NCBI GenBank assembly: GCA_963924565.1
Contig: OZ004608.1
Location: forward strand, 33,418,001-33,482,000
Length of the DNA: 64,000 nucleotides
From: Ascidiella aspersa
Taxonomy: Eukaryota
Direction of reading: 5' to 3'
Part shown: piece by piece, positions 1-64,000 of the stretch
Position numbering within the stretch: the stretch's first letter is position 1
Layout of the letters: each line of letters opens with the position of its first letter
Position numbers and translations under genes: made by a program
The notes under the pieces: generated by a model
The model's input: only the letters and a program-made list of their open reading frames with translations
Database searches by the model: none
What the model was told of the DNA's origin: nothing

Positions 1-2068
1 CTACCAAGATTCTGTAGGCGGTTTGCAGGTAAGCTATACCTATATGAGGCGTCGTAATGTGTGAAGTTAAATGTAACTACTACTCATTGAAACGACCAAG
101 ATGCTGGGCAAGTATTTTGCGAAGTAACGTCAGTCCAATTCTGGTTGTTCTCAACTAATACCAAACTCAACTGATGTCCAATAGTCAAGTGTATGAATCC
201 GTGTTTTAGTTTTTGAGCTTCTTTGCCCAAAAAGCGTAAGGAAATAACTTTTTCGTTCTTAAGAGTTCTACAACTAACGCCAATACTCTTTCCTTTTTAA
301 ACCCTATAAGCCTGGATAAAAAATGAACAACATCCATTTTCATCCGAGTAAGATTAATTAACTAATTATTGACGTCTAAAAACCAGACATCACGAGGTGT
401 TATTTCGACAGGTAAAGGTGAAAGATGGGAGCTACGTTGAGGCAGTCCCTATTCCTGACACTGCCCTGGTTAATGTTGGCGACGTGCTTCAGTTTTGGAG
501 CAATGGAAGACTTAGATCCAACGTGAGTACTGTACTAGGCCTGTACTGCGACTTAAAATAAGGCTTCGGTTCGTATAGTAGAACTCAGGACTATTATATT
601 GCCTAAAAATATATGCGACTATTTGTTATTATTGGCAGTAATGGAAAACTAAAATTGATCTGCATTCTTTCGAGCAATTATTGAAATCGAACCTTTCCGG
701 TCTACTAACCGCGTAATAATGTCTTCTACCATTAAACTGAAAAGCTCTCAATGTTTTAATCAATTTACACTAGCCCGAAAATCAGTAATATGAATTAGAA
801 AGAAAACAAAACGCATTTTATTAATCGTCAACGATAAAGGTCTGCCTATACTGAGACAACACTACAATATGTTCAAAATGCCTAAAAATATTAAAATGTG
901 TTTTTCTCAATGAATATTGTACTGAGTAAATACACAATCGGCGCTTGTCGGCTATTAATGAAAAACATAACTTCCCCAAATCAGTTTGGCTATGTTTTTG
1001 ATGGTTTGCTATTGCGTTATTTAGATCTCAATTTTTGTCGGTAAAACGATTGCTCATTATCGGACAATTGACCAATCTTAATAGCTTAAAGTTTCACTTT
1101 TGGACTTTTGGTCATTGAAAAATAATTGTCTTGGACTCTAGTTATTATACAACTGACTTGACTGAAATTAAAGTTTTTTCAAAGTGACTGGTTTTCAAAA
1201 GGGCTGTGTCTTCGGAGTCGAGACTCGAGTAAGACTACTTAAGACTATACCCGAGTCCCGCGAGTCCGACGTGCGCAGTACCAAATTGTAAAACTAATAA
1301 GGCCGCATACAGTAACTTATAAAAGTGGAATAGCATATGGTTGAATATTTACAAACATTATATTGTGGGTGGATGAATTATTTGGTACTCTTTGAGTGGG
1401 TTGCTCCAAAATTCACCTAATTTCTAGGCCTACTTAAGGAGTCGCAGCCGGACTCGGGACTAGACGGAGTCGGTTTGTTGTGCTGGAGTCGGGCTCGGGA
1501 CTCAAGTAAGACCACGGAAAACTAACACAGTCTCGAGTCCGACGTTCGCATGTGTAGTAGCCTACCAAATTTTAAAACTGATTTAGCCGCCAAAGGCGGA
1601 ATACCATAAGGTGAATATAAGGTGAATAAAGTGGATTGATCAATATCCACCATATTTAGTTACGAACCGTACAGTTCTGCCCGAACTCGGGACACGACCA
1701 AATTGCACATTTGGCCGGAGTCGGACTCGGGTTATTTTTAACAGACTCCGCAGCCCTGGTTTTCAAAACTGCTGTTTCCAGGAGAGTTTACTGGCGCCTT
1801 AACCAATCGCCCACTTTCTCAGCCTCACCGAATCCTGGCTCCGGTCGACCCACAGCAGCGCGCCTCTTGCCGGCGATCGCTCTGCTTCTTTGCGCACCCG
1901 GACAAGCACGTGCCCATCGCGTCCGGCGCCATGAAGCGTGACGTCATCAACACGGCCGGCAGCACCGACCTGAAGTTCAGCGCCAAGGAGCTGGAGGGAA
2001 TGACGGCCGGAGAGTTCGCGATCAAGCGTTATTTTCACACCTACGCGCCCACCAATACGGCCGCTTGA
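1..2068 (+). CDS. 2-oxoglutarate/Fe(II)-dependent oxygenase (IPNS/DIOX-like, UPF0676-like), 5'-partial
   Basis: Exons <1-28 (YQDSVGGLQ|gtaagc), 412-522 (VKVKDGSYVEAVPIPDTALVNVGDVLQFWSNGRLRSN|gtgagt) and 1823-2068 (PHRILAPVDPQQRASCRRSLCFFAHPD...TNTAA*). All junctions are phase 0. The GGLQ, NVGD, distal His (PHR) and RxS motifs are typical of the 2OG-FeII_Oxy fold. Confidence 0.9.
1199..1758. mobile_element. hAT-type MITE with internal GGAGTCGG/CCGACTC repeats
   Basis: Termini aAGGGCTG...CAGCCCTG with a perfect 8-bp TSD GTTTTCAA (1191-1198 / 1759-1766). Confidence 0.8.
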
Positions 2069-2832
2069 AAAGTGGGCGTTAACTGGGAGGGGCGTGGTCG
2101 GAAGACAACGTTTCTTAAGCTTATTTGATATCTGATGTTTCCTAGTACTCCTTATTGTGTTTATTCAATCCCTTTTAAAAAGAGCAAACTTATAAAATGC
2201 GGTTGCAAAATCGAAAATCACCAGAGTAATATCGTTTATAAGCTGACAACTCATTAGTATGTAATGCTCCACTTGAAAGTGTCTAATACAGTGGTTCGTT
2301 ACTGTTTCCTTGCTTGCACCCCTTTCAAACCACAAAAAAATTCTTGCACCGTTTTCAAACCATCAACCAATTCTTGCCCCCCTTCAAAGTGATTTTTTAT
2401 TGTAAAACTATTATTCCGAAAGTCACAAAAACGTGTCAATAAAACAAGTTTCGATGTTTATCTATAATTGCTGTATCAGGGTTCAAAGCATTTGTATTAG
2501 CTATTTGATTTTTTTTTAATCAAAAGACGCGTTTAACCAACTGTAGCCGTAAGTACATGCGTTTGACATATATGTCAATAGGGTGTCATCTACCAAACGC
2601 AAACCATTTTAAAACAGTAGCCATTGTAATCTAGAAATAAAACAACAGCAATCTTGACTTTTTGTGTGTGTATCATCTTGCAAGCAAACTGTAAGTTTCG
2701 AAACAAAGGCGCAGTGACTTCTTTGAACTTTTCACCAACGAGGAAGTCGAAGACAAACGATAACCGGCTTCGTTGGTATTTAGCGGGGGTGTTCTTTTTA
2801 ACACGTGTTTGTTAAACGGCGTTGAAGACGTG

Positions 2833-3065
2833 ATTATATTTATAGGCTATCAGATAATTCAACAATTCTAAAAATGGTCACATTGACTTCACAGGGTATA
2901 AAAACCTATATATAAACACCAAAACTACATGTTTAACAAATCACAGAAAATACAAAAGAACTTAGAAACAACACTGTGTTGTCCATTTGTAGGTGTTTAT
3001 ACCCTGTGAAGTCGATGAGACCATTGTCAGACTTGTTGAATTATCTGATAGCCTATAAGTATAAT
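2833..3065. mobile_element. Long inverted-repeat (hairpin) MITE-like element
   Basis: Arm 2833-2912 (ttataggctatcagataattcaacaa...acttcacagggtataaa) is the near reverse complement of arm 2985-3065, with a spacer of about 70 nt. Confidence 0.7.
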
Positions 3066-3574
3066 AGGGAAATCCAAAATGGCTGCCAAAACAATTAAAA
3101 ACCGCACTGCGACGTATTTGGAAATTAAAACGACACACCAGGGCGTCGCCACGCCCAGTTTTGGAACCCCTGGTAAAGGAAACTAAGCAATTGTCGGTTG
3201 AAGGTCTGTTCCAGATATGATGTTAGTTCTGCCCATTTTTGGAATAGCATTTTGGCTTGGATTGTGACTGCAAAAACCTGAATGCCGTGAACAAATCTTT
3301 TTGTAAGATATTAAAAAATAACGGTTACATTTTTCTAGGAAAGTAAAATTCAGTCCAGAACTAATGTGACTTCAAACGGCAATAGGCTACAAATATGCCG
3401 AAAGTAGGTTACAAGTTCCGCCCTAAGTCATTTTAGCACTTGACAGTTGAAATTTAAAACAATAAAAAATCTTAACTGAAAGATTTATGAAAGTTGTTCG
3501 TGTCTGTTTAGTTGACTTTAAAAAATCATTTTTTCCCCTCTCAAATGCGTTACAAGTAGACAGAGCCAAAACAG

Positions 3575-4122
3575 CAGTGTTGCAAAACCAAATGACTCAA
3601 GTCCAAGTCAAAGTCATTTAGTGACGCAAGTCAATTTTAAGTCACAGAATTGAAATATAATAATGCTAAACATGTTACAGTCTAACCCAGGGATGTCCAA
3701 CCTGCGGCCCGCGGGCCACATTGCGGCCCATCTGAATTTTTTGGGCGGCCCGCTAGTCATTTTCACTCCCAAGTAGTATTTTAAACGTTCAATATTAGCC
3801 TAATTAAAATGTTCCACTCTGCGCACGAATAGTATAGTATGGGTAAATATATATATATATATAACTCTAAAGGCCCGTTATAACTCTAAACAGCAATACT
3901 TAATCTTGAAACTTAATAGGTTCTGTTTCAAGTGTCAATGCGGCACACTATAATAAAATGTTGGACATCCCTGGCTAACCATTATTTCGCAATGCTAACA
4001 AACCAAAAAAACGGAACAAAGGCATGTTTACATTTATTTTTTTACATTCGATAAATTAAGTCAAGTCAAGTCATTCGATAATAGCAATTTAAGTGATTTT
4101 GACTTAAGTCATTACAACACAG
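3575..4122. mobile_element. GACTT-rich hAT MITE (reverse orientation), interrupted by a second MITE
   Basis: CAGTGTTG...CAACACAG termini and AAGTC repeats. Same family as 4547-5003. Confidence 0.65.
3688..3973. mobile_element. hAT-Charlie-like MITE nested in the previous element
   Basis: TIR CAGGGATGTCCAAC...GTTGGACATCCCTG, subterminal GCGGCCC repeats, and flanks gtctaacc / gctaacc (near-TSD). Confidence 0.8.
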
Positions 4123-4546
4123 CAGAGCACCCACAGTCACACGGCATTTGAATGGTTTATGCGTGTTAATTAAATAGACAGACATTAACACGGTACAGTA
4201 GTTTGGTTTAGGGACTAAAGACACGTAACTTTTGCAAAAAATTACAAATACCAGTATTGTATCATTAAGCTGCAATGAAAATAAGTGAATATTGACATCT
4301 TTAACAAACCTGCTAAAATGTTTTTCCAATGAAATTATTTGCCTCCAACGTGTGACATCATAACATAAGGGGTTTTGTTTATAAATGCGAAGTAAAAATA
4401 TTTCCAATATGTTTGAGTGGTGTTCTCACAGAACTACAATACCTGAATATTGCTGCCCTGTATACGTCCGAGTTGCAAAAAAGCGAAACGTAGTTTGCCT
4501 TCAGTGTGGTGCTAGCAGTAGTAGATCTAACACCGACAATGCTTAC

Positions 4547-5003
4547 CAGTGTTGTGATGACTTAAGTCATTGACTTGACTTAAGTCACTGTTATCAAATG
4601 ACTTGACTTGACTTAAGTCTTTTGACCAAAATGACTTGACTTAAGTCTTTTGGACAAATGACTTGACTTGGACTTAAGTCATTATGTCAAATAACAGGGG
4701 ATTAAATTAAGTGTTTTTCATTAAAATTTATTTTCAGTTTTGCACATTAAACACTTGAAGTGCTGTGTACTGCGTTTGTGTTTTTTTAGTTAAATTGTTG
4801 CTTATGATCGGACAATTTTACCAATATCAATAGTTTAACAATTTACTCTTATGTCAATGACATGACTTGAAATTGACTTGCTCTCATAATGACTTGACTG
4901 GGACTTGACTTGGGCAACCGATGACTTGGGCTGCGACTTGTTATTTTCGCAAATGACTTGACTTGGACTTAAGTTATTTCAAAATGACTTGTTTACAACA
5001 CTG
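4547..5003. mobile_element. GACTT-rich hAT MITE
   Basis: TIR CAGTGTTGT...ACAACACTG, perfect 8-bp TSD ATGCTTAC, and subterminal arrays of GACTT(G). Confidence 0.85.
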
Positions 5004-5251
5004 ATGCTTACCAATAGCAATTCATAACAGTGTGCGAACAATTACATTCTTGTTGCTTGCGATGAATGCACGATAATTGTTCGACGACGTTTTGAAGAAC
5101 AAAATCAACACTATATACTTATGGTAAATATACAACAAATATGGCTGTATATTTAAAATATTTAAACATAATTTCGCAAAAACTTAAGCACCCTACCCAC
5201 CAAAAATCGATAACATGTGAAACAGCGCTATTAAGGAATCTACAATGATTG

Positions 5252-5657
5252 TAGATAGTCCGATACTGGAAATTTTAATCCGATAACCGATATTTTGGAG
5301 GAAACGTATCGCGGTTCGATCCGATACCAATGACGTCATAACTATGCCCAAACAAGCAAAATGCATAAAAGTTAAACGTCCAAAGGTAATTTTTTCGAGT
5401 TACTAGTTATACAGTACATTTTGCTAAGAAGAAGTTCATTTTGCTAAGAAAGTTACCTTCTGTTGTTAACTCACTTTTTTTAGAAATAAACTCTTCAAGG
5501 TTAAATAGCTGTGTTCAATATCAAATCAAGCCTTAAATTTTGATATTAGTTTGGTGTTGGGACATCACCGATATCTACCTAGTATCGAACGAGTACCGAT
5601 ACCATCACTTGATGACATCGAGTATCGGTTCCGATCCGATATAATCGGGCAACCCTA
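5252..5657. mobile_element. TAGGG-ended MITE with CCGATA repeats and an internal TGACGTCA
   Basis: Homologous to copies at 41489-41882, 50871-51547 and ~37299 onward. Ends in ...ATCGGGCAACCCTA. Confidence 0.65.
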
Positions 5658-5714
5658 TTTGCAGATATAGCCGGAGAGAGGATTTGTTAAATAAAGCGAA
5701 GTGGGCAGATTAAT

Positions 5715-5961
5715 ATTTCCCAGCCTTTTATTGATAGCGGCACCCCTATAAGCTGTGACCGTAGGAAATTCACTAGAATGTCACAATTTTGGAACTGTAA
5801 CAACACACACCCACTCTACACAACGTAGGAAGTTATAATTGGATTTATTCCACTCTAATCTTACACACAAAGTTGTTAGAGTTGAGCAAAATTAGATTCT
5901 TAACCTTGAGCATTAGAAATGGCATTCAAGGGCGCCGCCGCACCCCGGTTGAGAACCACTG
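5715..5961. mobile_element. Charlie-like MITE, reverse copy of the 45824-46106 family
   Basis: The internal sequence is the reverse complement of about 45930-46080. Ends in CCCCGGTTGAGAACCACTG. Confidence 0.65.
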
Positions 5962-7826
5962 GATTAAACGCTTTGTTACAATTGAAAAAAGAAGGTAAGA
6001 CTACCTTATAAGATCACTTAAAGTTTTAAAGCTTCTCAACAGAGTAACATTGCAACACGAAAAATCATGCGTAAACAATTTGCGCATATATATCATAAAT
6101 GCTTCTTTTACATTCAAATAGAAGAATATTCGGCGAGATTGCTGCATAAAACGCACGGGTAAATATTGAAGATCGCAGTTTAAAATAATACCCAAAACTT
6201 AAAATTAGGTAAAGGGTTGGAGAATAAATTAGTATTTGTACAAAACGAATAGACCCAGAGATTCGGTAACTTAAAAAAAATATGTCCTATGGGTGTGAAA
6301 GTCAAAACATATTCTTGTCATGGCTTTTTCGTAACTAAATTACATTTAAAAAAATTAAAAAACAGAAAGCATGGGTATCACATACAGAGCACCATTTTTT
6401 GCAACTTGGCTGCATGATTTTATATTGTTGCATTTAACGTTAGATTGATACGGTAAGTTGTATCTTTGATCAGGGTCACATTTTAAAAACACGCGAGGCC
6501 GCATTTATTTCGAAAGTTGTGTTGGTCAGAAGATAGACTGGATTAGGTGCAAGTTAGATCCAAAGTAAGATTAGTTCATCCACACCGTTTCTTAAACCAG
6601 TGAAACTTGAGACTAAAGTGAAATATTTTTTTAGTAATTTAGTTTTAAAATAGAAAAATATTTTGCATGAATCAGGGATCCTATTAATGGAAGGGTTATA
6701 TCTCTTCGAAACATCTTACCAAATAAAAACGCTTTCCGTTTATCCGAAAAACGATTATTATCGGTATTAATTGGCATAAATCGAAGTAACACCCTTTAAA
6801 AGAGTGTTTCTCAACCTTTTTTTGCGGCGACCCATATACTATAAGCGTTAGTATTACAGCGCAGTTTTGGCGACGCAATTATCTTCACTAAATGCGCTGT
6901 AAGTGAACAAAACATGAGGCAAATGGCATAAATTTGATTTGATATAAGGAAGGTTATTTGTTTTACGACACTTTTTACTAATTTAAGAGAAATCTTGCTC
7001 AGAACCTATTTCAAGAAACCTAACCATATAAAACCACTGTAATTAGGGACCCGACAAATCCATTCGCCGCCAAATTTTAGACGCGGCCATAGGTTTAGCA
7101 AGTAGCAACACTGCTCTAATAGCATTTGACTTTGTGGACAACTCAATTTGCTGCCACTAAATTAGCATGGATCCCCGCCCTTCGACAAACACGAAAACGA
7201 AAAACGTCTTTCGATTTTAAACACCGACGCATATTGCCGAAACCTAAAGGCATATCGGGCAATAAATAGCAAACAAGAACTCATGAGAACAGGCTTCAAA
7301 CATATTAGTAAATATATCTTAAAAGAAAAAACCTTGGGCGGTAATTTAAACAAACGTAGTCAAGGAAAACTACTCGTATAATACACCAATTAACATCAGA
7401 TGGATAGTGGAAAACCCCATCAAACAATCTTGCATACTTAATAGCAAACTGTTTGCTTCAACCAGCATGCCTCAAGAGATTCTAAAGTATGCCATGAGAC
7501 TTGTCGCCAGTAAATATTCTCTCTTTGTCATATTGAGTCGACCAAAAATCGCAAGCCAGTGGCTATAGCTATGGAAAAATAAAGTTTGAATTATTTTTAT
7601 CTTTAATAAACATACGTAAATGGGGAAAGAACATTGCTTTTGAAAAAAGCGAAAATACCACTCAGTGGTATAAAGACACAAAGTTCAATAACCGCTGCTT
7701 AAAAAAACCTCTTAAAATTTTGCCCACAGGCGGAAAAAACAGCAACTTCAACAACCCCAGCGTGGGCGCATCAGCTTCTAAGAGTACAAAAACACACTCA
7801 AAAATTGACAAACAGTGGCCGTTTTT

Positions 7827-10800
7827 TTACGAGTAGGTCTTGTGAAAGATGCGCTGCACGTACTGGCCGACCGTCATGTCCCGAAGGTCGTCGCTACTCA
7901 TTCCCAGCAAAGTAACGTTGTCATTATCGGCCAGTTCGGAGGGGACGACCTGCTCGGCCAGTGGTAGGTCCTCGGACGGGTGAACGAAGAAGGCAATCGA
8001 ACGTCGGGTGGCGCTTCGCTGCACGGGGTCAGAGGGCACAAGAATCCGGTGCGGCTGGGTCGAAAAAAATTTGGCGTTTTATATTCAATGCTTGTAAATT
8101 TTTTTTTGAATTTTACTAATTTTTTTTCAATTTTGGTCAGAAAAGAATTGGCGGGATGTTTCCTAAAAAAGGGCCATTTCTTTTTTAATTTCAAAAAAAA
8201 AAAAAAAAAAAAAAAAACAATTTTGGCGGGATGTTTTTCTTTAGATTAGGTAATAGGGCCAATAAGAATAAAACTAAAGACAAAACTAAAAAAAAACGAA
8301 AATCGTTTTGTTTTGCTGTTATTCGCTAAACCTATTTCACTCCTTTGAGCATTATCAGTAACTAAAAGCATAATAAGATATAAACCCCAAGAAGTGTGCA
8401 AACAGAAAATTAAAACTAGAGTTTTTTCTAATATCGCTATTCATGCAAACCAGGCTAGAAAAAAAATAAACCTCTTGAAATTAGTTTCGAACTTACATCC
8501 TCGGCCATACCAAGACCGTCGCTCTACCAACTGAGCTACATAGGCTCAGAGGGGAGCAAGTCGAGAAACAACGATGACACCATTTATTTATATCCTATCA
8601 GTACAAACAACTCCATATTAAAGCGGACAGTTCGACGTTAAGTCAATAGAAAAGCATAGACAATTAGACATAAGTGTACAGCAACTGTGACCTAGCCCTT
8701 CTGCTGTCGCCTACCAACGACAACTGCTTACCTATCATAGTACACCGGAAGCTTTCGGCAGACTAACCTAATCTGTCTATCAATAAACTAGCATTATACA
8801 GATGTTTGTACTAACAGGATGCAGCAATGGCGTCAAGGTTGTTTTTTAATTCGCTCCCCTCAGAGCTTGTTTAGCTCAGTTAGTTGAGCGGCGGTCCCGG
8901 GAAGGCCGAAGGTCTTGAGTTAAAACAGCGGTTCTCAATAGGAGTGCCATGGCACTCTATGGTGCCATTTATAAGGCCCAAGGGTGCCTAAAAATATTTC
9001 AAATTATTTAGGATTCCAGTTGTTGCTCTATTGGTAGCCTTATTGACACAACTTTTTGTGTACCGCAAACTTATGATAATTGCTGTAGGGTGCCGCCAGC
9101 CAAAAAAGGTTGCGAAACACCGAGATAAAACAACACTGCAGGCTAGTTGTTATTCGAGCCTACGTTGCTTCATTAGGTTTCGTGCATCATTAATCAAATG
9201 ATTCGATTAGTCTGTCGAAGCCATTCGATGAACTTCATAAAATAGCTTTTTCAACTCGAAATTAAATTATTACTGAAATTTTGACAATGTTTTGTTTGGT
9301 AAACTTCTTGACCAAACAAAAAATTCTCATACGTCCAACTTTGCATTTGTCATAACTTTTTTCGTGTTTTTCTTATTCCTTGATGAAAAAAAAAAAAAGA
9401 AAAATTCCTGAAAACATTTTTTATTATTTCCATTCCCATGAAATTTTTTTTATTTTTTTACCACTGCCAAGTAACAGAATTCACCGGTAATAACTTATAA
9501 ATCGACACAAAAATGCTGTACTATACATTCAAGACCCTTTTCAAAACCCAAGCAATTAAATGGTACCATGGTCATTGGCCACTCATAGCAATTGGTCGTT
9601 TTTAGTTGACCAAACGAAGTTTAAGCCTGGTAATAAAAAGCACATATATGTTGTTTGTTCTGTGTCAGCACAAATTAAGCCTGTGTTATCGTAAAAGCCG
9701 CACGCGAAAACTAGTAACGGCAAACATTAGTTTAATACAACCGATTATTGCTTATTCAGCTTATTTCTTTAGTTAAATATTATCGAAATGACCCACTTGA
9801 ATTTAAAATTAACTTTGTAATCTGTTGACCACCATTAAGTACAGACGCTAAATGATGAGCCTCGGCGAAAGACGGTTATGTTGCCCGTCATTTCCAAGGT
9901 CAAAAAATATCAAAAACAGGTCATAATATTTACCACGTGTTTATTTATTCGGCAAAAACTTATTCTGCTTTAATACCAATGTACCAAACAAAACCCTAAC
10001 GGAAGCTTGATTAATTTTGAACAGTGGTTGTGCGTTCACATATTGCATTAATAAATGTACGTTGTTGTGTAACCGCAAACGCATATAAGCTTCCGGTTTG
10101 CAACAAGCGTATTTTGCGACTTGAATATTAATGTTACCAGAATTTTGAAAACGTGAATCCAAAAGGAAGTTCATTCACGTTTAAGCACAATTGAACTTTT
10201 TGCCTAAAATATCTCTATAGATTGAAATGAAAAGAGCCAGATATTCTCAGTACACAGACAAACCTTACCGTTGATCTAAGTCTTCCGTTCGTCCAATACT
10301 GAAGAATATCTGCAACGTTGATTAGGACAGCACCTTCCACCGGCAGTGCTTCTATGTATTCCCCGTCACAGGTTTTAATCTAAGCGGTACAGCTTGACTT
10401 TACCAAAAGTAAACGGAGGCTTTAATCGGAATGTTGTCAGTAATAAGATTTGTAAAAAAACAGAAAAATAATTGGATTTTTTCAATAAAAGTAGGGATTA
10501 AAAACAATTTTTAGAAAATTTTAATTTTTTGCTAATTTTAAGAAATTGTAGAGCAAGATATTATAGAAATTTTAAAGCATTTAACAACTATTTTTGGTGT
10601 GACATATGGCAGCCTGAGCCCAAGGGATCACTTCATATATCCGATATCTGAAGAGATTCCATTAATAATTTTAAGCGTATATTGTCATACTTCAGATAAG
10701 TAATGGTTTTTATGCAGATATATGTAATCTGTAACTGCTAGTCAGAATCAGAGCTGCGTTCGAAACTCAAAAGACCGTAAATTGTACATTGTAAGGATGG

Positions 10801-12398
10801 AATAGCATGTGGTACGATATTTGCCGGATAATGTAGATTCCTTATGAATCGATTGCTGAATATCCTCCTTATTTTAGTAACATAAATGGGTGAAATATAG
10901 GCAGTAGAGTCAAAGCCAGACTCAGGACTTAACAAAATCTGTACATTTAGCTGGAGTCCGACTCTGGTTTGTCTTAACCGACTCTTCAACCCTATCAGGA
11001 ATATCATAATATTTAAATGTAAGTGACCTGGAGGCCTCCAACCGAATCCTGGAAAAGCAAGGTGAGCGAACCGTAGTCGGTGTGTTCCAGCAATCTGACT
11101 TGCCCCTCTGGCAAGTTGTCGGGGACGGGGGGATATCGCAAGCAGCGCAAAGAGGAGTGGTTGTTGATTTCGAGGATGCTGGAATGAAGCCTTGTCAGTT
11201 GCTTGGAACCCTGTTGAATTTTCTTTTAAATTACACAACTTTCAGAAATACATGAAGGTCGACTGTTGAGGTTTATAATAGTTTGTAGTACACTTGTCAA
11301 AAAAAAATTAACTGAATTTTTCAATTTTGAAAACAATACACCATATATCATTAAATTAAATTAAAATTTAACAACCTTTTTTAAATATTAATTCAACCTT
11401 GAATTGTTAAAGCTTAAATCAATATTGATTAAAAATCAAAATAAGTGACATATTCTTAAAAAAAACTCTTCATTAACTTCTAAGCTTTAATAATTTTTTA
11501 AAGTTTAAAACAAATATTGAAACTTTTATTTCTATTAATTCTTGTAAATGTTACAATATTACCTCTAGTCCTAAAGAGGAAGACAAGGCTTCCAAAATTC
11601 GCAGAGACAAACTTTTGCATTGCTTCATAAAGCCAACAGCGGTAGTTGAAAATCCGGGTACAAGGCTGTCTGGCCAAAGTACTTCACTATTGACGACAGC
11701 CCTTCCCGTCATGTTGAAAGACTCCTTGTAATCTCCACACTTATCCAGGCCCAGCCTGAACATATTTCATTTAATTTTTTATTAACAAAATGCCTGGACT
11801 CCTAAAAATCCAATTTGAAAAAAAATTCGAAGTGGGAGTGAAAAACTTACCTTTCCTTGGCAATGCAATCATAGCCAAAGTTATATACGCTTCTCGCAAA
11901 CTTTTCCTTCTCAGTTGAAGGCAAGTCGAAAAATTCTTCAGTGACTCTGTTAATATCATCAACAGAAGACCTAGAAGATTATATTTAAAGTGTAATTAGC
12001 TGTATATATTTTCCTGTGGAACAAAACAAAGTTGATATCATATTATTATAACTTAAGATAAACAAAAACAAGTGTACTGTTCAATGTAAAAACTTTTATT
12101 AATATTTAATTTTATTTGTTTTTTGACACAAAAATATTTTAAATATTAGTATAATGTCCTGTAAAAAAACAGTTGTATTGGAAAACTATTTGGTTATGAT
12201 TTTAATAAATGTTAACAACTCTTTTTACAATTCCAATTAAATGACCAACCTATTAATTCCAGTGTTCACCAGATAAACAAATCCTATCTTTTCGAAAGCA
12301 TTAGATATTTGTCTTCCAGCATCCTCAATGTCTTTGTTCTCTACATTTTCTTGGCTAATACTACATTTGCCAAAATCGACAATAGGGATCCCATTCAT
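7827..12398 (-). CDS. 2-oxoglutarate/Fe(II)-dependent oxygenase (DIOX_N + 2OG-FeII_Oxy), ~327 aa
   Basis: Exons 12398-12250 (MNGIPIVDFGKC...GFVYLVNTGI), 11970-11851 (EEFFDLPSTEKEKF...GYD), 11755-11563 (DYKESFN...WP), 11210-11028 (LRCLRYPP...LLEHTDYGSLTLLFQDSVGGLQ), 10379-10269 and 8054-7827 (PHRIL...RRSIAFFVHP). Total 984 nt with all phases consistent. The HxD...H triad and RxS motif are intact. A possible upstream exon ends at 13542 (ATGA|gtaaga). Confidence 0.92.
8440..8558 (-). mobile_element. tRNA-derived SINE-like element
   Basis: The minus strand reads ...GTAGCTCAGTTGGTAGAGCG...GTTCGAAAC, i.e. Pol III A and B boxes, but it does not form a proper cloverleaf. Confidence 0.6.
8852..9175 (+). 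mobile_element. Second tRNA-derived SINE-like copy, split by a Charlie-like MITE (8926-9122)
   Basis: GCTCCCCTCAGAGC...TAGCTCAGTTAGTTGAGCG... is homologous to the 8440-8558 copy. The MITE CAGCGGTTCTCAA...GTTGCGAAACACCG has a 7/8 TSD (AGTTAAAA/AGATAAAA) in the B-box region. Confidence 0.6.
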
Positions 12399-13559
12399 TA
12401 CGTAACACCAGCGTAGTAATTGGATACCTAAGTGGCCACTCTAGCCTGTTACAAGATTTATTTGTTACAAAATAATTCTTGTGTTGTATAACATTTGGTT
12501 TTATTTCAATAAACCTATATGCAAGTGTAATCATAAATTGGAGATACTCACTCATAAGTTGAATTGAAAGATATAAATATAGATATTTGTAAAATGGACA
12601 ACAGAAATGTAATAAACACTAACTTATGCAGAACATTGACAATAAACACTACCTGTGGAATGATAAATCACTTATTACATTACCATAAAAACATTTGTTT
12701 GAACTTTATACCGAACAATATTGACCACAAACACATGAAAAGTAATAAATTTAAACTAAAAAAATATGAAGTATGCAAATTTAAACAGGCATCCAACTTA
12801 ATTAGGCAACCTGTTAAGGACCAATTAAATTAGTCAACCAACTAGGGGTTTTAACGAAATACTTTTGCAATCTAAAAGTTACAATTGGAGCAAAAATTGC
12901 CTCCATTTTAACATAACTTTTGATTGTTTCATAGGAAATCTGCATTTTAGGACCAAAAAAACAACAAGTTTCATGGTGGCGATTTGGCTACTTCCAGTCA
13001 CCATAATGCACCACATGTTTTTTACCAATCAACCAAATGTTTACAAGAACTTGTGAGCAAAATGGTTTAGCAGCATATGTCAGTAAAGCACAGCTTTTAC
13101 AGCAAACTTCAACAGCTGGCATCACACATTCCTAAAATACGTCACTTTGTTAGGTGTGAGTATGCCAAGACTGTCACATAAATAATCAGATTTGAAAAAG
13201 AATAGAAAGCAATGTGGAATCTGGCTTTCACTTATTTTATGATCATAATTGGTGATGTTATGTAGGATTTGGTAAATTGCATTTCATTTGGTAAAAATCA
13301 CATTGGTAATTGTTTGGCACATTTGACCCAAAATGCAACCTATTGCAACAAATCTTTCAACTTGGCCAGACAGCCTGGTTTCATGTTTTATACAACAAAA
13401 GACAAGGTCACTAGGTTTAAAATCTAACTCTTTCGGGCAAGGTGAAACACCAGGTTTAAACTCTAAACCGCCTAAATAACAGCTATTTTTAGGTTAATCA
13501 AAATATAACATAAACATTTTTTAAAACTGAACGCGTCTTACTCATGCTGTGTTGCTGTC

Positions 13560-14886
13560 AACTTGGTACTAAAGTAAAAGTGTATTGAACACAAATTTAT
13601 CAAGTTGCGTCCAATATAACACATTATTACTAAGTTGTTAACGGCGAGCTTTCTCTCTGCCGCTGCACACACTTGCTGCATTTCTGCTTGAAGGCCTTTG
13701 ACCCTGTCAGTTATACAACACCTGACTTGTCAAGCTGCCAATATAGCGATTTTGAACGCCATAATATTTAGCGCCAACGTCATTAAATATGGCGTCACTA
13801 TATAACTTTTTATATGTACAATATAGCACCATTTTAAAAAAACAAATTTGCATGACATTTTGGCGCCGCTAAGTTAAGCTAATGCACCGCAACTCTCACA
13901 ACAGCTATTTACTATTGCCGTGGTGTTTGCTAAGCGTTACGCCATTACGCGCTGCTGGAAAATACATAAAAAAGTATGACTCATCTCTTTTTTGCTCTCG
14001 AAAATAAACTGCACATCGCACAGCAAAAAATGAGTAAACTGACTATTCAATATAGCCTAACACCTAAACATGAACGTTTGTTAAAAGGATACTTTACACA
14101 TGTATGCTACAAAAAATACTTACCATTTGCAATATAAGAATCTAAGAAAGAGTCATTAGAAGCGAAAGCTCTATAGCCGACAGGGAGTTCCCCTTAATCA
14201 AAAATGAGATACTGCACTTTTGACTTTTTCTTGTTTAAAGTAACAACACAAACAACAAACCTATGGGAACTCATTAGTTGCTGAATGACTCACTCCTTTC
14301 TAAGCCTTACGTAAGTCCCCGATATCGGGGCAGAGCGGATATTACGCAGGTTATTAGAATTTGCGAGTCACTTTTCAACAATCTTTCATCAAATGATTAA
14401 TTAGGGAGAAGAGATGTTCAACAACTGGTTGATGCATTTTAAAGAGACGTGTTATAAACGTAGACATATTTGCAAACGTAGATTATTATGTAACCCTTAA
14501 AATAATAAAAGGATAAATATCTATTATCCAAGGATAGACTTGACAGTTATGATAAAATATGTTTGCGTAATAAATATTTGGCGCTGGTCTAGAATCCTAC
14601 CACTTTTTCCAGGGGTTTCTATTGCTTTCTTTCTTGTAATTTTAATTTTGAAAACTCTTTTCATTACTGTAAAAATATTGGCTGGATTGTATATCAGCGC
14701 CAACTATGTTTTAAATAATGTCATTTAAACTAATTTAAAGCACAGTTTTGCAACAGTTTGTAGTTTGACAACCCCTGCCAAATTTATTAAGTTAAAAAAT
14801 GTGCAGCTTTAATGACCCCCTTTTTAGTATATGTATATTATTTGATTTGATTAAACTGTCAATTCTTATTATCCATTGTTTCCTAG
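13560..14886. promoter_or_regulatory. Putative shared (bidirectional) promoter between the oxygenase (-) and WFS1 (+)
   Basis: The 5' ends diverge and the region is locally CpG-richer. Motifs: ATGGCG (YY1-like, ~13789), TGACTCA at 13977 and 14286, TTACGTAA at 14307. Confidence 0.4.
14578..14703. mobile_element. Small MITE (TGGTCTAGAATCC family)
   Basis: Inverted ends TTGGCGCTGGTCTAGAATCC...GGATTGTATATCAGCGCCAA. A related copy lies at 32486-32702. Confidence 0.55.
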
Positions 14887-14893
14887 GGTAAAA

Positions 14894-17800
14894 ATGGAAG
14901 AGTATTCTTCTGATAAATCTGATCAAAGTGACACAATGAGTGAAAGTTTGTCAAGAAAAGTTGTAAAACTCCTACAACCAGATGGTAGTTGCATGTTTCA
15001 ACATACTTTCAGCTAATTATCTAAAACTAATTTTTCGACGAAACAATAAAATCTCATTGCTTTGTTTCAGACACAGATGGATCGAGTAAAAATTCAGTGA
15101 TCAATCAACTTCATCAAAAAACTTTATCGAAACTTAAAAAGTGAATATGTTTTTATATTTTCTTCATAACCATGTGTCTTGTGTCAACATAAGTTTAGCA
15201 GTTGGCTTTCTTAATGTTATAGTAGGTCCTCTCTGGTTTTATACCCTTTTAACTATTTCCAAATAACTAAATTACAAAAGTGGCCAAGACAGATTTTCAA
15301 ATTCAATATTGCATTTGTATTTTATCCTCTTATTCTTCAAATTCACATAATTATAACTGAGTTCATCAAGTTTAAACCTGAAACTGTTATACACTTCCCA
15401 AAAAATTAACTGTGTTAGTATGTTCTGCTTGACTTTGAACATTGAAGTTGAATTAAAACAAAATTGGCACAGGGTCTCCTTAGTTTTTTATGTGTTTCTG
15501 AGAGGGCCGTTAAATATGGTGTAGCTACCAGGCATGGTATATACTAAAAGTAAGTTCTTCTGGTATTTATTTGTGTGTCGTCGCTATTATCACTTTTTAC
15601 TGAACGTTGTTTATCTCATTTTTGCTAAACAATATTCAGTAAAATGCTCCTTTTTTGTGTTGTTTACTTTGCGTGCTGTTGAGTGTGGTGTGTTATATCC
15701 CCAATGAAGGATTCCTGGATAGGGAGTCAAATATCAGACCTTACTTTCAGTATAAGAGAGTGATTGTGTGAACCATATGTTTTCTAAACGACCATAAATT
15801 CAATCATTTAATTTTTTCTAATTTTCTCAAAATTTTATAGAACCAAGGGCATTACAGACCTGAAGGAAAAGGACATCAAGGCAATCAACAAGCGGTTTAT
15901 GGAAGGACACCTGCCGAGATACAGAAAGCATCTTGTTGAATCAGAAGATAGTGAGGATGAGGATGATGATGATATCTCAGATGATGACATCACTGCTTCC
16001 AAAATGGCCACCGATAAAATGAACGAGAACGCCGGATATGTGAAGAAGGTAAGCTGTTATACTGAGATGAACAAACGATAAGTTTTTGACATAGTAAATT
16101 ACAAATATTGTATAAATTAAATTGCACTTTATAAAAGTAAACAAAACGTTCAACAAGATCATGTAAAATTTTTGAATTATTTTGCAAGCAAATAATTTTT
16201 ATTTTTTAGTTGCAAACATGTCATTTTAGGGTTTTTGACTATTTGAGGTCAAAAAAATCTTTTTTAACTGTTCTCTAGTTCTAGACAGCTATCCATAATC
16301 CATTATACATTAATTTTCTTCTCCACAATTTTTTAGTTGTTGTAGTTTGTTTTTGCAACTGTCAGACAAAGTACAGCTCTATATATTATAGTAGATGGAT
16401 CAAACTCTCGTAATTTTTTTTTTTTTGATTTTAAAAATGTTTTGCTAGAATATAAATTTTCAGTTATGAACAAGTCTAGTTATTGTGTTGGATGATTCTA
16501 GGTAAAGCATTTATTAAATAACTATTTTGCTTCTACCAATTGGTTTGCTTTACAGATGGTCGAATTTGTTGTGCAAATCACAGACAAACTGCAACGTTAT
16601 GCATTGAAGTATGTCTCGAAAGCTGGGCAAAGCTGGATGGTTTCACTGTTTCCGGCCAACCAAGTTTATACGCTGTCTCTTTTCCTGATCTACACCTACA
16701 TTCTCACCTCCAATTTCATGTCAGTTTTTGTGCCCCTGACTGTTTTAATACTGTCTTTCATAGCCCTGATCATTTCTTCAATTCGAATTCTGAGAGGTTC
16801 GTGAAATTTTTTCATACACATACGTAATACGTATGGTTGTGTGCTGTAAAATTATTATTGTTGAACCTTTATAAAATTGTTCAAGGAAATCATAGTTGAA
16901 GTTTTTAAACTGGTAAAGACCAATTTATTTGGCAATTTATCATTTGTAAAATTGTTCTTCCAGGAATTTATTATTTTAATAAATCTACTGGCGTTTCGAT
17001 AACCTACAGAAAATTTTCATCAGGGCACTGCCCACACACTTTTCCTAAAAGAACAATTTTACAATTGATACAATGCTTGGCAGCAGCAGTATATTCATTG
17101 GCAATTTATATTTGCGTTTTGTGTAGATATTGGTCTTTACAAAGTCCTAAATATGATTTCAGGTCAGCGACGCTTTAAGGAGTTTTTAGCATGGTCTGAT
17201 CTTCTTCTTTCTGTGGATGGAGCGATACATGTTGAGAAAGCCGAAGCCAACTACTTTAAAAACCACATTTCCCCGGTTCTTTCCCTGATACCGGCCGTCT
17301 CACTGGCGGTGATGTCCCTTTCAGCTGCTCCTACATATTTCGTTCCCGAAGCCCCTCTTGCTCTTATATCTCTGATTTTCTTTGCCATAAGCTGTTGGAC
17401 TTTACACAAATCTGAAGACCGTCTCTACATGCTGGCTGTAGCATGCGTAATCTTATCAACTTTAACAGAGCCATTGTACGAATTGTTGGTTCAGCATGAC
17501 AGTTCTCCATTTTCCATCGTAATCCCAGGCACTGAAACTCTTGCATTGGGAGTTTCTTTTGGTGCCCTTTTAAAAGTCTATGCCCTGATTCTGTTTCTGA
17601 GGGTGCCTTTCCAAAAAATGTACAGATGTACAGCTGTCGGATTTATGAAGAGCTCTGTTCCGTTGATCTTAATTTCACTCTGGTGGCAACTGTTTGTTCT
17701 CTTTTACAGCAAAAGCTCGTACTCTGGGTTGGTACAAACGTTTGGAGTTGTTATAATTGGTCTCATTTCACTTCCTGTATCTGGTTTTCTTCTCTTGCTC

Positions 17801-19798
17801 AACATGCTACGACTAATTTTCACGTTTAACTGGGTTTTCTTGTGTGCGACCGGTGGTTTGTTAGCAGTTTCGCTCTTTTACATTCGCATTTCAAAACAGC
17901 AGTATAGCTTTTCGGATTTGTTTGCCAAACTAAACGTTGGACCGTCTCTCCGCCTTGTAATGTACATTTTATTAGGATTTTTTGGACTGTTTCTTTTTGC
18001 GGTTCTCAAGCCCTCTGGCCTACACATCCACTCCTCTACGTTGAAAGAAGATATGTATGTTGCCGCTTGCCAACAAAAGCTAACATTTAGCAGTCACTTA
18101 TTACAGCAAGAGGCCTGTCACGAACTAAGCGGTCATCACGTTGAAAACTGGACTGGAAAAGTAGTTGACGTCAGCATTTCTTCGATTGAAAACAAGGTGA
18201 ACCGAATTATAGTATAGCGAAAACCTAACAATGTTATCCACACGAAAGTTGGTCTCCAAGTAGAAGTGTCCGTTACTTGACATTTTAATCTGATGCCAGT
18301 ACCTCATATTTTAAACTAAAGGACTGCAAAGCGGTCCGATACCAATGCCTATGCTCAAACAAGCAAGTTAGTTTAAATTAAATATTTTGAAAGTTAGTTT
18401 TGTCAGTTAATTAAACCAAAAATTTTTTTGTTAACCCACTATTTTTTGATAAATTCACCTTTCAAGGTGGATATTGCTGCATTGGGAGTCAAATCGTGGC
18501 CAAACTGCCTATATTAATTTTAGAGGAATCAATGGCACTGCATAAAGACAAATTGTATTTGATTCTCGCCATCTTTCGCACAACCGTCAAAGGATACTTT
18601 GACCTGAAGCACGGTTGTGCAAAAGCTTATCCAGAATCAAATACAATTTTTCTTTATACAGTGCCATCGATTCCTCTATTTAGAATTAGACAAATACGGC
18701 CATATACAAAGATTATATTAATTTTGTACCACCCTAGTGTCCAACAACTACTGATTCTACCAGCTTGGCATCAGGTATCGCATGCAATCCGGTGTTATCT
18801 GACATCTACAGTTCTAAGCAGAATCCACCTTTTTATATTTTTAGTAGTGGTATTTTATAATTGATAAAACTTGTTACAGGTGGAGTCAGTGGCAAATAAT
18901 CTGCCAAGCAGCTTTGCCAATTGGATTTCGTGCACATATGGGGAGGAATATCCTCAACCAGAACACTGCCAAGATTCAGAAACGAACAAATATCTGTGCG
19001 AGATGGCCAAGATAAGTGAGAGGCCTTGTCACCTAAAAAAGTACAATCGCTACAAGTTTTCTGTAACAGCATCGCTGACAAATGCTGACGATCAATCCAT
19101 AAACCTGTCTGGTCATCATAGTTTCTATGTGAGTTTTACAGTATTATATTTTATTTCGTTCATCGGATCTTGTCAAAGATACATAGACTACTGAAAAGTC
19201 TTTTTAAAACTTTGTTTTAAGTAATTTAGTTTTAAAAATTTGCAAGGATAACATTTGTTACACTGAGTTAGTTGCACAGGTTTGGAATCTATAAGTATTG
19301 GCCTTAGTTTTTGTAATTCCATTTTAATGTTTTTAAAAATTTTTTTGTCAGCCAATGTTTGTGTAATGTTACTGTCATGGTACTTGTCCACATAAACACA
19401 ATGTGTTAGACGTTTTCCTAAAATATTTCATATTACTTTGTCGTCTGATTGTAGCCAAACTTTGTTAAAATTTGAATTTTGTAAAGAAATACCAAGAAGT
19501 AGACTAAAAATTAAATCTTGACATATGCTGTATGTACCTAGTTGTATCAGTTCTTAAAGCTGACAAGTAAGTGTTGTGTATTTTCTTCCAGGAAACATTG
19601 CTGAATCTAAAACCTGAAGAGGTGATATATTTCAGCGGTGAGCTAAAGCCTGATAGTAAAACCATTATACTCAGTAATCTACAGACCTCCGATAAGTTTA
19701 ACTCAATTGACAGGGAAGAAAGCCCTTACACAACTGTTCAAACTGCCCTTCTATCCCTGTTCAAGTTTCTTTTTTACCCTGTTTTTGTCTTTGTGTAG
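14894..19798 (+). CDS. WFS1: Wolframin (WFS1) homolog, multi-pass ER membrane protein, ~699 aa
   Basis: Exons 14894-14984, 15071-15140, 15841-16048, 16556-16796, 17163-18196, 18880-19128 and 19592-19798 (2100 nt, phases consistent). Recognisable wolframin segments: AWSDLLL...VEKAEANYFKNH, several TM helices, CHELSGHHVENWTG...IEN, and the luminal Cys-rich LPSSFANWISCTYGEEYP...PCHLKKYNRYKFSVT. The three N-terminal exons are less certain than the rest. Confidence 0.88.
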
Positions 19799-22257
19799 AG
19801 GAAAAAAATTACATGCTTTGTTGAGGGTTGCACTTTTCTTTGCTTGTATATTTGCACACTTCTGCTTAGCAAATGGCTGTTTTTTCACAAATTTTCTGGT
19901 TTGAAAATGAGAAATTCATTTGCAGAACCTATTTGTTTTTTAAATTACCCACATGATTTTTGTGATTATCAATAGTACGACCTATTTTTGTTCATATTTT
20001 ATGTTTAATACAGTATCACTAAGTTTGAAGCACTTATCTTGCAGTAGAAACACATATTTGTCATGTATCTATGTAATTTGCATGAATTTTTGTTTACAAG
20101 TGTGCCTTTATGTGAAATAATTATGGTGAATGTCACCTGTATGCAAATACTGCTTTGCTTTTCTTAACTAATCGTATATGCATAGTACATTACACACGCC
20201 TTTATTGCACATATGTTTGAAACACAATGTCATTTTCTTTCGAAAAATAGCAGATACGTATTATATCTTATTCTACACTTATTGTATTTGCATATCTTCC
20301 GAATTGATTAAAAACTGTGCTATTACGAGCTTTATTTTTAAACAAGACTGCAGGAATATGAACAACTATCAATGACCTAATTTTTTTACTTACATTTTTA
20401 TTAGCACTAATTTGTTGTACTTTCTGTCAATCAAATATTTACCTGTTGCATATTGCCAATAAACAGTTTAGCAGTAGCTGATACAGTGCATTTTGATGAA
20501 ATAGATATACCAGTCTAAAAAAATATTTTCTATTAAAAGGTACCTACCATTTTTTAAAGGACTTCTATCTAGTTAAAATCCAAAATGTACACTTTAAGTG
20601 ATATTATACTTTTGACAGATATTGTAAACTTTGCATCACCTTGTCAAACCTAGTTGTACCAAACACACCAAACATTTGTTTACGGCATCCAAAGTATGCC
20701 AGAGTTATTAGTAATTTAAGGAATTGACATAAACGGTGCACTAAAAAACTCCCTTTACCATAAAAAAAAATTAACCAGATCCACCATTATTTTACTACTA
20801 GAAATTACTCCACTCAGCTTTCTACAGGACTAAACATTCCTAAGCAGGTTCTGTAATATAAATACCACTTATTTCCTAATTGTTACCCTATCATTCGTAA
20901 TTCGTCAAAAGCACATCCACATATTTTTTTTATTAAATTGGTTCCAGCAAAAAAAAGTTCGGGAACATAAAATATCTAAAATTAAATTAATTTTTACTGT
21001 GAACTACACACAAAAAAAATTGTATATTATGTGGCTACTGAGTTAAACCTTTATAAAACAAAACCACTCACGAATTGATTCAGCCGTTGTATTGAGACAT
21101 AATAATGGCAGTTCCTATTGGGAGGGAAGGGAATATTTTTGTGTTTCAACTACATAGAAATTGCCGACAGCGAACAACAGCAAAACATATATATATGTTG
21201 GCGGGTGTTTTTTTTTCATACTACACAAAATATTGGTGCAAAAATGCAGTTTGCATCGAAAGAATGCCCTTAGGGCTGTTTGTAAACAAACAAACACCAC
21301 TTGTTTAGGAAAAAATGCTACAGTGGCGCAAACAGCCCCATCAGCTGCTGCGAAGAAGCCGAAACATGAACAGGAAAGACCTGTATTGCTCGATAGGGAG
21401 GTAGAATCCTTGGGCTTTAAAATGGGAATTGTCAAAAATGCTGTCTGCAAGAGCCACTGTGCCGGGCGGCTAAAGACAGCTAAATATATTTTTTTTTCGC
21501 TGTCTGCCACATATATGGTAATACTCCTCGGGTGAAAAACACATAACGCTTATTTTCTAAATATGGGAGAATCGCTCCGCAAGGAATCATAAAAAATTAT
21601 GCAGTAATATTTTTTGACAAGAAAAAGATACACGCACAGAAAATGGAAACACAAATAAACAGATTTGATGAACTTGTTCGTTTTTCGCCGAGATAGGCAC
21701 CAAATGAGAATGAAGAAAATTTGAATAACCAATGGCACAGCCTTGTAATTACTTTTCCCAGGACCAGGAGATGTTTAATTACTTTGTGCAGAATTATAAC
21801 GAGCGGGTGAACACATAAAGTACCACATACAAGTAACAGCCGTAAATATGTTGCAGTGAGAGGAATTTTGCACAAAACTTGAAGGGGTTGCTTGAACTTT
21901 TAAGTTTAGAAGGGCAGTAAACTGTTGTACACATTGCCTCGTTTTTATAAAACAGAAAACCGTATTTGTAAAAAGAAAAACTGCACTATTGCAAGACCCA
22001 ACTACGCAAACCGTTTTTGAGGCCGAGGCGTGGACACGGTGACAGCTAGATTAACTCTCTAGCGAAAGTTATAGCACTAAAAAAAATATAATTAGTTAAT
22101 TAGAACTAACAGTAAATGGCAATCACTTTCTGGGATTTTAAACAGGCTTTGAACACGCCGCACCCTGTTTGGTTGTGGCAGGTTTTTGTAACTGGAAAGT
22201 GTTCTTTCAAAAGCAGCCTTCGTTTTTTTTTAAGCACAGTTACCAAAAAAGGGTTGT

Positions 22258-25200
22258 TTAGGATGTGTGCATGGCAGATGTGTTACTGTCAAAAATGTAC
22301 AGATTGTTTGTGGCGGCCACTGCAATGATACGGTCCTTGGGGTGCCAGGCAGTGTGCAGAATCTTCCGGTTAAAGTCGAGACTGTCGACGCTAACCTCGT
22401 CTTTTTTACGTTTGCCTCCCTGGTTGACCTGAAGCAAAGGAGAACACTTCTTGTAACATAAAATTTAAAAAAATTCTCGGCAGAATAAGAAATCAGACAA
22501 CGAAAAATGTAAGGCAGTGGTTTCCAAGTTAAAACCTTAATATGTGTTGTTCACTTGCAATTTTTTTTTTTAATGATTTATGGCCCCTTGCAATGAAAAT
22601 GAAAAAAATACGGCATTACATAAGAATGATTTACATTGAAAAAAAAAAAAAAACACATTAATGTTGACTAATATTATAGCAAAGTTTATTAGGATTGGAT
22701 AGCTTCGCTTTATTCTATTTACTTATTTTGGTTGGGCTACGGACTAAAAAGTATTTATTAAAACTGACAGCTCACTAAAAACCATCTATAGGTATATCTG
22801 GTCATTGAGGTGGACAGAAAGGAACAAATGTGATGACTGCTTCGATACTTAAATAATCTTTCTTAATATGTATAATAACATTTTTGTGTTGTTTTTCAAA
22901 ATGAAAAAATGCCTACAATTAAATACTACACATGTTAAAGCGCCAGCAGCATATTAAATTTTGGGGACTGTCAGCCAAGACTGAGTAACCCCTATAAGTT
23001 TAAATTAGAAGCTTTGAAACTCTTAAAAGTTGATGACATGAGTTTTTAAATGACTGGCGTGATTTAAGCTTTTTGAAAAGTGTTTTCGTTTAACATTTTC
23101 GACTAAATTTGGGTATTTATGCCAATTTTTGCACCTAAAACAATTATCTTGCTTTAGGTTCAGTTTTCTATTTTCAGTTTAGTTATTGCTTGTATAAGCC
23201 ATGTTTACCAAATTTATAGTTTAATGTTTTATTTGAATATCAATGACTTGGAGTTGACCTGTTTTTATAATGACTTGGGACTGGGTCTTGACCGATTACT
23301 TACAACACTGCTTAGAGATTAGTAAACTGCTCAGCAATTTCATACCATAAGAAAATGTAAGATATTCGAAGGTCAAGTGTTAGGCAAGCTTCGGAAATGA
23401 TCATATTTGCCAGTCACGAATAGGCTCAGTTGTTTTAACCAAGGGCTTATATAAATGAAAGTGGGAAATCATCTCAATGGAAAGATGAAATTATAAATGG
23501 TTGAGGTTGTTACCTTTTTGGGCTTTAGCAGGGCCCTGGGCCGACTGTTCTCTCTTGACGCTTCTAATGTTACATCTCGTTTTGAGTTGCAGTCGAAAAT
23601 ACGGAAGAAGTTGTTGTACGATCCGGTCATAATTGCACTAAACACAAAATCAAAGTTACACAAAATGAACTCTAGCCAACCTAGCCAACCAACTATTATT
23701 TTAACTATGTTTGTGACAAGCCAAGGTACCTGTCCGTGCCATTCCAGCAACATTCAAACTTGTCAAAGATACAGTCGTTTTCATAGAGGGAACAGAGCTT
23801 GCTTCGAAGATACTCATGGACCTTGGAAAATTGAAACATTTTCTAATTTAAATGGTCGTTTAGTGGATTAGCAAAGCAAGAGCAACTACTATTTACCAGA
23901 TTTATGTTTTGGTTGCTACTAGTATAATAAACAGTTCAAGACTTTTAACGAAACATGTAAAATATATATTAAGTTAAAATGTTTTATACAAAGAATAGAA
24001 CAGCTATATAAAAGGCTAGTTGTATAAATGAGTAATTGATGATTGCAGTAAATGGTTGTTTAGTGGTTCAGCAAATCAAGAGCAACACTACTATTTGTCA
24101 AAGTTATGTTTTGGTTGCTACCAGTATAATAAACACTATAAACAGTTCAATACTTTCAACAAAACGTGTAAAATATATGTTTAGTTAAAGGTTTTATGCA
24201 AAAAAATAAAGGCTAGTTTAAAAAGTATAAAAGAGTAATTGAACACACATTAACTTGCTGTGGCTGTGTAGTTTGTATAAACCTAACTTAGGTAAAAGCG
24301 GCTTTGCATAAATTCTTTCTTTTTTCAAATATACCTAGCACACACTGCAAAGCTTTTGCTGTGGTGTTACCTGGAACGATTCGACCGGCTTGTTTTCCAT
24401 GTTCAGGTCCCACACCTTGACGGAGAGATAATCTCGGGTGATCATGTAACGGCCACTGTTGCTGAACTTGACATCACTAATGGAAGAAATGATCTCCGAG
24501 AAGAAGGACCGACTGTTTGGGTCTTCTGGCTCCTCGAAGACTACACAAGACAAATTACAAAATTTCTAGTTGAAAAAAATATTGGGTTTCAAAAATGCGT
24601 CTGCTTTGGTGCTTTATTCTGTGCTTTAATATGTATGGATACCATGCATTGGTTTCAAACAACTATTTTTGCTGCAGGTAACAAAATTTAACAATCAATT
24701 GATTATTTTGGTGTTTACAACCTTTTTATGATTATGACACCTTTGAAATAACAAATAGATAGTGACAGTCCTACTACAGTTCAGTGGTTTGATGTAAAAG
24801 TACTATACACAGAACTGGAACAACACAATGGAAAAAATATTATTTGATTTATTGAAACGTTTCATTATGTTGTGCCCACTCTAATTTTTCACAGGGGTGC
24901 TTAACAATGTCGCAGCACCCTGGTTGGGAACCACTGGTTTAGATATAGGAAAAATCACAACAGAACCACACTTGTTGTCAGTATGAAACACATTGTTATC
25001 AGTATGTATCACTTTTAACCTAGTTAGCTTTAAAAAAAGTGTGACAAAATCAAATGTCAAATACCACCAATTTTATATAAAACAACATTATTTCTTAAGA
25101 CTGTTTATTAAGAGTGTACATTGCAACTTTTTAAACTTTGATATGCTTGATTTCTGGATAAATATTATCTATTACCACTCAACCATATTTCATCTCTTAG

Positions 25201-28200
25201 CAAAAACAAAAAAATACTTCTAAATGGTAAATATCAGTTCATGATAATACTCAAAAGCCGTCTGTTGCTGCAGGCCATTAATGTAGAAATTGGGAGGATT
25301 CTAGTCCTACCCGTGCTGCTAAAATTAGTACTAGCGTTGAACCCGTTCCTAAATTAGTGCGATACAGCAGCAGACAGCCTTGGAAAAGGTCAAAACTCTG
25401 GACAAACGACGGCAAGAAATCGCAAAAGAATCAATACTTTTGGCGTGCTTGTCGCACAGTGCAGATTCTCGCATGTCGCAAAGTCGAATTGTTCCCTTGC
25501 TGCTACTGTAGACGAACGTGTGGCACTCGTGCGGGTGATACTCAGCTGCCGTTATCACCTCCGTTAGGTTTTCCATGTTTTCCGGCTTTATGTCGACGAT
25601 GTCTAAGAGAACAAAAGACTGTTTAAATCTTTGAAGCATAATGGTTGGAGGTTGCAGTAAGAATTGCAAAACCCATACAAAAGTAGGTAGCATTTTGTGA
25701 AAGTTTTGAATCTATCTTGGTTCCTTTTGAGTACCTTCTCACTATGTTGAAAATGAATAAAGAGATACTATTATTCAAAATGCTAAATAATTCTGCATTT
25801 GGCTTTGATATTCTTACTACCGACTCTCAATCAATTTATACAGCAACCAAAAAATCTTGCATTCACATTATATATAATATATATATAAATCTACATTGGT
25901 CCCGTAAAACATCTATGATACATAAATCAATAGCATTAAAGGGGACTATTCCGAATAATTGCAAATATGCAGGGGTAAAAATATACAAAATATCTGACTT
26001 ATATATATATTACATATTAGTTATGTTTTATCAGGGTGGTCTAAGGTTGCTAACTGTAAGGACCATCAAATAATTTGTGAATTATTCCAGGGCCACACAT
26101 CGTAGGCTACAAGAGTGCAACACAACATAAAAAAGCTTATTTATTAATTCAACTAAAAGAGCTTTTAAGGCCCGTTTAAACTACAGCTGCACTGAGCTGA
26201 ACAAAGCGTAATTTGCATTTAAATTCTATTGTGGCGAGTGTTTCACGCTTTGCTAAACTCAAGCCCCGTGCAGCAGCTAGCTTTAAGTTACGCTTTGCTA
26301 AACTCACGCTCCGTACAGCTGGAAAAAAATACGCTTTGGAGCGATTTCCACGCTTTGCTAAACTCAAGCCCAGTGCAGCAATAGAAAAACGTTTTGGAGC
26401 GATTTTTACGCCCAGCGCAGCTCACTGCAGCTGTAGTGAAAATAGTTTCATGCCCAGTGCAGCTCAGCTCAGCTCCGCTCAGTGCAGCTGTAGTGTAAAC
26501 AGGCTTTTAAACCAAACAATTTTCTAATCCTTGATCAAGCAATCTTAACGGTTGCAGAATATTAAAGGAAGTTTGGGAATAATTGAATTTAACAACATTT
26601 CGCAGGCGACAAAAAATGCACGGACAACATTTGGTAACATAAACTTTTTACATAACATTAACTTCCTAAATGTTATCAGCTGGTTTTAACATTCAAACTT
26701 AACATAACTCTGGCCAACAAAATTACAGCACTACTATTTGAATTCTTATAGCAGGCAGTGAATGATAAAAAATGATGAAAAGAAAAGAAAAAATAAATAT
26801 TCTTTAAATCACAAATCAACCAAATAACATCACATTTAAAATTTGGGCAGGCACGCGCACCCACATTTATGTTCATAAAAGAAAAAAAACTAGCAAAACA
26901 AATGCATACTGAACTTATGTTTATAAAATAAGAAAACAAAGGACACTTACTGAAACTGCGGTCGGTTATCTCCAAGTGCCAGAGATTGATCCTTAGATCA
27001 TCAGCAGACAGGTAGGTTTGGTCGTCACTGTTCACCGATATCGAGTTGATGTGGTACATGTGGGCGTTGGCAAACACCTTCTTGGGTGACGCCTCTATCA
27101 TGAGCTCCATCGGCTCGTAGCGAGGCACGATTAGGTTCCGGGGCCGGAACATCCCGGGGTGGCCCTCCTCGTCGCGGAGATTGAAGCCAATCGCTTGCTT
27201 CTCGCGTTCCGACACCTTCCACAACTTTATCGTTTTGTCTGCAGGTAAATTAAGAGTTTCATGTTATGCCTTGAAAGCACCGAAAAATTTTATGGATTGA
27301 CGATTGAGGACCAGATATAAAACTTAGTAACTTAAACATTTTAAACAAAATGAACAATTAATTATTACTTAACATATTATAAGTTTTTTTATATTTTCTA
27401 TAGTTGAAGTTTTATTCAAATGTAGTTTATTCTTGCAGCTGACAAATGTTTTCATCATCAAAGTATGATTAACCGATTCAACTCTATTAGGTTAATATCA
27501 AGAGGGCAAAATAATTTATCCTTCTGGCATGCCGCCTGTAGTTTAGTAGCCCCTGTGTTAGGCGAACAAATAAAAGATTAAGCTGTTTTCGATAAAATAA
27601 CTTTATTTATAAAAACGCCTCTGAAACTGACATCCCTTTTTAATGGTTTTATTTCACTGTAAATTGAACGTGTAAAGAAATATTTTTCAACCAAAATGGT
27701 GAGTTCAGGATTTTTAAGATCTATTTGAAACCATTTGATGCTTATTAGCATGATTTATACCCCACACTATTGATATGAGTTTAAACGGGTTAAAGTTCAT
27801 TTTATTGACAAATTGCTAGATCCAAAAAGAATGACCTTCTTAAGTTAACTCACAGAAATAAAAAGGCTATGATTATAAGAAGATTAATGCCATAATAAAA
27901 GATTTCAGCAAAACTAAAAAGGATTTAAATATGATAGCTTTTCACCTGGAAACAATATTAAATTATTTGTTTTAACACTGCCATAATTTAAAACATATTA
28001 GGCTTATGGCCCATTCCATATTGCAGCATTGGTGGTGTAAATAATGTACACAGATCACCACCTTTGGAGATAACCCCAACACACTTTAAAATCCACACAT
28101 AATGGCATGGGAGAAAGTGCATCAACATTTTTTTAGTCAACTTCAAAAGCCTACATTTTATTAAGATCACATTCTGTTGATGCTTTTGTTCTGCATTTAA

Positions 28201-31200
28201 GATCACAAACTAAAAATATATATACAATTTCAACAGGTCAAATCCAGTTAACAATTGTAATTTTTTTTAAGGAAATATATTATCCAAATCTTACAATTGT
28301 AAAAGATTTTATTTAAAATAAATGATTTAGACACATTAATTAAGCTTAGATGTATTACATCTTATGAAACATGGAACAGGGTTGCCTGATGGCCAAAATA
28401 AAAAAACTCAAACTTAACTCGAAAAAGCCAAACTTAAGTTACAACTTACAAACTTTAAAAGCCTATGTTTTTCCCAAAATAGATAAAAATGCAATAAATG
28501 GTCTTGCTAATACATTGAATTTCTCTTTTTTTTTACAATTTTTCTCAATTTTTTTGGTCTTTTTGAAATTTTTTCTTATCAATTTTTCTCTTTTTGCATT
28601 AGTTTGATCTCTTCTTAACATAGCACTCATGAAATTTTTGAATAAAACAAAAAAGCCTTAAAAAGTCAAATTTAATTTGGATTTTTTTTTGAAAAAATAA
28701 ATTTCAAAAATGTTCATAAAAAGCCTAAATTTTCAAATTTGGCTTTAAAATCCTACCTGGCCACCCTAACATGGAAGTATTTTTGGTTTTGTAAAATTTA
28801 AATTACCATTGCCACTGTTTTTAAAAATAGAATTTAAAAATTTCATACTATCAGGTCAATGACAAGTGTTACCATTTGTTGAGAGGAGAAAGTGGGCTTG
28901 ATTTCTTCTCGGCAGCCACCGGATTTTATTGATTTTTTCTTCTATTTCCAGACTTTTAAGGTAATCAAATTCAGGCTCGTGGCTCTGAAATGTGCTGTAG
29001 ACGTTGTATTCACTACTCCTTCCCTCGTTAGCTTTGCCCTGCAAAAACGAACGCATAAAAATTGCTGGGGCTGTCAGTTTCAATCATTCCAATTAGTTAA
29101 AATCGGCAGAGACTTAAGCGTATTGGGCATCAGATTAGGTGTTAATGCTGTCTGCATTTTTTAGAATTAACTCTTAAGTAAAAAAAAATGTATAACAAAA
29201 CAGTTTACCAAAAAATTAAACGTTTTTATTCTTTTTACGGCAACAAACAAGGCATATATAATGGTTCGATTGACTCTTATATTAAGAGCATTCCTTATTC
29301 AATAATATCTGCTCAGCATACAATTTTTTTATTTTACAACCCAGTTATTTATAGACATTAACGTGAAACATATATTTGATAAAAATTCAAGAAATTTTTA
29401 TTGGTACACCTATTTATAGTGCAGAAATGCAGATTGACTTTTAGATTAAAGTTTGGCTTGTAGATTATAGAAAGGTTTGGCGAACAATTTGATGAATGAA
29501 CTACAATTTAATGGCTAAGTTATTTCCCCACACCTAGTCATAATCTGCGAGGCAATCAAACACTTGCCCCACAGCAATGACACTTGCACATTCATCATAT
29601 GTTTAATAATATTTAATGCTGCTATCTAATAAGTTTAAAACCGGGTAAATATACAAGACAATCTCAATTTATTTTGGGGAATATTCCATGCCAATTATAT
29701 ATATTTTGGACTAATGCGGCCAATCCTCCAGGTTAACTTAGTACTGAGCTTAGAATTGCTTCCTAGACACCGGAGGTAAATTAGGCAAACAATAAAAGAA
29801 ACACTATATAAGCAACGTAAAAATCCTCTCCATGTAATTATGGGAAGTCTCAAATTAAAACAAAGTAATGTGGTCAATGTAATTATGGGAAGACTCAAAT
29901 TGTATAAAGTAATGAGTGACGCAACTTACAGCAGGCTCTCGTTGAAAGATCACAACTCTGCCGCCTTTATCACCAGTGGCTAACAGTTCTCCATCGTGGT
30001 TGAATTCAACAGTAGAAATTATATCAGCTGAATAAAGCATAATTACAGTTAATTATTTAGATTCGAGTGGGTCAGATGTCTTCTCGGGTCATATTATAAT
30101 GTGCATATTGTTTGCGGTCCACAACCAATAGGCTTAATAAATGTTATGTAAAGGCTAACAGAATTTTTGACTGTGTACAACGATTAGTTTTAACTGCAAC
30201 AAAACATAACAAATTACTTATTTCGGTTATTTTCTTTAATGATAACCAAAACTTAAGTGACTAAAATCAATAATGTTCTGCAAGCCACAGATAAAAATGC
30301 CACGGGCCACATGTGGCCACAGACCTGGGTTTGTACCATCCCTTGTTTAGAAAGTAGAATTTACAGAACACATTCACAACTTAGTTCAGGGCATTTCAAC
30401 CTTTTTGCGGGAGTGGGACCCTATGGAAACATTCCATTGGTTCGAGGAACCCCAGCGCAATAATTTGCTTGTCTTATGCATGCATGCAAAAAACAGCATT
30501 AGATATTGCGGATCCCCTGGACTGTACTAGCTGAACCCTGGTTGAAAACCACGGACTTAGTTAAAAATTCAAGTTGCATAAAACAGAGAAAATTACCATC
30601 AAAAACACAATCTACCTTAGAACTGGCAAAATCATTCTATTTTGACATTATAGCACTCAAACAAATATACTCTTACCCATAAACTATGCATGACATCTGT
30701 ACTGCTAAAGTGTGCAGAGTGCTTAAACTTAAGATAAGTGGTGCCTTTACACTGGCAAATTGTCAGTTACAAACACAATGGTGGATTTCTCCAAATTAAA
30801 CAAAGTTACAGTAAAAAAAGTTACGATTATTACTGCAGAATAGAAATATTACCAAAAAAAGACAGTTTAGACGAAAAACTGATGTAAATAAACATTGGTT
30901 AAGCAAAACTGAAACACAGTATTTGACCAATGCTAAGATGGTAAATATATATCTATTTGCTTAGTAAAATATTGCAAATATTTTGTCTGTTTACCCAAAG
31001 CAACACATTGTCTAGTGCACTTTAATTTGTCATTTCACACTATCAGCTCTTAAAATTACGAGACATACAATACAGGGTTGCCACTTGCCACACAATATTA
31101 TGGAAAAAATGCAACAACATTTAAAAACTTTTAAGTGAATTTATAGCTTTTAAAAGAACTAAAATGGGAGTTTTTTTTTAATATAGTTTAAAAAACCCAT

Positions 31201-33505
31201 AGTAGAAATACAATGTTAAGTCTCAAAATAGAAAAATTAAAAAAAAATGTATTTTAAACAGCACATTTTTTAACGAATAACAAGCTGCACCACAAACAAG
31301 TTCAAAGACTATTAGAAGACTTTTTTTAACTAGAGATTTTTAACGACTTTTCAATACGCAAGTTAACACTAAAAATTAAGACATTTAAATACTTTGAGGC
31401 AAACTTGCATTATATACATGCACAAGTGTCATACATGTGTTTTTAATGACAATCTACTTACGTTCTGAAACCTCATCATCCATGGTTCCTTTGACCTGCG
31501 AAAAGTGCCATTGTAGTTCATCATTTGCTGCTGAAGAGCCGCTACCAGCTAAAACAAAAAGGTTTACAAGTTTTTGTTAGTTTGAAATAGATTAAAACAC
31601 TTGTTTGACAGATTGAAATAAAACAAACAAATAAGAAATAAAACACATACAATCACCCACTATTAAGAAATATATTATATATTTTAGTGGAACTACACTT
31701 GACAAGATTGATCATAATATTACTAGAGTTATATAAATAAATATATATCAGGGGTGGGCAAATGTATTCAATGGAAGAGCCATTTGCAGAAAATTCAAGT
31801 ACCAGAGAGCCTCAAACTTGTGAGCTAAAGGTTATTATGATAGCAATGAAATTGCATTGACTTATGTTACGTCATAAACGAAATGCTGGCTTAAATAAAG
31901 AAAAGAAAAAAACATCCATAAACTGTACTCTTTCAATTTTTTTGAAATTTTACGAAGAGCCACAAAAAACATACATGTGGCTCACAAGCCGCAGTTCTCC
32001 CACCCCTGAAATATATATAAATCTCGTAAGAAATTATTAATAAATTTGTACATTAGTAAAATAATGTTGCACACAACGTAAAAAAGCGGTAATAATTTAA
32101 ACGCAAAAAAAAATTAATTGTGGAACAAAATTGCATGCAAATATAGTTTTATGCACAAACTAAGGTTCCGAATCCTTAAAAGTCTACCATCTGGCTCAGA
32201 TAAAAAAAGATTATATAAGATATGCAAACCTATATAAATAAAGTATAGTCTTGTCTACTGCACATTTGTGTCAGATTGTAACTGTAACAATTTCAGTTAA
32301 GGTGATATGGCATTCCAGCAGGATTTAACAAAGAAGAAGTCAGGTGGAAAGTTAGACTAATTGCACTTTGTCGCAGCAAGAACCTCGTATTTCTTGTAAC
32401 ATTGCTGTAATTTGCACTGAGCCACAAAAAGTTAAACCAGCAAAATGTTCCGTTGCGCAGTTTTTAGTATTGTACTTAATTTTGGCTGGTCTAGAATCCT
32501 ACAGCATTTTCATTCATATATTGCTTACATTATTTGGATTAGGGTGCGAGTTAGCAATAGGGTGGTTCAAGTGTTATTATTACATTTATTTTCCAATGCT
32601 TTTTTTTTCTTTCTTGCAATTTCAGTTTTGACAATGTTTTTTCTTTCTTTGCAATTTCAATTTTGACTAGTCCCGTCACTGTAAAACTAGGATTCTAGAC
32701 CAATTCCCCTTTATTTTAGCTGTGCAAATTTTATAAACAATGTTATTTCAGTCAATCAAATTTCAGCAAAATTTTTATTCCAGCCGCAATATTCAAGCTA
32801 CATAATCATATCCCCACGCAATATACAAAGTTTATAATCCGGAGAGGAAGATATATATTTAAATAAAAGTGCAAATTTTGTTTTTGAACAAACTCCGACT
32901 TTTTGCCTATTTTTCTGTAAACAGTTTGGTAAACTAAATGTATATCTGAATTGCTTGGGTTGAATGCATTTAATGCTAATGCAAAGTAAAACCTTAAAAC
33001 TACAATACAAATGACAACAATGAAGCATTGTACAAACATACTTTCATATACTATAAATCGATTCAATCTTTAAATAGGGCTTAATTTTGAAATAACATAT
33101 AGAATCTTTAATGCTTTGGAGGGTTAAACTTTATTATAACAAATCGGGTATATATTTTTTTTTGACAAAAACAAAGTTATTTACCATGAACCATTTCCAT
33201 TCAAAAGTTTACTCGAGTTTTGTGTTTTCACTTTAAAAATGACAACGCATATACAAGGAAACTATTCAAAATATCTCAACAAGTGGACCTTTTTAAAAAA
33301 ATTAAACACATTTGTTAAAGTAAGTGGTGATAAAGTGTTTACTAAATGGCTTTAAATCCATTTTGAGACAAAGGTAGGTTTGCGGCGTACCTGGCTTTAT
33401 CTGTTTGTCTACGATCTGAACACCGGGGCTATTGGCGGTCCAGTTCCAAATCGGGCTTAATATTTTAGAAGAATAACATTGAACTATCGATTGCATACCA
33501 GCCAT
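22258..33505 (-). CDS. PPP2R2: Serine/threonine-protein phosphatase 2A 55 kDa regulatory subunit B (B55/twins), 455 aa
   Basis: Exons 33505-33499 (ATGGCTG), 31548-31462 (QWHFSQVKG), 30027-29930 ([29 protein letters not shown]), 29038-28873 ([25 protein letters not shown]), 27238-26951, 25602-25438, 24540-24371, 23821-23730 (AAG acceptor), 23637-23514 and 22428-22258 (KILHTAWHP...AATNNLYIF). Total 1368 nt in frame. Confidence 0.97.
23851..24243. repeat. Intronic tandem duplication of ~200 bp
   Basis: aaatggt(c/t)gtttagtgg...gttttggttgcta.tagtataataaaca...gagtaattga occurs at about 23851 and 24050. Confidence 0.75.
26169..26505. mobile_element. PIF/Harbinger-like MITE with internal tandem repeats
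   Basis: ~30-bp TIR GGCCCGTTTAAACTACAGCTGCACTGAGC / GCTCAGTGCAGCTGTAGTGTAAACAGGC with T/A-rich (TAA) flanks. Contains three internal copies of ACGCTTTGCTAAACTCA. Confidence 0.7.
28377..28768. mobile_element. hAT (Tip100-like) MITE
   Basis: CAGGGTTGCC...GGCCACCCTA termini with a perfect TSD ACATGGAA. Confidence 0.75.
30387..30554. mobile_element. hAT-Charlie-like MITE
   Basis: CAGGGCATTTCAACC...GGTTGAAAACCACGG with a perfect TSD ACTTAGTT. Confidence 0.75.
31749..32008. mobile_element. hAT-Charlie-like MITE
   Basis: CAGGGGTGGGCAA...TTCTCCCACCCCTG, AGAGCC subterminal motifs, AT-rich near-TSD. Confidence 0.7.
32486..32702. mobile_element. MITE (TGGTCTAGAATCCT family)
   Basis: TGGTCTAGAATCCTA...TAGGATTCTAGACCA inverted ends. 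Confidence 0.6.
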
Positions 33506-36500
33506 GATGATTTCGAAAGTTTGACGACTTGAACGACTTTACATAGAAGCTATGACGATTGCTTTTTTCCCGATTCCGTTGGATTAATCCACGAAAGGTT
33601 TCCAGTTTCCATTTTGATGATTGCCTCAAAACATCTTCAGGACGCGGCAACACCTATCGGCCGTGTTTACTGGTAACCGGCCCTTCCGCCGATCGGCGAG
33701 TAGAAATTAAATCGCGCAGGTCGTCTTCCGTTTTACTGTCGGTTGTTGTTTGTTGAAATTTAGCAAGAGTAATCGCGTTAAACTATGGTTAATAAATAAC
33801 AAAAAACTGCTCAGGTGGCAATGGTAATGCCCACTTGTCACATTCAAACGTTAGTCATAAAAAATCCCAGATCCCAAATTGTGCTACGAACATCAGTAAT
33901 CATGAACGGCATCGTTTCAAAGTGATCGATGTTGTAAATGCAAGTTTTAACTAACTGCAATGTTGGGCTGTGCAAGTGGTTCATAACTGTCCCGCAGCCA
34001 CTTAAATTCACCCAAAATGTGGTTTTGTAACCAAAACCAGAGTCTACTATTTGCATCCCATGTGCATGTTGTAAATGTATGTTGCAGGAAAGAAAATAGG
34101 GTTAATAACAATTACCACAGTAGTCCTTTGAGAAACGAAAAACAAAAATTACTGAGACACCCATTTATGGCCCCTGAAGTTGTCAATATTTAGCGTTTTT
34201 GCTTTATATTTGCCAAATGCATTATGAATAGAAATTATCGTTTTAAATCGCCTATATAATATTGTTAGAGAGTCCCGTTGACCTCCGGCACTTTGTCGTT
34301 TTTGTTTTGAAAAAAAAAGATTTGTGTACTAAAATCTTTTGAATAGTCTTTCTCTAAAATCTTTTGAATAGTTTTTTGAATAGTCGTTTGATCTCCGCGC
34401 CACCACTAGCTATGTAAAAAAAGTGAGCCGCAAGGTGTCAGAAAAGTGCCTTTTTAAAAATATATTAATGTCGGTAACTAACTAACTAACGCGTAGGTTG
34501 TTGGTGAACACAAGAATACAACCCGGAAGTTATGTTAGATTTGGACTCATAACTTGTATATAGACTATGTTGTACAGCAGTAACCATTAGTACCACAATT
34601 ATATGGTTTTACTTTAAATAACTGTCCTAACTACAGGCTACATTTTGACTTGCTTGTCACTCTCAACAGTAAATAAAAGATTTAATCATAAATCGACTGT
34701 TTATATTCTTTACTAAAAAAAACTCGTTGTAACAGATAAACAGAGCAACGAAAGAAAGGGGTTAAAAACAAACCCCCCAAAAAAATACTTATAAATAATA
34801 TTAGGATTTTATTACCACTGATGCAGACACTGAGCCTTATCAGGTAGCTAAAAAACTAACTTGACAAACCACAAATTCTGTTTTCGCAGTGTCCATTTTA
34901 CAGTGGGTGTTTATTAGTACAAATATATCGCCTAAAACCACGAGAGAACGACAAAAGTCCATTAAAATTGAAACTCGTTCGGGTGGCAAAAATTACTCGT
35001 GTATATAAAGCCATAGCAATGTAAAAAACGTAGACAAGTTGAGTTTGAAACGCACAACGTGTCTTTGCCGCTTTTATGTAGCAAACTGACAAAAAATGAT
35101 GTTTTTTTAATGTGTTTCTCCGTGAATTAGTCAGACAGTAAAAGTACAAGAATGCTATAGCCTATAGCCGAGGCCGTGTGGATAAACACACAATCCACTG
35201 ATGCGGTAAAATATCACTTGGGAGTGGCTGAAAATAACACACACTTTAGGGCGCAACACAAACATTGTTCAAAGAACCCCGAAGAATAATAAAACTTGTG
35301 AGGAACAATAGCGAAATGGAAAACAACGACAGCAAACGAAACGCCAAGAACTTTAGTTGTTCCCTTGCCTTAAATTTTATAGTTTCACGGCATGTCGTGA
35401 TGCATAAATCCGCTACGGTTCAAAGTAAGTTTGTGTCGACGGCGCAAAGTCGAGCAGGGTCAGTTTCGAATCGTCGGTGAAAAAAAGGAACTCTCGCTCT
35501 AAAAAACGCAAGAGTCACAGAGCTAAGGCAGCATCACAAGCTAAAACACTTCCGCGACGAAAATGAGCCGCCGAAGGCAAATAATTCTTTGCTGGCCCGC
35601 CTACTGCTGCTGCTGCTGCTGGTACAAGACAAGGCTGTAAAATTAGAGTCAATGTTGGTCGGTAGACGGCTAGACGCGGATATAGTTTGCCAGCAACTGA
35701 TGTTTCTATTGCTGAACTGAAAACTAGAATCGCTCCACCGGGCAAATTACCAATCAACATAAAATGATAAGATGAGAATACATTCGGGTTAATTAAATTA
35801 AAAGTCTAGCAAAAGTGTTAAAGAGTGCGGCTATTTCAGAAAAGCGTTAGAAGTGATCCTGGCAATTAAGTGCATCATACGCAAATGGCAAATTGCGTTA
35901 AACAGAACCTTAGGCCTGTGTAGTAGGCTACGTGACACATATACAAGGCGCTCCATTGGCGTTTTGGTGAGCCGTGATATAATCCAAGGGCTGTATTTAT
36001 CATTTGATGAGACTGACAGTAATTGTCTTTGGCGCATAAATTGATTAGTAGCAGTAACGCGTTTCAAACGCTTTGTGAGAATGAATAATTGCCATTTTTA
36101 ACGTATAAATAAGGTATAGTTATAGGATATTGCTGCTAAGATATGTTTTTAAACAATTTTTCAATTACATTTCTAAAACAATAAACAAAAACCAAGTAAA
36201 GCCGTAAATTCAATATTGGCCGTAAATTTATAAAAATAATTTTGAACAAACTCTATGAAAAAGCATTTTGTCGAATATTATGCGGAAATGCCAAGACTGC
36301 CCGAGATTTAGTTAAGCAAAACCTATCGGACCAAAAAAAGTGTTGTTAACATAGAGGGTCTGCAAAATTGTGGCGTGCGCCATTGTTAATAAAAGCCAAT
36401 GTTAAGGTTAAAGTGAGCGGTCCAAAGTACAAGTTTGCCCAAATGAAAACCGAAAGTGAAGAAGCAAAGGCGTTTCAATTTTGCATCAATTTTCCCCGCG

Positions 36501-36710
36501 TTTAAAACACTATGTTGAAACGGCATGTTATTGCACTTGGGTAAAAGTTATTTTAGAAGGCGAAAAAATCGCAGCCCAATGCAAATCTGAAAGCATAAAG
36601 GAACAGAGCGGTTTTAAAATACAGCTGACGTGACGAGTAACAAACAAGCGACTAAAAAACACAAAGCGTTCACTATAAGAATAAAAAAGAGTCCAAATTT
36701 CACGCTTTAG

Positions 36711-36972
36711 CATTGGTCCTCAACGGGAGTGCCGCGGCACCCTGGGGTGCCATTTCTAATGCCCAAGGGTGCCGAGAGATATTTAAGAATATTTAAGAAT
36801 CTGATTTTTGCTCAACTCTTACAACTTTTTGTGTAGAGTTGATGTGTGTTGTTCCAGTTTCGTTTATTGTGACATTCTAGTGATTTACCAACGGAAAAAT
36901 CTTGTAGGGGTGCCGCAATCTATTTATCAATTATGAGGGCTGTCGCAAGCCATGAAAGGTTGAGAACCACTG
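36711..36972. mobile_element. Charlie-like MITE (GGGGTGCC family)
   Basis: CATTGGTCCTCAAC...GGTTGAGAACCACTG. Homologous to 45824-46106 and 8926-9122. Confidence 0.75.
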
Positions 36973-37096
36973 AGCTAAGAGATACCGTCAACAACACACG
37001 CGTCACTTGACAAGCAAAAATAAAGGGCGATAATAGAAAACAAAGCGAACGGTAAGAAGAATTTTATGAAACTGTAAAGTGCCGGGGTATATCATT

Positions 37097-40000
37097 TCAG
37101 GGGGGTCCTCGCAGCGTGACACTACCCTCTCCTTCGGCCAGTACGAGGGGGGCCGCCATGTAGTACTCCATCATACTGCAAACAGACGAGAAGGTTCTCT
37201 CGTTCACCTGTAATTAGCCAACGGAAGCGCGTTATCGCACGTTTCATAACGACAGTGATCTATTTATCTCGTTTTATAGCAAACTTATAGTGAAACTACA
37301 GGGGTTTCTGATACTTTATATTCTATTCCGATACCGATACACAAAATTTTAGACCAAATGTATCGCGTTCCAATCCGATAGCAATGACGTCATTGCTATG
37401 CTCCAACAAGGAAAATAGGTGAAATTGAAACACTCAAAAGCAGTGATTCTCAACCTTTTTTAGAGCAAGAGCCGCATTTCAAACCTAAGGTTTGCAAGGA
37501 GCCGCATAAAAAAAAACAACAGTAGGCATATAATTATAAAACATTGAGAAAGCAACTAGAAAACAACAAATATACATTACGCTAGCCTAGGCTAACTAAT
37601 TAGCAGTGTTTGCCATAGCTTGTCGATCAGGACTAAATATATTGTGACGTAACAAATCACAAAATTATTTTAAAGAGCCGGATGGAAGTACCCGGTAACA
37701 TTAGTACTTCGTACTCGGGATCCTTGCTGATACAATTCATTAATTCTTGATTTCTCTTACTTACTTTGTTGCAATTCTGCTACTTCTAACTAATTTTTCA
37801 CTCGGTTAGAGAGCCGCAAAATGTTCAGTTGAGAGCCGCGGTTGAGAATCACTGCTCAAAAGCCTATTTTTTAGGTTTTAGGGCAAAATTTTGCTTTTAA
37901 GGTTAAGAAGTTTAGTTTCCTCCAGGTGTTAACCCACTATAATTTTTTTGTCTACAATCAGGCCCGATCCTCAATATATTATTTCGACACTGATAGTAAA
38001 ATTTCGACTGTGAAATCAGTTAACAACGTTATTACAAAGGTCAAATAAGTAAAATTGTTGCAAATAAAACGTGCGAAAAAAAGTGTATTATTGAGTAGGA
38101 TACGTTCAAAAAATGAAGTAGGTTTCAGTTGTTATGCTTTAGGTTCTTTACGAATTACCTTCACACCCACAAAACACTACTGTGGATCGTTAGGCATGGC
38201 TTCAATAACTATATAATCCAAATTGAGGATCTGAAACTCGGACAACTTAGTACGGTATAGCATCTCGGTTTCGAATTGAGCCTTAATTTCACGTTTTAGA
38301 AAGTTAATTACAGGTTTTCACTTAGCTTGTCGGTAAGGTTTGCCTAAATACTAGTTTATACTAACACATAAGAAGATAATGACCACAGTATTACCATGTT
38401 ATAAATATAGCTAAATTGAGTTATTACATTTTACAGCCAACCATTGTTACTTTAAATGCCTGTGGTTAACTCACTGTCAAATATGGACATGTAGCAGTCA
38501 GTGTTAAGTTATGGCTTTCTTAACTGCAATAAACGTGCCCAAACAAGGTAAAGATAAGCTTTGTCTTCGTAACTCACCTTTTTGGAGCCCAAGGCATACT
38601 GCTGGTCGGATCGCTTTCTGATCTGCAAGTTGAAGAACTTGGAGTTGGCGTAGGCGGTTAGGGAGAACGGGGTGTTCTGGCCCCGGCCCGGGCGCACCAG
38701 GAACGTCCCCTCCTGCAAAATGTAAAAACAGGATTGAGGCTTATATACGCAATAAGTTGTAAAGATTTTTAAAAGCGTATGGAGAGCGGCAGGTTGAATC
38801 TATCGCTGTAATAACAGCTTTGTATTAAGGTTGCACGGATAGCAATTTTGAAGGACTACTAAAAAATACGAACATCGTGTAACGGCATAGGCTGTGCTTA
38901 TTTTTTGTACTGCCCGTGAGGCTGGGAAACGTCGAGCAATGTTTAGTTTGAGATATTACTAAAATAACAGTAGATTTTAGTAAATGCGTATAAAAATTGG
39001 TTTGGAGTCGCCAGGTACAGTGACATGGCGTATGTTCTTTGCTTGGCCCCCACCCATAAATATGAAAAGTCTCGTAATTGCTGGTTTTAATTAGAAGCTT
39101 AAATGGACGAGCCTGTAACTTGTGTATCGAGAGATTAAAAAAGATTTTTTTTTACGATGGCTCCTTGAGAAAACGCTTGGTTGATTTACGTTTGGGCCAC
39201 AAAAATAGATTTATAGTTGAATAAACCAACCAAACCCAACCACAAATTTACAAGCGAGTACAAAACGAGCTAGGAAATTTCGATAACAAAATAAAATTTT
39301 ATTCTTATACAAATACGTGGCCATAACGTGGTTAACCCAGTTTCCTCTTAATTTTACCCTCCGTTGAACAAGTAAATGTACGATTACGTTTTACTGTTCG
39401 CCTTCTCCTTGCTTAACGGTATGTTTACACAGATTATACAACCTATAGGCTCACTTTTTACGACACATAATTTGTTTTCATGTGATTATTTTGGTCAGGT
39501 CAACGCAAGCCCCGATTTACGTGTATTTTTCTCATTAATGTTTTCTATTAAAATCGGGAAAATGTCATATAGGCCAAACTCTGACACGAAGGGTGGCTAT
39601 TCTTTATACAACGTTTCCCGTACAGACAAAAATAATCAAAGCAAAGATACGTCCGTTTAATGACCACAACGCGTTTTTCTTTTTTTTTAAAACGTTTATT
39701 TTTCACTTTGCTTGTGCAAAGATTAAGTACTTAACCCTGTCTATTAGACAGTTCATTATAGGTGTTTTAGTTCCCGATGAAGGTTTAAAATCACGTTGAA
39801 ATGAAAAAGTGACCAAAGGTGAAAGTTGGCCAACAAAACGAACACAACGTTTCCTAATTAAGTTCGTAATTATTTCCCATTGCCATGCAAAGTCTGTTAA
39901 TACATAAAGTTCCATAAATTATTGTCTAAAAATTTCTAAAAAAGGTCGACAGTGCCACTATTTGCTCCATATGTGTCGGCCGTCTCGCGTTTAAACGTGT

Positions 40001-43000
40001 GCGACGTATATACGTACTTTGACGGATCGATAGCCTCGCTTTTTTACGTCACCATGAGTGTTAGGAGCGACGCCTGGACCAACAAACAGTTTCGCTTTGG
40101 CTTGTGACGAGCGCTGAGGTCAGCTGTTAAGCCGTTTGGTTGATAAACGGCTAGGAACTGTTCTCCTCGATGCGCTGAGAGACGGGAATGCGAGATTTTT
40201 TGCACAATGTGTATGCGAAACTATGCAAAAAATGTGCGCACATTTTAAAATGCCCTGAAAAATGTGCTCACTTTTTTCAAGGTTTGCGCACATTTTAAAA
40301 TGCTTTCAGAAATGAGCGCACTTTTCAGAATGTAAAACAACCTCTACTTATTAACTTATTGTCTCTTAATCTTATTATAACTCAAAATGTGCGCACATTT
40401 TTAAAGGTATGTTAAGATATGCGGACATTCTTGTAAAAAGTAAGTATATTTTTAAAGGCATGTTAAGATGAGCGCACATTCTTGTAAAAAGTAAGTATAT
40501 TTTTAAAGGCATGTTAAGATGTGCGCACATTCTTGTAAAAAGTAAGTATATTTTTAAAGGCATGTTAAGATGTGCGCACATTCTTGTAAAAAGTAAGTAT
40601 ATTTTTAAAGGCATGTTAAGATGTGCGCACATTCTTGTAAAAAGTAAGTATATTTTTAAAGGCATGTTAAGATGTGCGCACATTCTTGTAAAAAGTAAGT
40701 ACATTTTTCAGCGCAATTTAAAATGTGCGCACATTCTTGTAAAAAGTAAGTACATTTTTCAGCGCAATTTAAAATGTGCGCACATTCTTGTAAAAAGTAA
40801 GTATATTTTTAAAGGCATGTTAAGATGTGCGCACATTCTTGTAAAAAGTAAGTGCATTTTTAAAGGCATGTTAAGATGTGCGCACATTCTTGTAAAAAGC
40901 AAGTACATTTTTCAGGGCAATTTAAAATGTGCGCACATTCTTGTAAAAAGTAAGTATATTTTTAAAGGCATGTTAAGATGTGCGCACATTCTTGTAAAAA
41001 GTAAGTATATTTTTAAAGGCATGTTAAGATGTGCGCACATTCTTGTAAAAAGTAAGTATATTTTTAAAGGCATGTTAAGATGTGCGCACATTCTTGTAAA
41101 AAGTAAGTACATTTTTAAAGGCATGTTAAGATGTGCGCACATTCGTGTAAAAAGTAAGTACATTTTTCAGGGCAGTTTAAAATGTGCGCACATTCTTGTA
41201 AAAAGTAAGTACATTTTAAAAGGATGTTAAGATGTGCGCACATTCTTGTAAAAAGTAAGTGCATTTTTAAAGGCATGTTAAGATGTGCGCACATTTTTTG
41301 CACATTTTCGCGTGCACATTGTGCAAAACAACGCCACGTCCCCTGTTGTTAGTCGGGGCATGTTTTGTTGGCTTGGTAGTTCGGTTGTGTCATTGAACTG
41401 GATTTTAAACGGCGGCGCTTAATAAGAAATCGTTTCTGACGGGAGGGCTCGCATCAAGCCTGGTACAAAAGACTTGCAAGAGTCACCATTAGGGAATGTC
41501 CGATACTTGGCTTTTTATTCTGACACCATTACCCGATATTTTAGACAAGAAATATCGCGGTCCGATTCCAAATGACGTCATTGCTATGCTCAAACAAGCA
41601 AAACGATGAAATTGAAACGTTCAAAAGTATTTTTTTCGGTCTATTATTGCAAAATGTGCTGTAGTGTTAAGTTGTTTAGTTACTTCAAGTTGGCAACCTA
41701 TTAAGTTTTGACAAATTTACCTTTAAAGGTAGAATCTATGTATTGGATTGCAAATCATGTATGAAATTGTTCTTTAATTTGGTATCGGATCGGCACCGAT
41801 ACCATCCTAATATCGCCTAGTACCGATTTTAGCACTTGGTATCGGGTATCGGCTCAGATCCGATATTATCGGACATCCGAATAGTCACCAACTTGCGCTT
41901 CAAGAGAGAGAAGTTATCCGGAAATTCGCTTTTACTTAAAAAAAATAAGTTTCTCTACATAAAAAAAATGATAATAATAGCAACTGAGAAATTGAGCCAA
42001 CATTGTTTCTTCAAATATTTTAATCCCGAACGTGTACCCGTTAAAAAGCTGCGTTGCGCGTTTAACGCGTTTGAAATCGAAGGTGGAAAACGAATACCAT
42101 ACACGAGCTATACATAGCAAAGGGACTTTCAGTAGCTAATGTTTCCCTCCGAGTTAGAAAATTGAAATTAAAGTCAAATGCCTCGTGTTTGGTTTCGTGT
42201 TGTTTCAAGTTACGTCGGTACTGTGATTTTCCCAAACCATTGAGGTCAGAAAATCGGCTTAGTTATCGACACACGAGTAAGCGATACTGCTGTGCATACA
42301 TACGATAAACATACTATATACTTGTTTGCGAAACTGCTCTGATTAAATTCAAGCATCTCATTTCGTAACCGAACTCGAACTAATTCGTCGGAATACAAAG
42401 CACTGAAATTGCGGAAGTATTTTAAAAAATGTATTGTACACCGTTGTTTAGGTAGATAAGGCCGGTTCTCAATTTACTTTACGCTTTTGTTTCGCGATTC
42501 ATTTGTAATGCGATAGTTCAATAAGGTAAAGCTGAATGTTCAATCACGCGTAAATGGAACCCATAAATAGAACAAAATCGGTCCTGACTGGATCAACCTC
42601 TCAAAAGATACTGGATCAACCTCTAGAAAAAATCCCCCCCCCCCCCAAAAAAAAAAAACATTTTCAATTTATTAGTAATGAGATCTTTCGAAGGGGCAAA
42701 GCTAAGGTGAATTTAAGCAGCTTTAACTCTGTTCGGAAATTCAGGATGTCTGACAATATCAGATCGTAGCCGATGCCAGATGCCATTCGTCCGATACTAG
42801 GGTGGTATCGCTGACAATCCGATAAACAAATAATTTCAGCATTTCAGTCACGGTTAGCGATCTAGCTGAGCGCATTTCACTTTGAAAGGTATTTTTGTTT
42901 GAAACAATAAAGTTGACCAAGCTTCTCAGCGTTAAAGCAACGTTTTGCTTAACATTTGCACGTTTCAAACTTGATCAATAGTAATGACATCACTTGGCAT

Positions 43001-46000
43001 CGGATCAACCCTGCATTTACCCAAAATATCGGCAATAGATATCATAATAAAATAGGAAGTATCGTACATTCTTAGTACAAATAAAAAAAACGCGAGACCC
43101 GACTAAATATATCGCCAGAAATACAAATTGATTTACGCAGGTCTTACATTTGCAGCTATAACGTACAGTGTACTTTGCTAATATCATGTCGGACAACCCT
43201 TGTACGAATTAAAAAAAAAACGGCTGGGCCAACTAAATGTATCGCTGGAAATGCATCAAAAATGATATACGCAGGCCTGCCGTTTGCAACTTCAACGTAC
43301 AGTGTACGTTGCTAATACCATAAAAATCATCACTAAAACAAACAAACAGTAGGAAGTAGCACAGCTCTGGGCGGTTGATCATCGCAGGTATTGACGTACA
43401 CCTTTGGCGTGATGCACTGCGCGGTTAAGTCGGTGCAAAACACACACGAGGAAGTATATTCGCTGTGCAGGAGATCTATGTGCATGCTGGCACTGCTGGT
43501 AAGGCTCAATGTAATTTACAGTCACCGTTCTGTGATTTAAATTGTTCAGTTCATGGAAACTAATTTTGCAATAAATATGTGATTTCAATCACCTTGACCC
43601 TTGAAAAATAAATTTCGATCTCAAAACCTGATCAGTAACAAAATCAGGAAAGTAACAAAATTCTGCCTAATTAAAGATACACTGTGTTAAATTTGGAATG
43701 TTTTTTTTGTAAACAACAATAAGTTTTGTAAATAACAATGCGCCATCTTAATGTTCCAGTTTTGAGGGTTTAACTTACTCAAAGGGGTTTAAAGTTTAAT
43801 GCATTTAATTATTTATATCAATTTTAAACCAATATTTTGCAATATTAAAGACCCAAGATGTATGAGTCAGATAACTAATTGATTGGGTCGTACAAAACTG
43901 AACTTAATTCTCTTGTTTGCGTATCCATAGCATTATCATCACTAAACAGCTTTTATCGCAGATCATTTCTTACAAAAAACGACCTAAGTACAATCGTTTT
44001 CCTAAATAAAATCACTTCCTCGTACACATTTAGGTGACGGCAAATGGAAAATATTCGCCAAGCATCATATCACAGTTGACTAATTTAAGAGACCGTTCAG
44101 CTCCCACTAATTATAACAGATAGTGTTCAGTTGACGACTTGACCTAATTGTACTTAAGTCACCTGTTTACAATAACTTGACTTTTCGATAATTGACTTCA
44201 CTTGGAGTTAAGTCATTGTGTCTAAGAACTGTGGCTAAAATTACATGCTTTCATTGAATATGTTTTTAAATAAAATTATGGCAGTGACTTGACTTAAAAT
44301 TAATTTGCTTGGCAACTGAAGACTTGAACAGTGTCTTGACTTGTAATTTTTTGCAAAGACTTAATTAAGTTATTTCAAAATAACTTGACTGGAGCTTAAA
44401 TCATTTCAAAACGACCTGCTTAGAACCCTGGCAATAGTAACAGGAATTCAACTATAATATGAAAAAAATTAAGCTGACTAGTTACGATATTGATTGCTGT
44501 GCTGGTATTTTGGGAGTCGGTAAATTAAAAAACATGCGCTACTCTACGCCAGTGTCTTCTTGAAACTATATGTAGCACAGAAAAACATACAAAGAAACTC
44601 ACGATGCAGGATTGTTCGATTTGTTTGGTGGCCTGCTCGCGGGTCACGCTCGCAAACCAAGGCTGGTCTTCTACCACATTCGAAGAGCTTGTGTTGCCTT
44701 GTGAGGTAGGGGGCATTTGTGGTGCCGGTGCTGAAATAAACACGCAAAGCTTGACTATTTGTTTTTGCATCTTGAAGCCCCCTCTTTTAGCTAGCCTATA
44801 ATAGGCTTCTTAAGTTTTTCAAAAACTGTACTAGAAAACCGTTTGCATGGATAATTATTATTATAGAACAGCATAGTTAAGAGACACCTTCACAAGCACG
44901 CGTTTTTGTGCATTCAATTATTGTTTCGAATAATTCTTTATTAATTTATTCATTGTTCAAACTAAAGATCAAACAGGAGTGTTTGTTCGGTGTCGGATCG
45001 GCAGTGTTGTGAAAACTTTTAAATGACTTGACTAACGTGCACTTCGATCACTGCATTCATTGGCTTGATTTGACTTAAGTGTTTGTGGCAAAATTACTTC
45101 AATTGACCAACGACTTTTGGGAAAAGTGACTTGGCTTGACAAAGACTTAAGTGTTTGTGGCAAAATTACTTCAATTGACCAACGACTTTTGGGAAAAGTG
45201 ACTTGGCTTGACAAAAGTCTTTCAACCAAAATAACTTAACTTGACCTAGGTCTTTTGGACCAAACACTTTACTTAGACTTTTATGTCATTGTGTTAAATG
45301 AATTGGTTTAAAATCAAGTGTTTTTATTAAACATTTTCAAACTGGTTGTATTTTTGTTATTTTTAGTTGAGTTATGGACTCTACAAAACGTCATTGACTT
45401 GACTTGAAGTTAACTTACTTTCATAATGATTTGGCTATGGTAACAATAAGAAACGGACTGGGACTTGACTTCTCATTGAAGGCAAAAGGCTTGAATTGAA
45501 CCAAAGTTACTTGGCAAACGACTTGACTTGGGATTTCAATCATTTTCAAAACGCTTATAACACTGCAGATCGGCACCTATACCACCCAGTCGTGGACACG
45601 GACTGATACAACACACGCGTATACTTAGAAAGTGCAAGGCAACCTTGTATCTTAGTTTACAAAGCCTCGGCACCTAACCCGTCGGCAAATATTTGCCCAA
45701 GGGCGAAAAAACAAACAGACAAAAAATCGGAGTTAGCTTAACCGGTTTGATTTCGCAAACCGCATCAAGTTAAACGCCAAGGCTTAGTAAAAGCATGCAA
45801 AAAACGTAAGCGCATGCCTTGGTGCAGTGGTTCTCAACCGGGGTGCCGCGACACCCTGGGGTGCCATTTCCAATGCCCAAGTGTACCAAGAGATACATTT
45901 TCTAATCCCCAAGGTTGCCAAGAGACAAGTTTTTTGTGTAAGAGTAGAGTGGAATAAATCCAATTGTAACTTCCTACGCTGTATAGAGTTGATGTGCGTT

Positions 46001-49000
46001 GATCCAGCTCATTCTAGTAATTTATCTACGGAAAAATCCATGGCGCTGAAATTTATTTATTATTTCCAAGGGGCGCCGCAAACCATAAAAAGGTTGAGAA
46101 CCACTGTCTTAGTGTTATATCAGGGTAAGGGTAATGATGCTTTTGCACGAGGACCGCATAGCAAAAATCAAGAAAACAAACATAATTACAGGCGGCGGGC
46201 GGCGGGACGCTCCACTTTGACGGGGACCGCAGGTTGCTCGAGTTGCTCTGGGGCAAATTCTTGATAGCCGTGTCCTCATAAGAGGGCATTTTTCGTTTGG
46301 GAACAGGAAAGTTCTGCTGGTGCATTCCGGGCCCGAAAAAGTCCGGCTTCAGGCCCTGACTGGGCCTTCTTTCACCCTGCTGCTGATGCTGCTGGGGGGT
46401 TGGGGGGTATCCTGGGCTGGGGGGGTTTCGCCCACTGATTGGCCCCCTGCCCAGGCGCATCTGGGACAGCTCGGAAACCAGGGACGAGGTAACTAAGGGA
46501 GACACGGTGTGTGTTTTGGGGGTGTTTTTTCCATTATTTTCAGAATAAATTATAATAAAATATATTTTTAGGGGCGTTTTTAAATTGTTTTTTTTTTAAA
46601 TAAATTATAAGCAAATATATATATATATATTTTTTTTTCATTATTTATAGATCTTTTTAAAACATATTTTCTGGGGGATGTTTTTACAATAATTTTGCAT
46701 GGTTGGCGGCGGATCTTTCTGTTTCAAATTTTGGCGTTGTTTTTAGTTTTTGGGGGCGTGGGAAATAATTATCGGTCAATGTATGACACAGGAACAATTT
46801 TGGGTGTTCTGGTTTTAAAGGTATTTTCTGATATTTACCACCACGCTACCCAAGTTATGTTGTAGGTTTAATTTTACCGTAAACTTTTGAGTGAAACATC
46901 CAACTCTGACGTTTCGCAAAAGACAGGCGAAAAATTTTGTGGTAAAATCGGCCGGAATCGGTGTCACCCCTTGTGTATCAAGCATTTTCGAATTCGACCG
47001 AAAAAATCAACCGCCAACTCAAGCAATCAATAAAAAAACAAGTATTAGATTCATAAAAAATGATAGTAACGAAGACAGACACGAACAAAAACGTCAGTTA
47101 AACTTCGGCACAGGGTACTGATGGAATCGCAAAGTACTCAGTGCTGGTTTAATAACAAAACGAGTAAAAGGCATGCTCGGAGCAGAACTTCAAACTGCCC
47201 GAATTCCAGTTATAAGAGTCGTAAGTGCCTTGGCGGTGATTGTTTTTCACACCGCGGCGGCCTTTACGCGAGAGAAGTTAATTAGTAAGAAAAACAACGA
47301 TTAGTTAGCTTCGAACGCCGAACAGACTTATACAAGCAACCCTTGTGGGTTCTTACCTTCGCTGCTGGGGGTCGGTGGGTTGTAGGAGGGGGCCGCCATG
47401 GGGGGCATTCGCGGCATGTTTGGTGGATCCCTAGAAAAGGGAAAAAAGAATAATCAAGTTTTAGCCGCGTGTTTGCTGGTTCGTGTTAAATGTATGTAGA
47501 TTGTAGGCCTACTATTTTTTGAGCAAAACTATGTATTTAGACTGCAACATCTAACTCTATAGCGATTCGAGAAAGACATGAAAAAATTATGTATTTAGAC
47601 CGATTGACCACGAACATAATATTAATGCTGTTTTTAGGTACTTTTGTCACCCAAAGATAGATTATTTATAACATTCTATTGCTGTGCATCACTAAAACTA
47701 CAAGTATGCTTTTTCAACCAGCAAAGTTTTTTTTTTCATTTTTAGAAATCTTCTTTCGAATAAAAAATAGTTTATGTATACATTCTGGCGCCTTTAGCGT
47801 ACAAAAGTGGCATGCTGTACATTTTAACAAGAACTTACACATTTCAGCTTGAAAACAATTTACATTTGCAAGTCGGTTGGTTAATCGATAGTAGCGCGGG
47901 GAATCATAAAAAACGATCCATTTGCATATCTTTAAGTCTTAAATTAAACGGTTGTGAACGAAGGTCGGATAGGATTCGAGCGTGTAAGTTTTTTTTTATA
48001 GGATTCGAGTGTGTAAGTTTTTTTTATTCGCACAGCTAAAACATGGTTGCAGACTCAAAATAAAAACCAGAACAATTTCTAGCCAACGCCGTTTGTAACA
48101 AGACCAAACACGACTAGAAAGATGAGCTGGACCAAGTGCAGTAGCATTTCGATCCACGTAAAATCCCATTCAATTTAAAAGCACGCTAATATAAGGATAT
48201 AAAAAATACTCTGTTGTGGCCAGGGTTTTTTTAAGGTTTGGTTTGGGTGACCACTCAGTAGTTTTAAGAGACCGCAAGTGTTTCATTTAAATACCAAAAA
48301 GTTGCAAGTCCAAAATTTGGGAAACCGCTGGAGAAATTTGAAAACACCTTAAAAAAAACACTGGTTGTGGCTATCCATAGGTCAGCCAATGATGTGAAGT
48401 CAGCAATTAAGACGTGGCAACATCCGATTTCGATTGTATTGTTTCAATTTAGGCTACCTTAAAATGACCTGAAGAGTATGCCTTGGTCTTTTTGTTTCTT
48501 ATGAATATAATGGAAGGATCTATATAGGGCAATAGGCCGCGCTCTATTGTCGGACATAAATCGACTTTTGAGCGGATCTTATACACACACACACGCGCGT
48601 ATTACCCGGAATTGTACGTCATCGAAATAGAAATCGTATTCTATGACGGTAAACTATTGTGGTCGTTCCCGAAAAAGACAGTGTAAATAAGGATATCCCA
48701 TAAGGGTGATTTATAAGAATACATAGCGTGTTTACAATTGTACGTGAACCTTATAGCATCCGGGGCAATTTAAAGCAAATATTTGCGATGCTATAAATTA
48801 AAAGGTGCTACGTTGAACGAAAACAGATTTTATTATATCGTTTTGATGACAATTTTATCTAGAACATTTCGCTGAATATTTTTATAAACCCGAGTTTATT
48901 TCTAATAATTATTACGGAATCCTTTTTTTTTTCATAGGACAAAGTACATTTGGTAAATAAAAAAAAATCAGCAAATAAAGAATTCTTTTAACAGGGGCAT

Positions 49001-52000
49001 TGTTGGAGTCCAAAATAAAAGAACTCTACCCTGGCCTTAAATAGTTGCTGACTTGTTTTGTAAGGTTTAAAATAGTTCATTTTACAAACCACAATTGTCA
49101 AAGAAAATGAGCAAAGTCCATTTTCTAGTCAAAAAATATCAGCGAACAAAGTGTAAGTTTATTTTAGCCGGACTCTTCGCATTGTGGACAGTTAAAAATA
49201 TTCTAGTTCCAAAGCCTCCGAAAATAGAGTTAAAATCTAATTAAATATGTGCGAAACTAGTTTTTAGTATAAATACGTGCTTACTAGAAAAACAAAAAAC
49301 AAACAGTGCCTCAAAAAAAGCTAATAGCGCAGTTGCCAGTCCAAGGTACAAACGACGACTCATCAGCGGTTGCTGCCTGCTACTGACGCGATCAACCGTG
49401 ACTCACGGTTCGTTACGTAGACGCTTACGTCACGAAACTGATGGCGCCAGGTTTTGACTTGCCAAAGCCGTCCAAAAATAACTTGAAAAAGCATTAACTT
49501 TAACGGCAAACATACAGAAGCCTTTACTTTGAAACGCGAACTGGTTTTAACCTTAACGCAAGGCTACTTGGGTTTTGGCGTATTTCAGCGGTATTTTAAC
49601 GCATATCTTGTGTTACGCTGTGAACCTTCATTGGATAAATGTTTCCTTGATAAGTATTCATCTTCAAGCTCACAGATCCGTGCGTACATAAATGTTTTCT
49701 CGCTACAAGCAAAAAGGTGCTTTAAATTGAACTATCGATCGGAAGAATGCTTATTTAGAAGTTATACAAATGCGGACGTGAGGTCTATCTCTGACCGACT
49801 TCGTGCAAAAGCAAAGCGCGATGATTGTGCTTTCGTCACTTGGTCACAACACGTTCCGGCGCTGTGATGTGCTCGGTATTACATCAGGCGCGTTTAGGTG
49901 TATTCCGCACGTAAGACGCAAATAAATTTCGGGAATTTTCGCCAAAGTGCAAACACACAACATACACAAAGACCTACTTTCTGATTTTGGGCTTGAACGG
50001 TGGCATCCCTATGTTCATCTTGGGAACCCCAATCGATGGACGGGGGCTTGGGGGCTCGAATTCGGGTTGGTCGTCGGGGCCGGACGAGCTGCTACCTGTA
50101 AAAGATACGGATAGATTGTTAGGATTTTCTGTGTGCAGGTCTGGACATAGGGTGTGGACAAGGCTTGATTAACCATTAGGCAATATAAGCACATGCTTTG
50201 GACATCCTGGTAAAAAGCGGGGCACCATAAAACAATAATTGTCGAATTTACATTATATTTGTTCTATACCCTAATCATTTTTAAGATAACGGACTTAATA
50301 AAGTGAAATTCGGGTAAAATAGGAGCAAATTTATAATATATACGTTATTGAAAAATAATATTTCGGTATCGACACGCAAAACATACAGGTCATTCCTATC
50401 CGTACAATTTACCTAAACAAAAGCCTCCTTAGCCTGGCAATTCCGACACAGCTAATGAAGTATATTTATAACTATATAATATACACAACAGCAACAGACT
50501 GCGATCTAAGCCAAAGCCACAACAGTCAACAAAATAACGAAAAAACGAAGGATTTTTCCACCTTGACTGCCAACGCGGCTCGGATAATGGCTTCCGTGTT
50601 TGGCGTCGAAGCTGTTTTGTCGCGATTCGAATCCACTGTCGTTGTTCTTACGATCCTTGAAGCTGGCATTGGGTGAGTGGTTGATGGTGGGGTATGTGGG
50701 GGTCGGTGGGTCCCTGCCTGGCATCTTGAAGCTCGTGTTGGGTGAGGGGACTTTGGAGCAACAAATTGGGAGTAAGATACGGGTATTCCTCGCGTTTTGG
50801 TGTTACAATTTGTGGCGATATAGTTTTACATCGACGCCCGTGCCTTATCATTAATAATAGTAATGAGAAAGAGGGATGTCCGACACCGATACCCATTTTT
50901 GGACAAGTATCGCGATGCCACATGGTACCAAATGACGTCAATATTATGATCAATAATCAAAATAAATAAAATTTAAGATTGATTCAAGGTTGTTAGGCCC
51001 AAATTTCCTTAAGCGTTAAAAAGTCTAGTTTCCTTAAGTTGTTAACCTTTTGTTTTGTTTTTTATAACTTTACTTTGCAAAGTAGAATAACTGCGAAATC
51101 ATGGCTAAAAAAATTCCTCTAATTTCCTAAAACAAATTGATATTCAGTAATTCATGCCCTGGTTTTAAAGGTTCGAGTAGGGCTTAAAAAATTTTTTTTC
51201 AAAGGTGTTAAACTTGATAAAATAGTAGTTTTTAAGACTGAAGTGTCAATGTTGAAAAAGTAGAATAATTGGAAACACACTTTGGCCTTCTTAATTTGTT
51301 TATTTCTTCACGTTGGGATTCGGGCTCATTTTTGCCCTAACTCAGTTCCAAATGTATTTTTGTAACATTTTTATTTGTATCTATATGATATAATATGCAC
51401 GGATCTGTAATGAAGTTATGAATAAATTTTTGCCCCAACTCTGGAACTAAATAGGAAACACCGATACCAACCTAGTAGCGGACTAGTAGCGATACTACCA
51501 CTTAGCATTGGGAATCGTTGCCCGTTTAACAACATCGGACATCCCTATAGTTATTGCCATTTGTACAAATGTTTCCCACGTCCATCTTAAATTGTTAGTT
51601 TGGGTTTAAATCTTATTTGAAAATAGCCAAAGGACTACAATGGCTAAAATGCACCCATTAGAACGCCTGTAGCCACAATAGTCATTAAACATTAATTGTT
51701 TTAAAGGCGTAGACCACAATTAACTGTAGTTCTGCTAGTTGTGGGTAGAAAGATATTATATGTTTATCGCAATATCATCCGAATAAATGTACAGGTATAC
51801 GGTTAAGAGTAGAATAATTAGAGAACAAATTAAAAGACAATAAATCAACCAAGTGTTGACCGCAATGGTGGCTTGTAAACCACAAAAAACAATAAAATAT
51901 GTAGGTGGAAACACAAACAAAACATACCTGCAGGTGGAGGCCTGAAAAACAAAGCAAACAACCATTAGTAAAAAAACAACACTTTAACAGCATCTTAAAT

Positions 52001-55000
52001 TCAATCTCAGCAAGAGTTCACCTCTGAGGGATGCCGTGGGTCATTTGGTCGGTCACCGGCTCATAAACATCATCAAGAATTGCTGAGGGCAGGTCTTTGA
52101 CTGGACGGGGTGGCGGCTGCATTCCTCTTTGCTGCGTTATCAAAATAAAACGTTAAAGCGACTGGATTCGTATTGGGTGTATTTAAAAGTATAGGAAAAG
52201 TTGGTAACCACAGATTAGGCTGACAGTGTTGTAACCAAGTCATTTGTGAAATTACGTAAGTCCTAGTCAAGTATTACAAATCTAACAACTCCTAGTCATT
52301 TTACCAGAATGACTTAAGTCAAGTCAAATCATTTAAAAATAGTGAATAAGTGCACTTCAGTAATGTTATGGTCTTGATTCAATACAACACTGTATTCTGC
52401 AGCCCCAACAGAAGCTATACTTTCCAACTTAATTGGTGTTCGCTTCAGGTCATTTATGATCTACCAGTTACATCAATGGAATATATAACGTCGAACGGTA
52501 CTTAAACGATAAACATAGAAAAAATTAAAAAGGTAATATCTTTTACAAAAGTAGAGCAAAAACTCTTTCATGATAATACTGCAGAGCAGTAGCTTTGGTT
52601 TCATATAACTAACAAATGCTGTATTCAGAAATACGACCCAATTGACCAGCTTTCAAGTGCCCAATGTTCAGCAGATCAATTCTGCTAATGCTAAACGGCC
52701 AAAATTGGGTAATCCTTTCAAATGGCTGGATTTTAGGAAAATAAGCAACAATCACGAACAACTCTATTCTAAGTTGCAACGTACCAACGAAGGCGGAGCA
52801 ATAGGTGGTCCTCTTTGATAAGGAGGTCCATTCAATATTCCTTTGCCGATTTCTTGTACAACTAAAAATATACGATATTTATTTATGTTAGACACAAGTA
52901 GAGTGGTTCTCAGCCTGTTTCGAGAAATATCCTGAATGGGGTAATTTGACAATGATAAAAGGCAAAAAATAGCTTACTTACCTTCGTTTATTTTTTAAGT
53001 TTAATTTAAATTAAAATTCTTAGGTGATTCTTATGTTGTTTATTCATTAATTGATAACACAGGTCATAACTTTAAATTTTATAAAACGGTGTAATTAAAG
53101 TGCGTTAAATTCTTCTTAGGGGTAACTACACAATACGGTTAAAAACATGGCATTAGAACCAAATAGTACAGTGACTGCTAATTCCAACTTATAGACTTAC
53201 CTACTGTGTTGTCTATTCCCAAGTACGTGTCCTCTGCTGCATTAAAAACATGATTTTATTGATTAAACTAAAATGCTCTGTCATCTAAGTGCCAATTAAT
53301 TGCAATAGAAACATACGTTCATTTGGATAATTCCTCGGGTAAGGTGGTTGGCCTCCAAAAGGGACGTTGGGTACAGGCATTGCTGGGTTGCCCCAATGTT
53401 GTTCTGTGTTTAAAACAAAGAAATGTTACGATACAATGTTCCAGAGACAACGAAATAACTAATTCACTGGATTTAAGGCTACTCCATACTCCAGTGTTGT
53501 AACGACTTGACTTAAGCGCACTTAGTCACTGTTTTTTCAGTCGACTTGACTTGACTTAAGTCATTTGGGTAAAATGACTCGACTTGACTTGGACGAATGA
53601 CTTAAAATTTGTGTTTTTTTCAAGAACTTTTTAAATAAAATTGAGCTATTTATCCAAATATTTGCACATAAAACAATTTGCTTGGTAAATGTTACGTTTT
53701 GCCTATTTTTTAGACCAGGTATTGCTCATAATCGTACGAGTGTAACGTTAATTTAAGTATAACATATTATGAGGTTAACGATTTATTTTTATTACAAAGA
53801 GATGGCTTAAAATTGACTTGCTTTAATTTGGGCTTGACTTGCGTCTCAACTCATGACTTGGACTGGGACTTGACTTGTTATTTATCAAAAATGACTTGAC
53901 TTGGACTTAAGGTATTTTAAAAATGACTTGACTGGAACATAAATCATTTCAAAAAACAACACTGGGCTACGCATCTAGCTATTACACGATGTTCATACTG
54001 CCTTATTGCGTCGGTAAAGCAAACAAAAAAAAAACACAGCTTTAAGATAGGTTTTCACCCAAAATAAATCATCCTGCTTTTTCAAGCGGTTTGTTTACCT
54101 CTTTGACTTTTGGGAACGACCGGCGTATAGTTGGTCACTTTTTGCGGCCTGTCTAAAGTGCTAAATCGCCTGTTCCGCGAATCTAGCTCTGGAAGTTGAG
54201 GCGGACAGTTGCCTGTAAATTCAAAAGTACTCTTTCTTCTAGCTTTTGGACTCGGCTCTCTAAACTGGTCCATTGGGAGGTACAATTCCTCGCCGGGTTC
54301 CATACTACGGCGTATTGGTTGATTGTTTTCCGTTAAAAATTAGGTAAAGGCACCCTAAAAGCGAACACGAACAGCCAGGCACTAAAACGAAATAGGTGGT
54401 ATTTTAAGAACACTATTCCCACTTGACTGGGAGAAACAACCAACGTTAAACTGTGATGCGGACGTTCAGGCAAATTAGCAACACAGCAGTTGCAGTTTCT
54501 GACTTCTCTGAATGACCCACGGCAAGTAAACTGTTGAAATAAAGACAGGTCTCTGTTCTGACACTGGTATAGTGAAACTACATCCAACGTTGTCTGCCGC
54601 CAAACAGAACCTCTCGAACAAACAAGTTCCCATCATTTCAGCACCGTAGCTACAAGGAAGTAAACGATTCTTTCAGTCATGTACTGACACAGTCCTGACA
54701 ACAGGAAGTGCCAGGGATAGAGCAAAGACTGAGACTCCAGCTATTGCTTCTCGCCTTTCCTCGCCTAATCTAAATAACAATTTGCTGAGTGAAACCTATA
54801 ATCCAATTTAGATTTACATACTTTCTTTATTCTCTTTGTGTGACGCGGATGACGTGACTCAGTGCAGGGCTATTGAAATTAAATGCTGCGCGAGGTTATA
54901 ATTGGTGAAACATTCTACGTTTAATATCATAGATAAGTTTTGTAAAAGTGCAGCCATAAACCTAGACGCAAATCAAAATGAAAGTGGTTCTCGCAAAATT

Positions 55001-57386
55001 CGTATGGCCATAAATCAATGTGTTTGCGCTCAGTGCCACTGACTTTCTTCCTTAGCAAACAATAAAGCGATATTAATGAAATAGAAACATGAATTATCGA
55101 CAGAAAAACAAGTTGAGCTTCAACATACCGTTTTTGCCTCCAGGTGGACCTTGCGAAAACTGAAATAAAAAAGTTATGTTACCGAAGTAATATTTACACC
55201 ATTCACATATATTTTATTAATTGGGGAAAATTTACATGATAAGGCAACCGGCAGAATAGCTACCATAACATGGGTTTTGTGTAAAAATATGCTTGGTAAA
55301 AAATGGAAGCATCAATTTTTAATTATTTCCAGAATTAGGCTACCATAGTTTTTTTTTCAATTTATTGAAATAAATTTGTTAAGTTAACAGAACTGACCAA
55401 AGCAACATTATATATTGTGCTTAAAAACGTGTAAAAATTGTATTAAGTTTAAATAGAATAATTTGCGATTTCAAATATTCGCCATAAAAAATGTTAAAGT
55501 ATTTTTTTAGTTTAACTTTCTATAAGTTAGAAAGGTTTCCTCTATGACATTAAAAAAATGTATTGTGACAAAAAAAAAGTAATGCCTTATTAGACCTACT
55601 TTAATTAGTGTCCTTAGACCAATTCTATAAAATGTGCATTTTTTTAAATATAATTCCAAGATATACAAACCTCATCGTCTGAATAATCTGACCACTCATC
55701 GCCAAAATCATCTACATAACGATCCTGTGCATGTTGTGGCTGTTGGTGGTGTNNNNNNNNNNNNNNNNNNNNNNNNNNNNNNNNNNNNNNNNNNNNNNNN
55801 NNNNNNNNNNNNNNNNNNNNNNNNNNNNNNNNNNNNNNNNNNNNNNNNNNNNNNNNNNNNNNNNNNNNNNNNNNNNNNNNNNNNNNNNNNNNNNNNNNNN
55901 NNNNNNNNNNNNNNNNNNNNNNNNNNNNNNNNNNNNNNNNNNNNNNNNNNNNNNNNNNNNNNNNNNNNNNNNNNNNNNNNNNNNNNNNNNNNNNNNNNNN
56001 NNNNNNNNNNNNNNNNNNNNNNNNNNNNNNNNNNNNNNNNNNNNNNNNNNNNNNNNNNNNNNNNNNNNNNNNNNNNNNNNNNNNNNNNNNNNNNNNNNNN
56101 NNNNNNNNNNNNNNNNNNNNNNNNNNNNNNNNNNNNNNNNNNNNNNNNNNNNNNNNNNNNNNNNNNNNNNNNNNNNNNNNNNNNNNNNNNNNNNNNNNNN
56201 NNNNNNNNNNNNNNNNNNNNNNNNNNNNNNNNNNNNNNNNNNNNNNNNNNNNNNNNNNNNNNNNNNNNNNNNNNNNNGCCTACGCTTTGAAGTCAAAATC
56301 AATTAAAATGCACATAAATCGTTTACAAATTAAAAAAAGTCAGCAATTTGAAAATTGTCGTTCAATAGTCAGCAATTTGAAATTGTCGTTCAGTTAACAT
56401 TTTATCGTAACAATTGAGTTTTTAATGACGTTTAAAGACATTTTAATCGTATTAAATCTTCACTAGAGCAATATTACGGTATACGCGAGCCGGCAGAATT
56501 AACGACCCAGGTCTAGTTTATCGCATTAGGTTCAGTTCGAACTTCTTTATGCTTTATAGTTGCGTATTCCTGATTTAGCCGATAGTTTTGAACAGTTTCT
56601 ATTGTTTCGATTGTGATTTGCAATTATCCTATTTCTTATTTGGATAATATACTAGGTCCTAATTGTTAATTTTTTGCAAGTATTTTTACCTGTTTTTTTA
56701 ACTGTTTACACAATTTTTTTCTAAAATAACCACCGTTTTGTTTTTCTTTGGCATTTTTATCGCTGTTAGTCTTTTTGATGTGACAAAAACATTAATTAAG
56801 CAATTTTGTGAGTTTGCATACACCTGAAAAAATAACGATATGTGTTCGACAAACATCAAAATTATGTGGTTGACGATTAGCCAAGACACTAATTTATCGT
56901 TTTATACAACAATTTGATGTTTAAATCAATGTATTTCTAATAGGTCAAAATGTAGTCAAAAATTTACATTTCAAGGTCAAAACTTGTAAAAAATTTCTCA
57001 TTTTTTTGGTTAAAAAATAATCGCCCTATACTTATAACCTAAAACTATTAAAATTTGGTAAGATAATTGTTGATTAAAACAATTTTAAACATTGTCAAAA
57101 ATATATTGCAATTTGACAATAAACAATGGTGTCCAAATATCAGTACATTGAATATTCATAGAAAAAAAAAAGTTATTTTCAAATTTTCAACCGCCTAATT
57201 AGCAAGTCTAAATATAGTCCATTATAGTTTTTATACAGATGCTTACGCCTAAATTGTCCAAGTAGCGAGTTTACAATAAAAAGTAAACATTCACTTACGG
57301 TACGGTGGTCTAGGAGCATATCCTTGTCGGCTTGCAGGTGAGGGCTGACCATGAGAAGGTCTTTGCCTTCCGTAACTTGGGTACAT
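37097..57386 (-). CDS. SLP-76/BLNK/CLNK-family adaptor: acidic Tyr motifs, long Pro-rich region, C-terminal SH2 (long isoform, spans assembly gap)
   Basis: Exons 57386-57299 (MYPSYGRQRP...), [gap]-55671 (DRYVDDFGDEWSDYSDDE), 55159-55129, 53403-53317, 53236-53201, 52861-52785, 52131-52022 (DDVYEPV), 51941-51928 (14-nt microexon), 50750-50562, 50095-49978, 47430-47357 and 46492-46190. SH2 exons are 44730-44603 (QPWFASVTREQA), 38712-38578 (EGTFLVRP...FNLQIRKRSDQQYALGSKK) and 37207-37097 (NERTFSSVCSMMEYYMAAPLVL...*). The YALG.KK..E..F.SV...PLVL pattern matches the SLP-76/BLNK SH2 subtype. Phases are consistent downstream of the gap. Confidence 0.8.
37441..37854. mobile_element. Young hAT MITE nested in a TAGGG/CCGATA-family copy
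   Basis: Perfect 15-bp TIR CAGTGATTCTCAACC/GGTTGAGAATCACTG, perfect TSD CTCAAAAG, and GAGCCGC subterminal repeats. Confidence 0.85.
40182..41345. mobile_element. Foldback-like element carrying a minisatellite
   Basis: The left end ttttgcacaatgtgtatgcgaaactatgcaaaaaatgtgcgcacat is the near reverse complement of the right end. The left arm holds about 2 inverted repeat units and the right arm about 17-18. Confidence 0.7.
40385..41293. repeat. 51-bp tandem repeat, ~17-18 copies, two unit variants
   Basis: The unit AAAGGCATGTTAAGATGTGCGCACATTCTTGTAAAAAGTAAGTATATTTTT contains the palindrome ATGTGCGCACAT. Variant B has CAG(C/G)GCA(A/G)TTTAAAATG. Confidence 0.95.
41489..41882. mobile_element. TAGGG/CCGATA MITE (hAT-like)
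   Basis: TTAGGGAATGTCCGATA...ATCGGACATCCGAAT flanked by the 8-bp direct repeat AGTCACCA. TGACGTCA at 41573. Confidence 0.75.
43083..43321. repeat. Diverged tandem duplication of ~125 bp
   Basis: actaaat.tatcgc..gaaat...acgcagg...tttgca.ct..aacgtacagtgtac.ttgctaata.cat occurs twice. Confidence 0.7.
45002..45565. mobile_element. GACTT-rich hAT MITE with an internal exact ~72-bp duplication
   Basis: CAGTGTTGT...ATAACACTG with a 7/8 TSD (CGGATCGG/CAGATCGG). The duplicated block lies at about 45072-45215. Confidence 0.75.
45824..46106. mobile_element. Charlie-like MITE (GGGGTGCC family)
   Basis: Perfect TIR CAGTGGTTCTCAACC/GGTTGAGAACCACTG. Near-TSD CCTTGGTG/TCTTAGTG. Confidence 0.8.
50871..51547. 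mobile_element. TAGGG/CCGATA MITE
   Basis: AGGGATGTCCGA...TCGGACATCCCT TIR. TGACGTCA at 50933. Confidence 0.7.
53492..53964. mobile_element. GACTT-rich hAT MITE
   Basis: CAGTGTTGT...ACAACACTG TIR with GACTTG arrays. Further copies or remnants at ~44122-44430, 52223-52392 and ~23243-23310. Confidence 0.75.
54099..54303 (-). CDS. Alternative first coding exon of the SLP-76/BLNK-like gene (gives a ~528 aa isoform)
   Basis: MEPGEELYLPMDQFREPSPKARRKST...PKSQR ends at a phase-1 donor (G|gtaaac) that fits exon 53403. An in-frame TAA lies 13 codons upstream of the ATG, and a ttttag acceptor lies about 50 nt upstream. Confidence 0.6.
55753..56277. other. Assembly gap (525 N)
   Basis: Run of N that interrupts a coding exon of the SH2 adaptor. 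Confidence 1.
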
Positions 57387-59799
57387 GTGGCAATTTGGTA
57401 GTTACAAAACTAAACACGGCTATTTATCAACGATCAGGTCTTGAATAAAATGATTGACTTTCTTAGGAAGGTATGCAAAAACGTTTCAATGGTCTTTTTA
57501 TATAACAAAGCGCTATGGCCAATTACATGTTTATTTAACTCCCTCGCTATACATTCTTAGTCTAATAATTTACAAATTTATCCTCATGGGTACACGAACA
57601 TGTATAATAAATTCTTACATAAGCCTACCCATTTTTCACTTTTCTACGAAAACTGTATGTTTTAACATTTACCGTGTACAGCCTAACAGTAAAACAAACA
57701 GCATTTAAACCTTTGGCGTATGTTCTTTGCATCACCTATATCTTACCTTGGCTGTCTATTCATATTACTATCCATTCAGAGAGCTCATTCGCTTTAGATT
57801 CGTTAGATTGAATAGGGATGGGCCCGTGCCAACGAAAATGCACAATCAAACTTTATATTGGACTGAAACTGTACATTACATGGTGAACAAAGGGTGACTC
57901 AGAGAGTCTCTGAAGGAAGTGACATCGCGCGCGACTTAAGGAAGTTTTTGGCAGCTTTGCATACTGTTACTTGTCTGCCTAATTATATATCTTTATTGTG
58001 CGCCTTATCAATCGCGGAGCCCGGCTATAGGAAGGATAAGTGTGGTGTAAAACTCATGTGCCATAGGAAATTTTGCCGCCAAATTAACACATACAGTCAA
58101 ACTTAGGATCTAACGATTTAGCATCTGTTCCTTGTAATGCTTTAAAGTATATTTTTGCTGTATTTCTTGCAATTACCGGAGTTCTGTACTGAAAGAAAAC
58201 TTAGGTTGCACTCGTTCGCTAACTATGACAGCTTTAAAGCGCAAATTAACAACACAAAGTCATACTTGATAGTCAACGATCTAATTTCTGGCGTACTGGT
58301 TCTTATATTCATTAGTTGTATTGGTATATTCATTGCTTGTCTAGCCAATAGCAGAGGCCAGCCACTAATCACGTACGCTAGGAAAATGCTGGTGTTGAAT
58401 TACGAGCGAGGGTCTCCATGAAAGTTCACACCCTAACCTTTTTGCTGTATTATAGTCATTGTACTCCTGAATTGTTTCGCTTTACTGTATGCCTTACCTA
58501 CTTTAGATGACATAAAATTCGCGTTGTTTTTGGCAACTAGAAAGACTTCCATGCCCAATTAGACACAGAAAGTAACTGTAAGAATCTACAAATCTAACTT
58601 GTTTGCAAACTAGTTACTCCATTGCCTAATTCTATCGCGTTATTGTATAAATAACAGTGGACAGAAAGTTAGCGTGGGCTAAGTAAACGCTGTTGGGTAA
58701 ACAATCACACAAAATCACTCAATAATCCACAGTATTGCCGAATTGTTTCACTTCATTCAGGTTTGTCTTGCCAATGACAGAGGTCAAACACATGATAAAA
58801 TCTACGTAACTTCATGTGCCATGAGAACATTTGCTCCTTTGGGTTTACAAACTTAGTTTTGCAGCAAAATGACACGTTTTATCAACTGTTTATCCCAATC
58901 TGACACATCCATAATCCCTTTACGATGCATGCAGGCTGGCCTTACCACCATAAAGACATCTGTCGGGGCTGGTTCGCGCGTACCTCGTACCTGACATATT
59001 AAAAACGACTTAGGTCAACAAAGTGCTTCTCAACCGGCTGAGTTAACAATTAACTATATGTACTCGATGGATAAAGCACTGTAACAATCTACACGGAATA
59101 AAACACGAAATCGTTTCACTGCTACTTGTCTCTTCAATGCAAATATACCAAAGTAAGTCGACACGGTTCAGATGAAATTCATACATTGGCAAATTACATG
59201 CTGGGGAAATCTATCTATAAAGGCCAAGTCACCCATGATACTAGAAAGGTGTGGCTTTATTTAACGCCTGAAGTAAAAGTAGTTATCTTTAAAAAAGCCG
59301 CCTGTAGTCGGATATATTAAATTCACAACATCGTGCCTCCTGAACAACTATACGTAATTTCCGATTCCCTAAGTAAAACCCGGTTCCGTGTGATTAGACT
59401 TTAGGGCGACTGTCAAGTAACAACTGGGGCGGTTAAAACTCATTTATCTAACTGCAGTGCAGGCGTACAACTCGCGTTGCCTTTTACAAGCAAAGATGTG
59501 ACTACCTGTCGTCTAATTGGCCGCTTCCTTACCTGACAGTTGCACACACACACAGATTTACTGACGCCAAACGCCAAGTCATAGTTGTGCCATAGGCCCA
59601 CGTACCAGCCATCCATGTAGGATCATAGCGGGCTGCACACTTCTCGTACACAGTGGCCTGTTATAGTTTGTAAGTCGGTAAAGCTTCTGCTAACGGTGGC
59701 AGTGCAAACACTGGCGTTGGAAGAATGTTGTAGCGTACAGTCCCATAGCATGTCTGCTGTGTTATCGCGGTTTTCGATGCCTGCACTGATTAACTCAAG

Positions 59800-61200
59800 T
59801 TTAACGGAAAGACCCCGTCGCGTTTTGACCGTTAGTTTGGCTTTACTCATTCAGCGCTAAGCAAGCCTAGCACCCAAACAAACACGACAAAAAATCACGT
59901 TTTAGGGCGTTTTAATCGATTTTTTCGCTGATAAAACAGAAAACCCACATTAAAACGTGAAAAATAACGTTTGAATGGCGGAACAGAAGAAATTGCATTG
60001 GCCACACACCTAAAACGTACCGTTGGGGGCATTGGAACGTTAAAACTGGGAAAAACGTTGCCCCTCGAAATTAAAGAAATGCGAAAACGTTGCGGACTGA
60101 GCGAAAAAACACGCGACCCCGCCTATACCTCAATTGGCTAAGAAAATTAAAAAAAATGGGAAAAGTCAAAAAAATTGGGAAAATTCTGACGTGGACTGGA
60201 CGTGTACAAAAGGCGTAACACGTGGGTAACAAAGGGACATTTAAAATTTGCTTGACGCAAAACCAAACTAGATGAATGGGAGATTTTTACGAGCAGGTGT
60301 GACGGCAATACACAGAGTCAAAGAGAGGCCAAACAACGGGTCATCTTAAGGCCTGCTTGCGAGTAAATTTTCTCACGTAAGAATAACGGAAAACGAGCGG
60401 CTGTGAAGTCGTGTTAAAGCAAGAAAATAGTTCGCCCGCCCAATCAATTCCTTAATAGAATAAATTTTAAGAACACAACAATTGGATAAAAAATGTCGTC
60501 AGTTTGATTTACTTTTTGACGTAATTGCAGCTGAATTATTTTTAGCGTCCAAGGCTATCTTTAAAATGGCGCTTTCAAAACGCCACACGCCATCAAAGAC
60601 TTCATTATTTTGGCCTTAACGAAAAATGCAAAGTTTGATAAATAAATCCCCCTAATTTTGAAAGAAAAAACTAAAAGGGCGCGTTAAAAGGCGGGGATTT
60701 TCGCCCGCCGGGACACTTTAGAGGCGCAAAAAGCACCGTCCGGTCGCACAGACAGCGAAACTCCGTCCAGCGTTTTTCACTGGCGCGATGACGTCACGGA
60801 TAAAGAGCCTCCTCCTCTAAAGAGCAGAGTGGGAGCACACAAAGAGCGCATCGTCGTCAGCGCACGTCATAACGGGTCCTGGCGACCAAACGTGGGCAGT
60901 AGTATAGCTGATGTAGAGTAGAAAGAGCGGGTGACTAAGACGCGTGGTCTTCGTCAACGCATCGCTTCCATTGTGTGTGTGTGTGTGTGTGATTGGTCAG
61001 TTGGTCATTGCGCTGCCGTCCATTTCGTCTTGGTCGGGACTTGCGTCCACAAAGTCGCACAGCATTGCCGCTAACTCATCGCCGAAGCACTGAAACCGAA
61101 AAAGTGATTCAATCCATTTTTACCCGCTTATATGGCTTTTACGAGGGTATTTTTTCCGCGCCTGTGGTGTAAGGCCGGGGAACTGTGTATGACGAAACTT
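59800..61200. promoter_or_regulatory. CpG-rich promoter-like island, probably the TSS and first non-coding exon of a + strand gene
   Basis: High CpG density, AAAATGGCG (YY1-like, ~60563), perfect CRE TGACGTCA at 60789-60796 followed by GATAAAGAG, a (GT)n tract at ~60972, and a donor-like GGT|GTAAGG at ~61168. Confidence 0.5.
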
Positions 61201-64000
61201 ACGGACCTTTTTTGGGACAAATGCCGTTCGGGTTTAGTTTATTAGGTGTTTTCTCCGAAAGGCTACTGGGGATTTTTTATTTTTGCATTACGCCACTTGT
61301 AAATGCCTTTAAGTTGGAAAATTCTATATTTTTATCAATGGACGAAATATTAAAACAATGGCTATAGGATTTGAATAACTTTCAACTTAACCATGCATTT
61401 ACTTCCATAAGTGTAATTAGGGCGTAAACTTAAGAAAATTAACCCTTTATTCGCATGCTATTTAAATCGAGTAGCGATACGACACAAAAGGGTTATAAAC
61501 GCCAAAGTTGTTTTATGGATAAAATTTTATCGATGTGTTTGCTCGCGTGCACGTCTGTGTATTAAACACAAGCCGCGGCGTATTAAGCAAACGAAGACGC
61601 TCCGTGAAAAACTCACGACTTATACGATACAAAAATACGCAGTTAATTTTTTCCGAAGAACGCAGATCATATTGTGAGTGTGTGCGAATTTGGGTGTGTG
61701 AGTGTGTGTGCATTTGGGTGTGTGAGTGTATGTGCACGTGGGTGGGTACATGTGTGTATGCGGCCGACATCGAACCCACGCTTTATTTTCCAGTGCCCAA
61801 TTGCAACGTTAAACAATAAGGCTTGCAAATGACGAGCGTATAACCAAAGCTCAGAAAACAGACGTCAAATTCAAAAATACTATAGGCTAAGCTAAGGGAA
61901 ACATAGTGGTTTACGTTTCTTGCGCCCAATACACCTTTCCACTATTACGAAATGCTCTTGAAGACAATGGGTAAACCTACATTCTGTTGGATAAATATGG
62001 AGAAAAACCCGCATATAGATTAGAGTTTTCTTTCTTTGCTTTCGTTAACTTGCGGTATTTTAACGATACATTTTTTTATTTAACAGCACTTAATTTCCAA
62101 CTCGATGTATGGGCTCGTTTGGAATTGTCTAAAAATTGATATTCAGGCTGTACTAGTGTATTGTTCTTGCAGCAACAGGCCCACGCAACTATACAATCCA
62201 TTATAAATTTATTGGGCCTTTTTACACAGCAATAAATTAAGCAAATCACTATGGATCAGTTAAACTGGTGATGGCTTTCATTAAAGACCAGTGATTTTAC
62301 ACCGATATTACATGGAACATTACTTAAAATAATAAATTTGTTGCGATACACCTGACGATATTACACAGAACATCAATGGTCCGCGAAACACCGGCTGAAA
62401 ATCACATATGTGATGCCTAGGTCGTCCAACCTATTTTTTTTATTTCTAATGATTTTCGATCAGTTTACCTCTTGCTCTCGAATCTTGGTCAAACCCGGCC
62501 CCTCGATAAAATCATCGCCTTCCGTTTCTTGCTGAGGCAGCTTGCGTTTTGGGGCGCGCCTGTCTTCTCGCGATTCTGAAAAAGCAAAGTTGATTTAAAT
62601 TTTGCCAGTTTTAAGTGGTTTAGTTTCGTTTCGAGATGCAGCAAGGTGCAGTTTCCCACTCTTATTTTGTGAACTTTTTTGCACCTGCATGAAAATAGGA
62701 CCAAATAGAGTCCACTGTTTTTTGCTGCGGCGAAGCCAACTAACCACCGGTTAGGGTGTGGGTTGGGGGACAAATCACTAGGTTATTGAAAAACATTTGT
62801 GGCATTTCAGAAGATTTACAAAAATTTACAAAGACGATAACGAAGTAGGTATTGAGTAAGAATTAAGAGAGCTTGAGTATGCAGTTAGAATGTGGATATA
62901 TAGTTTTTTCCTAATTCCTGTAACCTCATGTTATAGTTGTGCCAATACAGTTGGTTAGTACGAATTAAGAAGGTCTACCTTACGGTTAAATATGGTTGCG
63001 TTTCACCAGTCGCCCGATGTAAGAATCGAATCAACAAACCATTTAAATCGAGGCAAAATGAAGCGTTTAAATTGTGAAGTTTAAGGTAACATATGTATGC
63101 CTCGCAATTCTATCAACGATTTTATCACAAATATCAAAGTTGACCAAGGCGTGAGAGCCGTGTGAACCAAAAGTCTTTAGACAGATTTTCCCAATTCATT
63201 TTCGCTTAGGAAAAATATACACGCAAAAACTTAATAAATGTGTCCCGCGAAACAGAACACTGTTTAAGGTGAGGAAACTTTTCGCATTACGTTGCATTGT
63301 CAACCTGATGTGTAGTGACCGAATGACGCGTGACTAAGGTGCCTTGGTGATATTGTAGAGACTTGAGTAACCCACACTATTACTGCTTAGTCACGAGTAT
63401 ACTTGCAGTGAAAGATATGTCACCAAATGGCTTGCAACGCCCAGTCCTTGCAACAGTTAGCAAGGACTTTTGAAGACCATGATAGGGAAGGCCTTATATC
63501 GGTAAGTGACAGACTCGAAACAGCCTTCGTCAATGGATGACGCTGCTTTCTGTGTGACTGGTGCGTTTGTGTAGTAATACGAAAGTGCTATTGCTAGTTG
63601 TTCGCATTTACACATAAAGTCTATTGCTCAATGCTGAACGAATCTGTTTCAATAGTTAACAAATATACGTCAAATATTTTTTTTTCGAACATTGGCTGAA
63701 AAGGGGTCATGATCATTATGTTCAGAATATACAACGCGCACGGCGTAGAAATTAACATCAGACTGAACTTCAAACCCATTCATGCTATAAGACATTTAGA
63801 CGAATTATTTTGTTAAACCGTTACCTTTGTTTTTTCTTAGTAAAAAAACACGGGGATATTAATAGTTTAAAGTTACACTTCATAACTTAGCGACCACAGA
63901 AGCCAAATTTCCGCATTCACACATGGGCTCTTGTCACCGTTGGCCCAATCCGGTTTGGTCTTTATCAAAATACCTCGGTCTGGATTTCCTAAACCCATCC

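What the first reader, a model, noticed from the sequence alone, without database searches (positions are those of the whole stretch)
14894..57386. Ancient WFS1-PPP2R2 convergent gene pair, followed by a SLP-76/BLNK/CLNK gene: possible pre-vertebrate state of a vertebrate paralogon
Seen in sequence: WFS1(+) and PPP2R2(-) sit tail-to-tail about 2.5 kb apart, with a SLP-76-family gene immediately next. Recalled knowledge: human WFS1 lies directly next to PPP2R2C in the same convergent orientation on 4p16.1, and CLNK is also on 4p16. LCP2 with PPP2R2B (5q) and BLNK with PPP2R2D (10q) sit on the paralogous chromosomes. Inference: this compact block may preserve ancestral chordate microsynteny in a lineage whose gene order is usually scrambled, which would hint at a functional constraint such as shared 3'-end or regulatory elements.
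Basis: partly seen in the sequence, partly recalled or inferred. Interest (0 to 1): 0.75.

Follow-up and report, generated by a model that had tools for sequence, protein, structure and literature searches.

The report
Wolframin, B55 and BLNK-like gene neighbours
In this sea-squirt genome a wolframin gene, a PP2A B55 regulatory-subunit gene and a BLNK/SLP-76-type adaptor gene lie side by side, as their human relatives are recalled to do on chromosome 4p16, which is most likely a leftover of ancestral gene order and not a new kind of feature.

Summary
WFS1 (+, stop codon ends at 19798) and PPP2R2/B55 (-, stop codon 22258-22260) lie tail to tail, 2,459 bp between stop codons. A BLNK/SLP-76-type SH2 adaptor gene (-, stop 37097-37099) is the next recognisable gene. 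Each of the three is single-copy in this 308.6 Mb ascidian assembly.

RNA reads show separate 3' ends. The WFS1 UTR ends near 20.48 kb and the PPP2R2 UTR near 21.05-21.09 kb. About 0.5 kb between them is unread, so a shared 3' end is not supported.

One other tunicate-like organism very probably carries WFS1 and a PPP2R2 exon on one 25,661-bp metagenome contig. That rests on matching contig length only. Four other WFS1 contigs match no listed PPP2R2 contig. Papers document the human order JAKMIP1-WFS1-PPP2R2C and the zebrafish neighbourhood.

Other paralogon markers I could place (TACC, LETM1) are on other chromosomes, so this is a three-gene island. The N gap cuts a 5' exon of the adaptor gene but does not touch the adjacency.

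My reading is an inherited microsynteny, a new example of a known kind. Earlier scan notes report other paralogon-like neighbourhoods on other pieces of this genome, not this block.

The parts
14894..20480 (+). WFS1 (wolframin-like) gene. Putative start 14894. Homology-mapped exons at about 15821-15928, 16553-16810, 17147-18196, 18880-19128 and 19592-19798 (stop). The 3'UTR runs to about 20480, with AATAAA at 20458-20463.
   Evidence: Pfam WC-rich and WCOB. tblastn of 8 wolframin relatives. Spliced RNA joints and depth. Poly(A) signal read. Seven to nine hydrophobic stretches in the large exon. Single copy in G000.
20481..21050 (.). Spacer between the two convergent 3' ends. Depth is zero or near zero on both strands.
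   Evidence: X4 depth is 0 on both strands in the bins 20412-20779, 0.28 in 20780-20963 and 5.1 in 20964-21147. X3 depth is 0 in 20596-20963. X3 contigs end at 20458 and begin at 21087.
21050..31543 (-). PPP2R2 (PP2A B55 regulatory subunit) gene. The last exon runs 22430 down to about 21050-21090, with the stop at 22258-22260 and a 3'UTR of about 1.2 kb. Coding exons lie at about 23500-23640, 23735-23818, 24368-24562, 25439-25606, 26949-27239, 28865-29065, 29930-30028 and 31463-31543. The start-codon exon is further upstream and was not located.
   Evidence: PDB match to human B55 alpha. Exon segments. tblastn of 8 B55 fragments. RNA depth of 30-56 and the acceptor at 22430. Single copy.
37097..37207 (-). 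Last exon of the BLNK/SLP-76-type adaptor gene. It holds the C-terminal part of the SH2 domain and the stop codon at 37097-37099.
   Evidence: Reading of splice sites and frame. A weak, non-significant alignment to the C-terminal part of SH2B SH2 domains (E 1.4).
38578..38712 (-). Middle SH2 exon, which holds the FLVR arginine motif.
   Evidence: Pfam SH2 E 5.5e-5. The only PDB match is the BLNK SH2 domain 2eo6, E 7.9e-5 and 1.8e-4. One strong copy in G000.
44603..44730 (-). First SH2 exon, preceded by a Pro/Ser-rich stretch.
   Evidence: AG acceptor, GT donor and a phase that fits the next exon. No PDB match on its own.
46056..54339 (-). Candidate proline-rich and tyrosine-motif exons of the adaptor gene. 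They are open segments at 46056-46595, 47331-47453, 49977-50168, 50509-50802, 52021-52152, 53288-53425 and 54085-54339. Exon borders are not established.
   Evidence: Open segments and composition, proline 10-27%, with Y-x-x-P/V/M motifs. No Pfam family in the pieces tested from this range: 46053-46505 and 54082-54303, and 47331-47453, 49977-50168, 52021-52152 and 54085-54339. No RNA evidence.
55671..55752 (-). Readable 3' part of an acidic, tyrosine-bearing exon that ends in a GT donor. Its 5' part lies in the unread stretch.
55753..56277 (.). Assembly gap or masked stretch, 525 N. Not filled and not bridged.
57294..57386 (-). It is an ATG in an open, proline-rich segment. Whether it belongs to the gene is unproven, because it lies beyond the gap.
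   Evidence: No Pfam match.
373..12440 (.). Left boundary of the block. Two 2OG-Fe(II) oxygenase genes, one on + (373-2065) and one on - (7830-12440).
   Evidence: Pfam 2OG-FeII_Oxy and DIOX_N.

Best explanation
The window holds three intact-looking, single-copy ascidian genes in the order WFS1(+) > < PPP2R2(-) < BLNK/SLP-76-type adaptor(-). The WFS1-PPP2R2 tail-to-tail adjacency is most likely inherited from the common ancestor of tunicates and vertebrates, because it matches the human neighbours at 4p16.1. The adaptor gene next door reflects the same ancestral linkage group. By recall, CLNK lies about 4 Mb further on at 4p16.1, on the same strand as PPP2R2C. Nothing here points to a mechanism that holds the genes together. 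The two convergent transcripts end separately. The short distances alone make a breakpoint between them unlikely, so passive retention is the default reading.

Shown: gene identities, arrangement, copy number and separate 3' ends.
Inferred: ancestry of the adjacency.
Recalled: human strands and the positions of CLNK, LCP2, BLNK and PPP2R2B/D.
For: Gene identities.

Single copy in the 308.6 Mb assembly.

Arrangement and RNA-confirmed splice joints.

Vertebrate side. A human 4p16.1 deletion covers the last exon of JAKMIP1, a LOC gene, WFS1 and PPP2R2C as one contiguous run (PMC5054462, passages). WFS1 lies telomeric of PPP2R2C (PMC9385144, passages). Zebrafish wfs1 and ppp2r2c are neighbours of D1X on chromosome 1, and the regions 5q35/4p16/10q23/8p21 are a quadruplicated linkage group (PMC3603308, passages).

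Second species. The WFS1 exon ORF P0031 lies on the metagenome contig Ga0210059_1003321, 25,661 bp. The PPP2R2 exon ORF most like the window's (P0045, 92% identity, source JGI) has a longest contig of exactly 25,661 bp. That contig's 8.7 kb downstream of the WFS1 WC-rich exon holds no recognisable other gene.

Background. Ascidian local gene order is often broken. Between Phallusia and Ciona only 2 of 9 genes kept both neighbours and 2 more kept one (bioRxiv 10.1101/371005, passages). A neighbour pair shared with human is therefore not the default.

Family age. A sea star BLNK-like protein with SAM, Pro-rich and SH2 parts shows that the adaptor family predates chordates (PMC11593052, passages).
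Against: The second-species link rests on equal contig length. The contig was not read beyond position 13,076, and the orientation there is unknown.

Four further WFS1-bearing ENA contigs (2,079,031; 86,267; 878,206; 641,994 bp) share their length with none of the PPP2R2-exon contigs I could see. Those are the 120 listed of 924, plus the cluster members, among them 704,107; 592,635; 764,363; 1,198,091; 372,339 and 32,559 bp. If any of these come from the same assemblies, the pair is split there. The species are unknown, and the length filter hides many exon ORFs.

The other 4p16-type markers I could place are not on chromosome C2. TACC_C is on C9, C7 and C5 and LETM1 is on C6. The C2 hits for GH38, Vps10 and amidohydrolase belong to subfamilies that, by recall, lie outside the paralogon. 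They are an Ams1/MAN2C1-type mannosidase, a SorLA type and, by eye only, an imidazolonepropionase-like exon.

A genome-wide scan of roughly 15,000 adjacencies would yield about one human-matching pair by chance (my estimate).

Orthology of the adaptor gene to LCP2/BLNK/CLNK rests on one 45-residue exon.
Confidence: 0.65

Rival explanations
1. Chance re-association. In a heavily rearranged tunicate genome, WFS1 and PPP2R2, and the adaptor gene, came to lie together independently of the vertebrate arrangement.
For: Ascidian gene order is frequently scrambled (10.1101/371005). The other paralogon markers that could be placed are on other chromosomes. Four WFS1 contigs of other organisms share no contig length with the visible PPP2R2 contigs. 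A whole-genome scan is expected to give about one chance match (my estimate).
Against: The coincidence would have to cover the same pair, the same convergent orientation (human strands recalled), a third gene whose vertebrate relatives sit on the same paralogous chromosomes (recalled), and a probable second species with both genes on one 25.7 kb contig.
Confidence: 0.15
2. Constraint-driven microsynteny. The pair or triplet is kept together because of shared cis elements. These could be overlapping or interfering 3' ends, or enhancers of one gene lying inside its neighbour, as in a genomic regulatory block.
For: The spacing is very short: 2.46 kb between stop codons and about 0.5 kb between transcript ends. 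The arrangement has been retained although the wider paralogon is dispersed.
Against: The transcripts do not overlap in the RNA read. That was about 6% of one run, and WFS1 depth was at most 4.45. There is no Rfam family in the window. There is no noncoding similarity between 19799-22257 and the other species' locus, best E 0.08. The UTR and spacer carry many SNPs and indels between individuals (tables 3-4). In the other species the PPP2R2 exon lies 9 kb or more from WFS1, so tight spacing is not kept.
Confidence: 0.12
3. The third gene is a different SH2 adaptor with a proline-rich N-terminus and a C-terminal SH2 domain (for example SHB-, SH2D- or SH3BP2-like), not a LCP2/BLNK/CLNK orthologue. 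The paralogon argument then rests on two genes only.
For: No SAM domain was found in the sequence that can be read. Only one 45-residue exon gives a significant family-level match. The first and last SH2 exons alone give no significant match. The Atlas search gave nothing. No phylogeny was made.
Against: BLNK is the only one of the solved SH2 domains in the PDB to match, even with the threshold raised to E 10. The alignment includes the Y-A-L-G-x-K-K stretch after the central strand. The layout is acidic tyrosine motifs, then a proline-rich part, then an SH2 at the very C-terminus, which by recall is the family's layout. BLNK and CLNK also lack SAM (recalled).
Confidence: 0.1

Closest known systems
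Human 4p16.1 segment JAKMIP1 - WFS1 - PPP2R2C (... CLNK)
   Same: WFS1 and PPP2R2C are direct protein-coding neighbours (PMC5054462). By recall WFS1 is on + and PPP2R2C and CLNK on -, which gives the same order and directions as WFS1(+), PPP2R2(-), adaptor(-) in the window.
   Different: The human genes are far larger. By recall CLNK is about 4 Mb away with many genes between. JAKMIP1 flanks WFS1 in human, whereas here the flank is a pair of 2OG-Fe(II) oxygenase genes. No JAKMIP domain was found in the genome, but the control was silent, so that search is inconclusive.
The 4p16 / 5q35 / 8p21 / 10q23 vertebrate paralogon (Pebusque 1998 and Putnam 2008, as cited in PMC3603308)
   Same: The four PPP2R2 genes and, by recall, LCP2 (5q), BLNK (10q) and CLNK (4p) lie on these regions. 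The window has one copy of each family side by side, as expected for a pre-duplication state.
   Different: Only three genes are together here. TACC and LETM1 relatives are on other chromosomes. An earlier scan note puts an ANTXR-PDLIM-ADAMTS block on another piece of this genome (s1-802570, not checked).
Catalogued ancient metazoan microsyntenic gene pairs (Irimia et al. 2012 and later catalogues; recalled, not read)
   Same: A gene pair kept adjacent over hundreds of millions of years while the surrounding order is lost.
   Different: For many catalogued pairs a regulatory reason is proposed, such as enhancers of a developmental gene inside a bystander gene. No such element was seen here. 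Whether this pair is in those lists is unknown, because the lists are in supplements that I could not open.
Sea star (Patiria miniata) B-cell linker protein-like, XP_038070561
   Same: A non-vertebrate member of the BLNK/SLP-76 family with a proline-rich middle and a C-terminal SH2 domain (PMC11593052).
   Different: It has an N-terminal SAM domain. None was found in the readable part of the window's gene, although an exon is hidden in the N stretch.

Membership tests
Wolframin (WFS1) | Wolframin cysteine-rich (WC-rich) domain | tested here: met
   PF20053 is split over two exons, E 1.1e-7 and 3.1e-10, both above the 24-bit cut-off.
Wolframin (WFS1) | C-terminal OB-fold (WCOB) domain | tested here: inconclusive
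   PF19913 E 6.9e-4, 20.4 bits against a cut-off of 23.4, covering profile positions 33-120 of 121.
Wolframin (WFS1) | Multi-pass membrane core before the luminal domains | tested here: met
   Seven to nine hydrophobic stretches (Kyte-Doolittle >= 1.6, 19-residue window) in the 348-residue exon. This is a crude measure and no topology predictor was run.
Wolframin (WFS1) | Best database relatives are wolframins | tested here: met
   28 hits at E<=1e-3 in 1.84 billion representatives. Among the 19 looked up, the named ones are wolframin-like from Phallusia (50% over the last 106 residues), Ciona (33%) and Styela (25%), fish wolframin, an unnamed Owenia fusiformis product, and a Ranatra chinensis hypothetical protein that UniRef labels wolframin cysteine-rich domain-containing.
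Wolframin (WFS1) | N-terminal Sel1-like repeats / EF-hand region (recalled) | tested here: inconclusive
   Pfam gave no match for the upstream exon ORFs. Tunicate wolframins are shorter (635-744 aa) than fish wolframin (1006 aa).
PP2A regulatory subunit B55 (PPP2R2) | B55-type seven-blade WD40 propeller, with high identity to solved B55 alpha | tested here: met
   One exon aligns to human B55 alpha residues 121-215, E 1.9e-35. Eight database B55 fragments map exons 2-7 at 48-90% identity. Exons 8-10 were found by motif.
PP2A regulatory subunit B55 (PPP2R2) | Complete open reading frame | tested here: inconclusive
   Exons 2 to 10 are open and in order. The exon with the start codon was not located. 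The exons were not joined.
SLP-76 / BLNK / CLNK adaptors | SH2 domain at the extreme C-terminus, of the family's own type | tested here: met
   Three SH2 exons end in the stop codon. Pfam SH2. BLNK 2eo6 is the only PDB match, even at E<=10.
SLP-76 / BLNK / CLNK adaptors | N-terminal acidic region with phosphorylatable Y-x-x-P type motifs | tested here: inconclusive
   Open segments hold D-D-V-Y-E-P-V, E-E-L-Y-L-P-M and an acidic tyrosine exon next to the gap. Exon use is not shown by RNA.
SLP-76 / BLNK / CLNK adaptors | Central proline-rich region | tested here: met
   Candidate exons have 10-27% proline. Borders are not established.
SLP-76 / BLNK / CLNK adaptors | N-terminal SAM domain (SLP-76 and the sea star BLNK-like protein; absent from BLNK and CLNK by recall) | tested here: not met
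   No SAM match in the 10 tested segments on the - strand, and none seen by eye between 55.3 and 60.5 kb. It could lie in the unread 525 N. It is not a defining feature of the whole family.
SLP-76 / BLNK / CLNK adaptors | Orthology by phylogeny | not tested
   No full-length relatives could be reached with exon-sized queries.
Ancestral 4p16/5q/8p/10q linkage group | WFS1-PPP2R2 adjacency in another non-vertebrate | tested here: inconclusive
   One match of contig length (25,661 bp) joins WFS1 and a PPP2R2 exon in one other organism. Four other WFS1 contigs have no match. Annotated genomes could not be reached.
Ancestral 4p16/5q/8p/10q linkage group | Further paralogon genes linked on the same tunicate chromosome | tested here: not met
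   TACC_C is on C9/C7/C5 and LETM1 on C6. The C2 hits are of MAN2C1/Ams1 type and SorLA type. JAKMIP, AbLIM and EVC2 were not found, and the controls were silent.

The most novel reading that the evidence does not exclude
The collinear triplet WFS1(+) / PPP2R2(-) / SLP-76-family(-) is the surviving core of the pre-duplication chromosome segment that became human 4p16, 5q and 10q. It has stayed together for more than 500 million years in both tunicates and vertebrates because cis-regulatory elements of one gene lie within or beside its neighbour, so that breaks are selected against.
Probability: 0.12. Interest if true: 0.55.

Novelty: new member of a known kind. Interest (0 to 1): 0.3.

Why it matters
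If the adjacency is truly ancestral, it gives a small, well-defined anchor for reconstructing the pre-duplication state of the 4p16/5q/8p/10q paralogon from a tunicate, a lineage usually thought uninformative for gene order. It would also support LCP2, BLNK and CLNK being products of the vertebrate genome duplications. It further shows a single-copy BLNK/SLP-76-type adaptor in an animal without lymphocytes. It does not reveal a new mechanism. Conserved neighbour pairs and this paralogon are both well known, and the RNA evidence speaks against a shared 3' end.

Tried and rejected
1. Neighbourhood look-ups in Ciona, Styela and a 2 Mb ENA contig.

2. Looking for PPP2R2 directly downstream of WFS1 in the only other locus I could fetch (L001-L005, one organism). 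There is none within about 8.7 kb, even at E<=5. There is no Pfam family in 8 ORFs there.

3. Noncoding conservation of 19799-22257 against those loci. Only noise, best E 0.08.

4. Shared or overlapping 3' ends. Rejected on RNA depth and contig ends, with the caveat of low WFS1 depth.

5. Extended synteny. An apparent mannosidase-amidohydrolase pair on the same chromosome (C2:13.56-13.61 Mb) looked like MAN2B2/CRMP1. The mannosidase proved to be an Ams1/MAN2C1-type enzyme and the amidohydrolase, by eye, an imidazolonepropionase-like exon. The C2 Vps10 gene is SorLA-like, not SorCS-like. All three were rejected as paralogon markers.

6. The WFS1 exon in the search for homologous proteins gave nothing. 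With an alignment it gave only 4 proteins.

7. The ESM Atlas search on the SH2 exon gave no usable hit.

8. Rfam found nothing in the whole window.

9. SAM domain: not found.

10. Literature. WFS1+PPP2R2C+synteny gave 3 papers, none on invertebrates. WFS1+microsynteny gave 1 irrelevant paper. BLNK/LCP2/CLNK/ohnolog gave 5 papers holding at least 3 of the 4 terms, and none of them holds 'ohnolog'. In the wolframin + ascidian/Ciona/tunicate search, none of the 10 listed papers holds 'wolframin'. Supplements of microsynteny catalogues were closed and may list this pair.

Full report
WHAT THE WINDOW IS. The window is G000:C2:33,418,001-33,482,000 of a 308.6 Mb assembly in 75 contigs. C2 is 39.76 Mb. 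Earlier notes of the scan call the animal an ascidian. That fits my results. The closest named relatives of its wolframin are from Phallusia mammillata (50% over the last 106 residues), Ciona intestinalis (33%) and Styela clava (25%). G+C content is 28-43% and the genes have introns of 0.5-6 kb.

THE THREE GENES.

WFS1 (+ strand). Pfam finds the wolframin cysteine-rich domain split over the exons at 17153-18217 and 18871-19194. The C-terminal OB-fold is in the last exon, which ends with the stop codon at 19798; that match is just under its cut-off. Eight database relatives map five exons by tblastn. Two of the splice joints are seen in RNA. The large exon carries seven to nine hydrophobic stretches.

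PPP2R2 (- strand). One exon aligns to human B55 alpha residues 121-215 at E 1.9e-35. Exons 2 to 10 are all present and open between 31543 and 22258. The exon with the start codon was not found.

The adaptor gene (- strand). An SH2 domain is encoded in three exons with canonical splice sites and intron phases 0/0 between them. It ends in the stop codon at 37097-37099. Its middle exon matches Pfam SH2. Among all solved structures it matches only the BLNK SH2 domain, even with the threshold at E 10. Upstream lie open proline-rich segments and segments with tyrosine motifs, which by recall is the layout of the SLP-76/BLNK/CLNK family. No SAM domain was found.

Each of the three genes has one copy in the genome. 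I searched exon by exon and never joined exons, so there is no full-length search, fold or tree.

THE ARRANGEMENT. The stop codons of WFS1 and PPP2R2 are 2,459 bp apart, tail to tail. The adaptor gene's stop lies 5.5 kb upstream of the first located PPP2R2 coding exon, on the same strand. Ten of the 14 ORFs of 60 aa or more in between gave no meaningful Pfam match. To the left of WFS1 are two 2OG-Fe(II) oxygenase genes. The block is therefore three genes long.

THE GAP. 55753-56277 is 525 N. On the - strand an open acidic, tyrosine-bearing segment with a GT donor at its 3' end runs into the gap, so an exon of the adaptor gene is cut. I could not test continuity or frame across it, because the only read-laying run was used on the WFS1-PPP2R2 junction. 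The adjacency claim is unaffected, because the SH2 and proline-rich exons, PPP2R2 and WFS1 all lie to the left of the gap.

THE 3' ENDS. One RNA-seq run of the same species label (X4, raw reads, about 6% of the run read, 469 reads laid) and three contig sets were laid on 17100-22600. The strand bias of X4 fits the two gene directions.

- PPP2R2's last exon is covered at depth 30-56 from 22435 down to about 21148. Depth falls to 5.1 in 20964-21147 and 0.28 in 20780-20963.
- WFS1 is weakly expressed, with depth at most 4.45. It shows signal to 20411, then none.
- X3 has a spliced WFS1 contig, so it is RNA. Its contigs end at 20458 and resume at 21087.
- An AATAAA sits at 20458-20463.

The two transcripts therefore end about 0.5-0.6 kb apart and do not overlap in these data. 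Rare longer isoforms are not excluded. X1 and X2 are unspliced and cover the introns and the spacer, so they are DNA.

IS THE ADJACENCY SHARED WITH OTHER ANIMALS?

Vertebrate side, from papers (passages only). A human 4p16.1 deletion removes the last exon of JAKMIP1, a LOC gene, WFS1 and PPP2R2C as one run (PMC5054462). WFS1 is telomeric of PPP2R2C (PMC9385144). Zebrafish wfs1 and ppp2r2c are neighbours of the D1X receptor gene, and 5q35/4p16/10q23/8p21 are treated as a quadruplicated ancestral segment (PMC3603308). The human strands and the positions of CLNK, LCP2, BLNK and PPP2R2B/D are recalled. By that recall, the order and directions WFS1(+), PPP2R2C(-), CLNK(-) are collinear with the window.

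Invertebrate side. A metagenome scan with a WFS1 alignment gave five loci. All are one locus of one other organism, 99.4-100% identical to each other, and its WFS1 is 36% identical to the window's. No PPP2R2 exon lies within about 8.7 kb downstream, and no other gene is recognisable there.

However, the PPP2R2 exon ORF most similar to the window's is P0045 (92%, source JGI). It is recorded on a contig of 25,661 bp. That is exactly the length of the contig Ga0210059_1003321 that carries that WFS1. WFS1 starts within the first few hundred bases of that contig, so the PPP2R2 exon must lie in its unread part, 13,077-25,661, downstream of WFS1. I take this as probable but indirect evidence for linkage within 25.7 kb in a second, deeply diverged species. 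The orientation there is unknown.

Against a general rule, four other WFS1-bearing contigs (2,079,031; 86,267; 878,206; 641,994 bp) share their length with none of the PPP2R2-exon contigs visible to me. Those are the 120 of 924 hits listed, plus the members. The species behind these are unknown, and the length filter hides many exon ORFs. This result is either uninformative or a sign that the pair is split in some tunicates.

IS THE WIDER PARALOGON KEPT? No, as far as I could test. TACC_C hits are on C9, C7 and C5, and LETM1 is on C6. The JAKMIP, AbLIM and EVC2 domains were not found, but the controls were silent, so those searches are inconclusive. Chromosome C2 does carry a GH38 mannosidase, an amidohydrolase and a Vps10 gene. 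On inspection these are of Ams1/MAN2C1 type, imidazolonepropionase-like (by eye) and SorLA type. By recall none of these belongs to the paralogon. The three genes are thus an island.

CHANCE OR ANCESTRY? Between Phallusia and Ciona only 2 of 9 examined genes kept both neighbours (10.1101/371005), so tunicate neighbours are not stable by default. A scan over roughly 15,000 adjacencies would give about one human-matching pair by chance (my estimate). Chance would have to supply several things together:

- the same pair;
- the same convergent orientation;
- a third gene from the same paralogous chromosomes;
- a probable second species.

I therefore put inherited adjacency at about 0.65, chance at about 0.15, and constraint by shared elements at about 0.12. 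There is no positive evidence for constraint.

NOVELTY. The vertebrate neighbourhood and the paralogon are known. A non-vertebrate BLNK-like gene is known from a sea star (PMC11593052). My searches found no paper that describes the tunicate block. Catalogues of conserved neighbour pairs keep their lists in supplements that I could not open. I rate it a new member of a known kind, of modest interest.

Noticed in passing
window 18388-18755 (intron of WFS1): A highly repeated element. Contig depth is 8,900-53,000 against about 60-100 around it. Contigs of two DNA runs lack 204 bp here (18509->18714, ends TA..AT), so this looks like a polymorphic small transposon insertion. RNA reads also touch it on both strands.
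   Followed up: no
window 40397-41295 (intron of the adaptor gene): A tandem array of a 51-bp unit, 17.6 copies, 93% matches. It creates long spurious ORFs on both strands.
   Followed up: no
window 45072-45215: A perfect 72-bp direct duplication (2.0 copies, 100% matches) in an intron of the adaptor gene.
   Followed up: no
window 373-2065 (+) and 7830-12440 (-): Two related 2OG-Fe(II) oxygenase genes (DIOX_N plus 2OG-FeII_Oxy) on opposite strands, with their 3' ends facing each other. This looks like a local inverted duplication. I know of no obvious vertebrate counterpart.
   Followed up: partly
window 21285-22197 and 20391-21857: Many SNPs and small indels in the PPP2R2 3'UTR and the spacer are seen at about half frequency in the RNA run and fixed in other individuals' contigs. 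Heterozygosity is high, and there is no sign of unusual constraint.
   Followed up: no
L011 6040-6627 (G000:C2:13,616,040-13,616,627, + strand): An open 196-residue segment that by eye looks like a Harbinger/PIF-type DDE transposase, next to the imidazolonepropionase-like exon.
   Followed up: no
L006 (G000:C2:13,550,001-13,560,000, - strand) and L008/L012 (C2:11.10 Mb, - strand): An Ams1/MAN2C1-type cytosolic alpha-mannosidase gene and a SorLA-type Vps10 receptor gene, identified while testing for extended synteny.
   Followed up: partly
window 54085-54339 and 57294-57386 (- strand): Two alternative candidate N-terminal coding segments of the adaptor gene, each beginning with ATG. This is the subject of a sister note (s1-788309). 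Their use cannot be judged without RNA across the N stretch.
   Followed up: no
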